This document shows positions 1-64,000 of a stretch of 64,000 nt of DNA, piece by piece (the stretch's first letter is position 1; every line of letters starts with the position of its first letter). The stretch comes from Candidatus Dormiibacterota bacterium. GTDB lineage: Bacteria > Chloroflexota > Dormibacteria > Aeolococcales > Aeolococcaceae. The notes beneath the pieces are model-generated. The model had not been told where the DNA came from, made no database searches, and was given only the letters and a program-made list of their open reading frames with translations. Where the stretch lies: NCBI GenBank assembly GCA_963709585.1, contig CAVPXI010000014.1, positions 1 to 64,000 on the forward strand. The letters run 5' to 3'. Both the position numbers and the translations under genes were made by a program.

Positions 1-19
1 GCACGGACGGAATTGGTGC

Positions 20-867
20 TTACTTCACGAAGCGCATCACGAACGCAAGCGCAGTGTCGGCGACCTCACGCCAGCCGCTGTCGATGACGAGCCCGTGCCC
101 GCGGTTGGGCATCTCGATGATCTCCGTGACTGCCTGGTTGCGCTTCTGCCGCTTGTAGGAGGCGTTCGCGATCGCCCAGGGGGCGGTGTTGTCCTTCTCG
201 CCGGAGATGATCAACAGCGGTCCCCGGTCGGGTTCTTGCTGTCCACCTTGGCCTCGGTCCGAGGGTTCAGGTTGGCTGTCGCCGCCTGGAAGAGCGGTGC
301 ACCGGACGCCGGCACCGCGAAGGTCTCGTACAACTCCTTGGCCTCATCCTCGCTGACGGCGTTGGCGAAGCCGTAGCGGAACTGCTCGTAGGTGAGCGGG
401 ATAGCGCGGTTGCGGTTGGCGGGGTTGCCAAGGATCGGTGACGCCGATTTCAGCGCCGAGAACGGCAGCGGCAGCACGCCGCGAAAGGGCGCAGGGTCGA
501 TCGCCACGGTGGCTGCCGACAGGCCGCGTCCCGCGATGATCTGAGCCAGGAGGCCCCCGAAGGAGTGCCCGATCACGGCGGGCTTCGCCTTGAGCTGCCC
601 GATCACTGCAGCGCAATGGTCGGCGACCTGACCCACGGTCTTGTGGGCGAACACCTCGGGATGAGCGTTGGCCTCTTCGACAGTCTCCGGGTCATCGGGC
701 CACCCCGGCTGGATCGGCGCGTAGCCTGCCTGCGCGAACACCGTCGCCCATCGGTCCCAGCTGTGCGGCAGCAGCCAGAGGCCGTGGATGAATACCACCG
801 GAGTCAGACCGCTCGTGTTGGCGCGATCCACCTGGTCGGCGAGGTCGGTTGCATGTGAGACGGACAT
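20..867 (-). CDS. alpha/beta hydrolase (non-heme haloperoxidase/esterase-like), one frameshift near 230
   Basis: FIHGLW and GHSFGG nucleophile motifs. The C-terminus (IISGEKD...NRGH) continues in the 20..214 frame. ATG at 867 follows an AAGGAGG RBS. Confidence 0.85.
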
Positions 868-1002
868 CGTTCCTCCTTGACCACGTCGCGGCAGTGGTCG
901 ATTCAGTGCTGGCTCGGCCGCAAATGACGTGGCACACCGCCACCATGGGCGCACGGCAGCGCACTTGATGTCACCTGGGTGACAGTTCCACGGGCCCCTT
1001 CC

Positions 1003-1686
1003 TCAGACGAGATTCGACAACGCCACGGCCTCCAGACGCACCGGGTCAAGGATCCTGACCCGGCGATGGGTGGTGGCGACAAGACCGCGTGATCGCAATT
1101 CGGCCAGGCCCCTAGTCACGACCTGACGTGCCGAGCCGATCCCGTCGGCGATCTCCTGTTGGGACACCTCTGCCTCCAGCACGCCGGTGGACAATTGGCT
1201 CCGACTCGCACGCTCGAGGAGATCGAACGCGACGCGCTGCATGACGGACCCGAAGGCGTGGAGGCCGATGGTACGCACGGCATGGGAGTAGCGAAGGGCG
1301 AGATCCGCAGCGACGGCGGCTCCCAACGCGGCGTCCGCGACGACTCGCCGACGCACGGCGAGAAGGTCGAGATGGGTCACGGTGGACTCCACCACGATTT
1401 GCACGGAGCCGTCGAAGGCGGCGCCCATGACGAGCAGCCCACCCATGAGCTCTCCCGGGTGTACGTACCTGACGGTGGTCTGGCGCCCCTCAGATGAGGA
1501 GAGGTAGATGCGGGCGAAGCCGGCATCAAGGATGTCCGCCCGGTCGGGGTCTCCCGGCTGAAACGCGATCGTCCCGGCGGCATATCGGATCTTGGTGCTG
1601 TTGACAAGAATCTGCTCGCAACTCCTGGGCGGCATGCCGCCCAGGAAGGTCGTGCTGCTCAATTCAAGGCCCGGCTGCGTCGCCAT
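1003..1686 (-). CDS. Crp/Fnr family transcriptional regulator
   Basis: cNMP-binding-like N-terminal domain (PGELMGG) and C-terminal HTH (SQQEIADGIGSARQVVTRGL). Confidence 0.85.
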   Translation of the reverse strand: MATQPGLELSSTTFLGGMPPRSCEQILVNSTKIRYAAGTIAFQPGDPDRADILDAGFARIYLSSSEGRQTTVRYVHPGELMGGLLVMGAAFDGSVQIVVESTVTHLDLLAVRRRVVADAALGAAVAADLALRYSHAVRTIGLHAFGSVMQRVAFDLLERASRSQLSTGVLEAEVSQQEIADGIGSARQVVTRGLAELRSRGLVATTHRRVRILDPVRLEAVALSNLV

Positions 1687-1776
1687 GTTCAGGAAACCCT
1701 CTGTCGTCGAGTTGAGTTCTGTGCCTGACCACCACCCAAGTGTCCAGCGGCGACCCCGGTGGCGAGGATCTTGATG

Positions 1777-2496
1777 TCAACCCTGTCCGCCGTTGACCGA
1801 CATGATGCCGTTGATCGTTTCGATGTAGGCGGTCATGGTCTGCGTGCAGCCCGTGGAGCTCCGTGCCGTGGTGTATTCGGCGTTGAACAGGTAGGTGCCG
1901 CTGCCGTTGAGCTCAGAGAGGCTGCCGGTGGCGCCTGAAACCCTGAACGGCCCGGTCTGGGTGATGGTGCCGACACAGGTCTTGGGGTCGAAACCGACGG
2001 TCGGCTGCCCGGCGCTGTGGTCGATACGGAAAGTGGTCCCGTCGATGACCGCGTTGTCGACGGCTCTACCCGGATGCTCGATCCCGCCTGCGTTGATCAC
2101 CCCAGTCACGATGATGGCGCCGGGACCGGCTGGGTTGGTCGAAGAGACATGGAAACGCTCGGTTGACCCGGAAGGCGCTGGTCCCCAGCCGTGAGGTGCG
2201 AAGCCCGACCACGCGCTGCCCGTGTCGGGGCCCCATACGCTCCAGGGGTTGACGCCCGCCCGACCAGGGGTTGTCGACAGTGCAGTGACCGAGGCAGTGG
2301 TCGAGGTGGCGGCCGCCGACGCGCCGATCGCCGCCCCCAACGATGCGGCCACCACGACACCCCCGGCGATGACCGCCGCGGCGACCCGAGACGATCTGCG
2401 CCAGAGGAAGAGGCCGATCACGGTGACCCACAGGGTGCCGAAGACCAACGGAAAGATCCACCAGAAGGTAAAGCCGCCGACCAAGTATCCGGGCAT
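1777..2496 (-). CDS. hypothetical membrane-anchored/secreted protein
   Basis: ATG at 2496 with GGAGG RBS. Two hydrophobic N-terminal segments, a Thr/Ser-rich linker and a beta-rich C-terminal domain with a Cys pair. Confidence 0.6.
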   Translation of the reverse strand: MPGYLVGGFTFWWIFPLVFGTLWVTVIGLFLWRRSSRVAAAVIAGGVVVAASLGAAIGASAAATSTTASVTALSTTPGRAGVNPWSVWGPDTGSAWSGFAPHGWGPAPSGSTERFHVSSTNPAGPGAIIVTGVINAGGIEHPGRAVDNAVIDGTTFRIDHSAGQPTVGFDPKTCVGTITQTGPFRVSGATGSLSELNGSGTYLFNAEYTTARSSTGCTQTMTAYIETINGIMSVNGGQG

Positions 2497-2710
2497 GTCG
2501 TGTTCCTCCGAGTCGTGTGTTGGATGCAACGGCACCATCGTCGGAGGCTCGCGGTACTCATGTCGTCCGTCCGGAAGCGACACCTTCGGCTACGTCGGGC
2601 GGCGTAGCTCAGTGACGACTTGCTTACGGGAGCGCTTGGCCCCGGTAGCCAACACCAGGAGGTGCAATGCCGAGTCAGCGGCTTGTTGGCGACAACGTTA
2701 GCGCGAACAC

Positions 2711-2742
2711 AAAAGCCCCGTCTCGGTTCTGAGACGGGGCTT
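2711..2742. terminator. intrinsic terminator hairpin, identical to the one at 13497-13528
   Basis: AAAAGCCCCGTCTC-GGTTCT-GAGACGGGGCTT; U-tract on the minus strand. Confidence 0.8.
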
Positions 2743-2769
2743 CGTGCGAGGTCAGCAGGTGACGAAGTC

Positions 2770-2823
2770 CTAGGCGGCACGCTCCAGGTGTTGCGCCGCG
2801 ACCACACTGGTCATCGGAGCCGC
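2770..2823 (-). pseudogene. 3'-end relic of an MMPL paralog
   Basis: Translates as ...APMTSVVAAQHLERAA*, against ...TPITRMVAAQHLERAA* in 13556..15688. Ungapped DNA similarity of 2711-2823 to 13497-13609. Confidence 0.7.
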
Positions 2824-2839
2824 AGCGTGCAGGTTCCTC

Positions 2840-3853
2840 CTATGCCCCGCGGCCACTCGGCAACAGCACCTGCTTGACGCCGCTTGACCCCTCCTGCACG
2901 GTCTGATAGGCCTCGACGCATCTCTCGAGCGGCCACGTTTTCACGGCCGGGGAAGCAAGAATGCCGCGGTCGAAGAGCGGACGGAGCTGGTCGAAGATGC
3001 GCGCGACGTGGGCCCCGTCCGTGAACACGCTCGCGAGTCCCGTGACGTGCAGTTGACGGCTGTAGATCTCATTCAGGTCGACCTCGATCGGCTCAGGGCC
3101 GCCGTGAAGTCCGACCATCCGACCGTCGAACCGGAGGCTGCGAAGAGCGGGTACGAACAGTTCGCCGCCGACCGTGTCCAGCACCAAATCGGCACCGCGC
3201 CCATCGGTAAGCGCGAGCACCGCCTCGCGAATGTCGCTTGAGCTGGTGTCGATAAAGTGTTCAACGCCGTCGGGTCTGCGCCGATCGGCAATGATCGGCT
3301 CCGCGCCACGCCACCGAGCGATCGCGGTGGCGGCCTGGCCAACCATCCCGGCTCCACCGGTGACCAGGATCGTCTCACCGGGCAAGAGATCCATGGTGTT
3401 GATCACCGTCTCCCAGGCCGCCCAATACGATCGGCCGACAGCAGCGGCCTCGGTCATGGTCAGCCGCTCAGGCTTGCGTGACAACCACGTCTCGGGGAGG
3501 GCGACGAAACCCGCATGCGTGCCCGGTCGCTTCATTCCCAGCGCCATTCCCAGCGATGGTCCGCAACCCCAAACCTCCTGGCCGGTGTGGCTTCCGTCGG
3601 AGACGACAATGCCGGCGAAGTCCCCGCCGGGGATCATCGGCAGCGGCGTGCCGAGAAGGCCCAAGGCGTTGACGACGTCGAGGGGGTTCACCGCGGCCGC
3701 GTGTACCTCGACGAGCACCTCCCCCGGACCCGGCACGGGCACCGGTTCGGAACGATAGGTCAACGACTGCGCTGGGGCGCCACTGGCCTGGATGACGACG
3801 GCGTCCATCTGCTGCTGCTCGTTACTGCCGGGGTGTCGGGTGTCGCTGGGCAT
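2840..3853 (-). CDS. NADPH:quinone oxidoreductase / MDR (zinc-binding ADH-like) family
   Basis: PGPGEVLVEVHAAAVNPLD, VTGGAGMVG and GADLVLDTVGG motifs. Confidence 0.9.
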   Translation of the reverse strand: MPSDTRHPGSNEQQQMDAVVIQASGAPAQSLTYRSEPVPVPGPGEVLVEVHAAAVNPLDVVNALGLLGTPLPMIPGGDFAGIVVSDGSHTGQEVWGCGPSLGMALGMKRPGTHAGFVALPETWLSRKPERLTMTEAAAVGRSYWAAWETVINTMDLLPGETILVTGGAGMVGQAATAIARWRGAEPIIADRRRPDGVEHFIDTSSSDIREAVLALTDGRGADLVLDTVGGELFVPALRSLRFDGRMVGLHGGPEPIEVDLNEIYSRQLHVTGLASVFTDGAHVARIFDQLRPLFDRGILASPAVKTWPLERCVEAYQTVQEGSSGVKQVLLPSGRGA

Positions 3854-3881
3854 CTCCAGCTCCTTTTGTTGTTAGTCATCG

Positions 3882-3930
3882 CTTGACGGGTCAAGTTAAC
3901 CTTAGCACCGGATCACTTGATCAGTCAAGT
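3882..3930. promoter_or_regulatory. two palindromic MarR-type operators (CTTGA-N4-TCAAG)
   Basis: CTTGACGGGTCAAG (3882-3895) and ACTTGATCAGTCAAGT (3915-3930) between the divergent oxidoreductase and marR genes. Confidence 0.65.
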
Positions 3931-3974
3931 CACCATCCTTAGGCGACGCTTTCCCGGTCACGTAAGATGAGCAC

Positions 3975-4472
3975 ATGAAACCGCCCGATACCGAGCCACG
4001 CTGGCTCAGTCAGGATGACCGCGAGGCCTGGGTGGCCTTTGCCAAGATGCTGATCTGGCTGCCGGCAGCACTCGACGACCAGCTACAGCAGGACTCCGGC
4101 CTGAGCCACTTCGAGTACGGCATCCTCGCTGCCCTCTCGGATGCAGACGGGGCAACCCTTCGGATGAGCGAACTGGCGATCTACGCGAACGGATCCTTGT
4201 CGCGCCTGTCGCGCGCAGTTACCCAACTCGAGCGTCGCCAGTGGGTGACACGCAGGCCGGATCCGGCTGATGGCCGCTACACCCTGGCCGCACTCACCGA
4301 CAACGGCAGAGCGGTCCTCGTCAAAGCGGCACCGGGGCATGTCGAGGCCGTGAACCGACTCGTCTTCGACAGGCTCACCGCCGCCCAGGCACGTCAGCTG
4401 CGCCTCATCGCAGGCCGCATCCTGAACGCCATCAACTCCGAAACCGACTTGACATCACGGCTGCGCCCTTGA
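3975..4472 (+). CDS. MarR family transcriptional regulator
   Basis: LRMSELA...SLSRLSRAV...DPADGR winged-helix signature. Confidence 0.9.
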   Translation: MKPPDTEPRWLSQDDREAWVAFAKMLIWLPAALDDQLQQDSGLSHFEYGILAALSDADGATLRMSELAIYANGSLSRLSRAVTQLERRQWVTRRPDPADGRYTLAALTDNGRAVLVKAAPGHVEAVNRLVFDRLTAAQARQLRLIAGRILNAINSETDLTSRLRP

Positions 4473-4475
4473 GAA

Positions 4476-5066
4476 CTACTCGTCGATGGGTCGGCCGTAA
4501 TCGACGGCGTCGAGAACCGCTGCCGGCGCGCTTGACCGGAGCGCGGCGTCGGGCCGAGCACCGAGGGCATCATTGACCGTCGAGAACGCGAGTCGCAGGG
4601 CGATGTACACCGTCATCCCGAAGATCTGCGCATCGCTGTATCCGGCATCACGCAGAGCCTGCACATCCATGGCTCCGATGTGATTCGGGTCGCGCGCGAC
4701 CTTGCGAGCCCATTGCGCCATCGCCTGCTCTTCGGGACTGAGGCGATCATCAACGCCGCGGAGAACGCCCGCGGCTGTCCCCGCGTCGGACTTGCTTGCA
4801 AGCTTCGTCCCCCAGGCCAATGAGCAGTAGGCGTCGCCGAGGGTTGATGCGCACGCAGTGACCAGGATGCCTCGCTGGCGGAAAGTCAGGCCTTCCGTCG
4901 CGTATGTCTCGCCCATGAGGTCGAACAGGTGGTTCAGGCTTGCCGGCTGATACGCCCAGAGCTTCGACACGTTCATGACGTACCCAAGCTCGGCGACGTC
5001 ATCGTCGAAGATGCGCTGTGCCTCGGCATCAGGCGCCGGTGCTGCGAGGAAACCAACCCCGCTCAT
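4476..5066 (-). CDS. carboxymuconolactone decarboxylase / AhpD-like protein
   Basis: Starts MSGVGFL, with an ATGA overlap to the upstream gene. LGYVMN...DAYCSLAWG and LRDAGYSDAQI motifs. Confidence 0.75.
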   Translation of the reverse strand: MSGVGFLAAPAPDAEAQRIFDDDVAELGYVMNVSKLWAYQPASLNHLFDLMGETYATEGLTFRQRGILVTACASTLGDAYCSLAWGTKLASKSDAGTAAGVLRGVDDRLSPEEQAMAQWARKVARDPNHIGAMDVQALRDAGYSDAQIFGMTVYIALRLAFSTVNDALGARPDAALRSSAPAAVLDAVDYGRPIDE

Positions 5067-5884
5067 ACCGTCGCCCTCGTGATCGCCCCGGGCTTGCGGG
5101 CAAGGTATCCCACAACATTGATCTCGGCTCGCAGGGGCAGCCCGTCCCGAACCCGCGTGCGAGCCTCTTGCGTCGCGGCTGCGACGAACGCCGCCTCGCC
5201 GACGTTCTGCATCGCCTCGTACGCCGGCCCGGTCGATGCGAGGGCGCGAGCGTACATCTCCGGGTCTGAGAACTCCCACGCGAAGGGGACGTCCACGCGG
5301 GCGACATCGATGAAGCCATACCCGCGAAGCAGATCCTCGCCGACGCCGGGCCGACCCAGTGCAACCATCGCCGCCTGATTCTCGACCTTCGCGGACGCCG
5401 CTAACCGAAACGGGGTGAGCGCCCAGGCACCTGGCGATACCTTGATGTGGCCCCACACAGTGAGCCCGACCCGACCGCCAGGTGCAAGGACACGATGGAT
5501 CTCACCAAGCGCTTCCGTGGTCGTTCCCCAGATGCCGCGGAAGCTGGTCGCGACATCGAAACTCGCGTCAACCCAGGGCATCGCGTACATGTCACCCACC
5601 CGAATATCGGCATCGGGGTTCCGGTCGCGCGCAATGGCCACGAGGCGAGACGACGCGTCAATAGCCGCGCAGTCGGCGCCTCGAGCACGCGCCAGCTCAA
5701 TGGCCAGACCTGCGCCGCAGGCCACATCAACAAGCCGGTCACCGTCGCTCACTCCGAGGCGGTGGTGCATCGCCACGTATTCACGGCAGTTGCCCGGTTC
5801 GCTCAGCGCGGCGAAATCGACGGCTTTGCGGCCCCAGCCTTCGTCAACGACTCTCCAGTCACTCTGCCTGCTGACGGTCGTCAT
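5063..5884 (-). CDS. class I SAM-dependent methyltransferase
   Basis: LVDVACGAG motif I, DASFDVA and RVLAPGGRV motifs. Confidence 0.9.
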   Translation of the reverse strand: MTTVSRQSDWRVVDEGWGRKAVDFAALSEPGNCREYVAMHHRLGVSDGDRLVDVACGAGLAIELARARGADCAAIDASSRLVAIARDRNPDADIRVGDMYAMPWVDASFDVATSFRGIWGTTTEALGEIHRVLAPGGRVGLTVWGHIKVSPGAWALTPFRLAASAKVENQAAMVALGRPGVGEDLLRGYGFIDVARVDVPFAWEFSDPEMYARALASTGPAYEAMQNVGEAAFVAAATQEARTRVRDGLPLRAEINVVGYLARKPGAITRATV

Positions 5885-7170
5885 CGTCCTGATCCTCCGG
5901 TACGCGACCTTGGCTCACGCAACGAAGCCATGGCTAAATGCTGTCGTGGTGACGACTCGTCGGACTCCGCAGGCAACGCGCTTTCCGCAAGCTCCGCGGT
6001 GATCCTGCTTGAGAACCCTCCCCCGAGCGGCGTGATGCCGCCCAGCACTCCGATGATCCGGGTCACCGCCTCGGGCCGGGTGGACGCCGCCTGATACAGA
6101 TCTTGCAGGTGAGGCGCCAAGGGGTCGAGCGACGCCGCACTCAAGGTGAGGCGGAAACCGTTCGCAGTCGCGGCATCGCGGCGCCGCTGGTAATCGCCCA
6201 AGGCTTGCTTCCACGGCCGCTCTCCGACAAGCGCCGCGTCGGCAGCCGTCGCCAGCAACTCGGCCGATGCGAATGCATCCGACATGCCGAATCCAGTGGT
6301 CGGATCCTTGTGGTGACCTGCGTCTCCGGCGAGTGCCCATCCGTCGCCGAACGAGGTTCGATAGTAGTTCAGCAGATCTGCTGCACCTCGGAAGCGCTCC
6401 TCGCGCCGTCCCAAGGCGAGCTCATCGCGAAGCCCTGGGATGACTTCGAGGGACCGCATAAAGTTGCCTTCGACGTCACGCCGAAACTCCGCGAATTCGG
6501 AGTGGCGGCCGGCTACGTAGACACACGTGAGACCGCCGTTCGTCGGCCAGCGAAGGATGAGCCGGCCGGGGCGCATGTAATACGTGGGTGATTGTGTCGG
6601 GACCCCGCTCCAATACGAGTAGTACACGAAGGTAAGCGGTGGCGCGCTCGTGTACGCCGTGGCTCCGACTTGTTCGGCGATCGATGAATGGCGGCCATCC
6701 GCACCCACGACCAATCGCGCATCGAGATGACTAGCCGCTCCGGACGCGGGCTTGATGTCAACGCCGCACGCGTGGCCTTCAGACCACCTGACGGACCGCA
6801 CCGACGTGCGGTCGAAGAGTTCGACACCGGCTTCGACGGCCCCATCGACAAGCAGGCTGTCGAGGACCGTGCGCCGAGGGCAGTAAGCCTCACTCACTCC
6901 CAGCACGGTCGGGACCCGGCCGGTGAGCACAACGGACCCGAAGTCGAACGTCAAAACGGGGATAGGGTCGCAACCCTGCGATTTCAGCCGGTCAAGAAGG
7001 CCCAAGGATGCAAGCCGCGCAGCGCCCTGCGGCCACAGAAAGTGACTGGAGATGGTGTCGCTGGGGAACGCCGCTCGGTCGACGAGCGCCACGCTGTGCC
7101 CGCGCCGCGCCAGGAGCGTCGCGAGTGACGCTCCTGCGCAGCGTGCTCCGACGACGACGACGTCATACAT
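5881..7170 (-). CDS. FAD-dependent oxidoreductase (geranylgeranyl reductase/halogenase-like family)
   Basis: YDVVVVGARCAG, GADGRHS and GDAGHHKDP FAD motifs. Confidence 0.85.
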   Translation of the reverse strand: MYDVVVVGARCAGASLATLLARRGHSVALVDRAAFPSDTISSHFLWPQGAARLASLGLLDRLKSQGCDPIPVLTFDFGSVVLTGRVPTVLGVSEAYCPRRTVLDSLLVDGAVEAGVELFDRTSVRSVRWSEGHACGVDIKPASGAASHLDARLVVGADGRHSSIAEQVGATAYTSAPPLTFVYYSYWSGVPTQSPTYYMRPGRLILRWPTNGGLTCVYVAGRHSEFAEFRRDVEGNFMRSLEVIPGLRDELALGRREERFRGAADLLNYYRTSFGDGWALAGDAGHHKDPTTGFGMSDAFASAELLATAADAALVGERPWKQALGDYQRRRDAATANGFRLTLSAASLDPLAPHLQDLYQAASTRPEAVTRIIGVLGGITPLGGGFSSRITAELAESALPAESDESSPRQHLAMASLREPRSRTGGSGR

Positions 7171-7194
7171 CCTCGTCAGCCTAGGACGGCGGCG

Positions 7195-7422
7195 TTATCC
7201 GACCGGTTGCCCGGCAGCGAGCGCTTTGACGTCGGCCGTCGTGAGGGGATTCCCGGCGATTCCCCAGTCCCCACTCTTGACCTCCTCAACGATGACCCAG
7301 GTCACCGGTCGCAACGCCTCGCCTTCTATTTCCACCATCGTGTCGGTGAGCCGCCGCACCATGTCGCGCTTCTGGCTCTCGTTGAACACTCCCTCGATCA
7401 GCTTGACGTTCACCAATGGCAT
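7195..7422 (-). CDS. 4-oxalocrotonate tautomerase family protein
   Basis: MPLVNVKLIEG start giving a catalytic Pro1, and a WGIAG motif. Confidence 0.9.
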   Translation of the reverse strand: MPLVNVKLIEGVFNESQKRDMVRRLTDTMVEIEGEALRPVTWVIVEEVKSGDWGIAGNPLTTADVKALAAGQPVG

Positions 7423-7440
7423 CGTGAGCACCTCCACGAA

Positions 7441-7498
7441 TAGCACGACCGATCGGTCGCTTGTATTTGGCGGACCATAGCACGACCGTTCGTGCTAT
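7441..7498. promoter_or_regulatory. two TetR-type operators
   Basis: ATAGCACGA-CCGT-TCGTGCTAT palindrome (7477-7498) and a related TAGCACGACCGATCGGTCGC (7441-7460) in the divergent intergenic region. Confidence 0.65.
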
Positions 7499-7507
7499 AC
7501 AAGCCTG

Positions 7508-8155
7508 GTGCCAACGCAAACGCCTCGTGGGCATGCCACCAAGCAGGGCATCCTTGAGGCCGCAGCCGCGATCGCGAGCGTCGAGGGGCTCGAGGGGCTC
7601 ACTCTCGGCAGACTTGCCACCGACCTCTCCATGAGTAAGAGTGGGCTGTTCGCGCACTTCGGCTCGAAAGAGGAGTTGCAACTCGCCACGATCGATCATG
7701 CGCGCCAGATCTACGTCGAGCAGGTGATCCTCCCCGGTCTGGCCCATCCGCCGGGCATCGCAACGCTCCAGGGACTTTGCGATCGTTACGTAGCGCTCAT
7801 GGAGCGACGGGTCTTCCCCGGCGGATGCTTTTTCGCGGCAGCCATGGCTGAATTCGATGCACGACCGGGGGTTGTCCGGGACACCATCGCGGCGGTACAG
7901 CGTCAATGGCTGGACATGCTCGAACGCGCCGCCCGAGACGGGATCGGCGCCGGCGAACTCGACAGCACCGTCGACCCGATCCAACTCGCCTTTGAGCTTG
8001 AGGCCGCGATGCTCTCGGCAAATTGGTACTTCCACCTCTACAGCGATGCGCGGTTCTTCGAGCTGTCGAGGAGGGCCGTTCAACACACGATCAGCGCGGC
8101 GGCCTCGCCGAAGGGCCGACGCGTCTTGGAAGCGGTGGTCCCGCCGGGGGCCTGA
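7508..8155 (+). CDS. TetR/AcrR family regulator
   Basis: LTLGRLA...SKSGLFAHFGSKEEL HTH, and a GGCFF C-terminal motif. Confidence 0.9.
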   Translation: MPTQTPRGHATKQGILEAAAAIASVEGLEGLTLGRLATDLSMSKSGLFAHFGSKEELQLATIDHARQIYVEQVILPGLAHPPGIATLQGLCDRYVALMERRVFPGGCFFAAAMAEFDARPGVVRDTIAAVQRQWLDMLERAARDGIGAGELDSTVDPIQLAFELEAAMLSANWYFHLYSDARFFELSRRAVQHTISAAASPKGRRVLEAVVPPGA

Positions 8156-8181
8156 TTCTGTCTGCAGGAGGACCACAACCG

Positions 8182-8580
8182 ATGCATCACGAGGTCATCA
8201 ACGGGCCATCAATGCCCAAGCCGATGGGGCACTACTCTCAGGCTGTCCGCGCCGGCGACCTCGTGTTCGTCGCTGGCCAGCCGGGCATCGATCTGGGAGC
8301 ATCGAGCGATCCCGCCACTGCGACAGCTGTACCGGGGGGATTCGAGGCCGAGTGGCGTCAGGCTTTCCGGAATCTCGAGGCAGTACTGAAGGCTGCCGGG
8401 AGTGGACTGGAACACGTGGTCAAGACCACGACGTTCCTCACGGATCTGGAGAACGGCGAGGCCGCGAATCGCCTCTACGCGGAATATTTCCCGACCAACC
8501 CTCCGGCGCGCTCGTCGCCGATCGTCAAGCTTCCGCGCGGCCTGCTGATCTCCATCGAGGCGATCGCAGTGGTTCCGTAA
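8182..8580 (+). CDS. RidA/YjgF family enamine deaminase
   Basis: GHYSQAV, FVAGQ, PPARS and IEAIA motifs. ATG after GGAGG. Confidence 0.9.
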   Translation: MHHEVINGPSMPKPMGHYSQAVRAGDLVFVAGQPGIDLGASSDPATATAVPGGFEAEWRQAFRNLEAVLKAAGSGLEHVVKTTTFLTDLENGEAANRLYAEYFPTNPPARSSPIVKLPRGLLISIEAIAVVP

Positions 8581-8619
8581 AACATCGCCGCATCCCGTTG
8601 GCGACAGGCGCCCAGCAGG

Positions 8620-8771
8620 TGGCGAGCGGGAATCCGCTGCCACGCATCGCCATCGGCGGCTACTCGATCGTCGAAGCTCCAGACGTGGACGCGGCGACCG
8701 CGATCCTGCGCACCCACCCGTTTGTGGCCCGGGGCGGGACCTTTCGTGTCGACGCGGTGGTGTCGGTGTGA
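8620..8771 (+). pseudogene. C-terminal fragment of a YciI/DGPF-like protein
   Basis: IGGYSIVEAPDVDAATAI...GG resembles IGGYSLVSADNLDAAVALA in 10068..10421. No start or N-terminal half is visible. Confidence 0.5.
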
Positions 8772-8883
8772 CGCACGGTATTTACCCCGGGTGAGCGTGG
8801 CGTCATGCGACTGGCGACATGTGCCGTGAGTACCGGCCAGTCGATGGCAACTGATTGAGCATGACCGAGGTCGTTTGCGCTGC

Positions 8884-9900
8884 TCAGCCGGGAAGGGTCG
8901 TCGGGAGCCCGAAGCTAGAGAGCACACCGTTGTCGAACCTCGTGATGGCGGAGATCCGGTCGCCGGCCAGCGTCACCACCTGCAGACCGACCGCGTGCAG
9001 CACGGCACTATGTGGGTCGGGCCGGTACAGGCCGAAGGCCAGTTGGCCGTTGGCCCGGGTCGGGACCAGACGGAACCTGCGTCCCGTCCGGAAGATCGCG
9101 GCGAAGAAACGGGTCACCACGTCGAGCCCCTGGTACTCCAACGGCAGGGGCGGCATTGCCACCAGGACGTCCTCGGTGAGCAGCGCGACCAACCCATCCA
9201 GGTCGCCGCTGGCATAGGCCTGCGTGAGCTTTTCAACGAGCTGGCGTTCAACGAGGGAGCCAGGTGCAGGCGGCGGCTCATTCAGCCAGGTCGAAGAATG
9301 TTGGCTGCGGAGCGTGGCGCGGGCCCGTTTCAGCGCGCTGGTCACCGACTCCTCGCTCGACTGGAGGATGTTGGCGACCTCGCCGGCGCGAAAGCCCAGG
9401 ACATCGCGGAGGATGAGCACGACTCGCTGGCGGGGCGGCAGCAGCTGCAGTGCGGTCACGAACGCCAGCGAGATGGCTTCCCGTAACTCGTAGCGCGCCT
9501 CAGGCCCGGGCTCGCGGTCGACCAGCCCCTGCAGGAGAGCGTCCGGGTACGGCTCCAGCCAGAACACCTCGCCCAGGCCCGTGGGCTCGGGAACCTCAAG
9601 GTGCAGCACGGGCGAGTCCACGTTCGGACGCCGTCGCGCGGCCCGCAGCGCGTTGAGGCAGCGGCTGGTCGCGATCCGATACAGCCACGTGCGCATCGAG
9701 GCACGCCCCTCGAAGGCTTCCAGCCCTCGCCACGCCGCCAGCAGTGTTTCCTGGAGCGCGTCCTCGGCGTCCTGCACTGACGCCAGCATCCGGTAGCAGT
9801 GGACCTGCAGCTCGGCCAGGTACGGGTCGACGAGCCGGCGGAACGCCTCCTCGTCTCCTGCGCGGGCCCGATCGATCAGGTCTGTACTCAGCAACTCCAC
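8884..9900 (-). CDS. ECF sigma-70 factor with C-terminal SnoaL-like domain (SigG-like)
   Basis: HCYRML...DAEDALQE...WLYRIAT region 2, LPPRQRVVLILRDV region 4, and a MPP...TRANGQ SnoaL tail. Confidence 0.9.
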   Translation of the reverse strand: MELLSTDLIDRARAGDEEAFRRLVDPYLAELQVHCYRMLASVQDAEDALQETLLAAWRGLEAFEGRASMRTWLYRIATSRCLNALRAARRRPNVDSPVLHLEVPEPTGLGEVFWLEPYPDALLQGLVDREPGPEARYELREAISLAFVTALQLLPPRQRVVLILRDVLGFRAGEVANILQSSEESVTSALKRARATLRSQHSSTWLNEPPPAPGSLVERQLVEKLTQAYASGDLDGLVALLTEDVLVAMPPLPLEYQGLDVVTRFFAAIFRTGRRFRLVPTRANGQLAFGLYRPDPHSAVLHAVGLQVVTLAGDRISAITRFDNGVLSSFGLPTTLPG

Positions 9901-10067
9901 CCGTCATCGCCTCGTCTCATGGTTGCTCTGGCGCCTGCACCGGTACTGACCCCGGGCACTGGGGAAACTGGGCGCTCGTGGCCGCCCAGTGTATCGGCGC
10001 GCCGGTGTCTAACCAAGCGATGAGCCAACTCACCTCTTGGGCCGGCACGAGCAGAAGGAGTCAATCC

Positions 10068-10421
10068 ATGGCGACGTTCTTGTTCTCCTACCGGGTGCCG
10101 CGCACCCCCCTCGCGCAGGTGCTGGCAGCACTCGACGAGCCGGCCCGCGAGGCGCGTATGGCTGCGTGGAATGCGTGGTTCGAACAACTCGGCGACCGCC
10201 TCGTGCAGCGGGGAAACCCGGTCAACGACGCGCAAACGCTTGGCACATGCACCGCTGACACCAGGATCGGGGGCTATTCGTTGGTGTCCGCCGACAACCT
10301 CGACGCGGCGGTCGCGCTGGCGAAGGGATGCCCTGGTTTGGAGTGGGGCGGCGGCGTCGAAGTCGGCGAGTTCATCGAGATCGGCCAGCCGCAGCGCACC
10401 CAGGCGGAGGCGCGGACGTGA
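10068..10421 (+). CDS. YciI family protein
   Basis: AGAAGGAG RBS and IGGYSLV...AVALAKGCP...GGVEV motif. Divergent from the ECF sigma gene. Confidence 0.8.
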   Translation: MATFLFSYRVPRTPLAQVLAALDEPAREARMAAWNAWFEQLGDRLVQRGNPVNDAQTLGTCTADTRIGGYSLVSADNLDAAVALAKGCPGLEWGGGVEVGEFIEIGQPQRTQAEART

Positions 10422-11875
10422 CCAACCAAGTTATGCGTCGTGGCTCCGCCACAGTCGCGCACGACCGTGGGCGATCGGTGCGCATTTGGACGCTGGCGCT
10501 CACGTCGTTGGCGGCGTTCATGGTGTCGCTGGACGCGCTGGTCGTCGTCACTGCTCTGCCGTCGATTCAACGCGACCTCCGCGCTGACCTGTCCACCCTG
10601 GAGTGGACGGTCAACGCGTACACACTCGCGTTCGCGGCGGGCATCGTCACCGCCGCCGCGCTCGGAGACCGCTTCGGCCGCCGCCGGGTGTTCGCCGGAG
10701 GCCTGGCGCTGTTCAGCGTGGCCTCGGCCGCGTGCGCGCTGGCGCCGACACCTGAGGCGCTGATCGCTGCCCGGGCCGTGCAGGGTTTGGGAGCCGCCGT
10801 GGTGACCCCGCTTGCCCTTACCATCCTGGCGAGCGCCTTCCCCGCCGAGCGGCGCGGTATGGTCCTGGGGCTCTGGGGAGGCATTACCGGGCTCGCCGTC
10901 GCCGGTGGCCCGCTGGTCGGCGGTGGGGTGACCCAGGGTCTCGACTGGCACTGGATCTTCTGGGTCAACGTGCCCATCGGAGTGCTGGCGACGCTGCTGG
11001 CGCTCACGCGGCTGCCGGAGAGTCGTGGGCCGGCATCGCGTCTCGACCCCATCGGGGCGCTGCTGGTGACCGCGGGCGCAGTGAGCATCGCATGGGGTCT
11101 GATCCGCGCCAACGGCGCGGGGTGGGCGAGCGGAGAGGTCATCGGCGCCCTGGGCGGCGGTGCCGTACTCATCGTCGGGTTCATCCTCTGGGAGCGCCGA
11201 GCCCCGGCCCCGATGCTGCCTCTCGAGCTCTTCCGCATCAGAGCCTTCGCCGCCGCAAACGCAACCGGGTTCCTGATGTTCGGGTCGATCTTCTCAGCCG
11301 CCTTCCTCATATCGCAGTACTTCCAATTCGCCCTCGGCTACTCACCCGTGGCGACCGGACTGCGCTTCCTGCCCTGGACAGCCACGCCGATCGTGATCGC
11401 GCCGCTCGCCGGTGCTCTGTCCGACCGGATCGGCAGGCGGCCGCTGATGGCCACAGGCTTGTTCCTGCAGGCTGGCGGACTGCTTTGGATCGCCACTCAC
11501 GCGACCACAAGTCTCGGCTACGGGCAGCTCGTTATCCCAATGGTTGTCGCCGGGATCGGGATCTCGATGGCGATCCCCACTACGCCGACGGCGGCGCTGA
11601 GCGCTGTCGCGCCGCAGGACATGGGCAAGGCATCCGGGGTCCAGAACACGCTGACCCGCTTCGGCAGCGTATTCGCCGTTGCGGTCGCTGGCGCCGTCTT
11701 CGCCGGCTCCGGGCATCTGGGCTCGGCGTCAAGTTTTACCAACGGCTTCCGCCCAGCTCTTACCGTGGTCGCCGGAATGTCGGCATTGGGTGCGATCTCC
11801 GCGCTCGCTGTCGCGGAGCGCAGACGCGGCGCTGCCGAAGCGAAGCCGGAGCCGGCACACGCCATGGCGTCATGA
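10418..11875 (+). CDS. DHA2 family MFS efflux transporter
   Basis: FMVSLDALVV..ALP and LGDRFGRRR motifs, about 14 hydrophobic segments. GTGA overlap with the YciI gene. Confidence 0.92.
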   Translation: MTNQVMRRGSATVAHDRGRSVRIWTLALTSLAAFMVSLDALVVVTALPSIQRDLRADLSTLEWTVNAYTLAFAAGIVTAAALGDRFGRRRVFAGGLALFSVASAACALAPTPEALIAARAVQGLGAAVVTPLALTILASAFPAERRGMVLGLWGGITGLAVAGGPLVGGGVTQGLDWHWIFWVNVPIGVLATLLALTRLPESRGPASRLDPIGALLVTAGAVSIAWGLIRANGAGWASGEVIGALGGGAVLIVGFILWERRAPAPMLPLELFRIRAFAAANATGFLMFGSIFSAAFLISQYFQFALGYSPVATGLRFLPWTATPIVIAPLAGALSDRIGRRPLMATGLFLQAGGLLWIATHATTSLGYGQLVIPMVVAGIGISMAIPTTPTAALSAVAPQDMGKASGVQNTLTRFGSVFAVAVAGAVFAGSGHLGSASSFTNGFRPALTVVAGMSALGAISALAVAERRRGAAEAKPEPAHAMAS

Positions 11876-12054
11876 GTAACCGACGATGAGAATCTATCCA
11901 ACGCGCAACCGCTGGTTGAAAGGAAGTTCCTCACTGGGTACCCGCCTCTCCGGGATAGTTTTCGCCGCGACGTGCCTAATCTCGGCGATGGCGACGGCAC
12001 AGCGGAGACCCGGAAAGACAACCCCTGGAAGGGCACGGAGAATAGCGATTCGGC

Positions 12055-12546
12055 TCAGCTGCCGCCCTTGGTGTAGCTCTGATTGGTGAGCAGATCGACG
12101 CGCCCGCAGGGATCCTTATTCAGAGGCACGAGGTGCAGGGTGGTGCGGTGCAGTGTCCATTGGTAACGCCCAACACCCTCTGGCAAGACGAGGGGACAGA
12201 GGGTGCCGCTGAAGAAGTCAATCTCGTTGCCGTTAACCACGATGTCTCCACTCCCCTGCTCCCCGCTGTCTCGAAGGACATAGACAGTGGCCGTGAGGGT
12301 CAAGGCCGCGGTGCCAGAGGCAATCTGATACCAAGTGCCGATCAGCTCCGCCGGTGCCGGGCCACCCAGTGGCGGTGAAGCAGCCGGCGGCGCCGCGACC
12401 GACGACACCGTGGGTGTCGCCGCCGCAGGGGTTGCCGTCCCCAAGCTCGTGACCGCGGAGCCGCCGCCTGCGCCACAAGCGGCAAGGGCCACCGCGGCGA
12501 CAACGCCGATGGCACGCCTTCCGAAGACACGGCGCGCGCGATTCAT
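12055..12546 (-). CDS. hypothetical lipoprotein
   Basis: Basic N-terminus, hydrophobic stretch, ALAA-C lipobox and an Ala/Pro/Thr linker. Confidence 0.6.
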   Translation of the reverse strand: MNRARRVFGRRAIGVVAAVALAACGAGGGSAVTSLGTATPAAATPTVSSVAAPPAASPPLGGPAPAELIGTWYQIASGTAALTLTATVYVLRDSGEQGSGDIVVNGNEIDFFSGTLCPLVLPEGVGRYQWTLHRTTLHLVPLNKDPCGRVDLLTNQSYTKGGS

Positions 12547-12704
12547 CCCTTCGGCTGTGGCCACCCATGGGCAGCGATCACCGCCGAAGACGGTTCGCAT
12601 TTCGCGCGCGCGGTTGTCACGTACGATCGGCTCGCCACTTGTCATCGCTGCCACCCTCATTACCTTGTGGGATTCTTGTCCCATAATGAACCTAGAGTAC
12701 CATC

Positions 12705-13376
12705 ATGGATCGAACGAGCCCATATGAGGCGACGGGCCGGACCCGACAGAAGGAACGGACCCGCCGCGCGTTGATCGCGGCGGCCCGTGACCTGGTCGCC
12801 GATGGGGTGACGCCGGTAACCGTCGAAGAGACGGCAGCGGCCGCCGGGATCTCGCGGACAACGGCTTATCGCTACTTCTCCAGCCAGCGAGCCCTGCTTG
12901 TCGCCGCTCATCCCGAGACCAGTGCGCTGTCACTACTCCCCCCGGACGCGCCTGACGACCCAGGCGCTCGGCTCGACCTTGTCGTCGAGGCATTCACTCG
13001 TCTCGTGGCCGAGACTGAAGCCCAGCAGCGAACCATGCTGCGGCTCTCGCTCGAGCCGGGCGCATCAGACCACACACCTGGACTCCTTCGGCAGGGTCGC
13101 GCTATCGGTTGGATCGATGACGCGCTGTCACCCTTGCGCAATCGGATCCCAGCGCAGGAACTCCGCCGTCTAATCCTCGCGATACGTAGTGCCACAGGCA
13201 TCGAGGCGCGCGTGTGGCTGACCGACGTTGCAGGTCTCTCCAGCGAGGAAGCCCTGGAAATCATGCGCTGGTCGGCGCGCGCCATGTACGGCACGGCGCT
13301 GGCCGAATCCGGGCGCAAAGGGAAGCTCGACGACTGGAGCGGACCCAATTCGAGCCGGCGCAGTGAAGAGCCTTGA
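12705..13376 (+). CDS. TetR/AcrR family regulator
   Basis: TVEETAAAAGISRTTAYRYF HTH. Palindrome TGGGATTCTTGTCCCA lies upstream (12668-12683). Confidence 0.88.
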   Translation: MDRTSPYEATGRTRQKERTRRALIAAARDLVADGVTPVTVEETAAAAGISRTTAYRYFSSQRALLVAAHPETSALSLLPPDAPDDPGARLDLVVEAFTRLVAETEAQQRTMLRLSLEPGASDHTPGLLRQGRAIGWIDDALSPLRNRIPAQELRRLILAIRSATGIEARVWLTDVAGLSSEEALEIMRWSARAMYGTALAESGRKGKLDDWSGPNSSRRSEEP

Positions 13377-13448
13377 TCGCAGGGGCTTTCTCATCCGCCG
13401 TCGCGACGTTGATGACGAGCGGCGACTGTCGGAAATCCCTGCAATGAG

Positions 13449-13490
13449 ATCAACTTGCGCGTCCGTCGGGGAGACAGGACTTCGAACCTG
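13449..13490 (-). repeat. tRNA-Pro-derived att-like repeat, copy 1 (truncated: left arm plus T-arm/acceptor part only)
   Basis: TCAACTTGCGCGTCCGTCGGGGAGACAGGACTTCGAACCTG matches copies 2-5, then breaks off just before the MMPL terminator. Confidence 0.75.
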
Positions 13491-13496
13491 TTGCCT

Positions 13497-13528
13497 AAAA
13501 GCCCCGTCTCGGTTCTGAGACGGGGCTT
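13497..13528 (-). terminator. intrinsic terminator of the MMPL gene
   Basis: GC-rich stem AAGCCCCGTCTC/GAGACGGGGCTT with a U-tract, 27 nt past the MMPL stop. Confidence 0.85.
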
Positions 13529-13555
13529 TGGGCGAGGTTTGCAGTTGACGGAGTC

Positions 13556-15688
13556 CTAGGCTGCGCGCTCCAGATGTTGCGCCGCAACCATACGGGTAAT
13601 CGGAGTCGCGGGAATGCGCAGGATCCGCGCGAGCCAGACCGGCATCCACCAGTTCCAGCGGCCGAACAGCGCCACCATCGCCGGCACCATGAGAGCCCGC
13701 ACCACGACTGCGTCGACAAGGATGCCCGCGCCCAAGCCGGTGGCGAGGATCTTGATGTCGGTCTCCGGGCCGCTCGACATCGAAAGGAAGGTGAGCATCA
13801 GGATCAAGGCCGCGCTGGTGACTAGCCGTCCAGTGCGCCCGACACCCTCGATCACCGCCGCGCGAGCCGATCCGGTGTTGTCGTACGCCTCGCGGATGCG
13901 GGCGATGATGAACACCTCGTAGTCCATGGAGAGTCCGAACAGGAAGGCGAATACCATCAGCGGCACCCACATGGTGATCGCACCCGATGCGGGAATGCCC
14001 CAAAGCGCTTCGCTGCCGTGGCCCTGCTGCCAGATGAAGGTGAGCGCGCCGTAGGCGGCGGCCAGGGAGACCAGGTTGAACACCACCGCTTTGAGCGCGA
14101 GGACCACAGATCGAAAGGCGCGAGCCAGCAAGAGGAACGTTGCGATGGCGATCAGCGCAAGCATCAGCGGGAAGTTGCCATACACGGCGTTATCGAAATC
14201 GATCAACAGCGCTCCGTCACCGTCGACGCCGACAACCGATGGGTTCGATCCGATCGCCGCGCGGACCGCACGCACTGTGTCCTGACCAGCGCCCAGGCTG
14301 CCTTCAGCCATCGGCAGGACCGTGATCAGTGCACTCCCGGTGCGCTGGGCGTCCCGCGTCGTGACAGCTGTGACGACCCCCGGCACATGCGCAAGCGTTG
14401 ACGTGACGCTCGTCTTCCCGTCGGTGAGCACAACGATTGGCGTGAGCACGCCGCTGGGTACGCCGTCCGACGTCAGCGTGGTCAGCGCGTCACGCGCCGG
14501 GCCCGTCGTCGAGAGCGACGTGCTCGCCGGCTCACCGAGCTGCAGCGACAGGGCCGGAAAAGCGATGAGGCCGAGGATGATGGTGCCCAGGATCGCCGCC
14601 GGCCAGCGGTGTCCGTAGACGCCGCGCGCCCAGGCGGTCCACATCCTGCTCGCGCTGCTCTCCTTGCGGACGCGCGGCCAGTCGAGGCGCGGGCCGACGG
14701 TTGCAAGGAGCACGGGCAAAAGGGTGATTGCGACCGCGACGGACACGAGCGGCACCAGAACGCCGCCGTAGCCGACGCTTTGGAGCATTGGCACAGGAAG
14801 CACGACCAGCGCCAGCAGCCCGACCGCAACCGTGAGTCCGGAGAACACCACGGCGCGTCCGGCGTGCGTCATCGCCGCCTCGACCGCCGCAACGTTGTCA
14901 CGTCCATGGGCACGCTCCTCACGCCAGCGGGTTACCACAAGCAGCGAATAGTCGATGGCGACGCCGAGTCCGATCAGGGCGATCAGGAACTCGACGATCA
15001 TGCTCACGCCCGTGACCGTGGTGAGACCGAGGACGAGCAGGAACGTCGACAGCACCGACGTCGCGCCCATAACCAGCGGCAGGAACGCGAGAAAACTCGC
15101 GAACACGAATGCGAGGATCACCAGCGCGCCGAGCCCACCGACCATTGCCTCGACCATCACGCTGGTGCCACCGCTCTTCGCTGTCACCGGCGCTTGGAGC
15201 AAGGTGATGCTGGTGAAACCGGTGTGCCAGCCGGCGGGCGTCGCAGAACGAACAGCTCTGGCCACGACCGGCTCGATACCGCCCGATCCGTCGTAGCTTG
15301 CCGGCGGCAGGAAGGTGAGCGAGAAGGTCGACCGGCCGTCCCGCGTGATGAAGGCTGCGTCGTGTGTTGACGCGTAATCGACCACATGAACCCCCGCATT
15401 GACGCGTGCGGCATCGAAGATGCGCGCGGTCGCAGCTTTGACACTCGGTGTCGTGATGCGCTCGCCGGGAGGAGCGGTGACCACAGTCACAAGCGGAGCT
15501 TCTGCCGAGCTGCCGTACTCGGACACGATGCGCGCGTCGGTGGTGATCGCCTGCCCGGGCATCGAGAAGCTGTTCGTCATGCAACTCGTCGTGAGCCCGG
15601 CGGTCATCGCGCCGGCGACGGCTGTCGCGAGCCAGAACAGCACGATCAGGGCCCTGTGCCCGAGTGCGAAGCGGGTAATCCGGGTCAT
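13556..15688 (-). CDS. MMPL family (RND-like) transporter
   Basis: GLGVAIDYSLLVVTRWREE and FGLSMDYEVFIIARIRE motifs, 710 aa with two repeats. Confidence 0.93.
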   Translation of the reverse strand: MTRITRFALGHRALIVLFWLATAVAGAMTAGLTTSCMTNSFSMPGQAITTDARIVSEYGSSAEAPLVTVVTAPPGERITTPSVKAATARIFDAARVNAGVHVVDYASTHDAAFITRDGRSTFSLTFLPPASYDGSGGIEPVVARAVRSATPAGWHTGFTSITLLQAPVTAKSGGTSVMVEAMVGGLGALVILAFVFASFLAFLPLVMGATSVLSTFLLVLGLTTVTGVSMIVEFLIALIGLGVAIDYSLLVVTRWREERAHGRDNVAAVEAAMTHAGRAVVFSGLTVAVGLLALVVLPVPMLQSVGYGGVLVPLVSVAVAITLLPVLLATVGPRLDWPRVRKESSASRMWTAWARGVYGHRWPAAILGTIILGLIAFPALSLQLGEPASTSLSTTGPARDALTTLTSDGVPSGVLTPIVVLTDGKTSVTSTLAHVPGVVTAVTTRDAQRTGSALITVLPMAEGSLGAGQDTVRAVRAAIGSNPSVVGVDGDGALLIDFDNAVYGNFPLMLALIAIATFLLLARAFRSVVLALKAVVFNLVSLAAAYGALTFIWQQGHGSEALWGIPASGAITMWVPLMVFAFLFGLSMDYEVFIIARIREAYDNTGSARAAVIEGVGRTGRLVTSAALILMLTFLSMSSGPETDIKILATGLGAGILVDAVVVRALMVPAMVALFGRWNWWMPVWLARILRIPATPITRMVAAQHLERAA

Positions 15689-15818
15689 CTGCCTGCCTCC
15701 TTGGTGACGCCGGTCTCTGAGCAGCCGACGGCCTTAGTCTCGCCAGCGTCAGCGCCCGCGTCGTCACCCGAGCGGAGGCAATTCGTCTACTCCCATCTAC
15801 CGATTTCACGCTGACTAG

Positions 15819-15834
15819 TACTCCCTGGGGAGTA
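15819..15834. promoter_or_regulatory. NarL-type 7-2-7 inverted repeat
   Basis: TACTCCC-TG-GGGAGTA between the divergent MMPL and sensor kinase genes, plus an extra half-site at 15788-15794. Confidence 0.6.
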
Positions 15835-15891
15835 TTCGAAAGCCTCTCGAGGAAGGATGCGCGGCAAGCCCCGGCATCGTACGCTCCATCT

Positions 15892-17130
15892 GTGATCGCA
15901 CTGCTCACCCTTCATCGGCGCCCAGGGAGCCGGTTCGACATCGGAGACTGGGTCCTCGCGCTGGTGATGCTCGCGGTGACCCTGGTCGGCTCCATTGGCG
16001 AGGCGAATGCGCACGTGAACGCGTTGGGTACGACGGTGACCTCAGGCGGGCATCCGGCGGTTCCCAACGCGAGCTGGGCGGCCTTCATCCTCGTGGCCCT
16101 CGCCGCCGTCAGCCTCGCCTGGCGGCGACGGTTTCCGCTCGTCGTCCTGGGCGTATCACTCAGCGCCGTCGCCGCGTATTCGTTGATCGGCTACGTCAAC
16201 GGCACCGCACTCATCGACGTGATGATCGCGCTCTATACGGTCGCGACCATCGTGTCGGCCCGAGCAGGGTTGACGGCTGGACTGGTGACATTGATCTGCC
16301 TTCTCGTGTCCACGGCGGTCCACAATCCATTTGGAACGCTCGGCGGGGGCGTGATTCTCATGCCCGCCGAGGTCGTCGCGGCGGTTTCGATCGGCATCGC
16401 AGTTGGCAACCGCCGCGCCTACCTGCGCGCCGTGGAAGCGCGTGCGGATCAGGCGGAACGCACCCGTGAGGAGGAGGCTGCGCGCCGAGTCGACGCTGAA
16501 CGGTTGCGCATCGCTCGCGAACTGCACGACGCGGTCGCGCACACCCTGTCGATGATCAACGTCCAGGCAGGGGCGGCTGCGCACGTCGCGCGGGATCACC
16601 CCGAGCAGGCCGCGACAGCGCTTGAAGCGATCCGGCTGGCGAGCAAGGAGGGCCTACGCGAGATGCGCTCGATTGTCAACGTGCTCCGTCAATCCGATGA
16701 GGCCGAGGCGACCCAACCGGCGCCGGGCCTGGCGATGCTCCACGACCTCGTGGCCACGACCAACCGCGCGGGGCTGCACACAACACTGCGCATCGACGGG
16801 ACACCAAGGCGGCTTGCAGCCACGGTGGATCTTGCGGCCTATCGGATCATCCAGGAGTCGCTCACCAACACGATCCGTCACGCTGGGCAGGCGAGCGCCA
16901 CAGTGTCCCTCGCATGGGCGGATGACCGCCTCGGATTGGAGATCCGCGACACCGGACGGGGCAGCGCCGCGAACGGGGGCGCGGCCGACGTGTCGGTTCC
17001 CGGCGCGGGCCACGGCATCGTGGGGATGCGCGAGCGCGCCGTCGCGGTCGGCGGAACCTTCGAGGCAGGATCGTCGCCCGGGGGTGGCTTCGCCGTGCAC
17101 GCCGAATTGCCACTCGATGGGGAAGCATGA
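15892..17130 (+). CDS. membrane sensor histidine kinase (HisKA_3 type)
   Basis: ERLRIARELHDAVAH H-box, IIQESLTN N-box and GHGIVGMRER G-box. Confidence 0.93.
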   Translation: MIALLTLHRRPGSRFDIGDWVLALVMLAVTLVGSIGEANAHVNALGTTVTSGGHPAVPNASWAAFILVALAAVSLAWRRRFPLVVLGVSLSAVAAYSLIGYVNGTALIDVMIALYTVATIVSARAGLTAGLVTLICLLVSTAVHNPFGTLGGGVILMPAEVVAAVSIGIAVGNRRAYLRAVEARADQAERTREEEAARRVDAERLRIARELHDAVAHTLSMINVQAGAAAHVARDHPEQAATALEAIRLASKEGLREMRSIVNVLRQSDEAEATQPAPGLAMLHDLVATTNRAGLHTTLRIDGTPRRLAATVDLAAYRIIQESLTNTIRHAGQASATVSLAWADDRLGLEIRDTGRGSAANGGAADVSVPGAGHGIVGMRERAVAVGGTFEAGSSPGGGFAVHAELPLDGEA

Positions 17131-17798
17131 TCCGGGTACTGCTGGCCGACGACCAGGCCCTGGTGCGCGGCGGGTTTCGCATGCTGCTCGACTCGGCGGA
17201 CGACATTGAGGTCGTTGGCGAGGCGTCCGACGGGGCACAGGCGATCAACCTGGTCAAGGACACGCATCCCGATGTGGTGCTGATGGATATCCGGATGCCG
17301 GGGATGGACGGCCTCGAGGCGACGCGACGCATTGCCGCAGACGTCGCGCTTGCATCGGTCCGGGTACTCATCGTCACGACCTTCGAAGCCGACGAGCATG
17401 TATACCAAGCCCTGCGAGCCGGAGCCAGCGGCTTCCTTGTCAAGGACACCGAACCGGCCGAATTGATCGCTGCTGTGCGCGTCATCGCCCGCGGCGATGC
17501 GTTGCTGTCACCGGGTGTGACGCGGCGCCTGATCGCCGATATCGTTTCAAGGCCCACGGCACCGGTGGCGAATCCGGCGAGTCTTGCCGATCTCACCGCC
17601 CGCGAGCGTGAAGTGCTGACGCTGGTCGGTGGCGGTCTCAGCAACGACGAGATCGCTGGCCGGTTATTCCTCAGCCCTCTGACGGCCAAGACGCATGTCA
17701 GCCGGACGATGTCGAAGGTCGGTGCCCGCGATCGCGCTCAGCTGGTCGTTCTTGCGTACGAGAGTGGCCTGGTCGTTCCCGGAACACGAGAACACTGA
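17127..17798 (+). CDS. NarL/LuxR family response regulator
   Basis: LADDQ and LMDIRMPGMDG receiver motifs, and an LTARE...GLSNDEIA HTH. Confidence 0.95.
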   Translation: MIRVLLADDQALVRGGFRMLLDSADDIEVVGEASDGAQAINLVKDTHPDVVLMDIRMPGMDGLEATRRIAADVALASVRVLIVTTFEADEHVYQALRAGASGFLVKDTEPAELIAAVRVIARGDALLSPGVTRRLIADIVSRPTAPVANPASLADLTAREREVLTLVGGGLSNDEIAGRLFLSPLTAKTHVSRTMSKVGARDRAQLVVLAYESGLVVPGTREH

Positions 17799-17911
17799 CC
17801 TCGTCGGTGCGCCTCATCATGATCGAGGATGGCCTCCGGCCACAGACCATCCGGCCGGGCCGCGACAAGCGTCGTCCGAGGGGCGCTGTTCATCGTTCAA
17901 GTGCTGCGCCC

Positions 17912-18120
17912 GGCGCCTAACGCACCGCGCAACCGCTGGCGGCGAACTCACATCGCGCGTCCGTCGGGGAGACAGGACTCGAACCTGCGACCCCTGGTCC
18001 CCCAGACCAGTACTCATTTCCCGATAACTGCTGAGTTCGACTTAGAGTGCTTGTCGGGAAATGGTTGGAATGACGACTAGCGTGCGCGTTATGGACTCGT
18101 TTGGAACTGCATGGACATCC
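17912..18120 (-). repeat. tRNA-Pro(GGG)-derived att-like repeat, copy 2 (core 17962-18010 with both arms)
   Basis: The minus-strand core reads CTGGT-CTGGGGG-ACCAG GGGTC GCAGG-TTCGAGT-CCTGT CTCCCCG A, i.e. anticodon arm, variable loop, T-arm and acceptor 3' strand. No D-arm or 5' strand. Confidence 0.9.
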
Positions 18121-18169
18121 GGTGGAGCGTCAAGGTGTGATCAGCGGCATTTGGTCATCCCGTCCCATC

Positions 18170-18460
18170 GCCTCGAAGCCAGCGACGGAGATGACGCTGA
18201 CGCCGCCATGCATGCTAACTGCTGGGGATCGGCGTCCCCGGTGACAAGAGCATCAGCCGCTCCAAGGACAGCGATGGCAAGAATCTGATCGTCGTCAGGA
18301 TCCCGGCAAATGCGTGGACCTCAACCGGCGTCACCACCTCGGCGATCGCATCGAGTTCGGCTCGCACGGCCGCTGCACGATCGCTCGCCCAGCCACAGGT
18401 CTCGATGAGCACGGCCTCGAGCTCACCGAGGATCGGGGGACCGATGATCAGGGTGTGATC
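18170..18460 (-). pseudogene. PIN-domain toxin relic (5'-truncated, frameshifted)
   Basis: ILGELEAVL... in one frame, followed by DPDDDQILAIAVLGAADALVTGDAD in another, which is the PIN acidic motif. No start codon. Confidence 0.7.
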
Positions 18461-18530
18461 ACCACGCTCTTGGGAGCAGGATCGATAGATAAAAACCAAC
18501 GCGTCAGTTTGACCGTGGTAGCATACCCAC

Positions 18531-19133
18531 ATGCCCCGCATTTCGGAAGGCGCGCGCCTCGAGCGCCGCCAGCTGCTCATGGAGGCCGCTTGGCGTTGTG
18601 CTGGACGCATGGGATACAGCGAGTTAACTGTCGACGACATCTGTGCCGAAGCCGAGGTCAGCAAGGGTGCGTTCTACGGCTACTTTTCGTCCAAGCAGGA
18701 ACTGCTCATCGCACTGCTTGAGGAAGATGCCGCAGACCTCGATGGACTGCTCGATGCCCTCGACCAGCGCCGACTGTCGAATGTTCAGCGGCTCCGCAAT
18801 TTCGCTCGCGAGATGTGCGAGCGTGGCACCGATCAAGCTCGGGTCCAGGTGCGCTCCGATCTGTGGGCCGCCATCCTCACGGAGCCTGCCATCCGTGAAC
18901 GGATGGTGTTGGCGGTTGGGCGACGCCGAGCGGTCCTTCGAGGCTGGATCGAGGTCGCGATCGCCGATGGAGAGCTCGGCGATATTCCCGCCAATGCCTT
19001 CGCCTCGGTCCTACTCGCTCTCGGCGATGGGCTCACGTTGCATGGCTCGCTCGATCCCTCGGGATTCCGCTGGAACAACATCGCTCGGGTTCTTTCCGTC
19101 ATCTTTGCTGGGCTGAGCGGCAACGAAGAGTGA
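18531..19133 (+). CDS. TetR/AcrR family regulator
   Basis: TVDDICAEAEVSKGAFYGYFSSKQEL HTH. Confidence 0.92.
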   Translation: MPRISEGARLERRQLLMEAAWRCAGRMGYSELTVDDICAEAEVSKGAFYGYFSSKQELLIALLEEDAADLDGLLDALDQRRLSNVQRLRNFAREMCERGTDQARVQVRSDLWAAILTEPAIRERMVLAVGRRRAVLRGWIEVAIADGELGDIPANAFASVLLALGDGLTLHGSLDPSGFRWNNIARVLSVIFAGLSGNEE

Positions 19134-20965
19134 GTTCGACCGCGCGCCAACTCCACGTTCCGTCGGATCTCCACCGACGAACCGTCGATTGGGTGCGGGG
19201 CTCCCAGGGAGGGATCATCGCAACCGCCCTGGTCGTGGGTGCCGGGGGCGGGCTCGGGGCAATCGCCTTTCGCGACCTCATCCGCTGGTTCACCATCTTC
19301 TTTACCGGGCACGACGACTACAGCGCCGCCGGACACGCCATCAATCCGAACGTGCCCTGGCTCGGCATCTATTTCGTCATTCTGGCACCCATTCTCGGTG
19401 GCCTCATCTATGGTCCCCTGATCCAGTTCTTCGCCCCTGAGGCTCGTGGCCATGGGGTCCCCGAGGTGATGTTCGCCGTTGCGGAGCGAGGCGGGAAGAT
19501 TCGCCCTCAGGTCGCCGTGGTCAAATCCCTCGCCTCGGCAATCTGCATCGGAGCTGGCGGCTCAGTCGGACGCGAAGGCCCGATCGTGCAGATTGGTTCG
19601 GCGCTTGGCTCCTCGATCGGACAGGCGTTGCACGTGTCTGAGGCGAGGCTCCGCCTTCTCGTCGCATGCGGCACGGCGGCCGGAATTTCGGCCACGTTCA
19701 ACGCCCCCATAGCCGGCGTTTTCTTCGCGCTCGAGCTTATCCTCCAGGACTTCGCCGTCGATGCCTTCGGGGCCGTTGTGCTGGCCTCGGTGGTAGCAGA
19801 TGTCATCGGGCGGGCGGCGTTTGGCAGCCAAGCCTTTCTCACTCTGCCGGCGTTCCATATTGTCTCCACATGGGAGTTCGGCCTCTACGCCGTCCTCGGG
19901 GTGCTGGGCGGCTTTGCGGGACTTGCCTTCATCCGGGTTCTCTACGGGACCGAGGACCTCCTGGATCGCATCTGGCACGGGCCCGAATGGCTTCGCCCGG
20001 TGGCTGGCGGCGTGTTGCTGGGACTCCTGCTGCTGGCACTTCCCGAACTGTATGGCGTCGGGTATCCGGTGCTCCAGAACGCTGTCGGCGGAGAGGTCGT
20101 TCTCGGGCTTCTCCTGCTCTTGCTCGTCGGCAAGATGCTTGCTACCAGCCTAACCATCGGCATCGGCGGATCGGGAGGCGTCTTCGCGCCGTCGCTATTC
20201 ATGGGCGCGATGCTGGGAACCGCCTTCGGCGTGGTCGCCAATATGGTGTTCCACGGTGCCGTGGCACCAGCAGGTGCATACGGTCTGGTGGGCATGGGGG
20301 CGGTCTTCGCCGGTGCGGCTCGGGCACCGATCACGGCCGTGATCATCATCTTTGAACTCACCGGCGACTACACGATCATCCTTCCCTTGATGATCGCGAT
20401 CGTCTCGGCGGCTGGACTCAGCAGCCTCCTCTCCAAGGACACCATCTATACACTCAAGCTGCGCCGGCGTGGGATCGACATTCTCCGATCGCGGAGCGCC
20501 AACCTCATGCATGAGCTTCTAGTCCGCGACGCCATGCAGCCAGCGCCCGAGCCACTTCTGGCTACGATGCCTCTAGATGACATGGTTCGCCGTTTCACGC
20601 GACGTGACGTGTCGGCACTCCCGGTGGTCGATGTCGATGGGTGTTATTGCGGCTTGGTGACTGCAGATGAGGTCGACGCCGCGCTGGCTAGCGACCCCGT
20701 CGGCGTCACAGCCGGCGACATCGCCAACCTGGCAGGAACCGTCGCACCGGACGCACCGCTAGACGCCGTGCTCTCTCGGTTCGTTCAGCAAGGAACGTCG
20801 GCACTGCCGGTCATGGAGCCGGGTGGCTCCAGCCTTGTTGGGTGGCTCACGCATCGCGACATCCTGGTCACCTATCAGACACGTCTCGAGATAAGACCAG
20901 CCGCCCCTCCGTACACGGAGCCGGTGCTAGTGCAACCCAAGACACCCCGACAGGCACGCCTATGA
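19130..20965 (+). CDS. CLC chloride channel/antiporter with C-terminal CBS pair
   Basis: GHGVPE, GREGP and GGVFAP CLC signatures, and CBS motifs ALPVVD/ALPVME. Confidence 0.93.
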   Translation: MSSTARQLHVPSDLHRRTVDWVRGSQGGIIATALVVGAGGGLGAIAFRDLIRWFTIFFTGHDDYSAAGHAINPNVPWLGIYFVILAPILGGLIYGPLIQFFAPEARGHGVPEVMFAVAERGGKIRPQVAVVKSLASAICIGAGGSVGREGPIVQIGSALGSSIGQALHVSEARLRLLVACGTAAGISATFNAPIAGVFFALELILQDFAVDAFGAVVLASVVADVIGRAAFGSQAFLTLPAFHIVSTWEFGLYAVLGVLGGFAGLAFIRVLYGTEDLLDRIWHGPEWLRPVAGGVLLGLLLLALPELYGVGYPVLQNAVGGEVVLGLLLLLLVGKMLATSLTIGIGGSGGVFAPSLFMGAMLGTAFGVVANMVFHGAVAPAGAYGLVGMGAVFAGAARAPITAVIIIFELTGDYTIILPLMIAIVSAAGLSSLLSKDTIYTLKLRRRGIDILRSRSANLMHELLVRDAMQPAPEPLLATMPLDDMVRRFTRRDVSALPVVDVDGCYCGLVTADEVDAALASDPVGVTAGDIANLAGTVAPDAPLDAVLSRFVQQGTSALPVMEPGGSSLVGWLTHRDILVTYQTRLEIRPAAPPYTEPVLVQPKTPRQARL

Positions 20966-21067
20966 TCGCTCGTGATTCCGCATGGTCCTCACGTGTCTTG
21001 CGCTCGCCGCACGCCGTGCCATTGGCAGTGCGACTCATCACGCAGCGGTTCGGTGGTTGGAAGGCTT

Positions 21068-21478
21068 CTACTTAGCGTCGGCTGTGGACCGAAGTAGAGC
21101 GCCCTCTCCTCGGGCGATGAACTCCGCGAGCTGCCCGGGAGTGATCTCCGCTTTGATGCCGACATTGAGTGCGCCAAGGCGGAGGCCGCGCTCGCGGATG
21201 TCTGGATCACCGTCATTGCTCAACATGAGGACTGGAGTCGCATTCGTGGCGGGCTCCGCGCGAAGCCGATCGAGCGCCTCGAGACCGTCGATCCCTGGCA
21301 AGCGGTAGTCGAGGCAAATAAAGTCGGGCCTGGTAGCGCTTGCCATCGCGACGCCTTCCTCGCCGTCTCGGGCAATAGCCACTTCGTAACCCTTGGCGCT
21401 GAGGCCCACTCGATACATCTCGGCGATGAGCGGATCGTCATCGACGATTAGGACTTTGAGACGCTCTCGGACCGTCAC
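21068..21478 (-). CDS. single-domain response regulator (receiver only)
   Basis: VLIVDDD, CLDYRLPGIDG and PVLMLS motifs. Start codon uncertain. Confidence 0.8.
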   Translation of the reverse strand: MTVRERLKVLIVDDDPLIAEMYRVGLSAKGYEVAIARDGEEGVAMASATRPDFICLDYRLPGIDGLEALDRLRAEPATNATPVLMLSNDGDPDIRERGLRLGALNVGIKAEITPGQLAEFIARGEGALLRSTADAK

Positions 21479-21788
21479 CCGCCCCCGAGCGTGTTCGGCC
21501 GAGGTTCGGTGTTCGATAAGGCGGACTTCCGCTTGGTAGGCTGACGTGCCCGTCTCCCATCGCTTCAACTCCAACGCTCCATGCTCAGGCCATCGCTGAT
21601 GGCGGGGGAAAAGGCGATCTATCGTGATTCCCGCAACTCCGTCTGCTGGCTGTAATCAAACCAACTCGTCGGTTTCTAGCTGATACTAACTCGCCGGGGC
21701 CGGCGCGGGCAAGTGGCTGGAAAGTGCCCAGGCGTCGTCCCGCTGAGCGAGCTGGCGACAACTCGTGCGGGACGCTAGGGTTGCGTGC

Positions 21789-22070
21789 ATGGACGAAATT
21801 AGCGACGAGGACTATCTCTACTGGCCTGGCGTCCCGCCCTGGCGCTACAAACTCGCATTCAGCCGTCATCCCGTCGAGGGCTGGTACGTCGGAATCATCG
21901 ACGAGGGCGCGGTTGTTGATCGTCGCATCTGGCATGAGCCCCCCAGACCAGTACCGATGCCCACGATGCGCGTGTGGCTCGAAAGCGAGCTCGTGCCGCC
22001 TGAAGCAGCTCATGAGATGGTCGCAGAGTTCGCCAAGACCCATCCAGGTCTCTTCGAGGAAACTGGCTGA
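21789..22070 (+). CDS. hypothetical protein
   Basis: Protein-like composition (MDEISDEDYLYWPG...); no family recognised. Confidence 0.45.
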   Translation: MDEISDEDYLYWPGVPPWRYKLAFSRHPVEGWYVGIIDEGAVVDRRIWHEPPRPVPMPTMRVWLESELVPPEAAHEMVAEFAKTHPGLFEETG

Positions 22071-22269
22071 AGGCGATTTGCGATTCAGCGATATCGCTGG
22101 TGGCGATCCACCCAGGACAGGGCCGCCTCCAGGTGGTCGAGAGCGTCCTGGCCGGATGCGGAGGGCCGATCGGGGCTGCACCATCGATCGGAGCCCGATT
22201 TTGGCCCCACGAGCCTCGCGAGCTCAACACACGGCCAGAGCATCGGATTGGAGTGCGAGTGCGTTTCAG

Positions 22270-22758
22270 TTAGGCGGCGATTGCACGGTCCTTCCGGTCG
22301 TTTTCAACATGGAATCGTGAGGACAACACGCACGTATATATGGCGGCAAAGGCGAGGGCGTTCGCCAGATCCCAACCAATATCTCTTCGGGGCCAATACC
22401 GCAGTCGAGGCGTCGCGCCAATGCGCGGCAGAATCAGCAGTTCGAAGGCCCAGATGACCGATCCGAGCAGACAGGTATCGTGCAATGGGCGCAGCGGGCG
22501 CTCACGGCGCAGTAGTGCCCAGCCGACTCCCCAGGCCGGTCCATAGCCGGCGCGCATCACGTCTCCGACGAGTTGTGCGACGCTGTCATCAAGGGTGTAT
22601 CCGATCTGTCCGGCCATTCTCGCCACCATCGCACTCGGGAGGAAGACCGGTCTCCGCCCGCCTCCGATCTTCATCCCGACTTGCATCAATGCGCTCTCGG
22701 CGACGGTGCCCAGCGCTCCTGCGACTGCGGCGCGCCGCACGCTGGTCTCCGACTTCAA
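22270..22758 (-). CDS. hypothetical membrane protein
   Basis: Several hydrophobic helices. Overlaps the GH15 stop codon, so it is the last gene of the operon. Confidence 0.55.
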   Translation of the reverse strand: MKSETSVRRAAVAGALGTVAESALMQVGMKIGGGRRPVFLPSAMVARMAGQIGYTLDDSVAQLVGDVMRAGYGPAWGVGWALLRRERPLRPLHDTCLLGSVIWAFELLILPRIGATPRLRYWPRRDIGWDLANALAFAAIYTCVLSSRFHVENDRKDRAIAA

Positions 22759-24557
22759 TTAGCCAGCTCCACGGCACACTCGAGAAGCAGCGCATGGACG
22801 AAGGCTTGCGGGAGGTTGCCGCGTAACTGACGCTGCCGTACGTCATATTCCTCGGTGAACAACCCCGACGGGCCGCACGCTGATCGTGTTCGCTCGAACC
22901 AGCGCATTGCTTCAAGATGCCTGCCGGCAACGTGGTGTCGCAAGGACATCATGAAGCCGCACAGGAGAAACGCACCTTCGGCATCCCCGAGAGGGCGCGC
23001 ATCGTGCCGATAGCGATAGAGGTAGCCGTCCTCGACCAAGTCATCAGTGATGGCCTGTAGCGAGGCGTCGCCCCGCGGATCATCCGGAGGGATCGCGCCA
23101 CGGACGGTTGCCATAAGCAGGGCTGCATCGATGCGCGGGTCATCATCTGCTCGGCGCCACGCACCATCTGCCCCTACAGCTGTCCTTCCCACCTCCGCAA
23201 GGATGCGGTCCGCTAGGGCTGCCCACCTCGCTCCGTCGCCACCAGATCGTGGAGCGATTCGGGCGACAGCGCGAAGTCCGGCGACACACGCGAGCCGACT
23301 GTGCGTCCAGCGACGGGACTCGAGCTCCCAAATACCCGCATCGGGCTGGGTCCACCGCTGCTCGACGACGGACGCCGCCTCCTCACCGCCTTCCAACCGT
23401 CGATGTCAAGCCGGTCCAGCTTGGCGGCGGCAGCAAGCAGCAGCAATCCTTCGCCAACAGCGTCGAGTTGAAACTGTTTGTTGACGTGGTTGCCGATGAT
23501 GTCGGTGCCGCCCGGATAGCCGGGCAGCGGCACACGATGCTGTCCCGGAACGCGTCCGCCCGTCACCGTGTACGCCGGTTTCAGCTCGGCTACCGTCCGC
23601 AAGGATCCGCTGACTCACGAAGGAGACGGCAGTGTCGGCCAGAGTGTCGGCGCCGGCACGAAGCGCGGCTTGGCCGGCGTAGCACTGATCGCGTATCCAC
23701 GAGTAGCGATAGTCATAGCTGGTGCCTTGCCGCGCTCGCTCTGGCAGCGACGTCGTCGCGGCCGCAACCATCCCGCCCGAGCTACTGGTGAGGCCGGACA
23801 GCACCGCATAGGCCAGACGCGCATCGCGCGGGGCAACCGAAGAGTCCAATGTTGGGATGCGCTCCTGCCAGGTCGACGCCGTCGCAGCCCATGCCCTTCC
23901 GGCATCGGGCATATCGCCACCGGCACCGCGGGGTTCGACCAGCAGGACGAGGTCGTGGAAGCTCCCCTCCTGGACAATGAGGTCAAGTTCGAGTGCGCCA
24001 TTGGCTCCGCGGCGTCGATGGGCATCAGCCGCCCCTGCCCAGCGCAGTTGCAGATCGTGATGCTCGACGACCCACGTCGTCCCGTCGCGCCGAATCGTCA
24101 GCGGCGCCTCGGATGCGAAATTCGCCATGCTCCGGAGTGAGCAACGGACCCGTGCCGTACCCTTGCACGCGACAATCCTGCGCAGGAGCACCGCTCGCTC
24201 AGGGTTACTCGGCAGCGCAAGCGCCTCGCGACATTCGATGGTGGCGCTCGTGGTAACCCAGCGACTGCGCCAGATCAGCGAGTCCGGCTCGTAATAGCCG
24301 CCCCACACATGGGACTCCGTCGGCGTAACCGAATAGGACCCGTCGCCGCCGATCAAAGCGCTGAACAGCGCCGGATCGTGCCAGCGCGGGAAGCACATCC
24401 ACACAAAGTCTCCATGGGGACCGACGACCACTCCTCGCTCGCCGTCTGCCAGCAGTGCGTATTCGCGAAGCACGACAGGAGCAGCAGCGGGATTGACCGA
24501 ATGCAGTGGTGTCTCGCTGCGCCGGGCTACTGCTGGTTTGCCGCCGGGTGCTGCCAC
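22755..24557 (-). CDS. glycoside hydrolase family 15 (glucoamylase/trehalase-like), two frameshifts (near 23590 and 23400)
   Basis: LREYALLADG, MVAAATTSLPE, YRYSWIRD, QLDAVGE and GNLPQAFVH motifs spread over three frames. Confidence 0.85.
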
Positions 24558-24559
24558 CG

Positions 24560-25669
24560 TCAGGACACCCGAAAGCGCTCGGCGTCCTGTTCCTTGAGGG
24601 CAAGCCCGAGGCCGGGACGGTGGTCGTCGGGGCGGAGAGCCCCGCCGTGGGGATCCAGCACGCCGTCGAAGAGGAGGTGATCCACGCGAACGTGGTCGTG
24701 AAAGTACTCGATGTGGCGCAGATTGGGCGGCACGGTCGCGACGTGCGCATGGATCGAGGGACCGCAGTGCGCTGAGAATGGGGTCTTGAAGGCCGCGCTC
24801 GTGGCTGCGACACGGAGCCATTCCGTGATCCCGGCGCAACGCCCCACATCCGCCTGAAGGACGTCGACCGCCTCGGAACCCAGCATCGTCTGAAAGTACT
24901 CAAGATCGTAGCCATACTCCCCAGCGCTGACCTCGAGCGGCAGCGCAGCGCGGAGCGCCGAGAGACCCTCGCGGTCGTCTGACGTGACCGGCTCCTCGAA
25001 CCAGGTCACGCCGAACTCCTCTGCAAACAGACGTCCGAGGCGCTGCGCCTGCTTGCGGTCGTAGGCACCATTGGCGTCCACGAAGAGCTCGACGCCGTCA
25101 CCGATAGCGTTGCGAGCGGCACGGACACGGTCGATGTCTTCTTCCCACGAGGTTCCACGATCCTTTCCGATCTTCATCTTCACCCGCGGGATCCCCTGCT
25201 CGGCCCACCCGGCCAGCTGAGCACATAACTCGCGCTCGCTGTAGCTCGTGAAGCCCCCGCTGCCGTAGATGGGGACCGCGTCTCGGACCGGTCCGAGCAA
25301 CCGGTGCAACGGAGTGTCGAGGGCGCGCGCCTTGGTATCCCAGAGCGCAATATCCATAGCGGCGATCGCCATTGAGGCAATGCCCGGGCGGCCGAGGTTG
25401 CGTATTCGCCGGACCATCGCCTCCCAGGCTGCCCCGACCTCGCGGATGTCCGCGCCGATGACGACGTCGGCGAGTGTGTCACGAGCGAGCAGCCCCGTCG
25501 CCGGATCTCCGACCGCGTACCCGAGACCCCTGGTCCCGTTGTCGAGCAGCGGTTGGACCACCACAAGCGAGGTCCGGTCCCATTGCAGGGTGCCGTCGGC
25601 TTCGGGTTTCTCAGTTGGCACGGTGTAGACGCGAACGTCGACCGACCGGACGCTGAGGCCATCCCTCAA
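24560..25669 (-). CDS. mandelate racemase/muconate lactonizing (enolase superfamily) enzyme
   Basis: KMKIG, VDANG, WFEEP and AGEY motifs. TTG start with RBS is inferred. Confidence 0.88.
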   Translation of the reverse strand: MRDGLSVRSVDVRVYTVPTEKPEADGTLQWDRTSLVVVQPLLDNGTRGLGYAVGDPATGLLARDTLADVVIGADIREVGAAWEAMVRRIRNLGRPGIASMAIAAMDIALWDTKARALDTPLHRLLGPVRDAVPIYGSGGFTSYSERELCAQLAGWAEQGIPRVKMKIGKDRGTSWEEDIDRVRAARNAIGDGVELFVDANGAYDRKQAQRLGRLFAEEFGVTWFEEPVTSDDREGLSALRAALPLEVSAGEYGYDLEYFQTMLGSEAVDVLQADVGRCAGITEWLRVAATSAAFKTPFSAHCGPSIHAHVATVPPNLRHIEYFHDHVRVDHLLFDGVLDPHGGALRPDDHRPGLGLALKEQDAERFRVS

Positions 25670-25790
25670 GCCAGCTCTCCAACGACTGTGAGCCCCGAGC
25701 GGCCAAGGACAGGATGCTGACGGTCCCTGTACAGACCGATCTGCTCGACTGACGGGAGCACCAGTCCAGCCCGACCGGTCGATGTCGGGA

Positions 25791-26795
25791 TCATGAGGCG
25801 GCGAGACGGCACGCGCCCAACACCGCCGCTGCAGTACCGACTGCGGCTCCCGCGGCGATGCTGCGGTGTGTGCTGAGCCAGAGTTGCACACTCCGCGTCT
25901 TCGACTGGTCATCGAACACGCCGTGGGTCGTGGCAAGCTGTGGCCGCGGCTCGTACAGATTGTCTGGCCGACCGGGAGCCACCGGGACGTCTGCCATCTG
26001 TTGTGACTTGTATCCAGTCCGCGCGAGGTATCGGTCGGCAATTCCTGGGGCAACCTTGTTGGCCAGGATGACCGCAGCAGCACTCCCTCCGCAGAAGACC
26101 TCTCGACGGCGGTGATGGGCCGCCCAGTAGACGGCTTCTGCAGGAACCTCCGGCTGATAGATCGGCGGCACGGGCATAGGGTGCTTCGGCAGCTTGGTGC
26201 GGCACCAAGCGAACTGCGGCGTGTTCACAGCGGGCAGCTGCACCATTGAGATCCAGACCCTGCTCTGGTTGTGCAGCAGCTCGGTGCGCACGCTGTCGGT
26301 GAATCCACGGATGGCGAACTTGGCCCCACAGTAGGCTGACTGCAATGGGATCGCCCGATAGGCTAGCGCCGACCCCACCTGCACAACGGTCCCGTGGTTC
26401 CGAGGCAGCATCCGGTGCAAGGCTGACATCGTGCCGTGCACCGTGCCGAGGTAGGTCACCTCGGTGGCGCGCCGGTACTCGTCTGGGCTCACGTCCGCGA
26501 ATTCGGCGAAGACGGTCGCCATCGCGTCGTTGACCCACACGTCAATGGGCCCGAATGTCGTTTCGACCTCCTCGGCCGCTGCCTCGACGGCCTCGGCATC
26601 AGCAACGTCGGTGGGGATTACGAGCGCTCGCCCTCCCATCCGCTCTACTTCGCCGGCCGCGTCTTTGAGGCTCGTCTCGCCGCGAGCCAGCAACGCGACT
26701 CGAGCTCCGCGACGCGCGAATGCGTGGGCTACGGCGCGTCCCACGCCCGCTGAGGCGCCCGTGACCACCACGGTTTCCTGATTCGGTTGCAACAT
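25791..26795 (-). CDS. SDR family oxidoreductase
   Basis: TGASAGVG cofactor motif and YCGAK catalytic motif. Confidence 0.92.
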   Translation of the reverse strand: MLQPNQETVVVTGASAGVGRAVAHAFARRGARVALLARGETSLKDAAGEVERMGGRALVIPTDVADAEAVEAAAEEVETTFGPIDVWVNDAMATVFAEFADVSPDEYRRATEVTYLGTVHGTMSALHRMLPRNHGTVVQVGSALAYRAIPLQSAYCGAKFAIRGFTDSVRTELLHNQSRVWISMVQLPAVNTPQFAWCRTKLPKHPMPVPPIYQPEVPAEAVYWAAHHRRREVFCGGSAAAVILANKVAPGIADRYLARTGYKSQQMADVPVAPGRPDNLYEPRPQLATTHGVFDDQSKTRSVQLWLSTHRSIAAGAAVGTAAAVLGACRLAAS

Positions 26796-26797
26796 CG

Positions 26798-28501
26798 TCA
26801 ACTCCTTCCTGAGAATGTAAGTTCCGATTGGACGCGTGCGCCGCGAGGGTCGACCTTGCGCGTCGCGAGCCGCTCCGCAAGACGGGACGCCAGCGCCATG
26901 ATGGTCAGGGCCGGGTTGGCACTCCCCTGCGTCGGGCACACGCTGCCATCGCAAATGAAGAGATTCGGCAGCGCCCAGGACTGCTGCTCGCTCGATACGA
27001 CGCTGGTTTCCGGATCTGAACCCATCCGGCACCCACCGATGAGGTGGGCGAAGCGTTGAATGGTGAGAATGTCCTGCGCACCGGACGCCTGCACAATCTC
27101 GCGAATCACTCTCGCTGAAAAGGCCATGTTTGCCTTGTCGTTCTCGCAGAGCGTGTAGTCGAACCGAGCGATCGGCAGCCCGTACTGATCGTGTTCGTCG
27201 GCCAACGTCACGCGATTGTCAGGTTGCGCGAGGAGCTCGTTGAGGACACCCACCGTTGCCCAGTGGTTGTAGTCGCGCATGTACTCACGCAATGCGCGTC
27301 CCCAATGACCCTCGGCGAGCACATGCTCAGCCCATCCGATCGGGAGTGGCGATACCGTCTGGATGCTGAAACCACGCGCAAACCCGCGCGCGGGATCAGT
27401 CTCGTAGAAGGCCTCGGATGACACCTCGGGTGGCGGGGCCTTGTACATGCGCACTTCGTCGGGATAGCGACCCGCGGTCTGCGTGGCGCCCTGCACCATC
27501 ACGTACCGACCAACCTGATCCTCGTTGTTGCAGAGTCCATGTGGAAAGTCCGCCGTTGATGAGTTCAGGAGCAGGCGGGGCGATTCGATCGAGTATCCGC
27601 AGACCGCGACCACTCGAGCCCGCTGCACCCGTGCCACTGCCTCCTGCTCCTGGACGTAGGCGACACCCAGCACGCGCTGACCCGACGGATCCACCTCGAC
27701 GCAGACCGCCATGCAGTTCGCGCGCACCTCGACGCCGTGCGCGAGCGCGTCGGGCAGGTGGGTGACAAAGGGACTCGCCTTCGCATTCACCTTGCAACCC
27801 TGGAGACAGAAGCCGCGGTAGATGCAGTGGGGACGATTGCCGAACGTGCCGTTGACGATGCCGACGGGGCCGACTCGCATCTCGATGCCGCAGGTGAGGG
27901 CGCCCTTCCAGATGAGGGAGGCCGCCCCGCTGACGGGATGCGGCGAGAAGGGATAGCTGTGCGGATCGCCCCAGGGCCAGTTCTGGCCGGCAACCGGGAG
28001 TTCACGCTCGACGCGAGCGTAGTGGTCACGCAGATCTGCATACGAAATCGGCCAGTCGGCGCCGACACCGTCGCGTCGGTTGGTCTCGAAGTCGGATGGA
28101 TGAAAGCGCGGGGTGTAGCCGGCGTAGTGCACCATCGAGCCGCCGACACCGCGGCCGCTGTTGTTCTTGCCCAATTCGATGGGATCTGTGCCGCCGATGA
28201 TCCGTTTTTGCGTCCAGTAGAGGTCGTGTGACCCGGCTTCATCGCTGACCCAGTCTTCATCGGGATGCCAGAAGGGTCCGGCCTCGAGGATGACGATGCG
28301 CCACCCGCGGCGGGCCAGACGCTGGGCGAGCACCGAGCCACCTGCGCCCGCCCCGACGATGCAGAGATCGACCTCGTCGTCGTCCCGGTAGTGGCGCATG
28401 GTCGCCTCACCCGGAAGATCGCGCCGGTGAACATCCAGGAGCAACCGCGAGTCGTTCGCCTCGGGAGCGCGAGATCCCTTCAGGATGGTGGCGTCGATCA
28501 A
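26798..28501 (-). CDS. GMC family flavoprotein oxidoreductase
   Basis: GAGAGG, GVGGSMVHY, CIYRGFCLQGC, HLIGGCRMG and NPALT motifs. Start at 28501 (TTGA overlap) or 28399. Confidence 0.9.
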   Translation of the reverse strand: MIDATILKGSRAPEANDSRLLLDVHRRDLPGEATMRHYRDDDEVDLCIVGAGAGGSVLAQRLARRGWRIVILEAGPFWHPDEDWVSDEAGSHDLYWTQKRIIGGTDPIELGKNNSGRGVGGSMVHYAGYTPRFHPSDFETNRRDGVGADWPISYADLRDHYARVERELPVAGQNWPWGDPHSYPFSPHPVSGAASLIWKGALTCGIEMRVGPVGIVNGTFGNRPHCIYRGFCLQGCKVNAKASPFVTHLPDALAHGVEVRANCMAVCVEVDPSGQRVLGVAYVQEQEAVARVQRARVVAVCGYSIESPRLLLNSSTADFPHGLCNNEDQVGRYVMVQGATQTAGRYPDEVRMYKAPPPEVSSEAFYETDPARGFARGFSIQTVSPLPIGWAEHVLAEGHWGRALREYMRDYNHWATVGVLNELLAQPDNRVTLADEHDQYGLPIARFDYTLCENDKANMAFSARVIREIVQASGAQDILTIQRFAHLIGGCRMGSDPETSVVSSEQQSWALPNLFICDGSVCPTQGSANPALTIMALASRLAERLATRKVDPRGARVQSELTFSGRS

Positions 28502-29232
28502 GGCTCTTCTCTCGCGAAGCCGACCGGATCCTCGTCGGTCGCCTCCGGTCGCTCGTAGGGCTCTCGCACCGCCAAGGGGCCGAGTCGCATGTATCCACGG
28601 GGATACGCGGGACCGCCGAAGCCGATTTCGTTCCACGCCCAGGGATGTGAGTAGAACGCAGAAAGGATGGCCTGCATGCAGACAGAGAACGCCCGCTTCA
28701 CGTTGAGCGACTCCCAAATCCCGCCCTGGAGCAGCCCTTTCGCGAACTCGTCGACCACCGACTCGCGGGCCGCACCATCGAGATGAGCGAACCTCGACTG
28801 CGCATAGCGTCTGCTGGCGACCTCATCGAGCCCGCGCAGCACTCGGTGCCAGGTCTCGCGGTCATCCGGCATGTCGGCGTATTGGTAGCCGTCGAGGCGA
28901 CCGGCCTCGAGCTTCTGGTCCACAAGTTCGGCGACCGGGACGCGTGGGTCCCCGTCCTGGGCTGTCGCCACGTCACAGAATGCTCGAAGCGTCGGCTCTT
29001 CCTCTGAACTGAAGAAGCGGAGTGACCGCGTGCCGGCGCGCATGCGCTCATCAACGACCCTGCGCGTCGCGTCATCCCATGTTTCGACAGCGTCAAACAC
29101 GTCGTACTCGGGATAGCGGCCGATCATCTGTGGCGTCGTTCCCCGCCGCTGCTTTGGCAACCACGACTTGTCGGGTGGCTGCCGGTCAGGGCGACGGTTG
29201 GGAAGGTGATCCGGGCGCGACAGATCCGTCAT
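28498..29232 (-). CDS. gluconate 2-dehydrogenase subunit 3 family protein
   Basis: AFYSHPWAWNEIGFGGPAYPRGY motif, adjacent to the GMC gene. Confidence 0.8.
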   Translation of the reverse strand: MTDLSRPDHLPNRRPDRQPPDKSWLPKQRRGTTPQMIGRYPEYDVFDAVETWDDATRRVVDERMRAGTRSLRFFSSEEEPTLRAFCDVATAQDGDPRVPVAELVDQKLEAGRLDGYQYADMPDDRETWHRVLRGLDEVASRRYAQSRFAHLDGAARESVVDEFAKGLLQGGIWESLNVKRAFSVCMQAILSAFYSHPWAWNEIGFGGPAYPRGYMRLGPLAVREPYERPEATDEDPVGFAREEP

Positions 29233-29234
29233 CG

Positions 29235-29708
29235 TCAGTGTTCGCGACGAAGCAGGGCAGCGAGCAGGCCCATCCCACCAACGATGGTCATCAAGCCGGG
29301 GGCCATGATCGGCGGTCCCATCGGGACGTTGTAGGACGCGAGCCGCCACCCACCCGGCTTCCTGGCGACGCCGCGGGCGTGGTAATACTCGCCGAGCGCC
29401 CCGTTGAGCGTGTAAATACCAGCGGCGAGGGGCAACCACGTCTTCGCCCATTTCTCGCTGAAGACCCCGCCGATCCCTGCGATCACCACGGGCGGCGTCA
29501 CCACGATCGGGCTCCACATCATCTTGTTGCCGAAGCTGGCTTTGTAGTGTTCGAAGTACACCTCAGCAGTCGTGACCAGCGCGCCGACCGCGGTCAAGGC
29601 ACAGAGCGAGCGCTCGAAACGACCGTGCTCAACGTTGCGCACCATCCGATCGATGAAGTGCGTTGATGTTGACCGGGGGCTGCGGGCTTCGCCGGTGACG
29701 TGCCTCAC
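29235..29708 (-). CDS. conserved membrane protein of the GMC operon
   Basis: Four hydrophobic segments with His-containing motifs (EHYKASF, YHARGV) and GPPIMAP. Confidence 0.65.
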   Translation of the reverse strand: MRHVTGEARSPRSTSTHFIDRMVRNVEHGRFERSLCALTAVGALVTTAEVYFEHYKASFGNKMMWSPIVVTPPVVIAGIGGVFSEKWAKTWLPLAAGIYTLNGALGEYYHARGVARKPGGWRLASYNVPMGPPIMAPGLMTIVGGMGLLAALLRREH

Positions 29709-29710
29709 GC

Positions 29711-31504
29711 CTATCGACCGGGTACGAACTCGTCGACCTTCTCACGCATGGCGTTCACGACCCCCGCGAGACCGGCGGATGGCTCGGCTACGAAGGACTT
29801 GGTGAAATCTTCAGCCTGCTTGAAGGTGATATGGGGAGGCAGCGGGGGCTCCTCAGGATCGGTCATCGCGTCGATGACAAATGGCCTGTCGGCAGTGAAG
29901 GCCTGCTGCATCGCGTCATCAATCTGCGACGAGCGATCGACCTTGACGCTGCCGAGTCCGATGAGCCGCGCATATTCGTGAAATGGCATGTAGGGAAGTC
30001 GCTGTGAGGCATCGAAGCGCGGATTTCCTTCCATCACGCGCTGTTCCCAGGTGACCTGGTTGAGGTCCTCGTTATTGAGCACCAGGATCACCATGCGTGG
30101 ATCTGTCCACGTGTGGAAGTACTTGGCGGCGGTGAGCAGCTCCGCCATGCCGCCCATCTGCATCGCGCCATCGCCGATAGTCCCCACCGCGACCCGCTCC
30201 GGGAACGCGAACTTCGCGGCGATCGTGTAGGGCACTCCCGGCACCATGGTGGCGAGATTCCCTGACAATGTTGCCTTCATGCCTCGCCGAATGCGGACGT
30301 AGCGTGCGTACCAATTGGCCGCGGAGCCAGAATCGCTGGTGATTACGGCGTTGTCGGGGAGATGGCGCGACAGGGCTGCAAAGAGCGCCTGAGGGCGCAC
30401 ACGGTCGCCCTCACGATCCTCGGGCTCGCCTCGGTCGTCCATCAGGCGCCACCAGTCAGCGACGTTCTGGACGATGGTCTCTTGGAAGGACCGATCCTGG
30501 TTGCGTCGCAGGAGCGGCACTAGCTCCTTGAGCGTCGCCTTGCTGTCGCCCAATAGGTTGACTTCCATGGGATAGCGCAGGCTGAGCATCCGGCCCGATC
30601 GGTCAATCTGCACCCCTCGGGCCTGGCCGATCGGGGGGAGAAAATTGGCGTAGGGGAACGAACTCCCCACCACGAGCAGGGTGTCGGCCTCCTGCATCAT
30701 CTCCCAGCTCGGCTTCGTTCCAAGCAAGCCGATCGAATTGGTGCAGTACGGGATGTCGTCAGGAACGGCGGCCTTGCCGAGGAGTGCTTTGGCTATCCCC
30801 GCGCCGAGAAGATCGGCAACCGCGAGGACCTCGTCAGTCGCCTCCAGCGCGCCTGCCCCGACCAGCATGGCGACCTTCTTGCCCGAGTTGAGCACCGCCG
30901 CCGCCTTGTGCAGGTCTTCCTCCGCCGGCAGGCCGCGGTCACGGACGTACCCGACGCCGGTATGCACGGACTTGATCGACTGTGGCTGCGCCACTGCCTT
31001 CATGTCCTGGACGTCGGCGGGGATGATCACGGCCGTCACAGTCTTCTCGGCGGCCGCGATACGGAAGGCGCGATCGATGCAATGGCGCAGGGCTGATGGG
31101 ACATTCACCTGCTGCACGTAGGCGCTGGCAACATCCTTATAGAGGCTGAGGAGATCAACCTCCTGTTGCTGGTCGCCGCCCATGACGCTCGCGAAGGTTT
31201 GCCCCATGATCGCTACGACTGGCTGGTGGTCGAGCTTGGCGTCATACAGTCCATTCAGCAGATGGATGGCGCCCGGGCCTGATGTGGCCATGCAGAGGCC
31301 GACCTCCCCCGTGAACTTGGCATGGGCACATGCCATGAAGGCGGCCATCTCCTCGTGTCGAGTCTGTATGAACTCCGGCTTGTTCCCGGCCCTTTGGAGA
31401 GCGCCGAGAATGCCGTTGATGCCGTCGCCAGGGTACCCGTAGATGCGGCTGACCCCCCACTGGTCGAGACGCTTCACCAAGTCGTCGCCGACGGTATCCG
31501 CCAT
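29711..31504 (-). CDS. thiamine pyrophosphate-requiring enzyme (pyruvate oxidase/PoxB-like)
   Basis: GYPGDG, RHEEMAAF, TSGPGAIHL and GDGAMQM...NN ThDP motifs. Confidence 0.92.
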   Translation of the reverse strand: MADTVGDDLVKRLDQWGVSRIYGYPGDGINGILGALQRAGNKPEFIQTRHEEMAAFMACAHAKFTGEVGLCMATSGPGAIHLLNGLYDAKLDHQPVVAIMGQTFASVMGGDQQQEVDLLSLYKDVASAYVQQVNVPSALRHCIDRAFRIAAAEKTVTAVIIPADVQDMKAVAQPQSIKSVHTGVGYVRDRGLPAEEDLHKAAAVLNSGKKVAMLVGAGALEATDEVLAVADLLGAGIAKALLGKAAVPDDIPYCTNSIGLLGTKPSWEMMQEADTLLVVGSSFPYANFLPPIGQARGVQIDRSGRMLSLRYPMEVNLLGDSKATLKELVPLLRRNQDRSFQETIVQNVADWWRLMDDRGEPEDREGDRVRPQALFAALSRHLPDNAVITSDSGSAANWYARYVRIRRGMKATLSGNLATMVPGVPYTIAAKFAFPERVAVGTIGDGAMQMGGMAELLTAAKYFHTWTDPRMVILVLNNEDLNQVTWEQRVMEGNPRFDASQRLPYMPFHEYARLIGLGSVKVDRSSQIDDAMQQAFTADRPFVIDAMTDPEEPPLPPHITFKQAEDFTKSFVAEPSAGLAGVVNAMREKVDEFVPGR

Positions 31505-31804
31505 TGTGTTCTCCATTCGGCAGGCTACGGATCGCGCATATCCGCGACCGACTAGTCAGTCGTTTATTCCTGTTAATGATGCACTCGCTGTACCCAATAG
31601 GGCAAGTCCGACTATCAGCTTCTGAGCGGTATTCCAGGCGGGTTGAAGCGTCTTCACCGCTCAATCACCTCGAGTCGCATCCCAGCCACTCGAACACAGA
31701 GTCAACCAATGCGACTGCGAGCTATACGGGCTGCGTTGATCGCCGGAGTGATCCGTGGCCAAGATCACTCTGATATGCGTCGCTCGGGTGGTAGACGCGT
31801 GAAT

Positions 31805-32158
31805 TCATCCCGTCGTGAGCGCACGCAGGGCGAACAGAAACGTCGCCACTGCACCCCCAACGAGCCACAGTCGCTCCTGATGGTCCGGGCGGCCGCGACC
31901 GATCCAGGCACACAGGGGGAGCGCGAGCAGAGTCGCGCCGCCATAGAACCAGTGGATCAGTTCGGTGGGGCGCGATCCGGTCACCACGAGTATCAACCCG
32001 GCGATGGCCTGCAACGCCACCACCCCGGCGGCGAGCAATAGATACACGCGCACTGTCGCGAGGACGTGGGGGCGGAACAGCCCGATGATGGCAGCGATCG
32101 CACCGCCGAGGGCCAGGATGGTGACGATGAACCCGAGCCGATCGTGGATGAAGAGCAC
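31805..32158 (-). CDS. small membrane protein
   Basis: Four hydrophobic helices with an HWFYG motif. Last gene of the minus-strand run. Confidence 0.6.
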   Translation of the reverse strand: MLFIHDRLGFIVTILALGGAIAAIIGLFRPHVLATVRVYLLLAAGVVALQAIAGLILVVTGSRPTELIHWFYGGATLLALPLCAWIGRGRPDHQERLWLVGGAVATFLFALRALTTG

Positions 32159-32166
32159 CGGGGCTC

Positions 32167-32736
32167 TCAGCGCAGGAACGCGATCATGCAGCTTCGCGGC
32201 AGCGTGCGGTACAAGCTCGCCAGGATGCTGGGAGGAGGGGTCATGTACGTGTGCGTGAGGAGACCCGTGTGGCGGCGCAACATTCGGCGCCAGTCGCCGG
32301 TATCAGCGCCACTCACCTCGATCGCTTCACCATCGCCGATGATGCCGAAGCGAGGCATGATCGCGGCTGCCACCACGTCGATCATCTCCCAGACCTCGTC
32401 CTCCTCGGAGAGGACAGTCGTGAGCTCATCCCAGGCTGGCAATGTCACCGATACCTCGTCGTGCCCTCCGTCGCGGAGGTGATGCGCTTCGAGTTCGAGC
32501 GTCGTGCCACGCCACAACATGCGCTGCGAATGGACGAGGGGGATACCGCGACCACTTCCCAGCGCGCGTGGACGTTCTGCGAGAGAGGCGCCTCCGGCAG
32601 CCAGATCGGCGACCGCGCGCGACAGCGGCCAGGGATCACTATCGCGTACGACATCGCAGGCGAAACGCACGCATGTTGACCCGGTGGTCCCCAGGTGTAC
32701 CGACCACGCAGGCAACGTCGCGGGCTGCGTGGTCAT
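32167..32736 (-). CDS. hypothetical protein
   Basis: Translationally coupled within the operon; no family recognised. Confidence 0.5.
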   Translation of the reverse strand: MTTQPATLPAWSVHLGTTGSTCVRFACDVVRDSDPWPLSRAVADLAAGGASLAERPRALGSGRGIPLVHSQRMLWRGTTLELEAHHLRDGGHDEVSVTLPAWDELTTVLSEEDEVWEMIDVVAAAIMPRFGIIGDGEAIEVSGADTGDWRRMLRRHTGLLTHTYMTPPPSILASLYRTLPRSCMIAFLR

Positions 32737-33386
32737 GACGGCTGGGCCCGTGGCGGCGTGCACATCGTGACCCGCCATGACTGTGACGCGTCGGATAGGC
32801 CACCACCGAAAGGAGCACGAATCGCGAAGAGATCGAACACGCCCCAGACGATCGTGGGTGTGGCACTGATGGGCGGATACACAAGCACAGCGGGCTGCGT
32901 CTCTCCGGGATCGAGGTGCAGCGTGCAGTTCTGGTCGCTCGGCTCGAGGCTCAGGATGGCGAGGGGAAACATCGGGTGATAGAAATGGCTGAGCGGACCT
33001 GTGGCCGCGGCCTTCGGCGTGTAGTTGACGGCTACCTGCATCGCATTCAGCTGCGGGTCTGATCCTGCTGCACCGTTATTGCGCACCGCGACTCCGACGA
33101 AGGTGAAGTCGCCAAGCGGTTCCAGCGCCTTCCAATCGCTCGCATCCGTCCCGATGGTCTTGATCAGCCCCTTGCCTGATGCGCGGGACACCATGACGAC
33201 CGTCATCGGATCCGGGTTCCTGTAGATCCCGCCATCCGGGCTCGTGTTGATCGTGACATCCGCCAGCGCCTTGCCGCTCTGCGGAAGGCCGAGTGACGTC
33301 AGCGTCAGCGTTGGGGCCGGTCCCGCGCATGCCACCAATACGCTGAGGCAGAGCAGCGCGACAGCCGCAGGCCAGCGGGTGCTCAT
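32733..33386 (-). CDS. hypothetical lipoprotein
   Basis: MSTRWPAAVALLCLSVLVA-C lipobox, and an ATGA overlap with the permease gene. Confidence 0.6.
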   Translation of the reverse strand: MSTRWPAAVALLCLSVLVACAGPAPTLTLTSLGLPQSGKALADVTINTSPDGGIYRNPDPMTVVMVSRASGKGLIKTIGTDASDWKALEPLGDFTFVGVAVRNNGAAGSDPQLNAMQVAVNYTPKAAATGPLSHFYHPMFPLAILSLEPSDQNCTLHLDPGETQPAVLVYPPISATPTIVWGVFDLFAIRAPFGGGLSDASQSWRVTMCTPPRAQPS

Positions 33387-34144
33387 CGACGTCGCAGCAC
33401 GATGCGGCCCAGGGTGACGATGATCGTCGCGCTCGTGATCATCGTCAGGCATGCAGCCACGATCGCTGTTCTGGCATCGAAGGCAGCGACGCCTCCCAGC
33501 GCGCCGGTGAACGCCGAATCCAGGTAGGTGAATGGATCCACCTGTGCCGCGATCCAACGCCAGCCGGCTCGAGGCACGCCGGTGAAGAGACCGCCGAAAA
33601 AGAGGAGCGGCGCGAGCAGCACCACCACATCGATCAGCACCTCCCCCGCTCCACCTCCAGCCGACGACACCACCGAGCCGAGCACGTTGGCCATGAACAG
33701 CACCGCGATCAGGATCACCACAAGCGCGAACGCACCCGGAGCAGTGACCGGCGCCAGCGCGAAGAGCACGATCAGGGTCGGCACCAGTTGGATCACGTCG
33801 ATGATCGTCGAGCCGGCGACCCAACTCAACATTGATCGACCCGGGGAGCGCGGGGTCACCGCGAGCCGGGCGAGCAATCCACTCTCGCGTGCCCTCGCAA
33901 TGCTGATCGCCGATCCCACGGCGCCGGTCATGGCGGTCAGGGTTGTGAGCAGCATCCCGGCCCAGAAGGTGGGAGCATGCCCGAGCAGGAGTGGCAGCGT
34001 CAGTACGAGCGGGATCGCCAGCTTCAACACCAGCGCACGTGGGCGGGCCACGGTGACGAGCAGTTCGCGAACGAACAGGCTTGCCGGCATCACGCGACGC
34101 CATGGGGCGATCGAACCCTGAACCGGAACAGCGGAACTGCTCAT
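33383..34144 (-). CDS. ABC-2 type transporter permease
   Basis: RARESGLLARLAVTP, LFFGGLF and DPFTY motifs, about six hydrophobic segments. Confidence 0.8.
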   Translation of the reverse strand: MSSSAVPVQGSIAPWRRVMPASLFVRELLVTVARPRALVLKLAIPLVLTLPLLLGHAPTFWAGMLLTTLTAMTGAVGSAISIARARESGLLARLAVTPRSPGRSMLSWVAGSTIIDVIQLVPTLIVLFALAPVTAPGAFALVVILIAVLFMANVLGSVVSSAGGGAGEVLIDVVVLLAPLLFFGGLFTGVPRAGWRWIAAQVDPFTYLDSAFTGALGGVAAFDARTAIVAACLTMITSATIIVTLGRIVLRRR

Positions 34145-35127
34145 CGTGGTGATACGCCGGCGTTGAAAGCCGATCCGGTGAGCTGACTGAAGGCGTCACT
34201 GAGATCGGGTCTACGGATCCGAACGGCGCGCACCCCTCCGGGCCACCCGTCGACGACGCGCACCACCGCAGCGAGCGCCGCGTCGTCGAGCAGGTCGACA
34301 GTGACAACGCCTCGGGCATACGCGGCGTTGTCGATGCCGAGGAGCACACTCAGGTCGTCCATCCGCGGTTCCGTGGTGCTGTCGATATCCAACTCCACGC
34401 GACGCGCTGTACCGACGCCGGCCAGCAATTGCTCTGGCGTGGCGTCTGCGAGCACGGTTCCTCCATCGAGAAAGATCACGCGGTCGCATGCCTCCGCCAC
34501 GAAGGCGCAGTCGTTGCTGGCGACCAGGGTCGCGCTTCCGCGGCGCGCGCGATTCATGAGCTCCTCGCCCAAGGCACTGATGCCTTCGGCATCCAGACCA
34601 GCAGTGGGTTCATCGAGGAGCGCGAGACGAGGCTCGTGCGCCAGCGCTTGCGCGAGCGCGAGCCGCCGGCGCATCCCGAACGAATACCCGGCAATCGGCT
34701 CGTCCGCAACCGCCGCGAGCCCGAACCGGCGCAGCGCATCCTCGACCAGATCGCCCGTGTTCTCGCGCGCCCACTGCCGGCACCAGAAGTACGTCGCCTG
34801 CCGTCCGGTGAGGCCGGGGTCGTCGAGCACCGCATCAGGAGCGAACCCGATCCAACGGCGGCCGTCACGCGGTCGCGCGGTCCCACACCAGCGCACGATG
34901 CCCCGGCGCGGCCGGGTCGATGTCGCGAGGATGCGCAACAGCGTTGTCTTGCCCGCGCCGTTTGCGCCCATGAGTGCCGTGCGCTCGCCTGGGGCGATGC
35001 AGAGATCGACGGGTCCGACGCCGCGACCATTGCGAAAACGATGCCCGACTCCGGCCGCGTCGAGGATCGGCGCGAGCCGGAGTGGCTGGCCCGGAGCGGT
35101 CTCGTCGACGCGTGGCTGCAGGATCAC
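34141..35127 (-). CDS. ABC transporter ATP-binding protein
   Basis: Walker A GANGAGKT, signature YSFGM and Walker B LLDEP. Confidence 0.88.
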   Translation of the reverse strand: MILQPRVDETAPGQPLRLAPILDAAGVGHRFRNGRGVGPVDLCIAPGERTALMGANGAGKTTLLRILATSTRPRRGIVRWCGTARPRDGRRWIGFAPDAVLDDPGLTGRQATYFWCRQWARENTGDLVEDALRRFGLAAVADEPIAGYSFGMRRRLALAQALAHEPRLALLDEPTAGLDAEGISALGEELMNRARRGSATLVASNDCAFVAEACDRVIFLDGGTVLADATPEQLLAGVGTARRVELDIDSTTEPRMDDLSVLLGIDNAAYARGVVTVDLLDDAALAAVVRVVDGWPGGVRAVRIRRPDLSDAFSQLTGSAFNAGVSPR

Positions 35128-35508
35128 AGCGCCGGCGCCAATGTGAGGAGTGTCGCGACCTGCGCCGCGACTTCGGTGGGTTTGAACGGCGTCCGGACGA
35201 GACCCGCGGCTCCCGCATGCATCGCCGGCTCGGCAAGCTGCGGCTGGCGGCCGTCGATGATCGCCAGCCATCCGGCGCTGAGACGGGCGGCCGATGGCAT
35301 TCGCACGATGCCCCGCAATCTGCAGGTCGATCAACCCGACGTCAATCGTGCCGGTGCCGATCGCGTCTTCAAGTGCCTGCGACGTGGCCACAGAAGTCAC
35401 GTCGTGTCCCTCGCGGGCGAGCTTGTGCGAGAGGATGCGCGCGACCGCTGGTTCAGGCGTCGCGATCACGATGCGCCGTTGCGCTCCCGGTCGGAGATCA
35501 GTCGACAT
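35124..35508 (-). CDS. degenerate receiver-domain-like protein, one frameshift near 35300
   Basis: IVIATPEP...LAREGHDV...LIDL in one frame, then AMHAGAAGLVRTPFKPTEV in the 35124..35318 frame. Confidence 0.5.
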
Positions 35509-35962
35509 GCTGCGATCCCTCGCCACTCCACGCCAGGAGCGGCCATCCGTTCTCGTCGATGTCGCAGATGCGACACATCGCGCCTGCCACGCCGGCGCGC
35601 TCGAGCGACGCGCGTGCCTCGTCAGGTGTCGACTCGCACGATGCCATCAACGAATCGCCGTCCTGGGTGATCTCCCAGCCCAGTTCCTGAAGCACGCCGG
35701 CGGTCCAGCTGACCAGGCCGAGGCGGTTACGCAGACGCTCGCCGAGCGCGCTCACCGCCGCCGACGGGGTGATCACCGCGGCGTCGACGTCGATGCCTGG
35801 ATCCTCCACCCCCTCGAGCTCGTACAGTCGTCGCATCCACTGCGGCCACGGCGGTTCAACGACAGCGCGCAACTCCTCACTCGCAGATCGAAAGAGGTGG
35901 AGCCGCAGCGCCACATGTCCCGCCTCGGGTGTGAGGATGTCGGGCGCATGAGCGTCGCTCAT
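35498..35962 (-). CDS. hypothetical protein
   Basis: Coupled to both neighbours, with a CRIC motif near the C-terminus; no family recognised. Confidence 0.55.
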   Translation of the reverse strand: MSDAHAPDILTPEAGHVALRLHLFRSASEELRAVVEPPWPQWMRRLYELEGVEDPGIDVDAAVITPSAAVSALGERLRNRLGLVSWTAGVLQELGWEITQDGDSLMASCESTPDEARASLERAGVAGAMCRICDIDENGWPLLAWSGEGSQHVD

Positions 35963-37386
35963 CCTGTGGAACCACCGAGCTGGCTCGGCTGCGAGTTGAT
36001 GATCTGCTGGTTGTTGATCGTCAACTCCCCACTGATGAGATAGGGCTGACGCGAGTTCTCGCGAATCACGCCCATCACGATCATCATCACGCTGACCACG
36101 ACGCCGAGCCCAAGCAGCAGCGCCTGGCTGCGCCGGCCGATCGCGCCCGGACGCATCTGTTCACGGCTCACCGCGCGAAGGTAGATCGTGAGCGCCCAAA
36201 GCCCGAGGAAGACCATCGCCATGAGCGCGCTCACCTTGTACGGGATGAAGTTACCAAGCGGGTTGAGGAGACCGCCGTCCCAGAAGGGCCGCGCCTCGTG
36301 CCAGGCGACGACATCCGCGTAGGTCGGAGCGAACCACGCCGGCAACGCCGCAAACATGGTGACGAGGAGGAGCACCAGCGCAAGCACTCCCTGGCGACGA
36401 TGATGTGGCGCACCGGACGCGCGCATCCGGCGCCAGAAGTAGGCACTGCCGAGCGTAAAGATCATGCCCAGCAATGTGATCTGGACGAGAAAGACATTGC
36501 TGAGATCGCCGAACATCATGTTGAACCACGCCGGATAGGCGTGCAGCTGGATCTCCTTGGCGTAGGAATACCCAAGCCACGGCTGCAGGAGCGTCACCCC
36601 GAACGCCCACATCGCGCCCCACTGGGCCGCCCAATCCCAGTAGCGCGCCTCACGCAGCTGGACCGGCTCGGCGACAGGCGCCTCGAGTGCCAGCGCGCCG
36701 ACCGATCGCACGGATCGGAGCGGTGCCTGCACGGCGGTGGTCCGCTCGATGTTGCGGTTCAGTCGCCAGTAGCGGAACGCTGCCCCAAATGCGAGGGCGG
36801 CGCCGGCCCACGCGATGTTGCCGACCGTGCGATGGATGGTGAGCGGGATCTCGGTCGGGTTGAGGACTTGATCGAGGAAGTTCGCATCGCCGCCGTTCGG
36901 GGTGAGCATGAACGACGCCACGGCGTCGATGAAGAACATCTGCCACCACTGGGCGAGGTTCAGCACGAAGAGCATGCCCAACCGAGCCGGCCGGTGGACC
37001 CGGAGCCGGTCCCAGTTCGCGTAGAGCGTGTAGAGCAGCACCACTTCGGCGAGAAACGTGAGCGCCTCGGCGAAGAACACCCAGAAGGTGATCTGCTGCA
37101 GCGCGACAAAGAATCGTCCCCAGATCGCTCCAAGGATGATCACCATGAAGAAGATCGCCACTGCGGCGCCGAAGCTGAAGATGTAGACCTCTGTCTTGAG
37201 GAGGCCGTGGCCGAGACGGTCGTGGCGCTCGTCGCCGCTCCGGCGGGCCATCCCGATCGCCTCGCTCACGATGGCGAGGGTCGTCGCGCCGATCAGGAAT
37301 GCGGCAATCTGGATGTGCAGGAGGATCACGACGGCAACGAGCACGCCGTTGGTCAGGAGGTCGCCGGGAATCGGATTCAGAGTCAT
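35959..37386 (-). CDS. cytochrome bd subunit I-like (CydA-like) membrane protein
   Basis: Helix-1 His (LLHIQIA), paired Glu (AEALTFLAE), FMLTP, IHRTVGN and MGVIRENSRQPY, which is equivalent to the CydA E-x-GRQPW motif. Confidence 0.75.
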   Translation of the reverse strand: MTLNPIPGDLLTNGVLVAVVILLHIQIAAFLIGATTLAIVSEAIGMARRSGDERHDRLGHGLLKTEVYIFSFGAAVAIFFMVIILGAIWGRFFVALQQITFWVFFAEALTFLAEVVLLYTLYANWDRLRVHRPARLGMLFVLNLAQWWQMFFIDAVASFMLTPNGGDANFLDQVLNPTEIPLTIHRTVGNIAWAGAALAFGAAFRYWRLNRNIERTTAVQAPLRSVRSVGALALEAPVAEPVQLREARYWDWAAQWGAMWAFGVTLLQPWLGYSYAKEIQLHAYPAWFNMMFGDLSNVFLVQITLLGMIFTLGSAYFWRRMRASGAPHHRRQGVLALVLLLVTMFAALPAWFAPTYADVVAWHEARPFWDGGLLNPLGNFIPYKVSALMAMVFLGLWALTIYLRAVSREQMRPGAIGRRSQALLLGLGVVVSVMMIVMGVIRENSRQPYLISGELTINNQQIINSQPSQLGGSTG

Positions 37387-37396
37387 GGCCGCGGGT

Positions 37397-38575
37397 TCAC
37401 AGGCCGTACAGGCGATTCACGCCGAGTGTCGCCAGAAAGATCACCGCGAAGATGACGAAGATCGCCGGCACGAGGATCTCGGGTCTGCGCGTGGGTCGTC
37501 GCTCCGGTGATCGGTCCAGCACGGGCAGCAGGAACATCGCCGCGGCACCGCCTCCGACGATAATCAGTACGCCGATGGCAATCAGCGGGTCCTGCGGCGT
37601 CAGCACCAGGAACTGGTCGAGCGGAAGATAAAACCACTCGGGCGTGGGCACGTATGTGAGGGTCGCGGGGTTGGCGATCGTGTCGAGTGGTGCACCGCCA
37701 ATGCCGCCCATGATGAAGATGAACAGGATCAGCGCGGCGCTCACCAGCGTATCCTTGAAAAACTGATTCGGGAAGAAGTCAACGGTCTTGTTCGGTGCCG
37801 CATACCGCCGCTCGATACGCTTGGTGGGGTACGGCGGCTCCGCCGCGCGGATGCGCTCCGCGATCTCACGACTGGGATTGCCGGTGCTGGTGTCGTAGTT
37901 GACCCACGCGCCGAACTCGCCATGGCGCCGGAGCAGATAGATATGACCACCGATGAATGCGAAGAGCAGGAATGGAAGCACCCATATGTGAATCGCGAAC
38001 GTCCGCGTGAGCGTGATCGGCCCGACGAAGTCACTGCCTCGCCAGAGCTGCCGCAGACCGTTGCCGATAAACGGAACGTAGTGGAGGATGTTGGTGATGA
38101 CGGTCGCGGTCCAGTACGCGGCGTTGTCCCAAGGGAGCATCGCGCCGGTCGCAGCCAGACCGAGCACGAGAAAGAAAAGGATCACGCCGCTCATCCAGTT
38201 GAGCTCGCGCGGGCGCTTGTAGCTCGCGCTGAGAAACGTCCGCAGGGCGTGGAGCCCGATGACCAGGATCAGCGTGTATGCGCCCCAGAGGTGGAGTCCT
38301 CGAACCCACCCTCCGAAGGGATCGCTCGTCCGCAGGTAGTTGAGGCTCGACCATGCCTGCGTGACCGACGGAACGTAATCCAGCAGCAGAAAGATTCCGG
38401 TGAAGAGCTGCAGCAGGATGAGCACGAGTGTGGCGCTGCCAAGCGTGTACGCCCATCCGCCCTGTTTCGGGACGGCTTCGTACAGCCCCTTGTGGACGAG
38501 CCCCGTGAGGCCGGTGCGCTCGTCAAACCAGCGATACGCGGCCCGCGCGCGGCTCACCGGACTAGATCGATTCAT
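37397..38575 (-). CDS. cytochrome b of a Rieske/cytochrome b complex (b6 and subunit IV regions fused)
   Basis: Four heme His (GLHLWGA..GLH and AIH..GGH), YKRPRELNW, LPWD and PEWF Qo motif. Confidence 0.92.
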   Translation of the reverse strand: MNRSSPVSRARAAYRWFDERTGLTGLVHKGLYEAVPKQGGWAYTLGSATLVLILLQLFTGIFLLLDYVPSVTQAWSSLNYLRTSDPFGGWVRGLHLWGAYTLILVIGLHALRTFLSASYKRPRELNWMSGVILFFLVLGLAATGAMLPWDNAAYWTATVITNILHYVPFIGNGLRQLWRGSDFVGPITLTRTFAIHIWVLPFLLFAFIGGHIYLLRRHGEFGAWVNYDTSTGNPSREIAERIRAAEPPYPTKRIERRYAAPNKTVDFFPNQFFKDTLVSAALILFIFIMGGIGGAPLDTIANPATLTYVPTPEWFYLPLDQFLVLTPQDPLIAIGVLIIVGGGAAAMFLLPVLDRSPERRPTRRPEILVPAIFVIFAVIFLATLGVNRLYGL

Positions 38576-39062
38576 TGAGCTGGTTCTGCACCTCGATCAC
38601 CTCGCGGCCGGTCGTCGGATCGACACTCGTGCGGTGCACCCACTGCGCGAGCGGTTGTGGCGGAGGGCCGCCGATGTTGACACCGTCCATGTTGTAGAGG
38701 CCGCCGTGACACGGACAGAGGAACTGCTCGAGCTGCCCGTCCCAGTGCACGTCGCATTGCATGTGCGTGCAGATGTTGCTGAGTGTCAGCACACTGCCGT
38801 CTTCCTTGCGAACGACATAGACAACACGGTTGGTCGGCGGCGTTGGGAATCCCTGATCGCTCGGCATCGACGCAATCCGAGCCGTCGGCGTGTTGACTGG
38901 AATGCTCTCGATCGAGCCGATACTGACCCAGGCAAGTCGCCGCTTTGCGAAGAGCGGGCTCAGCACAAAGCCGACGGCGGGGATCGACAGCAAGGCTCCG
39001 ATGAGTCCCATGCCCATTCCGGTGCCGAGCACCATGAACTGACGTCGCGAGTACTTCCGCAT
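38562..39062 (-). CDS. Rieske iron-sulfur subunit
   Basis: Tat motif SRRQF, and CTHMQC and CPCHG boxes. Confidence 0.93.
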   Translation of the reverse strand: MRKYSRRQFMVLGTGMGMGLIGALLSIPAVGFVLSPLFAKRRLAWVSIGSIESIPVNTPTARIASMPSDQGFPTPPTNRVVYVVRKEDGSVLTLSNICTHMQCDVHWDGQLEQFLCPCHGGLYNMDGVNIGGPPPQPLAQWVHRTSVDPTTGREVIEVQNQLNESI

Positions 39063-39319
39063 CAGCCGCGTCCTCCTGTGGCGAGCAGGCCAATCACTGC
39101 AGCCAACGCGAGGCCGACCAGGACGAGCAGTCCGACGGTGCTCGCGGCGACGATGAGCAGGGCGGGGCCGTGGTCACCGGCGCGCCAGACGCGGGCGGCT
39201 CCGACCCATGCCCACGTAACACCGGTGAGCAACATCGCGAGCATCGCGATGAGGAGGATCGAGTAGTACCAGGCGGCCTGAAACTGCGCCGCCCGGATCT
39301 CGCCAATCATCGCTGGCAC
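39062..39319 (-). CDS. small two-helix membrane protein
   Basis: Two hydrophobic stretches, coupled to the Rieske start codon. Confidence 0.5.
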   Translation of the reverse strand: MPAMIGEIRAAQFQAAWYYSILLIAMLAMLLTGVTWAWVGAARVWRAGDHGPALLIVAASTVGLLVLVGLALAAVIGLLATGGRG

Positions 39320-39323
39320 TCGC

Positions 39324-40575
39324 TCACGGGTAGAGATCCGCCGGTGGTGTGAAGCGCTGCTGCGCCTGTGCCTGGGTCAGCACGCCGTAGACCGCGTAAT
39401 CGCCACGCGCGCCTTCCTTGATCACCCCCATCAGCAACGAGGTCAGGAGAGCGAACGATCCGACCAGCACCAAGACTGGTCGCAACAACCGCGAAGGCCG
39501 CGGCTGTGGCCGGACATCGGTTGGTCGCGTCCCACACGGGCGGACGCCGACGTCGCCAGAGATGGACTGCGGTTGCGATGATCGCGATGCCGATCCCGAC
39601 AAACCGGGCGCCCTCCCATGCAGACGGCAGGATCGCGTCCGGGAGCGACGCGAGGACCATCCCCGCCAGGGACGTCAGGGTCGCCGTTGCGGCGAGAGTC
39701 CGTGAGCGCTGTGCCGCGGGGCGCTCGAGCCAGAGCGCAACGTTGCCGCCGACCAGGATGATGCCAACGAAGACTTCCTGCACCACCATCAACCAGGCCG
39801 TGCCGCCGCTCACGAGGTTCGTGAAGAATCCCGGCTGGGCGCTCTGGAGTACGAAGCTCAGGATCAGACCCTCGATCGGCATGAGCAGTGCGAGCCCCAA
39901 GCCGATCCGTAGATTGAGATGGGCAGCCCAGCCCTGAAATGCGCGTTCCCCGGCATCGGCAGATCGGCGCAGCCGCACCGCCGCATAGGCCGCCAGAAAG
40001 AGCGCCGTCCACGAGATGTTGCCGATCAGGCGATGGACGAGCAACGGCCAGTACGCCGCATTGAGGGTCGCGTCCCACAGGCCTCCGTTGAACGGGGTGA
40101 TCAGGTACGCGTCAAGTCCAACGATCAGGAAGACGAAGAGGGTCTGCAGTCCGGCGACGACCGTGCCGAGGATGGCGTGCGTTCGCGGCGTGAGCCGCCC
40201 CCAGCTGTTCCGGTACCAGGTCAGCAGCGGGGCGATCAGAAAGAAGAGTCCGAACGCGAACGCGAGCAGCGGCAACAGCACGTTGAAGAGCTGGCCGAAC
40301 CCGTTACCCCAGAGGCCGATGAGAAGCACCACGGCAAAGACCGCGAGCGTTGCCCCAAGGCTGAACACGAAGTAGAAGCTGTTCACCGCCGAATGGGCGT
40401 ACCGCCACGGTCGAGGATCATGGGTCGCCAGCGCACGCCACTCCATGACGACGGCCAACGTGATCGCGCCCACCGAGAACTCAGCGACGGCAACGTGCAG
40501 CAGGAAGATGATCCCCACCGGAATGCTGTTGCCGAGCCAGGGAAATTGCGGCGGTGTGACCTGGAGGGCAAGCAT
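39324..40575 (-). CDS. second CydA-like membrane protein, one frameshift near 39520
   Basis: LLHVAVAE, YLITP and VHRLIGN motifs. The C-terminal MGVIKEGARGDY lies in the 39324..39602 frame. Confidence 0.7.
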
Positions 40576-40608
40576 TCGATCAAGCTCCACGCCGCTTCCG
40601 ACCACCGT

Positions 40609-42652
40609 CTATGGCAGGGTGGCGTCGGCGGCGTGAACGAGCTCGCCATTCGCAACCTGGCGCCGACCGAGCGAGTCGACAACCGGCGCCGTCACCTCAT
40701 TGAGCACGTGAGGGCACGCGGGCCGGTCAGTGTCTTGCGATGGCGCTTGATGTATGGGACATCCAGCGGGCGCGGTTGTTGCCGGCGGGGGTTCGCTGGC
40801 GCGCATGCGAGCACGGGCTTCCGCGATCCCAGCCTCGGCATGGAGCACCGTCACCTCGCTCGCCTTCAGTGCAATTGCCAGCCGTTCGACCTGCTCCACA
40901 GCCAGACTGCGAAGGAATCCACCGGGGATCCGTTCGATCCGCTCCTGGGCTTCCGGGCTCCACGGAAGATGTGCTCGCTGCTCGCTGCCCGAGGTCGCAC
41001 CGTCAGCACCGAGTGGCGCGCGATGCGGGCCGGCACCGGCGTCGAGTGCCTCGACCTCAGGGAGGACAAAGGGCGCAGCGACATCGGCGGTGATGGCTGG
41101 AAGCCGTCTGGTGCGTGCGGTTTTTTCGACGATCGCCTTCACCCGGCGACGGAGATACCCGGCCGGAAGCTGCTGCAGGAGCGTCCGCGCTTCAAGGGTC
41201 CAGCCGAGCTTGTGACCATCGAAGGTGTCGCTCGCCATCTCGCCCTCGGCGCTCGCGGCACGGGCTACCGCTCCGACATCGATCTGCTCGAACATGTCGC
41301 CATCGCTCCCGCAGACCGGGCATCGCGCGGGCGCGTCGGTCCGGGCCGCGTAACCGCAGGTGCGACAGATCGCACGAGCGCTTTCCGGGGGAGCCTCATC
41401 GAGCATCGCCGCGGTGGCGGCGTCGAGCGCCGAACTGACCTCCTCAATGCGCCGCATCGTCCGCCGATACGGCATGAGGTCGTCAAGCGCCGTGTCCACG
41501 TCTCCCGAGGACACGACGCTGTGCCCTCGTTCGGTGCACCAGCGCAGGACGGCGGTTCGAGCGAGTCCTCGAGCGGCCGCAGGGACACCCTCCATGCGCG
41601 CCTCTGCCTCCGGCGTCCAGACCACGCTCGCCTCGGCTCGGACATCGATCGGGGGGACGTGCGTCCGGTTGCACACCAGCACGTTGCACGCAGCATTGCG
41701 AATCAGGTGATCCGTGTTGCTGCCGAGGTCCATCCCGGGGGGAGAGTGCACGCCGACACGACCGCATACCAGCAACCAGGCATCGCGTTCAGCGGCATAT
41801 CGCGCCACACGCTGAAACGCCTTGCCATCGAGCAGGGTGATCGGCAGCTCAACACCCATTTCCGCGGCCTGCGCCTGGGCGACGCGCAGATGCGAACTCG
41901 TAGATCTGCGCCAGACCACTGTCGATGATCTCCTCGTGTAGCGCCTCCTGCTCTTTGAAACGAAACACCTTGGAGGCCTTCTCAGAGAGGACATCGACGA
42001 TGCCGTTGAACACGCTGTAATGGAGGTACGGGTCGTAGACCGCCACTGCCTCGACCTCTTTCTTGAGTGCCTGGCCGAGCGAAAGCGCGACCTGCAGGCC
42101 GCCGAACGACTGTGGTGATCCGTCGATGGCCACGATGATGCCGCCTTCCATGACGGCGTCCCCGGTACGGCGCACGATCAAAGAGTCCGTCCGGATTCGT
42201 CGCGCTACGCGATCCGCGACGCTGCCGAGACGTGAGTCCTTAACCGCCCCCGTTCCCAGCGCGCCCATGACGACAAGGTCGGGACGGACCTCCTCGATGT
42301 CGGCGACCAGCTCTTCCCAGTTGCGTCCGTCTCGAGCGCGCGCCTCGAATTCGATCTCGCGCTCGAGACAACGATATCGCATCACATCGGTGTAGCTTTC
42401 GCTGATCAGCTGCAATCCCGTGGTGATCAGCGAGTCATGGATCCGGCGTTGCCGGAGGAGCTCCGCCTCGTCCTGGTACTCGTCCGGGAGCGTGTACTCC
42501 ATCTGTTTGAAGCGGTAGTCGTGCATGCGTGCCGCGTAGACGTGCATGCCGATGCAGCGGGACGAGAACGCCTCCGCAAGCTCGAGAGCCACGGTGGTTC
42601 CAGCATCGGAGTGCTCTGAGTTGTCGAGTGCCACGTAGATGCTCTTGTACAT
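40609..42652 (-). CDS. multidomain protein: two universal-stress domains, three PCP_red-like repeats and a rubredoxin-like CxxC...CPxC motif; one frameshift near 41900
   Basis: YKSIYVALD, DLVVMGALG...LGSV and VAIDGS USP motifs. WTPEAEARM, WTLEARTLL and WSPEAQERIERIP repeats. CRTCGY...CPVCG. Confidence 0.8.
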
Positions 42653-42772
42653 GGACTCCTGTGCCCCATTGACCGCCGACACACAAGCCGCCCTCGGCCC
42701 CGAATGATACAGGATGTCTACCATATGATGTGTCGGGATCCGAGCCCATAGGTGGCTACTGAGGTGACAGAC

Positions 42773-43490
42773 ATGAGCGACTACACCGCACTCAGAAGAT
42801 CATCCGCACCGCTGCCCGGTCTCCCACGAGCCGGGGGCCGGATCTGCGCCCGGTGGATGTCCCGTCCCGCAGGGGGCCCACTGGACGGAAGACGGGCATC
42901 AGGTGGCGCTGAAGACGGCAAACGCGCATGCCGCAGCGAGCCATCTGGAGGCCGAGCGTGCTGCGTCGATGGCGCACGCGGTTGCGGATCAGCGCGCCGG
43001 CGATCGCGGGGTGGACGAGATCAACGAACGCTTCATCGCGCTGATCGGAGGGAAGCTCGGATACGGGCACCCGCTCAGCGGACGCACAGGGACGCTCGAG
43101 TTCACCTGGACGCCCGAGGCGGAAGAACGGCTCAAGGAGGTGCCGGAATTCTGCCGCGAGCTCACCAGGTGGCGAGTTGAATGGACTGCGCACAAGAAGG
43201 GGCTCGGATCCGTGATCACCCCCGACGCCATGGAAACGAAGTACGAGCTCTGGGGCGAGGTCTCACATCGGATTGAGGCGCGCGGCGGCCAGAGCCTCCC
43301 GTGGACCCCGAGCGCGCTCGCGCGTCTGGACCGCGTGCCCGACTTCGTTCGCGGTCAGGTGATCGAGGCAGTGGAGGGCGGGGCTCGGCGGCTGCATCAG
43401 GACCTCGTCGACGACACGGTCCTCGACGACACGATCAGGCGATGGACGGCCACCGGCGACTTCCATGAGGGCCGCTTCGGCTTTCGCTGA
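42773..43490 (+). CDS. PCP reductase (PCP_red) repeat protein, probable frameshift near 42790
   Basis: WTPEAEERLKEVPEF and WTPSALARLDRVPDFVR repeats. The frame is open upstream of 42903 (HRCPVSH...GCPVP). ATG at 42773 follows GAGGTG. Confidence 0.7.
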
Positions 43491-43541
43491 CCCGGCTATG
43501 GATTTGCAGACGCAACAAATCACCCCAAGGAGAACGCCCCG

Positions 43542-43820
43542 ATGAGCAACACTCGGCGCGACGCAGAAACTCAGTCTCCCAACCGTCCGGAGGCTACAGG
43601 TGCCCGTGACAACGGAGCTACCGCACTACCCGCATCGATCGACAAAGAGAAAACGCCGGAGTTTCACCCTCAGACCGCGCGTGAGGTCGTCGAAAAGGTC
43701 AAACAAGAGACATCTGAGGGACCAGGCATCGTTGTCAAGGCGAAGGCCGCACTGGAGGAGGTGGATCGTCAGGTGGCCGGCGAGTATGAGAAGCGTGAGG
43801 ATCGCGTCGGGACCGAGTAA
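43542..43820 (+). CDS. small hydrophilic hypothetical protein
   Basis: AAGGAG RBS and a charged 92-aa ORF. Confidence 0.55.
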   Translation: MSNTRRDAETQSPNRPEATGARDNGATALPASIDKEKTPEFHPQTAREVVEKVKQETSEGPGIVVKAKAALEEVDRQVAGEYEKREDRVGTE

Positions 43821-43923
43821 AGCGTCTCGGGCTTCATGGAGGCCGCGTTTCTGAGCCCCAGCCGCCGACCGCAGAGCGGCGGAGCGTCGCCAGGCGCCAT
43901 CTCGGTAAACGGGTGAGGTCATC

Positions 43924-44020
43924 CTCGAACACCTCCAGGACGACCCGGTAGCGCTGTCCACCGGGTTCAACTCCACAAGCACGAACCTGGTCCCTCCGAT
44001 GGCCTCAGTCCTTGCGGACG
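43924..44020 (+). repeat. about 97-bp direct repeat, copy A (pairs with 49977-50074)
   Basis: Manual alignment gives 11 mismatches and 1 indel. Confidence 0.8.
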
Positions 44021-44398
44021 TTAGCCGCCACTGCAACGGTTCCAGCCGGTGTTTCAGGAGCAGCGCTGATGCTCCCATTCCAGGTGAGCATCCTCGGCAC
44101 GCCAAGCCCCGCCGTCACGCCGACAAACCTGCTCTACAACGTCGTCGCGACACCCGGGGCGCTGCGGCGGTATTGGCGTCAGGGCCAACGCGGTGGTCAC
44201 CTCGCTCGCCCGCTCCTCATCGGGACGCTCCCGGGAGTCGTCATCGGGTCGATCGTTCGTGTTGAGCTTCTGCGCATCGGCTCCGTCTCACGGGCTCGAC
44301 ACTGGTGGTCATGGCAGCAGCTGTTGGCTGCGTGGGCGGTATCTACGGCATCAGTGGGGGGTCAATCCTGGCCCCGATTCTCATCGGCGCGGAATGAG
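44021..44398 (+). pseudogene. TauE/SafE sulfite exporter family fragment
   Basis: AGVSGAALMLPFQVSILGTPSPAVTPTNLLYNVVATPG, then GGIYGISGGSILAPILI in another frame. Truncated at both ends. Confidence 0.7.
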
Positions 44399-44491
44399 GA
44401 GCCGACCGCGGACGATCGGGCCACACCTCCCACGAGCCCTGAAGCTGCACTGGGTAACGCGTGCTGGCCGCGCTCTGGGCGGCTGCACCCG

Positions 44492-45420
44492 TCAAGTCAT
44501 GTGGGCGCCCCACGTCGTCCTGAGCGATTGACCCGGCTCCAGTCGTATCAAGCCATCGCCGCTCTGGAAGGCGTTCGGTGGGCACGTCATCGGCTCGGTG
44601 CCGAGACCGCGACGCCGCCGGCCGGGCTCAAGCGTGTCGCCGGTATATATCTCGAGAATCGGGTAGTGCTCGTCCACCAGAGCTCGACACAGTGTCCATC
44701 GAGCCCTGAGAGGCGGACCCATGCCCGGCCAAACTCGTCACGAGCCAGGTCGGTGAAGGCGAAGTCCACCTGCTGGCTCCCAATCGGCCTGGGCTCGGAG
44801 AAGTCGAACGGCGTGCCGGCCACGGGTTCACTGCCGGTGGGTAACTGGCGGACGGCGTCGGTCAGGATCCGGGTCCCGGCATCGAGCTCCAGCGTGCAGG
44901 CATCGATGAGTTCGGTTCCCGGTGAGAGGTAGGGGTGCTGGCCGCAGCCATACGGGCACGGCGACGCGCCGACGTTGGTGGCCGTGGTCGCCACGACCAA
45001 GCCAGCGTCGCCGAGCTCGTAGGCAACGCTGACATCGAGGCTAAAGGGATACCCCGTCATTGCATGGAGCCTCGTTGCCATCACGACACGGTTCGCTGTC
45101 CGCTCGACCGCGCGCCAGGAACGCCAGCGCAAGAGGCCATGGATGGCGTTGCTCTTCTCCGGCTCGGTCAGCGCCAGCTGGTAGCCGGTCCCATCGAACC
45201 GGTAACGCCCGTCGGCGAGGCGGTTGGGCCACGGAACGAGCACATTGCCGTGCGCCCCATCGCACATGGCGTCGATCGGAAAAGGGTCAAGGACGAGGCG
45301 TCCGCCCACCTCGTACTCGCGGACACCGCCGCCGACCTCGACGATCGTCGCCCGCTGACGCCCACTCGCGATCTCGAACTGCTCACCGGACGGCGCAATC
45401 GTCACCTGAACACTGGCCAT
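44492..45420 (-). CDS. aldose 1-epimerase family protein, one frameshift near 44680
   Basis: PWPNRL, NAIHGL and GQHPY motifs. The C-terminal EPMTCPPNAF lies in the 44492..44722 frame. Confidence 0.88.
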
Positions 45421-46016
45421 TGCGCCGGCTTACCGTAATCGCTCGTGGAACACCTCGGAGATCAAGCTGCAGAACAGGGCACCGCCCGGCGAACAACTCG
45501 GCTTGGGACGACCGAGACACGGCGACACATCGGGCTCGCGTCGAGGATGGTTGGAACACACACATTAATACAGTACGTGCCCCGATTCGGCGTTCTTGTC
45601 GGACCGGACCCATCTTCGAATCCGGCTGGTCAAGTCCCGGGTAGTGGTGTGAATTCGGTGGACTGCTCACAACGTTCGTGTCCGTCAAATCGGGGCACGC
45701 CCAACGAGGCGATGTCGGCGTCGCTACAGGTTGAGCAGAGGGCCGGATCGAGCCCAAAGTGTTTATGCGTTTCCACTGAGCCAATCGTACCCAGACCGCT
45801 AGGTAGGTCGCGGCGATGTGCGCTCACCGGCCGCCCGCCGCCATTGTGTCGCGCAGCCCGGTTTCTGCGTCGTCGCAGCCGAGGTCAGAGCGACAGGCCG
45901 GCATGCTCGACTTGGTCGGCAGCGCGCCGGGCGCGTCGGTGTGTGACGTTGCCGCCTGTGTAGTGCGGGTACGCGACGCCGGTTTTCAGGTTGTCAGATG
46001 CGGTCATCGTCCAGTA

Positions 46017-46463
46017 CTACCCAGTGCAAGCCGCGATGGTGAACGCGCCACTCACGCTCATCTCATTGTCGGCCTGGAACTTGTAATGCCACGTGCCCAC
46101 TTGCGTCAGCGGACTATAGGTGCCACTGGGATTCACGTTCTGGTACACGATGACGGATGCACCAGTCGGCGGATACACCGTAAGCTGGTAGTAGACGTTA
46201 CCAGCGCCACTCCATGTAATTTCGCCACCGCCAGCGGTACCAACCGGATCACATGCGGTCACAGTGATTGTAGGCGTGACCGGTGCGGGCGTTGAGATAG
46301 GTGTCGCGGTGGGCGTCGGCGCTACTGTCGCGCTGGGAGCCGGCGCTACTGTCGCCCCGACAGTCAGCGCGGGAGTTGGGGAAGCAGTCGGCGCGATTGT
46401 CGAGCCACATGCCGCGAGGCCAAGGGCGGCGATCGCATAGCCGATGGCGATTGTGACTTTCAT
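46017..46463 (-). CDS. hypothetical lipoprotein with Pro/Thr-rich linker
   Basis: GLAA-C lipobox, PT/AP repeats and a small beta-rich C-terminal domain. Confidence 0.7.
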   Translation of the reverse strand: MKVTIAIGYAIAALGLAACGSTIAPTASPTPALTVGATVAPAPSATVAPTPTATPISTPAPVTPTITVTACDPVGTAGGGEITWSGAGNVYYQLTVYPPTGASVIVYQNVNPSGTYSPLTQVGTWHYKFQADNEMSVSGAFTIAACTG

Positions 46464-46710
46464 TTTCTGCCTCTATCCATTCAACCCATTCAACGCGAAT
46501 ACTTCATCCGCGGTTATGGCATTTATGTGCCGCCGGTCGAGGGCAGCCATGCTGACGAGCCGCCCGCTATGACGCTGTGCGCGTCGGTACGGCGTCGAGA
46601 GGTTCAGGAAGGTGTGGGCCGCTCACCCGCGAGGAACTCGTAGCCTGGCCGTTGGTTCATCAACGACACGATCGGGGTCTGTTCGATGACGGCAACGAAA
46701 TTGACTTCCC

Positions 46711-46884
46711 ATGACTGACCACGACATGCACGGGCTGGGCCGCAATGACATCGCCAAGAAGGTCGACAACGCGGCGCGCAGGGCGGCGGAGTCCCCTGCC
46801 CATTTGAGCGACGAGCTCGCCGGCCTGCTCCGCGAGATCGCCGAGAACCACCGTAAGTTGGAAATGCTTGAACTCCAACGCTGA
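46711..46884 (+). CDS. possible small hypothetical protein (57 aa)
   Basis: MTDHDMHGLGRNDIAKKVD...LEMLELQR*, with GC-rich third codon positions. Below the ORF-track cutoff. Confidence 0.3.
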   Translation: MTDHDMHGLGRNDIAKKVDNAARRAAESPAHLSDELAGLLREIAENHRKLEMLELQR

Positions 46885-46942
46885 AGACCTTATGAGCGGA
46901 GGCCTGCCCCACAGGACTGAACGTCTGTTCTAGAATCTGCAC

Positions 46943-47587
46943 ATGCGTGCAGCACCCGGCGACCTCACCGCCGCAGCCGCAATTCGGGAGACAGCCATGC
47001 GGCTCTTCGCCCAGCGGGGTGCCGCTGCAGTGACCATTCGCGAGATAGCTGCCGAGGCCGGGGTTTCACCCTCGCTGGTCATTCACCACTACGGATCGAA
47101 GGAGGGACTGCGGGACGCCGTCGACAAGCGAGCGATCGCCCTCGTCGACGCGTTGGTTACCGAACTCACGACCTCTTCGAGTGGTGGGCCGAGCGCGTCG
47201 CTGGCGGCAGCCCTCGCCGGGGAACTTGAAGGCGATCCGCTGCTCCCCGCGTACTTGCGACGTCTCCTCATCGACGGCGGCACGCCTGCCGAGACGCTCT
47301 TTCGGCGCCTTTTCGAGGCGGTGCTCTCGGGCTTTGCAACCCTTGAAGCGGCAGGGCTGGTGCGCCCTTCGGCCGACGCCGAAGTCAGAGCCGCCTTCCT
47401 GTTGGTCAATGACCTCGCGGTTGTGCTGCTTCGTGACCAGGTGCACGAGGTCCTCGGCATTGATCCCCTCGCACGCTCGGGCATGGAGCGCTGGACCACC
47501 CAAGTGCTCGACGTCTATTCGCGCGGGGTGCTGACGATCGGTGAGGTCTCCTCCACTGAAACGGATCCGTCTCGTGGGGCCGCGTGA
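46943..47587 (+). CDS. TetR/AcrR family regulator
   Basis: TIREIAAEAGVSPSLVIHHYGSKEGL HTH. Confidence 0.9.
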   Translation: MRAAPGDLTAAAAIRETAMRLFAQRGAAAVTIREIAAEAGVSPSLVIHHYGSKEGLRDAVDKRAIALVDALVTELTTSSSGGPSASLAAALAGELEGDPLLPAYLRRLLIDGGTPAETLFRRLFEAVLSGFATLEAAGLVRPSADAEVRAAFLLVNDLAVVLLRDQVHEVLGIDPLARSGMERWTTQVLDVYSRGVLTIGEVSSTETDPSRGAA

Positions 47588-48501
47588 TGACGGTTGTGGT
47601 GCGCGCGGAGAACCTGACCAAGACCTTTGGGACACACCGTGGCATCGTCGGCGTTGACGTCAGCGTCGCGGAGGGAGAGATCTTCGGGTTCCTTGGCCCG
47701 AACGGGTCCGGCAAGTCAACAACGATCCGTCTCCTGACCGGCCTCTCACGTCCGACGTCGGGCACCGCAAAGGTCTTTGGACTCGACCCCTTCGCCGACG
47801 CTGTCGAGATTCATCGACGCGTCGGTTATCTTCCAGGGGAACTCGCGCTCCACCGTCGCCTGACCGGGCGGCAGCACGTCGACTTCGCTGCCAAGGTCCG
47901 CAGTCTGCAGGACAGAATCTTCCTCGATGAACTGGTGGACCGGTTCCAGGTCGACCTCGAGCGGCCGACCCGCAAGTTGTCCAAGGGCAATCGACAGAAG
48001 ATCGGCATCCTGCTCGCCGTCATGCATCGACCTGAGCTCGTCATCCTCGACGAGCCCACATCGGGACTCGACCCCCTGATGAAGGATGAGTTCGAACGTC
48101 TGATGCGTGAACTGGTCAGCACCGGGGCGACCGTCTTCCTCTCTTCCCACGAACTCGACGAAGTGCAGCGGGTCGCGACGCGCGTGGCGATCATCAAGGA
48201 CGGGCGCCTCGTCGTCACCGACACGGTCGAGGCGCTGCGGCGGCGGGCGCCGCGGACCATCGAGTTCTCCTTCCCAAAGACCGTCGATCCGAGGCCCTTC
48301 GCATCGATCGAGGGCGTTCACGTCGTCGCCGCCACTGGGACACGCATCACGTTGGCGCTCCTCGGTGCTGTTGCTCCCGTCCTTCAAGTCGCTGCCCAGC
48401 TCGATCCGGTCGACGTGGTCGCGCGCCCAGCCGACCTCGACGAACTCTTCCTCACCTACTACCGAGACCAATCCGCGGAGGAGCCCGTCGGTGCGCGCTG
48501 A
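47584..48501 (+). CDS. ABC transporter ATP-binding protein
   Basis: GPNGSGKST, LSKGN and ILDEPTSGLD motifs. Confidence 0.93.
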   Translation: MMTVVVRAENLTKTFGTHRGIVGVDVSVAEGEIFGFLGPNGSGKSTTIRLLTGLSRPTSGTAKVFGLDPFADAVEIHRRVGYLPGELALHRRLTGRQHVDFAAKVRSLQDRIFLDELVDRFQVDLERPTRKLSKGNRQKIGILLAVMHRPELVILDEPTSGLDPLMKDEFERLMRELVSTGATVFLSSHELDEVQRVATRVAIIKDGRLVVTDTVEALRRRAPRTIEFSFPKTVDPRPFASIEGVHVVAATGTRITLALLGAVAPVLQVAAQLDPVDVVARPADLDELFLTYYRDQSAEEPVGAR

Positions 48502-49279
48502 CATCGCCGTCATCGACCTCCGCTTGCGCCGGCGAGCACTCCTCAGCTACGTGGTCGGGATGGCGCTGTACGCATTGGTCATCGTGGCGCTGTACCCGCA
48601 GTTCAAGGGCGCCACGAGCCTCGACCAACTCACGAAGAACGGGTCGACAGTTGCGGCACTCTTCGGGGCGACGGGGTCACTGACGTCACCGAGCGGATGG
48701 CTCGACGCCAACATCTACGAGAACTTCCTCCCGCTCATCATGCTGCTCATCACCGTGGGCTACGGCGCGTCATGCATTGCCGGACAGGACGAGGACGGCA
48801 TACTGTCGCTTGCCGTGATCCTCCCCATATCGCGACGCGCCGTGGTGCTGCAAAAGGTTGGAGCGTTGACGGTGCAGGCGCTGCTGCTGGCGATCGCAAC
48901 CATGGGGTGCATCCTCATCGGCAGACAGTTCGATCTCTCCTTCCCGTTCACGCATCTCGCCGGCTTGAGCCTTGGCGTCGCGCTCCTCGGTGTCGACTTC
49001 GGGCTGTGCGCGGTCGCCGTCGGGTCGATCACCGGTAGCCGCGGGACTGCGCTCGGCGTCACCGCGACGCTGGCCGCCACGTCATATCTGGCGAGCTCAC
49101 TTGCGCCGGTGATCGGATGGATTCGCCCAGCTCGGTACGCTTCGCTCTTCTACTGGTCAGTCGGAAACCAGCAGCTCGCCGACGGTCTCAGCCTCGCGTC
49201 CGTTGGGGTGCTGATCTCCGTGGGGGCCCTCCTGACGCTGGCCGCCGTTGTCGGATTCCAGAGGCTCGACCTTCACTGA
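48491..49279 (+). CDS. ABC-2 type transporter permease
   Basis: IAGQDEDG...PISR motif and about six hydrophobic segments. GTG start overlaps the ATPase gene. Confidence 0.85.
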   Translation: MRADIAVIDLRLRRRALLSYVVGMALYALVIVALYPQFKGATSLDQLTKNGSTVAALFGATGSLTSPSGWLDANIYENFLPLIMLLITVGYGASCIAGQDEDGILSLAVILPISRRAVVLQKVGALTVQALLLAIATMGCILIGRQFDLSFPFTHLAGLSLGVALLGVDFGLCAVAVGSITGSRGTALGVTATLAATSYLASSLAPVIGWIRPARYASLFYWSVGNQQLADGLSLASVGVLISVGALLTLAAVVGFQRLDLH

Positions 49280-49494
49280 TTCAATCAAGACGGTCTGTAT
49301 CGCAGCCAGGCGGCGCCAACTCTCGCCCGCATCGGCTCGGTCGCCAAGGCGATGTGGACAGCGCTCCGTCAGCGACCGCCGATGGCGGCCGGCTGCGCCA
49401 TCTGGAGTGGATGTACAACGACGGCGCCACGTGTTCGCGAGTGAGAGAAAGCGCCCTGGCGCCGCCGCATTGGAGGAAATGGGGCTGATGCTTC

Positions 49495-49701
49495 CTAGCT
49501 GCTGAGACCGTGGCTGATGTTGGAGAACACGTTGTTCACCTGATGGCCGACCGTCGTGAGGATGACGATGACCACGATCGCAATGAGGACGAGGATTAGG
49601 GCGTACTCCACCATCCCCTGTCCACGCTCGTCCGAACCGTCGAGCGCCTCTTCCAGTCGCGTCAACGCGAACTCACGGCAGCGGATGACCGAGGATTGCA
49701 T
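49495..49701 (-). CDS. flp: Flp family type IVb pilin
   Basis: ERG/QGMVEYALILVLIAIVV Flp motif with E+5 and Y+6. Confidence 0.88.
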   Translation of the reverse strand: MQSSVIRCREFALTRLEEALDGSDERGQGMVEYALILVLIAIVVIVILTTVGHQVNNVFSNISHGLSS

Positions 49702-49976
49702 GGCTTCTCCTGAGCACTGATGATTTGAGATCACAATGCAAGACCGACTTGAAAGCCGCTGAAATACTCAGTGACAAGGGCTCGTACCACCAGGCAACCC
49801 CGCGTGACGAGGATGTGACGTCGTGCCCGGGTCCCCTGGGTTCGAACAAGGCTGGGAGCAACCGGGGCAAAAGGCCTCGACGTGCTGGTTAACCCTATGC
49901 GAGAGGTGATGCGTGCACACGGTCTATGCCGTCAGGAGCGCATAGACGAGGAACGCGTAGGCGATGGGCAGGCCAT

Positions 49977-50074
49977 CTGGAGCACCTACATGACGACCTG
50001 TTAGCGCCGTCCACCAGGTTCAACTCCATAAGCACGTACCTGGTCCCTCCGATAGCGCTCAGTCCTTGCGGACG
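49977..50074 (+). repeat. about 98-bp direct repeat, copy B (pairs with 43924-44020)
   Basis: Shares TCCACC.GGTTCAACTCCA.AAGCACG.ACCTGGTCCCTCCGAT and CTCAGTCCTTGCGGACG with copy A. Confidence 0.8.
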
Positions 50075-50337
50075 AGCGGACTGGAGGGAAGCCGGCTATG
50101 TCAAGCATCAGGCGGACGCGCCGCACACCGTCAAGCATCTCTTGGACCTGCGGTGTCAAGTATGTGCCGGACTTCTACACTGCTCTCCGGCAGCCAAAAC
50201 TGTAAGCGCTATGTATGCGCTGGACTGCCACAATCTCTAGGAATGAGCAGCGGTAACCGGCCTCAACTGTGGGGAATGATGCCTTTTGCTGGAAAAGCCA
50301 TCATTCCCGTTTAGAGCACTACACCCCGTGGCGCGTA

Positions 50338-50560
50338 GGCGCCCAACACCCCTCGCAACCGCCTCCACGCGAACTCAACTTGCGCGTCCGTCGGGGAGAC
50401 AGGACTCGAACCTGCGACCCCCTGGTCCCCCAGACCAGTCCTCATTTCCCGATGAATGCTGAGTTCGATTTAGAGTAGTTTTATGCGGAATTGGTCGGAA
50501 TGACGACTAGTCCCTCCGTGTTGGAAAGCGCTGGAATCGACTGCAACTGCATGGAATCCG
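50338..50560 (-). repeat. tRNA-Pro(GGG)-derived att-like repeat, copy 3 (core 50389-50438 with both arms)
   Basis: Core equals copy 2 plus one extra C. Arms GCGAACTCAACTTGCGCGTC and CTCATTTCCCGAT...GAGTTCGA...GGAATGACGACTAG are conserved. Confidence 0.9.
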
Positions 50561-50596
50561 GGCGACCCGGTGCGGGTTGAGGTTCGCAACCAGCGG

Positions 50597-50923
50597 TCAG
50601 GCCCATTCGTGGTCGACGAGATCTCGAAGAGCCGGAAGATCTGTGGCGAGGTACTCCCAGACGCGTTCCATCGCAACACCCATGTAAGCGTGAGCCACCA
50701 CGTTACGAAAGCCGACGATGGCCCGCCATGGAATAGCTGGATGGCGTTCCTTGAGGTCATCGGAGAGCCGGCCGGCGGCATCGGCAAGAACCTCCATCCG
50801 TCGGACTACGGCGTCTTGCAGCAAGTGTTCGGCGAGAAAAGCTTCTCGGCCGCGAGCCGAGTATTGAGCAAGAAGGTCGAGGCACTCAGCGATGAAGCCC
50901 AGCAGCTCATTATCGGTGCTCAC
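50597..50923 (-). CDS. HEPN/HepT-like (DUF86) ribonuclease toxin
   Basis: DAVVRRMEV, IPWRAI and the R-X4-H motif RNVVAH. Confidence 0.88.
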   Translation of the reverse strand: MSTDNELLGFIAECLDLLAQYSARGREAFLAEHLLQDAVVRRMEVLADAAGRLSDDLKERHPAIPWRAIVGFRNVVAHAYMGVAMERVWEYLATDLPALRDLVDHEWA

Positions 50924-51442
50924 AGCACGCGTGCTTCACGCAAGAAGTCGTGTACGAGCCCGGATATCCTGAATGCCCGCCTCATCGATGACATCAACGG
51001 ACCGTCGGACGATGCCGACGCACGCTTCCCTGAATTCATCGAGCGCCGCGAAGTACGCCGCGCCCTTGAGGTCGGGGCGCACGGTGACCATGAGGTCCAC
51101 ATCGCTCTCGGCCCGAGCGGTGCCCCGCGCGACGGAGCCGACGACACGAACCTGCTGAATACCACGCGCTGTAGCGGCGGCACGGATCCTCCCGTTGAGG
51201 CGGCGCAGTTCCTCGGTCGACGGCGGGGTGGCAAGCCCGGGAATGATGGTCGTCGTCAAGGACCTCCCTGTGGCGGTGGCGAAGCGCTCGAGGAAGGACA
51301 GCGTGTGCGAGGGTCCGCTGCCGCTCTCGGCGCGTGCGATCACGGATTGGGTCGTCCCCATGCGTGCTGCGAGAGCAGCCTGGGAGAGCCCGGCGGCGCG
51401 CCGGTTGGCGCGGAGCGCCACGTAAAGCGGGTCATGCGGCAT
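50920..51442 (-). CDS. Xre-HTH fused minimal nucleotidyltransferase (MNT) antitoxin, frameshift near the 3' end
   Basis: GLSQAALAARMGTTQSVIARAE HTH, and GSVARG...SDVD and VDVI MNT motifs. The tail FLREARVL* is in the 50920 frame and overlaps the HEPN start. Confidence 0.82.
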
Positions 51443-51450
51443 GGAGCCAG

Positions 51451-51468
51451 TATCGCATATTTGCGATA
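51451..51468. promoter_or_regulatory. palindromic operator upstream of the HTH-MNT/HEPN operon
   Basis: TATCGCA-TATT-TGCGATA, 8 nt upstream of the start codon. Confidence 0.6.
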
Positions 51469-51698
51469 ATCAGCGCCCGTAGGTTCTGGACTAGAAGCCG
51501 GGGCGAGATACCCAGGTGGCATCGATGTTCCGGCTCGCCCCTGGCGTTCGAAGGGCACGTCGCCACCGAAACCGACCTTTCCGAGGCTTAGTCCCGACCT
51601 GGGCCGTCCCTTTGATCTCCATCGACGGATTCCAATTGTGGGTATGCGGCTCCGTGGCTTACCGGCCGACCCCCCATCCAGGCTGAGAGACTCTGCCG

Positions 51699-52247
51699 AT
51701 GGCCGACGTTCCACCTGGACTCATCTTGCAATGGCTGACCGAACCGAGCATGGTCAACGCGCGTACGCGCCGTCAGCTTCTCAGCTGCTGGCGCGATGTC
51801 GTAAATGCCGGAGGGGCGGTCGGCTTTCCGTTCTTGCCGGTGGAGGACGCGCAAGTCCTGCCGGCAGTCGATGCCATGGTTGACTCGCTCAACCCGCTGG
51901 TCAACCGGCTACTGCTCGCGACCGTGGGCGAATCGTTGGCCGGTTGGCTGCTCTTGGCTGGCAACACGGCGAAGGTCACGGCTCACTGGGCGCGGGTGCT
52001 GAGAGTGCAGACCGCCATCGCTCACCGCGGGACGGGCATCGGCCGGAGCATGATGACTGAAGTGTCTCGCGCCGCTCGAGACGACATGGGCCTCCAGCAG
52101 CTGCATCTGGAGCTGAGAGCGGGCCTCGGATTGGAATCCTTCTACGGCGCCTGCGGCTGGCGGGAGGTCGGCAGATGGCCCGCTGCGCTGCGACTGAGCG
52201 AAGACGACTACCGCGACGAGGTGCTCATGGTTCTGAAGTTACAGTGA
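51699..52247 (+). CDS. GNAT family N-acetyltransferase
   Basis: HRGTGIGRSMM acetyl-CoA motif and FYGACGW. Confidence 0.88.
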   Translation: MADVPPGLILQWLTEPSMVNARTRRQLLSCWRDVVNAGGAVGFPFLPVEDAQVLPAVDAMVDSLNPLVNRLLLATVGESLAGWLLLAGNTAKVTAHWARVLRVQTAIAHRGTGIGRSMMTEVSRAARDDMGLQQLHLELRAGLGLESFYGACGWREVGRWPAALRLSEDDYRDEVLMVLKLQ

Positions 52248-52355
52248 TGGAGCTCGACACTATACGCTGCAGAGTAGTGGCGGCCACCATATAGTGTCGG
52301 CAATGGCAGCAACGTGAGTCGCCAGTCGTCTTACGTTGCAACCATTTGGGCGCCG

Positions 52356-52506
52356 CCGTCGGGGAGACAGGACTCGAACCTGCGACCCCTGGTCCCCCAG
52401 ACTAGTCCTCGTTTCCGAGAGCGTAACCGAGTTCAGAATGTGTGGTTTCGTGGCGGATTGGTGGAATGACGACTAGTGCAGGTGCGATGGAATCGATTGG
52501 AATTCC
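52356..52506 (-). repeat. tRNA-Pro(GGG)-derived att-like repeat, copy 4 (core 52357-52405, right arm present, left arm divergent)
   Basis: CGTCGGGGAGACAGGACTCGAACCTGCGACCCCTGGTCCCCCAGACTAG followed by GAGTTC, GGAATGACGACTAG and phased TGGAAT repeats. Confidence 0.9.
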
Positions 52507-52690
52507 GTCAACACACACGCACACGTACTGCACATTGCTTCCCTCCCCCTCCGCTCTGTACTTTGGGCACTCTGGCGGCCGTCGGGCGCGCCGAGCCTCT
52601 AAAGTCCATGAATCTGGTGACAGGACACTCGTGTGAGCGACGCGGCTGTCCTTCGAGATCTCTCGAGCCGTACCTGCGAATGTAGGTGAA

Positions 52691-53197
52691 CTATGGCGGC
52701 GCCGACCCGCGCTGACGGAAGCGCGCCGGCGGCTCGACGCCGATCGATGGAGGACCTTGCGCTTCTTCGTTCACGCACACATATGCGGTCAGCCACCACT
52801 CCTCTCGCACCTCGTCGATCTCTCCCTCACCAACAACAAAGCAGGTGTTGAGCCACCGATACGACTCCACCTCGGTAGTCAGTTCAATGCGGACTGTGAC
52901 CGCACGCCGACGCCCGCCTGCTTGCTCATCGACGCTCTGGCCATGGATGGAGATGAGAATGTCCTTGCCCTCCCTGGTAGTGAGGAAGCCACGGAGGTTC
53001 GGCGTCCAAACGCCGTCGTCCCGACGCCGAGGATAGTTGGCCCATATCAGCGTTCCTTCGATGTCGCCGGTTACTTCTCCCCCTCCGTGGCCGAAGCCAA
53101 GCGCTTCCTCGCCTCGCTCGGGACTTCCGCCATAGGGCTGGTGCCAGCTGGCGCGGGAGTACTGCATCGTGATCTTGCAGAGCGGTTCGATGCGCAT
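52691..53197 (-). CDS. hypothetical beta-barrel protein (DUF3237-like)
   Basis: GGGEVTG..EG and YRWLNTCFVVGEG pattern. ATG follows GAAGGAGG. Confidence 0.55.
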   Translation of the reverse strand: MRIEPLCKITMQYSRASWHQPYGGSPERGEEALGFGHGGGEVTGDIEGTLIWANYPRRRDDGVWTPNLRGFLTTREGKDILISIHGQSVDEQAGGRRRAVTVRIELTTEVESYRWLNTCFVVGEGEIDEVREEWWLTAYVCVNEEAQGPPSIGVEPPARFRQRGSAPP

Positions 53198-53441
53198 CAA
53201 TGGACCCTCCTTCGTAACCCGTTGATCCTGCGCCTCACGTCCCATTGAAAGCAGCGAGCGAGCCTCGTGAGTGAATAGACATCGAAGTGAAGGCGACGAC
53301 ACCTTGCAACGAGCTTCGCCGCGAGCGGTGATCGCGAATACCACGAGTGCAACTGTCACCCCATCCCGCGTGGCGGATCCGAGCTGTACGCGGGTCGCGG
53401 AATTCGCTGGTAGTTCAGGCGCGGCTCACTTCCCCCGGTCT

Positions 53442-54059
53442 TCAGTCGGCCGAGGCCGTTGCATACGCCGGGCGCCCGCTAGGCCGATAGACCTGGATCA
53501 TTACCCCGCTCGGAGTGGACCGGGAGTCGATCAGCTCGAGCGCCGTGTCCGGGCCCCTGTCGGGGAATAGCCGCGTGCCCTGGCCGAGGATCACGGGGTA
53601 GGTGAGCAGGGTGATCTCGTCGACAAGCTGGTTGTCGAACAGCCAGCGGACGAGGCTACCGCTGCCGTGCACCTGCAGCTCACCCGCGGGCTTGGCTTTC
53701 AGGTCGCCGATGGCTGCCGCGACGTCTCCGGAAAGGACGGTCGTATCCGTCCATTGCGGGTCGGTGAGCGTGGTGGATGCCACGTACTTGGGCTTCGAGT
53801 TCAAGGCCCCCCCGATGGGACTCTGCCGCATCGCCTCAATTGCTCCCCAGGAGCCGGCAAAGGTCTCATAGGTCAACCGCCCGAACAGGAACGCGTCGGC
53901 GCGCTGCATGGACTCGGTGAGGAACGCAGTTGCCTCGTTGTCGAACAGCGGCCCGGCCCACCCGCCGCGCTCGAATCCGCCTCTGCGGTCCTCGTCTGTC
54001 CCGCCGAGCCCCTGCATCACTCCATCGACGGAGATGTGCGTGATGGTCGTCAGTCTCAT
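53442..54059 (-). CDS. dihydrofolate reductase family (RibD C-terminal-like) protein
   Basis: SVDGVMQ, GRLTYE, PKYVAS and VHGSGSL..LVDE..PVILGQG motifs. Confidence 0.88.
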   Translation of the reverse strand: MRLTTITHISVDGVMQGLGGTDEDRRGGFERGGWAGPLFDNEATAFLTESMQRADAFLFGRLTYETFAGSWGAIEAMRQSPIGGALNSKPKYVASTTLTDPQWTDTTVLSGDVAAAIGDLKAKPAGELQVHGSGSLVRWLFDNQLVDEITLLTYPVILGQGTRLFPDRGPDTALELIDSRSTPSGVMIQVYRPSGRPAYATASAD

Positions 54060-54081
54060 GGGTTTCTTCCCCTTTTCCAAC

Positions 54082-54140
54082 TAGTTGAGCTTTCAACTAT
54101 GCGTTGTAGTGACATTACCAGATTTGATTGAAATGTCAAC
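54082..54140. promoter_or_regulatory. MarR-type operators
   Basis: TAGTTGAGCTTTCAACTA palindrome (54082-54099) and a related TTGAAATGTCAA in the divergent intergenic region. Confidence 0.6.
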
Positions 54141-54171
54141 CAACAGGCGGAACTGCTGGTAGGCTGGGGAT

Positions 54172-54687
54172 ATGGCCGGGACCCGGTGGCTGAGCGAGGA
54201 CGAGCAGCGGACCTGGCGGACGTTCGTAATGGCCACCAAGCTGCTGTTCGATCAGCTGGAACAGGAGCTCGACGAGCAGACGGACGTTCCGAGTCACTAC
54301 TACGAGGTCCTGGCCCGCCTCGCGGAGGTCCCCCAGCGACGGCTGCGGATGAGCGACCTGGCCGACCTGTCCCAGTCGTCGCGCAGCCGGCTGTCCCACT
54401 CCATCGCCCGGCTGGAGTCGCTCGGCTGGATCCGGCGCGAGGCCTGTCAGACGGACCGCCGGGGAGCCTTTGCCGTGCTCACCGACGAGGGCTTCTCCGC
54501 CCTCGAGGCTGCCGCCCCGGTGCACGTGGAGGGTGCGCGCAGGCACCTGTTCGACCAACTCGACGTTGAGCAGCTCGAGGAGCTGCGGCGGATCAGCGAG
54601 CGAGTGCTCGAGCACCTGGTGGCCGTCAAAGAATTGTCCCCCGAGGAACTGGGACGGCTCGGCATGCCCCTCCAGCCACGCAGCTAG
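54172..54687 (+). CDS. MarR family transcriptional regulator
   Basis: LRMSDLA...SRSRLSH...TDRRG motifs. Confidence 0.92.
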   Translation: MAGTRWLSEDEQRTWRTFVMATKLLFDQLEQELDEQTDVPSHYYEVLARLAEVPQRRLRMSDLADLSQSSRSRLSHSIARLESLGWIRREACQTDRRGAFAVLTDEGFSALEAAAPVHVEGARRHLFDQLDVEQLEELRRISERVLEHLVAVKELSPEELGRLGMPLQPRS

Positions 54688-54856
54688 CTATCGCCAGCCC
54701 ACGCCGGGATGAACACATCGCCCACAGCAATCGGGTCGAACGCGTGCCACTGAGAGCGCCTTTGGAATAGGCGTCGACGGCACCGATGACTTGTTCCGCC
54801 ATGCGTCGTCTCTACCGGTGATGAGATGGGACGTTACACACGGGGAGGTCAGTTGA

Positions 54857-55456
54857 ATGTCTAGATCTGTGCTCTATATGTCGATGTCACTTGACGGCTT
54901 TATCGCCGGCCCCAACGACCATTCGGGAAACCCCGGAGGCGACGACTTCATGCGTCTGCACCGGTGGTATGGGTTTGCCTCGGACGCTGGGCCGACCGCC
55001 GAGACCGTTGATGGGTCGGGGATTGGCCGGCAATTTCTCGATGAAGGCAACGAGACGGGTGCGGTCCTCGCCGGTCGCAATACCGTGGAGCAGGTCGATC
55101 ACTGGGGCGGCGACCACCACGACGGCGTTCCAATCTTCGTAGCCAGTCACAGGCCGCCGGGATCGTCGGTCGCGAAGTACCCATTGGTGACGTACGTGAC
55201 GGATGGGATCGTCAGCGCGATGTCACAGGCGAAGGCCGCTGCAGGTGCCCGCGACGTGCTGGTCCATGGTGCATACACGGCACAGACGGCACTTGCGGCA
55301 GACGTGCTCGATGAGTTGCAGATTCACCAGGTGCCGGTGCTGTTCGGTAGCGGCCGCCGACTATTCGACGTGTTGCCGACTAGGGTCGAGTTGGAGATCG
55401 TTCGAGTGATCGACACTCCAGAGGCCACGCACATCCGCTACCGCATTGTGAGGTAA
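54857..55456 (+). CDS. dihydrofolate reductase family (RibD C-terminal-like) protein
   Basis: MSMSLDGFIAGPND and LDELQIHQVPVLFGSG motifs. Confidence 0.88.
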   Translation: MSRSVLYMSMSLDGFIAGPNDHSGNPGGDDFMRLHRWYGFASDAGPTAETVDGSGIGRQFLDEGNETGAVLAGRNTVEQVDHWGGDHHDGVPIFVASHRPPGSSVAKYPLVTYVTDGIVSAMSQAKAAAGARDVLVHGAYTAQTALAADVLDELQIHQVPVLFGSGRRLFDVLPTRVELEIVRVIDTPEATHIRYRIVR

Positions 55457-55825
55457 TGCGGCACTTCGGATTGGATGTCGAGGAGAACCTGTGGGCACAG
55501 TAATGATGCCCCAACGTGGTGTCGGTGGACGGCTAATCGCCAACGGGCTGCGCTTGTTGCGACCAGCCTCAACTCGAGATCCGATGGCCCAAAACTTCAA
55601 TGCCGTCCTGGGATGGCACACCGCCTCACGCACACGTACATGAGACGTACAAGCTAGGTGCACAATGCGCGAGCTTTTATCATCCAGGTGACACAGGGCA
55701 AGGTGGAACCGACGATTGACGATCGTCTTCAGGCGCGGCGCTGACACGGCAGAGTATCCCGCGAGCCTCAGTGAGCAAGTGGCGGTCGAGTGTGGAACCG
55801 GGCACGTGATGTCACCCAATAGCTT

Positions 55826-56413
55826 GTGCACCACGGGGAGTTCATGATTCACGATGAGCCCGACACCTACATCCTCTGGCACTGTGCCAGCCTCGCGAGC
55901 AGTGAATACGCGTCCGTGAGCAACCGGGACAATGGTCACCGTCTCCAGGGGTTGACGGTCATGCCACTCGAGTATCGTCCTTGTCACATCGACTACGCAG
56001 TTGCGGTCGACGCAGCCTGGTCGCCGAACTTCGTGACGGCCACCATCACCACACCAACTCAGATTCGAACTCGTCATCTCGAGCGCGATGCAAATGGGCA
56101 CTGGCGACTCGACGGGGAGGCAGCGGCTTACCTCGATGGATGCACCGATGTCGACCTTGGCTGGACGCCATCCACCAACACGGTTCCGATACGCCGCTTG
56201 GACCTTGCAGTAGGAGACACGGAAACTATAAGCGCCGCCTGGATGCGGTTCCCAGAGCTCGATGTCGTCGTGAGTTCACAGCGGTATACACGGCTCGCTG
56301 ATGACTGTTGGCGCTACCAATCGGGGCAATACGACTTCGCCTTGACCACCGACGTTGTGACCGGGCTGGTCTTGGCATACGGCGACGACCTCTGGCGCGC
56401 TGTCGCTCGATGA
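55826..56413 (+). CDS. putative glycolipid-binding domain protein
   Basis: LDGCTDVDLGWTPSTNTVPIRRLDL and QRYTRL motifs. Confidence 0.75.
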   Translation: MHHGEFMIHDEPDTYILWHCASLASSEYASVSNRDNGHRLQGLTVMPLEYRPCHIDYAVAVDAAWSPNFVTATITTPTQIRTRHLERDANGHWRLDGEAAAYLDGCTDVDLGWTPSTNTVPIRRLDLAVGDTETISAAWMRFPELDVVVSSQRYTRLADDCWRYQSGQYDFALTTDVVTGLVLAYGDDLWRAVAR

Positions 56414-56540
56414 AACGCAGCTAGGCACCAGTGACGCCACGGCGCGCTAGGTTCACCGTCCTGCTTCTGGCCGCAGCCTGTCTGATCGCAAGAGAACGCT
56501 AGTCGATTCGCCGACCAAGAGATGCCGGTGGGACCTCGCC

Positions 56541-56723
56541 GCGAACTCGCATTGCGCGTCCGAGTCGGGCAGACAGGACTCGAACCTGCGACCCCTGGTC
56601 CCCCACACCAGTGCTTATTTAGCTCCCACTAATCGAGGTCAGAAATAGTGGTTTCGTCGGAATTTGGTTGGAATGACTACCAGAGCAGGAGTGATGGATT
56701 CCCTTGGAATCGAGTGGACATCC
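56541..56723 (-). repeat. tRNA-Pro(GGG)-derived att-like repeat, copy 5 (core 56564-56611 with both arms)
   Basis: GCGAACTCGCATTGCGCGTCC left arm, a core with two substitutions, then TTGGTTGGAATGACTACCAG and three phased NTGGA repeats. Confidence 0.88.
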
Positions 56724-57186
56724 AGAACGGGTGAGCTGCTTCTGCCGTGCCCACCACTCTCTCGACTTTGTACATTCTCGTCGACCAGCGGCGGCTAGAG
56801 CCGGTGGCGCGCGCCATCATCTGACAGGACGCTCGTCTGGTCGACGCTCGCCCCCATCTAGGCGGCCCACGGCGAAAGCTGGGGATCGAGCATGGAGCCT
56901 TATACGCTCGCCGGGTAGCCGGCACTGTCACGCACTTGAGGGCCGACCTCCCCGCTTATGGCGCAATCCGTCGCGCCACATCAGCGAGTGGTCCCTTCGT
57001 TCGGCGTGTTGCGGTCGGTAACACGGTTGGGGGATTCGTCGCTTGGGACCGCACGCCGGAACACGAAAGCCATTCTTATGGGCGCGCTCGCCCGCGTACG
57101 CTTCGCGTCGACGGTCAGGGCGCTCCCCAAAACTGCTCTTCCCGCCCTCCGTGAGCGCGCTCGACGCGCGCCCTGCGCGCGGCGCG

Positions 57187-57606
57187 TCAGCGTTCCGGGA
57201 CCAGGAGCAACGGAATGGTTGTCCGGGCCGCGACGTCAGCCGCAACGCTTCCAACGAACAGCCTCCCGAGATGGTGCGGCTTTGGGAGGCCGAGAATGAG
57301 GATGTCCGTTGTCGAATTGAGCCCTTCATGCACGACAGCTTGGGCAAGATTTTCCGCGCTGGTCGCACGCGTGGTCACGACGCGGGTCGTGACCCCCCGG
57401 CTACGCAACTCGGCGATTGCGTTGCCGACGGGCTCTCTCGGCTCAGTGTTGTCGTCAAGCCAGATCGCCGTGTCGACGTTGGTATTCAGCTCGTCGGCGT
57501 GGAAGATCTCGACCGTGGCGCCACTCGCTGCGGCGAGCTCGCCTGCGATCCTCGTTGCTTCGCTCGATGTGTCAACGTCGACAGCAAGTAGAAGGTGGCT
57601 GATCAT
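57187..57606 (-). CDS. universal stress protein
   Basis: HLLLAVD and DILILG...LFVGSVA...PLLLVP motifs. Confidence 0.85.
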   Translation of the reverse strand: MISHLLLAVDVDTSSEATRIAGELAAASGATVEIFHADELNTNVDTAIWLDDNTEPREPVGNAIAELRSRGVTTRVVTTRATSAENLAQAVVHEGLNSTTDILILGLPKPHHLGRLFVGSVAADVAARTTIPLLLVPER

Positions 57607-59524
57607 TCGTCGTCTCCTTCGCGTGTTGTGGCCAGAAGGCGGTGGGAATGCACCGCATGGACGTGCGCCTGATCAATCTCCCACGCGGCATCGATCAATC
57701 CGACATGGCTGAACGCCTGGGGGAAGTTGCCAAGCAACTCCCCGGTCCGGCTGTCGATCTCCTCGGCGAGAAGCCCGACATCATTGGTGAGGCCCGAAAG
57801 CCGTACGAACAGAGCCTGAGCACGATCGATCTCCCCCACTCGGGCGAGACACGAGGCGAGCCAGAAGGAACAGATGACGAACGCGCCTTCCTTGCCGGCT
57901 AGCCCGTCAGCGTTGAGGCCCGCATCACTCCGATAGCGGAGCACAAGCCCATCTTCAGTGAGATCTCGAGCGATCGCCTCGATGGTGGCCTTCATCCGTA
58001 CGTCAGTTGCGGGCAGGAATCCGACAAGCGGCATGAGTAGGGCGGAAGCGTCGAGTTCATCGGAGTCGAATGCTTGGGCATAGGCGCCGCGTGCGCTACT
58101 CCAGCCGCGCGTCAGCACGGCGTCGCGAATGCGACTACGCTCGATTGCCCACGCGTCGGCCTTTGCGTACTCCCCGAGCTTTGGTGCGAGCCGCACGGCG
58201 CGGTCGAGCGCCGTCCAGCAGAGGACTTTGGAGGAAAGGTGGTGGCGAGGGTCACCACGCATCTCCCACATCCCCGCGTCGGGTTGCTCCCAACATCGCG
58301 CGGCCGCGTCGGCGAGTTCCCGCCGCGAACCGCTGGATTTCCGGGTGGAGGTCTCCAAGGCGAGCCTGGTAACGATGCAGCATGTCGAGCAGCTCGCCGT
58401 AGACGTCGAGTTGCGTCTGCACCCACGCGCCGTTGCCGACGCGCACCGGCTTTGAGTTGCGCCACCCGGCGAGGTGGGGCAACTCGCGCTCACTCAGGTC
58501 GTGCTCCCCACCGACCCCATACATGATCTGCAGTGAAGAGTCAGCCCCGGCACCCCCACCCGCCGAGCTGGTCATGAACGACACGAAGTCGGTGGCCTCG
58601 ACCGGACAGGTGCCGAGATAGAGCGCCTGCAAGGTGAGGCTCGCATCTCGTATCCACGCATAGCGATAGTCCCAGTTGCGCTCACCACCGACTGTTTCGG
58701 GCAGCGATGTCGTGGGTGCGGCGACCATTGCGCCGGTTGGACGGTATGTCAATCCCTTGAGGACTCGCGAACTGAAGCGTACGAGATCCCGATGCTTTCC
58801 CCGGTAGAGGTCATGCAGCGCCTCCCACGAGCGCCAGGATTCGAGCGTGTCAGCGATCCGCGCCTGAACGTCTGTCGCGGGAGTTGGCTGTGGCGCTGCG
58901 CTCTCGACCGCCGCCCAACGCAGCGAGAATCCGACGTTGTCGCCGGATCCCACCGGAAAGGTCGAGTGCATCGTCGCGCCCTCGATCGTGACTGGCACCG
59001 CCGAGTTGATCGCGAGCTGGTTGGGACCGCCAAAGGTCCGCCCGCCCTCCTGGGTCATGCGGAACAACGGCCGAACCAGCCCATACTCCGGTCGCGGCGC
59101 AAGCTCCATGATCATGTCAACTCGTCCGGACACACCCTCCACATTGCGCAGTACCTCATGCGGCGCACGCAGCCCGAGGTCGTGGCCGCGCTGCCCGGCG
59201 TCGGCGGCCATGATGTCGACGATCCGTACGGTGCCTGAAGTCGGTCACGAACGTCGTCTCCAACGCGAGCGTTGCCGGCAGGTAGCGCCGTTGCACTTGG
59301 AAGCTCGTCACCGGGCGGAGTGACCAGTGCCCAGCGCGAGGATCCAGGATGCGCGCAAAGACCGCTGGGCTATCGAAGCGGGGCAAGCACAACCAGTCGA
59401 TCGACCCCTCGCTGCTCACGAGCGATGCAGACGAGCAGTCGGACAGGAATCCGTAATCGGCGATCGCGATGCCGTTATCAGGAGCGGTGTCCGACGGGTC
59501 TGACGGCGGTGACGTCGAGGTCAT
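57603..59524 (-). CDS. glycoside hydrolase family 15 (trehalase-like), two frameshifts (near 59235 and 58320)
   Basis: IADYGFLSDC, APTTSLPE..GGERNWDYRYAWIRD, QLDVYGE and GNFPQAFSH motifs across three frames. Confidence 0.88.
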
Positions 59525-59528
59525 TTGA

Positions 59529-60887
59529 CTACCGTGTCGCCGGGGCCTCGACCGGCGGGCGCCCCGCGAGGACCTGACGGCGCAGGGCTTTGAGCGTGGC
59601 GACGAAAATCTCTGAGAAGGTCGGGAACGGCTGGATGGTGTCGCGCAGCACGTCGAGCGTTACGCGGGCTCGAATGGCCAGCGTGGCCTGTTGGAGCCAC
59701 TCGCCTGCCTCGGGCCCCAGAGCGTAGGCTCCCGTCAGCCGGTCGCCATCGCTCAGGAGGGTCAGGAAGCCGTTGGATTGGGTGCGGGTGTACGTGGCCG
59801 TCTTGGCCACCTCGGAGAGTGCTGTCGTGGCGGTGAACCGGGCGTCGCTCGCGCCCACCGAAGCAGCTTGCGGGTCCGTGTAGACGACAGAGGGCATGGC
59901 CTCATAGTTCGCCTCGCGTGCCTCGCCAAGGATATTGGCAGCGACCACTTCGCCCTGGTACTTGCCCACGTGGGTCAGCAGGCGCACGCCAGTCACGTCA
60001 CCGATTGCCCACAGCCGCTCCCCGGCACGCAACTGGGCGTCGACCGGGATGCTGCCGTGCGCGTCGGCCTGGATACCAACCGTGTCGAGGCCGATTCCTT
60101 CCGATCGCGGACGTCTGCCCGTGGCGATGAGCAGTTCGTCGCCACGCAACTCGCGGCCGTCGCCGAGCGTCAGGACGTAGTTGTCGCCGTCGCGCCGGGC
60201 CGCCGTGACCTTGACGCCCAATATCACCTCGACACCATCACTGCGCAAGACTTCGCTGAGCGCCTCACCCAGCGGCGCCGCCTCGTGGGCCAGCACATGC
60301 GAGGCTCCCTCGACGAGAGCGACCTCGCCGCCGAGGCGTCGCACCGCCTGAGCCATCTCGACGCCGACCGGCCCGCCGCCGAGCACGAGCAGACGGCGAG
60401 GGACGGCCTTTATGCCAGTCACTCCGCGGTTGGTCCAGACGCCAGGCAACTCCGACAATCCCGGGATTGGTGGCATGACCGGATCAGATCCGGTCGCCAC
60501 GACTATGTGGTTGGCGGTATGACGCGCGCCATCCACCTCGACAACACCCACTCCGGCGAGTTGGCCAATACCGCGCAGCAGTTCAATGCTCTTGGATGCC
60601 AGCCAGCGCACCTGGCCGGCATCGGAGTAGTCGGAAACCATGTAATCGCGCCACGCGAGCGCCGCGGCAACGTCAACTTCGGCGCTTGCCGCCGCTTCGC
60701 GAGCCTCGTGAACCGCCTCCCCGGGGCGCAGCAGCGTCTTGGACGGGATACACGCCCAGTACGAGCACTCTCCACCCACCAGAGCTCGCTCCACAAGCGC
60801 AACCCGAAGGCCGCCGTCCGCCAGCTCACCCGCACAGTGCTCGCCCGGCGAACCGCCGCCTATGACAATGACGTCATAGCTGCTCAC
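59529..60887 (-). CDS. pyridine nucleotide-disulfide oxidoreductase (dihydrolipoamide dehydrogenase-like)
   Basis: [13 protein letters not shown] redox disulfide, [12 protein letters not shown] and PFPTFSE motifs. Confidence 0.9.
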
Positions 60888-61069
60888 GTTCGCGCTGCCA
60901 GGCTACCCTCGCTGGAGCCCCCTGCCTGCTCCTTAACCATGTACTCCGCATACCAGTCCGGCCAATCCGGGTCCGGATGCCCAATCTTCGCTTCATGGCG
61001 GCCATGCGCGTCCGCCGCCCGTCGAAGGGCCGCAGCCAGATCGGCCGCGGAATCGTACGTCGTTGCCAC
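60884..61069 (-). CDS. small protein resembling the C-terminal extension of actinobacterial glyoxalase/VOC proteins
   Basis: [17 protein letters not shown]...[12 protein letters not shown], with GGAGG RBS. Confidence 0.7.
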
Positions 61070-61155
61070 AGGTATACCTCCGTCTTTATCAAGAAACTGG
61101 GCTTGGTGACTCGCTCACCGCTGCCGCACTGGCCGGCAAGCAACCTCTGTCGCGC

Positions 61156-61599
61156 CTACCGCCCCGGACGGCGCGTGGTGACCTCTTGGATAAACCAGCG
61201 GTTGCCGTCGGGATCGCTAAACGAGGCAAACGAGCCGTAGCTTTTGTGTTCCGGCGCCGGACCAGACGCCCGTCCGTCAGTCCCTGAGTGGTGGAAGACT
61301 CCCCCCGCGTCGTGGAACACATCGCTCACATCGACTCCGCAGGCGGCCACCTCGCCGCGGGCCGCCTCGATATCCGTGACGACAAGTTGCATGCCCTCAG
61401 CTGATCCGGGCGCGGCCGAGGTCACCTCGGTGCCAAAGATCAGCGAGCATGACGAGCCCCGAGGCGTCAGCTGCACCACCCGAAAGCCACCTTCGCCAGC
61501 GACGTCGGCATCAAGCCGCCAACCTAGCGACTGATAGAAACGCTTGGCCCTGTCCACGTCGGACACCGGCACGACCACCACCTCAAGCTTCATGTCCAC
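61156..61599 (-). CDS. VOC/glyoxalase family protein
   Basis: MKLEVVVVPVSDVDRAKRFY and FSDPDGNRW motifs, with GAGGAGG RBS. Confidence 0.9.
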   Translation of the reverse strand: MDMKLEVVVVPVSDVDRAKRFYQSLGWRLDADVAGEGGFRVVQLTPRGSSCSLIFGTEVTSAAPGSAEGMQLVVTDIEAARGEVAACGVDVSDVFHDAGGVFHHSGTDGRASGPAPEHKSYGSFASFSDPDGNRWFIQEVTTRRPGR

Positions 61600-61929
61600 C
61601 GCTGCACCTCCTCGTGCCTGAAGCCCGCAGCCATCACCTCGGTCAGCGGAGCTGGTTGTGGCGACACAATAGCCACCAGCCATCGCATGAGTTGAGGGCG
61701 CCGATCTACCGAGGTACTCGGCGGCCGGGTGGTCTTCGGCCCCGAACCCACCAATGTCACCCTCGGCAACAGCTTCATCATCATCAGTGGCGGTGGAGGC
61801 CCCACCGAGGATTCGCTCACAGTCACCCTTGAGACGCCAAGTAACCCGGGACCGGGTTAGCAGCTTCCTCAATCACCGTTCGACTAACCGATCGTGGGCG
61901 CAGTCCTGAATGGTCACGGTCGACGGGGC

Positions 61930-62403
61930 TTACTCCGAGGCGATAACCGCAGCGTGAATCAGCTTCGTCAATTCATGCACTTCGCGAGTGAGCGTCGTGT
62001 TCAAGTCGACCATCCCCGTGAGCCTTAGCTCGACGTCCCTGATCTGTCGCTCCTGGGCCTCGAGATTCGCAAGCGTCGCTTCGAGGTTCCGCTCGGATCG
62101 ATTAGTTGAGGCCCCAACCAGGAAGCCGATATAGAGTTCCGCGACCGTGGTGACAAGGTTGAGTGGAAAGTTGAAGCCAGTTGACGTGAACCAGGCGGGA
62201 AGCCAAGTTCCACTGGCAATCTTCGCTCCACCAACTGCGAACAGCAGTGTCCAGCCGACCACGAGGACGATCCAGATGGCGATATTGGTGGGCGTCCCCA
62301 TCCCGTAGCTGACCTTGTCGGCAACCCGTTGGAACAGTGAAATTCGCTCAGGTGGCGTAGCGGGGGTTTCCCCGCGGGGCTTGAGGACCGTGCTCTTAGG
62401 CAT
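61930..62403 (-). CDS. DUF1003 / low-affinity iron permease-like membrane protein
   Basis: QRVADKV..GMGT, two hydrophobic segments, LNLV...NRS and a coiled-coil tail. Confidence 0.55.
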   Translation of the reverse strand: MPKSTVLKPRGETPATPPERISLFQRVADKVSYGMGTPTNIAIWIVLVVGWTLLFAVGGAKIASGTWLPAWFTSTGFNFPLNLVTTVAELYIGFLVGASTNRSERNLEATLANLEAQERQIRDVELRLTGMVDLNTTLTREVHELTKLIHAAVIASE

Positions 62404-63028
62404 GTCATCTCCTTGTGCTCATAGGTCTGCATGGCTCTTCCTTAGCCACGCAGACCCGGAAACCGCAGGATGGCAGAGCAGGTAACAAGATCGGACCCGG
62501 AATCATTGCCCCCGGAGTTATGCCTGCAGGCAGCCTCCGACCAGCCTTTGCCATCGAGCGCTAGCCATCCGCGACGGTGAGCGCGATCGCTATGTGGTCG
62601 GTCCCATGGCGCGAGGATCTGTGAGATCGGAGTTGCCTTCGTGGCCTGGCGAAATCGTCGGCAACGCGTACGGTAGCGGGGCCGAACGCCTCGACGTGGC
62701 GGGGCGATTTGGACGGCGGTCGTCGAGGCGACCCGATTGCTTGACTTGGCAACCGTGCGGGCGTAGCGTCGTCGGCGACAGAGGCCGACCTCGGAGTCTG
62801 ACCGAGCTGGCGCGGTGCGAGCTGAATGGCGACCGGGCGATCGACCTCGCGAGGTGGCGGGATGGTCGGCATGCTCGCATCCCGGAGGGGGGACGGCACG
62901 GTCGCGTCCGTGCACCGCCCCTGGATCCCGAACGGACGTCGTTCGTGAGGAATAGCGTCCGTCTGGCCGGTGACGAACTCAAGTGTCGCTGTATCTATTT
63001 CTGGCAATCGCGAGTATGAGGAGTGGAC

Positions 63029-64000
63029 ATGTCTGTCGAAGCACGAACCACGGGTGTCGGTCGAGTCACAATCGATAGCGACGACGCCGAGGAAGTCAGG
63101 CCATTTCACATCGAGGTGTCCAACGAGGACCTCGCTGATCTTCGTCGGCGCATCGCGGCAACGCGGTGGCCCGATCGCGAGACCGTCACGGACGACTCAC
63201 AGGGTGTACGGCTGGAGGTGATGCAAGACCTCGCCCGTTACTGGGCAACGGATTACGACTGGCGCAAGTGTGAGGCGAGACTCACTGCACTTCCCCATTT
63301 CGTCACAACGATCGACGGGCTCGACATCCATTTCATTCATGTCCGATCCCAGCGCGAGGACGCGCTGCCGCTGATAGTGACGCACGGATGGCCCGGCTCG
63401 ATCATCGAGCAGATGAAGATCATCGAGCCGCTCACCAATCCCACTTCGCATGGCGCTAGCGCCGAGGATGCGTTCCATCTGGTGATCCCGTCGCTCCCGG
63501 GCTACGGGTTCTCCGGCAAGCCGACGACGACCGGGTGGGATCCCGCCCGCACCGCGCGTGCCTGGGTCGTTCTCATGAAGCGTCTCGGCTACGACAAGTT
63601 CGTTGCCCAAGGCGGCGACTGGGGTGCGGCGGTCACCCAGGCCATGGGTGAGCAGGCCGCTCCGGAGCTGCTCGGGATCCACTCCAACATGCCCGGTACC
63701 GCCCCACTCGACATTGTGCCGGGATTCGAGCGCGGCGACCCGCCGCCGTCAGGTCTCTCGGCCGAAGAGACACGCGCGTACGAGCAGTTGCGCACTTTCT
63801 ATACGAAGCACGTCGCCTACGCACAGATCATGGCAACGCGCCCGCAAACGTTGTACGGGCTGGCGGACTCCCCTGCCGATCTCGCATCGTTCATTCTCGA
63901 CCATGGGGACGGCACCGGACAGCCCGGGCTCGTGGAGAAAGTCCTTCAGGGACAACCCGTTGGCGATCTCACTCGGGACGACATCCTCGACAACATCACC
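63029..64000 (+). CDS. epoxide hydrolase (microsomal-type EHN plus alpha/beta fold), runs off the window end
   Basis: Own translation: RPFHIEV...[29 protein letters not shown] and QGGDWG. ATG follows GAGGAG. Absent from the ORF track because there is no stop in the window. Confidence 0.9.

Follow-up and report, generated by a model that had tools for sequence, protein, structure and literature searches.

The window analysed here, 64,000 nucleotides with which contig C14 begins, contains the 3' half of tRNA-Pro(GGG) five times, always on the plus strand and with common flanks, the sense of the tRNA being that of the minus strand (Table 1). These copies had been recognized in a preliminary description made from the letters alone, with core starts that were off by 2-7 nt and with segment sizes (4.5, 32.4, 2.0 and 4.2 kb) that proved correct. 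A 37-nt core pattern allowing up to three mismatches, which skips copy 3 because of a 1-nt insertion and copy 1 because of its truncation, matched three times in the window compared with 0 matches in 100 shuffles. The right-arm motif GGAATGACKACYAG was obtained four times, at copies 2-5 only (0.09 expected), and the left-arm motif GCGAACTC..TYGCGCGTCC at copies 2, 3 and 5, in part at copy 1 and not at copy 4, which is the distribution of both arms described before.

The joints built around these cores differ in completeness. Joint 1 was matched by nhmmer at 13446-13490, and its positions 13431-13490 are 95% identical to the arm that separates the core from the integrase start codon in the relative G008. 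The right-arm extension of joint 2 shares 80-82% identity with C13:111201-111708 and C13:134812-135318. In joint 3 the left arm carries a 37-nt imperfect palindrome around TTTTGCTGGAAA (~50272-50308) and the right arm carries GGAATGACGACTAG at 50497-50510, and the long right-arm variant of joint 4 recurs in the C13 joints 112983, 129437 and 145371 and in the integrase-adjacent joint of G019. Joints 1 and 5 are decaying.

Table 1. Features of the 64-kb window.
Feature	Position	Strand	Remarks
Outward continuation of the flexible island	1..13404		cargo only; Pfam
Joint 1, decayed	13405..13490	-	~50 nt left arm (integrase-proximal type), then first ~34 core nt; rest of core and right arm gone
tRNA-identical core, copy 1	13457-13490		cut off after ~34 nt
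Segment 1 (4.5 kb)	13491..17900		Pfam
MMPL transporter (segment 1)	13556-15688	-	
HisKA_3 histidine kinase (segment 1)	15892-17130	+	
LuxR response regulator (segment 1)	17127-17798	+	
Joint 2	17901..18466	-	short left arm (~60 nt), 52-nt core, right arm and long right-arm extension to 18466
tRNA-identical core, copy 2	17964-18015		52 nt, 0 mismatches to the tRNA
Segment 2 (32.4 kb), composite	18467..50002		Pfam and comparison with C13 and G019
26 kb insertion in segment 2	20904..46917		without joints or flanking direct repeats
Joint 3, complete, attP-like	50003..50539	-	type A left arm 50003-50390, core 50391-50443, right arm 50444-50539
tRNA-identical core, copy 3	50391-50443		one extra C
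Segment 3, discrete cassette	50540..52343		1.8 kb; Pfam
HepT-like RNase (segment 3)	50597-50923	-	
HTH and MNT nucleotidyltransferase (segment 3)	50936-51442	-	
GNAT (segment 3)	51699-52247	+	
Joint 4	52344..52640	-	canonical left arm absent; core 52359-52410; right arm a long variant
tRNA-identical core, copy 4	52359-52410		
Segment 4 (4.2 kb)	52641..56534		DUF3237-like protein, RibD_C, MarR, RibD_C, glycolipid-binding protein; Pfam
Joint 5	56535..56713	-	~25 nt left arm; core 56565-56616; right arm divergent (GGAATGACTACCAG)
tRNA-identical core, copy 5	56565-56616		4 mismatches
tRNA-proximal segment	56714..64000		runs on to the intact tRNA at C14:71628-71703; Pfam

The units between the joints are multi-gene modules of 2-40 kb with genes on both strands and with their own regulators. 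Left of joint 1 the cargo consists of a hydrolase, Crp, ADH, MarR, a methyltransferase, a FAD monooxygenase, a tautomerase, TetR, L-PSP, ECF sigma-SnoaL, MFS and a further TetR, and cassettes of contig C13 match the blocks 1776-2640, 6035-8122 and 8724-11923 at 79-97% identity. No joint was found by nhmmer between the start of C14 and 13446; the contig begins at the window start, so that the assembly lacks the array's far end. The tRNA-proximal segment encodes Usp, split GH15/trehalase-like genes, a pyridine-nucleotide disulphide oxidoreductase, a glyoxalase and an epoxide hydrolase. Parts of segment 4 were detected in 7 of the 41 other genus genomes and the whole segment in none of them.

All four segments had been taken for cassettes, which is true of the discrete segment 3 and not of the 32.4 kb segment. 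Its two ends (TetR and a CLC channel, 18489-20903; TetR, ABC and a Flp pilin, 46917-49948) are contiguous in C13 and G019, C13:95421-101002 joining both directly, so the segment is composite, a 5.6 kb module split by a joint-free insertion of 26 kb. The insertion carries genes for an enolase-superfamily protein, a GMC oxidoreductase, a TPP enzyme, ABC-2, Rieske/cytochrome b, a cytochrome bd-like protein, Usp and an aldose epimerase. Its borders have no k-mer of 12 or more in common, and no second copy was obtained in the assembly or in the G019 and G030 arrays.

To the right of position 64000 the preliminary description had expected the intact tRNA-Pro gene and perhaps the integrase. ARAGORN found no tRNA inside the window and an intact tRNA-Pro(GGG) 7.6 kb to its right, on the complementary strand of C14 (71628-71703); an integrase at the tRNA was not found in the assembly. 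With an nhmmer profile built from eight copies, 26 matches were obtained in the whole assembly, all on the plus strand and none away from tRNA-Pro loci. C13 has 17 of them and C14 six, ending on each contig with one of the two intact tRNA-Pro(GGG) genes, and the remaining three lie on C15 at tRNA-Pro(TGG). The assembly is a MAG of 3.52 Mb (88.8% complete) in which both array contigs end inside the island. It holds 23 joints in a single orientation, a count that may merge two genomes because C13, whose der flank shares 87% identity with its C14 counterpart, probably stems from a sibling population, and the window is thereby part of a far larger array.

The single orientation and the intact tRNA-Pro(GGG) at which the array ends bear out the proposal that the copies are att-type joints of tandem units. 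On C13 the joint adjoining the intact tRNA consists of left arm, core and tRNA 5' half, and internal joints consist of left arm, core and right arm or of core and right arm; these forms correspond to what attP x attB recombination should yield. Units are gained at the cores: C13:186827-198845 and C14:61918-71676 are 89-97% identical, and this block abuts the tRNA in C14, whereas on C13 a recombinase-free unit of 12.6 kb, which has a right arm at one border and a type A left arm at the other, lies between the block and the tRNA as a clean integrase-less insertion.

The first 44 core nucleotides equal the tRNA sequence in 17 of 22 joints, and within the core the anticodon stem forms a dyad (CTGGT / 7-nt loop / ACCAG). 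Compared pairwise, the right arms are on average 72% identical, the type A left arms 82% and the type B left arms 81%. The integrase-less type A arm (up to 390 bp) is common to 11 joints, the type B arm and the joint 1 remnant are homologous to the integrase-proximal arm, and a recognizable long left arm is missing in 6 of the 23 joints. A right-arm block of ~18 nt, GGTTGGAATGACGACTAG, is at least 95% conserved across 20 joints. The motif GGAA[TA]GA[CG][GTC]AC[TC]AG occurs 22 times in 3.52 Mb, each time on the plus strand and at most 450 bp from a joint, 18 occurrences lying at +101 to +105 and four at -102 to -76 relative to it.

Arm-bearing joints that match beyond the core were detected in 28 of 36 Candidatus Dormibacterota genus relatives. 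The two relatives closed in a single contig differ widely in array content, with 13 joints over 153 kb in G019 and the tRNA joint plus one fragment in G030. Changes of gene content at the repeat boundaries, as foreseen, were seen for the 12.6 kb insertion and for the segment 3 cassette, of which three other species (G009, G064 and G032) have a complete copy that is 96% identical. In the window this homology is limited to 50391-52406 (G064) and 50369-52503 (G032) with unrelated flanks, and the core chromosomal flank of these three genomes is 80-85% identical. By this comparison the cassette, encoding a HepT/MNT toxin-antitoxin and GNAT, has evidently spread horizontally. Of the ends of homology blocks of at least 1 kb, 23 of 110 lie within 600 bp of a joint, a roughly 2-fold enrichment over random placement (11.7 +/- 3.2, maximum 24 in 2000 trials); most breakpoints are away from joints, and therefore other processes also shape the array. 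Boundaries at cores are also expected from homologous recombination between the repeats.

A six-frame search yielded 11 PF00589 matches and one PF00239 match in the assembly, none of them in C14:1-72,000, and no integrase, transposase, replication or transfer domain was obtained with Pfam in the 50 + 48 ORFs of the window; both agree with the earlier statement that the segments lack recombinase, transposase, replication and transfer genes. Neither was a recombinase found in the ~280 kb of arrays in this assembly. In relatives, a Xer-like tyrosine recombinase, with scores all far below curated cut-offs, lies directly 3' of tRNA-Pro(GGG). The G008 enzyme (345 aa, PF00589 E 4.7e-29) starts 85 nt 3' of tRNA-Pro(GGG), next to der, and its 332 aa version from the second in-frame start served as query for the genus and species-genome searches. 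Orthologues of at least 87% identity were found in 8 of 42 genus genomes, at 97-100% in seven species, which indicates recent activity in the genus; this query found none in the other 34. The species-genome collection contains nine full-length integrase loci and one short remnant, all titled Dormibacterota. An integrase elsewhere had been suggested as a source in trans, and a cognate enzyme thus exists in genus relatives; the best match in the present assembly is 31% identical, lies beside tRNA-Gly and is no orthologue.

The G019 orthologue (87% identical) lies in mid-array beside a core plus right-arm joint, and since the same array also holds an integrase remnant of 45 residues, integrase-bearing units do decay. 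A common 9.2 kb backbone (AAA_30/TraI-like helicase, ParA, RadC, ArdC, SSB, ParB) comes after the integrase in G008, G005 and G016, and G008 further encodes, in a joint-free stretch of 90.5 kb, a VirD4/TraG-type protein, an AAA_10 fragment and a T2SSE ATPase. From its gene content the carrier appears to be an ICE-like element; in one relative the integrase is borne by a small cassette. An arm-binding domain was not recognized in the integrase, so any role of the arms in recombination is putative.

Taken together, the array is a tandem accretion of att-flanked integrase-less islands, similar to CIMEs, and the window probably represents the outward portion of a large flexible island, found across the genus at the tRNA-Pro(GGG)-der locus, that has grown by repeated tRNA integration. 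Growth would proceed by site-specific integration into the tRNA 3' half, over and over, the attP of an incoming circle consisting of a left arm, a tRNA-identical core of 44-52 nt and a right arm. Each integration would rebuild the tRNA, shift older units outward and leave arm-core-arm joints between units. The enzyme would be the Xer-like recombinase of the ICE-like, conjugative element (or small cassette) of relatives, which has the same tRNA target and is not in this assembly. Nearly all units are devoid of an integrase and yet retain the core and conserved arm motifs, and in formal terms they are cis-mobilisable elements (CIMEs). Any two joints would be direct repeats of a complete minimal site whose dyad is supplied by the anticodon stem, so that units could excise, reinsert or be carried along when an integrase-bearing element is present. 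The enzyme of the relatives may thus act on these joints in trans, with a crossover presumably within the anticodon loop, and the integrase-less units may still be mobile. Since the assembly holds neither an array integrase nor an orthologue, activity in this genome is something we infer.

It is considerably less likely that the joints are fossils, the integrases of serially integrated elements having been deleted and site-specific movement having ended, with present differences arising from homologous recombination between the ~200-bp repeats and from indels. The ~280 kb of arrays without an integrase, the remnant in G019, the decay of joints 1 and 5, the majority of breakpoints away from joints and a type B arm resembling the integrase-proximal arm minus the gene all fit such a history. 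However, the 44-nt core equals the tRNA in 17 of 22 joints despite arms at 72-82% identity, the ~18-nt right-arm block is at least 95% conserved, and 11 joints share one defined type A arm where random deletion end points would be expected. Species with 80-85% identical core flanks further share the segment 3 cassette at 96% identity, and seven species have integrases of 97-100% identity.

The integron-like capture platform favored in the preliminary description, in which a resident integrase at a fixed tRNA site would capture promoterless cassettes with a tRNA-derived site replacing attC, is very improbable. Many integrase-less units do stand in one orientation behind one site, one small core-bounded cassette is common to several species, and the enzyme is Xer-like (at scores far below curated cut-offs), as integron integrases are. 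But there is no resident integrase, either at the tRNA here or in 34 of 42 genus genomes; where found, it belongs to an ICE-like element or a cassette within the array. The units are of 2-40 kb, multi-gene, on both strands and with own regulators, and the joints repeat a tRNA half directly instead of forming imperfect palindromes such as attC hairpins. A dispersed tRNA-derived repeat of the MITE or SINE kind, the former having been named as the alternative, or a collapsed-repeat assembly artefact would explain many copies of a conserved ~215 bp unit with a tRNA-derived center, and yet is scarcely credible: 26 of 26 matches are on one strand, with 0 copies on the opposite strand and 0 off tRNA-Pro loci, the arm motifs are nowhere else in 3.52 Mb, the closed single-contig G019 and G030 show the same architecture, and 28 of 36 genus genomes match with arm sequence required.

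Accretion of att-flanked units is not new either. CIMEs and their tandem accretion with ICEs are described for ICESt1/ICESt3 of Streptococcus thermophilus (PMC5704250), and the likeness to that account comprises att-flanked units that carry no integration or transfer genes and follow one another at the target gene's 3' end, an ICE whose matching integrase uses the same site, and attP-like joints between units. Compared with those CIMEs as described, units are far more numerous here (23 joints, possibly of two genomes; 13 over 153 kb in the closed relative), the integrase is missing from the whole array and from most genus genomes, and there are two recurrent, defined arm types without an integrase (A and B), cis-mobilisation being putative. 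For the ssrA islands of Dehalococcoides, all within ~100 kb, 15 of 31 are described as lacking an integration module and suggested to be CIMEs (PMC3146451). As here, that description has many tandem islands downstream of one small-RNA gene with 3'-end direct repeats and conserved repeat-adjacent sequence. It names a CcrB-like serine recombinase in a six-gene integration module, a 20-bp tmRNA repeat and IMEs without conjugation genes, whereas here an apparently Xer-like tyrosine recombinase on an ICE-like element, a tRNA-Pro core of 44-52 nt with arms of 100-390 bp and an assembly without any integration module are found. The tycheposon islands of Prochlorococcus, by the account given (bioRxiv 10.1101/2020.12.28.424599), are likewise tRNA-anchored with serial integrations (older elements being pushed inward there), scattered partial tRNAs, degenerate elements and niche-gene cargo, and the islands are commoner and less transient than the elements that bear an integrase. 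Tycheposons are described with their own integrase and replication module, neither of which is present here, where the mobile partner looks conjugative. With mobile and chromosomal integrons the array shares one orientation, integrase-less units shareable between species and a Xer-like recombinase; it differs in having no resident intI, attI or Pc, no attC hairpins, and large multi-gene units with own regulators on both strands. In this soil bacterium, a member of the uncultured phylum Dormibacterota, the array can be regarded as an extreme case of a known route to variable genome regions.

The preliminary description had reported five copies of the 3' half of tRNA-Pro(GGG) in one orientation, and all five were confirmed in the sequence. 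On the minus strand, each copy begins with the 5' strand of the anticodon stem, continues across the anticodon loop and ends at the discriminator base. Three matches to a 37-nt core pattern occur in the window against none in 100 shuffles, and the right-arm motif was found four times where 0.09 matches were expected. Using ARAGORN, no tRNA was detected in the window; the intact gene, which had been predicted to lie right of position 64000, was indeed found there on the same contig (C14), adjoining der/EngA. The repeats composed of arm, core and arm (hereafter joints) are uniformly oriented, and the array terminates at this intact tRNA. Each of the four segments between joints 1 and 5 has a joint at either end, of which joint 1 is truncated, and a fifth extends from joint 5 to the tRNA.

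Positions of the tRNA-derived cores and of other features discussed in the text (C14 numbering is that of the window)
Feature	Contig	Position	Strand	Remark
Core copy 1	C14	13457-13490	-	truncated
Core copy 2	C14	17964-18015	-	identical to tRNA
Core copy 3	C14	50391-50443	-	one extra C
Core copy 4	C14	52359-52410	-	2 mismatches
Core copy 5	C14	56565-56616	-	4 mismatches
Intact tRNA-Pro(GGG)	C14	c[71628-71703]
113-bp repeat	C14	2711-2823, 13497-13609		87.6% identical
Insertion in segment 2	C14	20904-46917		26 kb
Split GH15/trehalase-like genes	C14	22755-24839, 57603-59524	-	each over 2-3 overlapping ORFs
Rfam tRNA match, joint 3	C14	50391-50451		22.2 bits vs 29, E 0.068
tRNA 5'-half-like start of right arm, joint 3	C14	50444-50465	-	no D arm
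HepT-like RNase + HTH-MNT nucleotidyltransferase	C14	50597-51442	-	toxin-antitoxin-type pair
Block shared by C13 and C14	C13/C14	186827-198845/61918-71676		89-97% identical
Cargo duplication 1	C13	12456-14659/124226-126430
Cargo duplication 2	C13	102701-107238/180570-185112
Cargo duplication 3	C13	120397-122563/157568-155402		inverted
tRNA-Pro(TGG) 3'-half fragments	C15	33417-33461, 35470-35527
Intact tRNA-Pro(TGG)	C15	c[40658-40732]
ICE-like element beside tRNA-Gly	C8	85767-91728		own integrase
ICE-like element beside tRNA-Leu	C4	315235-319142		own integrase
Integrase remnant (L076)	C1 of G019	2321446-2327579		45 N-terminal residues, 70% identical

The metagenome-assembled genome comprises 24 contigs (3.52 Mb, 88.8% complete). 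A joint profile built on eight copies gave 26 matches in the whole assembly, every one on the plus strand. Six were located on C14 and 17 on contig C13, where they extend from 11.7 kb to 211.5 kb and terminate in a second intact tRNA-Pro(GGG); the remaining three, on C15, are weak core-only matches at a tRNA-Pro(TGG). Over its last 634 bp, which contain the tRNA and the beginning of der, C13 (212,147 bp) shares 86.9% identity with C14:71629-72262. C13 therefore probably represents this locus in a sibling population whose DNA ended up in the same bin. Joint counts pooling C13 and C14 may describe two genomes, and the marker-based contamination estimate (1.19%) is blind to a sibling C13 because this contig is almost entirely island. 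On C15, a second small array was observed, with two tRNA-Pro(TGG) 3'-half fragments lying 5-7 kb downstream of the intact tRNA in the same orientation.

Next to the cores, the census of 23 joints revealed recurrent arms. The right arm is present in 20 of the 23, the exceptions being the two intact tRNAs and truncated joint 1. On the left, 11 joints including window joint 3 carry a type A arm, which measures 390 bp at most and contains an imperfect palindrome of 37 nt around TTTTGC(A/T)GGAAAA, five including the C14 intact tRNA carry type B, window joint 1 retains a remnant of the integrase-proximal arm, and in six, including window joints 2, 4 and 5, the arm is short or missing. With regard to a possible origin of the units from an ICE or IME by loss of mobility modules, homology to the integrase-proximal arm of relatives was seen for type B and for joint 1; in type A it is confined to about 20 nt and a single motif. 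In 17 of 22 joints the core matches the tRNA exactly over its first 44 nt. Differences start in the 5' strand of the anticodon stem, a pattern compatible with a putative crossover within the anticodon loop, flanked by the dyad CTGGT/ACCAG. The arms are far more diverged than the core, with mean pairwise identities of 72% (right arm), 82% (type A) and 81% (type B).

Within the right arm, 20 joints share the block GGTTGGAATGACGACTAG with a conservation of at least 95%, and TGGAAT repeats cluster at about +101, +126 and +137. The motif GGAA[TA]GA[CG][GTC]AC[TC]AG occurs 22 times in 3.52 Mb, always on the plus strand and within 450 bp of a joint (22/22): 18 occurrences are at +101 to +105 and four at -102 to -76 in type B arms. 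Such strict genome-wide counts are informative; the loose M1 motif, allowing one mismatch, is at chance level in the window (1 match, 0.57 expected). At the sequence level, the conserved arm motifs constitute an attP-like architecture. A conserved ORF through the right arm was rejected, as stops occur in all three minus-strand frames of most copies, and in the type A arm a putative ORF of 23 codons was noted by eye only. No Rfam family reached the gathering score in the window; around joint 3 there is a sub-threshold tRNA match. There, as at other joints, the right arm begins with about 20 nt that on the minus strand resemble a tRNA 5' half lacking the D arm, and attP may have descended from a whole captured tRNA. 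One copy of a 113-bp repeat begins right after truncated joint 1, with a terminator-like hairpin (AAAAGCCCCGTCTC...GAGACGGGGCTTT).

The segments had been described as lacking a recombinase, which was borne out by a six-frame search of the assembly: none of the 11 PF00589 matches, most of them beside other tRNA genes, lies on C13, C15 or C14:1-72k, and the one PF00239 match is on C4, with none in C13 or C14:1-72k. Pfam analysis of 50 + 48 window ORFs and 122 of 175 C13 ORFs revealed no integration or transfer domain; C13:131-193 kb (53 ORFs) was covered by the six-frame recombinase searches and by tblastn with backbone proteins rather than by Pfam. Neither a replication module (primase, helicase, polymerase) nor a tRNA-specific recombinase was found in the window or C13. 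When 23 proteins of the ICE-like element of relatives (see below) were used in tblastn, the integrase and the annotated backbone proteins had no match in the arrays, and the sole match on C13 was weak (E 2e-6; a 76-aa protein without Pfam family, at C13:52.4k). Integrase remnants were also sought by tblastn at E up to 5, giving chance-level matches only. In about 280 kb of array, no integrase was found.

Gene number per segment ranges from three to over 25; both strands are used, and TetR, MarR, LuxR and sigma regulators are among the products. Over the arrays, Crp regulators and two-component systems were found as well, together with transporters (MMPL, MFS, ABC, CLC), redox and central-metabolism enzymes, Usp proteins, Rieske/cytochrome b and a HepT/MNT pair. 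Two GH15/trehalase-like genes in the window are split, reflecting either pseudogenes or long-read assembly indel errors.

A cognate integrase was identified in relatives. The joint was matched in 36 of 36 same-genus genomes, in 28 of them at E <=1e-30, a level for which arm sequence is needed. Within the other family of the order, in a tally that takes in the unpublished genomes G039, G048 and G056, 23 of 24 genomes matched only at ~1e-13, corresponding to the tRNA itself. The closed genome G019 again has uniformly oriented joints (12 reverse, 0 forward matches). In G008, tRNA-Pro(GGG) beside der is followed, 85 nt from its 3' end, by the start of a tyrosine recombinase of 345 aa (PF00589, E 4.7e-29); the 87%-identical orthologue of this enzyme in G019 lies mid-array, adjoining a joint of core and right arm. 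Orthologues at least 87% identical are present in eight of 42 genus genomes and absent from 34 with this query, and those of seven different species representatives are 97-100% identical. The protein is Xer-like: its best PDB matches are XerC-like, XerA and XerD, and its best NCBIfam match is XerA (104 bits, cut-off 220), all such matches being far below curated cut-offs. A collection of 185,579 species yielded ten loci, all titled Candidatus Dormibacterota/Dormibacteraeota, namely nine full-length integrases (71-100% identical) and one remnant. The remnant lies near the outermost joint of G019, indicating that integrase-bearing units decay in place.

Downstream of the integrase, G008, G005 and G016 have a 9.2 kb backbone in common (TraI-like AAA_30 helicase, ParA, RadC, ArdC, SSB, ParB). 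The joint-free stretch between the tRNA and the next joint measures 90.5 kb in G008 and additionally encodes a T4SS-DNA_transf coupling-protein domain (E 5e-9), an AAA_10/TraG P-loop fragment, a T2SSE ATPase, and type I R-M and GmrSD genes. Many ORFs there have no family, and no relaxase domain or full VirB4 was recognised in it. From its predicted gene content, the integrase carrier is an ICE-like element without a recognised relaxase domain. At the tRNA-Pro(GGG) site this integrase-bearing element occurs in relatives only; the present assembly has no orthologue of the integrase, the best match being 31% identical and beside tRNA-Gly. Two other ICE-like elements were observed in this assembly, on C8 and C4, with helicases 62-66% identical to that of the tRNA-Pro element, showing that the genome hosts relatives of this conjugation-type backbone.

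Comparison of the arrays revealed how units behave. In C14 the block shared with C13 abuts the tRNA, and in C13 it is separated from the tRNA by a 12.6 kb unit that has a right arm at one end and a type A arm at the other and contains five large ORFs, none of them for a recombinase. Cassette 3, the HepT/MNT and GNAT segment between joints 3 and 4, is present as a whole at 96% identity in three of 41 other genus genomes (G009, G064, G032), and parts occur in five more. Homology to the window extends from core to core (50391-52406 in G064, 50369-52503 in G032) between unrelated flanks, and in G009 stops at 52406. Since core chromosomal flanks of G009, G064 and G032 are only 85%, 84% and 80% identical, respectively, cassette 3 moved between species recently. 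The HepT/MNT pair is the main content of this cassette, the only small one that several species have in common as a whole; cassette 4, between joints 4 and 5, was found in relatives in pieces only.

Array size varies from 13 joints over 153 kb in closed G019 to the tRNA joint and one fragment in closed G030, and the large blocks common to C13 and G019 differ in order. The 32.4 kb segment between joints 2 and 3 consists of a 5.6 kb module, contiguous in C13 and G019, that is split by a 26 kb insertion carrying a Rieske/cytochrome b cluster, a cytochrome bd-like protein, Usp proteins and sugar/acid enzymes; no joints were found in the insertion and no direct repeats of at least 12 nt at its borders. 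Ends of homology blocks (29 blocks of at least 1 kb) lay within 600 bp of a joint in 23 of 110 cases, compared to 11.7 +/- 3.2 upon random placement (maximum 24 in 2000 trials). Joints are enriched about 2-fold as breakpoints, yet are not the main ones. C13 also has three internal cargo duplications of 93-98% identity, one of them inverted. Each of 20 public soil-type runs contained at most 42% of sampled words, and Logan contigs of four runs over 44500-64000 were mostly below 1 kb and from several related strains. Joints in these contigs at repeats (e.g. 52398 back to 50382, with a 36 nt side) are indistinguishable from other repeat copies, and a cassette-3 circle would look like an array joint because the right arm is not cassette-specific.

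Integrons possess a resident intI beside attI and a cassette promoter; their attC sites are imperfect palindromes recombined as folded single strands, and their cassettes are mostly single promoterless ORFs in one orientation. The integron-like platform of the preliminary description does not hold in this form: no integrase was found at the tRNA or in the array of the assembly, the joints are direct repeats of a tRNA 3' half with arms non-palindromic by sequence, unlike attC, and the segments are multi-gene, on both strands and with their own regulators, unlike single-ORF cassettes.

Closer parallels are offered by the established concept of cis-mobilisable elements (CIMEs) and accretion (PMC5704250). 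As in CIMEs, the units here are att-flanked and lack integration and transfer genes, and an integrase-bearing ICE-like element uses the same site in relatives. In Dehalococcoides, a stretch of 100 kb contains more than a dozen ssrA repeats, and 15 islands that lack an integration module have been regarded as possible CIMEs (PMC3146451). Prochlorococcus islands are shaped by tycheposons stacking at tRNAs and leaving partial tRNAs behind (bioRxiv 10.1101/2020.12.28.424599). A tycheposon, however, carries a tRNA-specific recombinase and a replication module, both missing from the window and C13, and the tRNA-Pro element of relatives carries conjugation-type genes instead. In the open-access literature searched, no account of such arrays or of Dormibacterota mobile elements was found. 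Unusual here are the scale, the total lack of integrase in ~280 kb and the two standardised integrase-less left arms, as well as the association, in an uncultured phylum, with an ICE-like, probably conjugative element.

The best explanation for the locus is tandem accretion at tRNA-Pro(GGG), driven by the Xer-like integrase of the ICE-like element, an enzyme whose action on the joints we infer, which would leave an array of att-flanked, integrase-less, CIME-like units. At least some units appear to have been gained, lost and exchanged at cores. Going beyond accretion, it is possible, though somewhat doubtful, that the integrase-less units are propagating non-autonomous cassettes with standardised ends, shuffled between species in trans by the rare ICE-borne integrase, with the tRNA-Pro locus as a genus-wide exchange platform. 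Their ends may then consist of a perfect tRNA-Pro core, a right arm with invariant GGTTGGAATGACGACTAG and TGGAAT repeats, and one of the two left arms. If true, the platform would span as much as about 200 kb and be the functional counterpart of a chromosomal integron, although made of double-stranded tRNA att sites and multi-gene modules. That the joints are purely fossil is unlikely, given the perfectly kept cores, the recurrent defined arms with their invariant block, and the recent spread between species of both cassette and integrase.

Dormibacterota are abundant, uncultured bacteria of soil and permafrost. In the genus studied here, a single locus accounts for up to about 5-6% of a 3.3-3.5 Mb genome and gathers strain-variable genes for regulators, transporters, redox enzymes and stress proteins as well as for a toxin-antitoxin pair. 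The site and a specific recombinase can now be named. If units are moved in trans, the locus would be a tractable natural system for the assembly and exchange of flexible islands, and a simple Xer-like integrase with a 44-nt site would be a possible tool. If they are not, it would still be a clear and large example of tRNA-gene accretion and decay.
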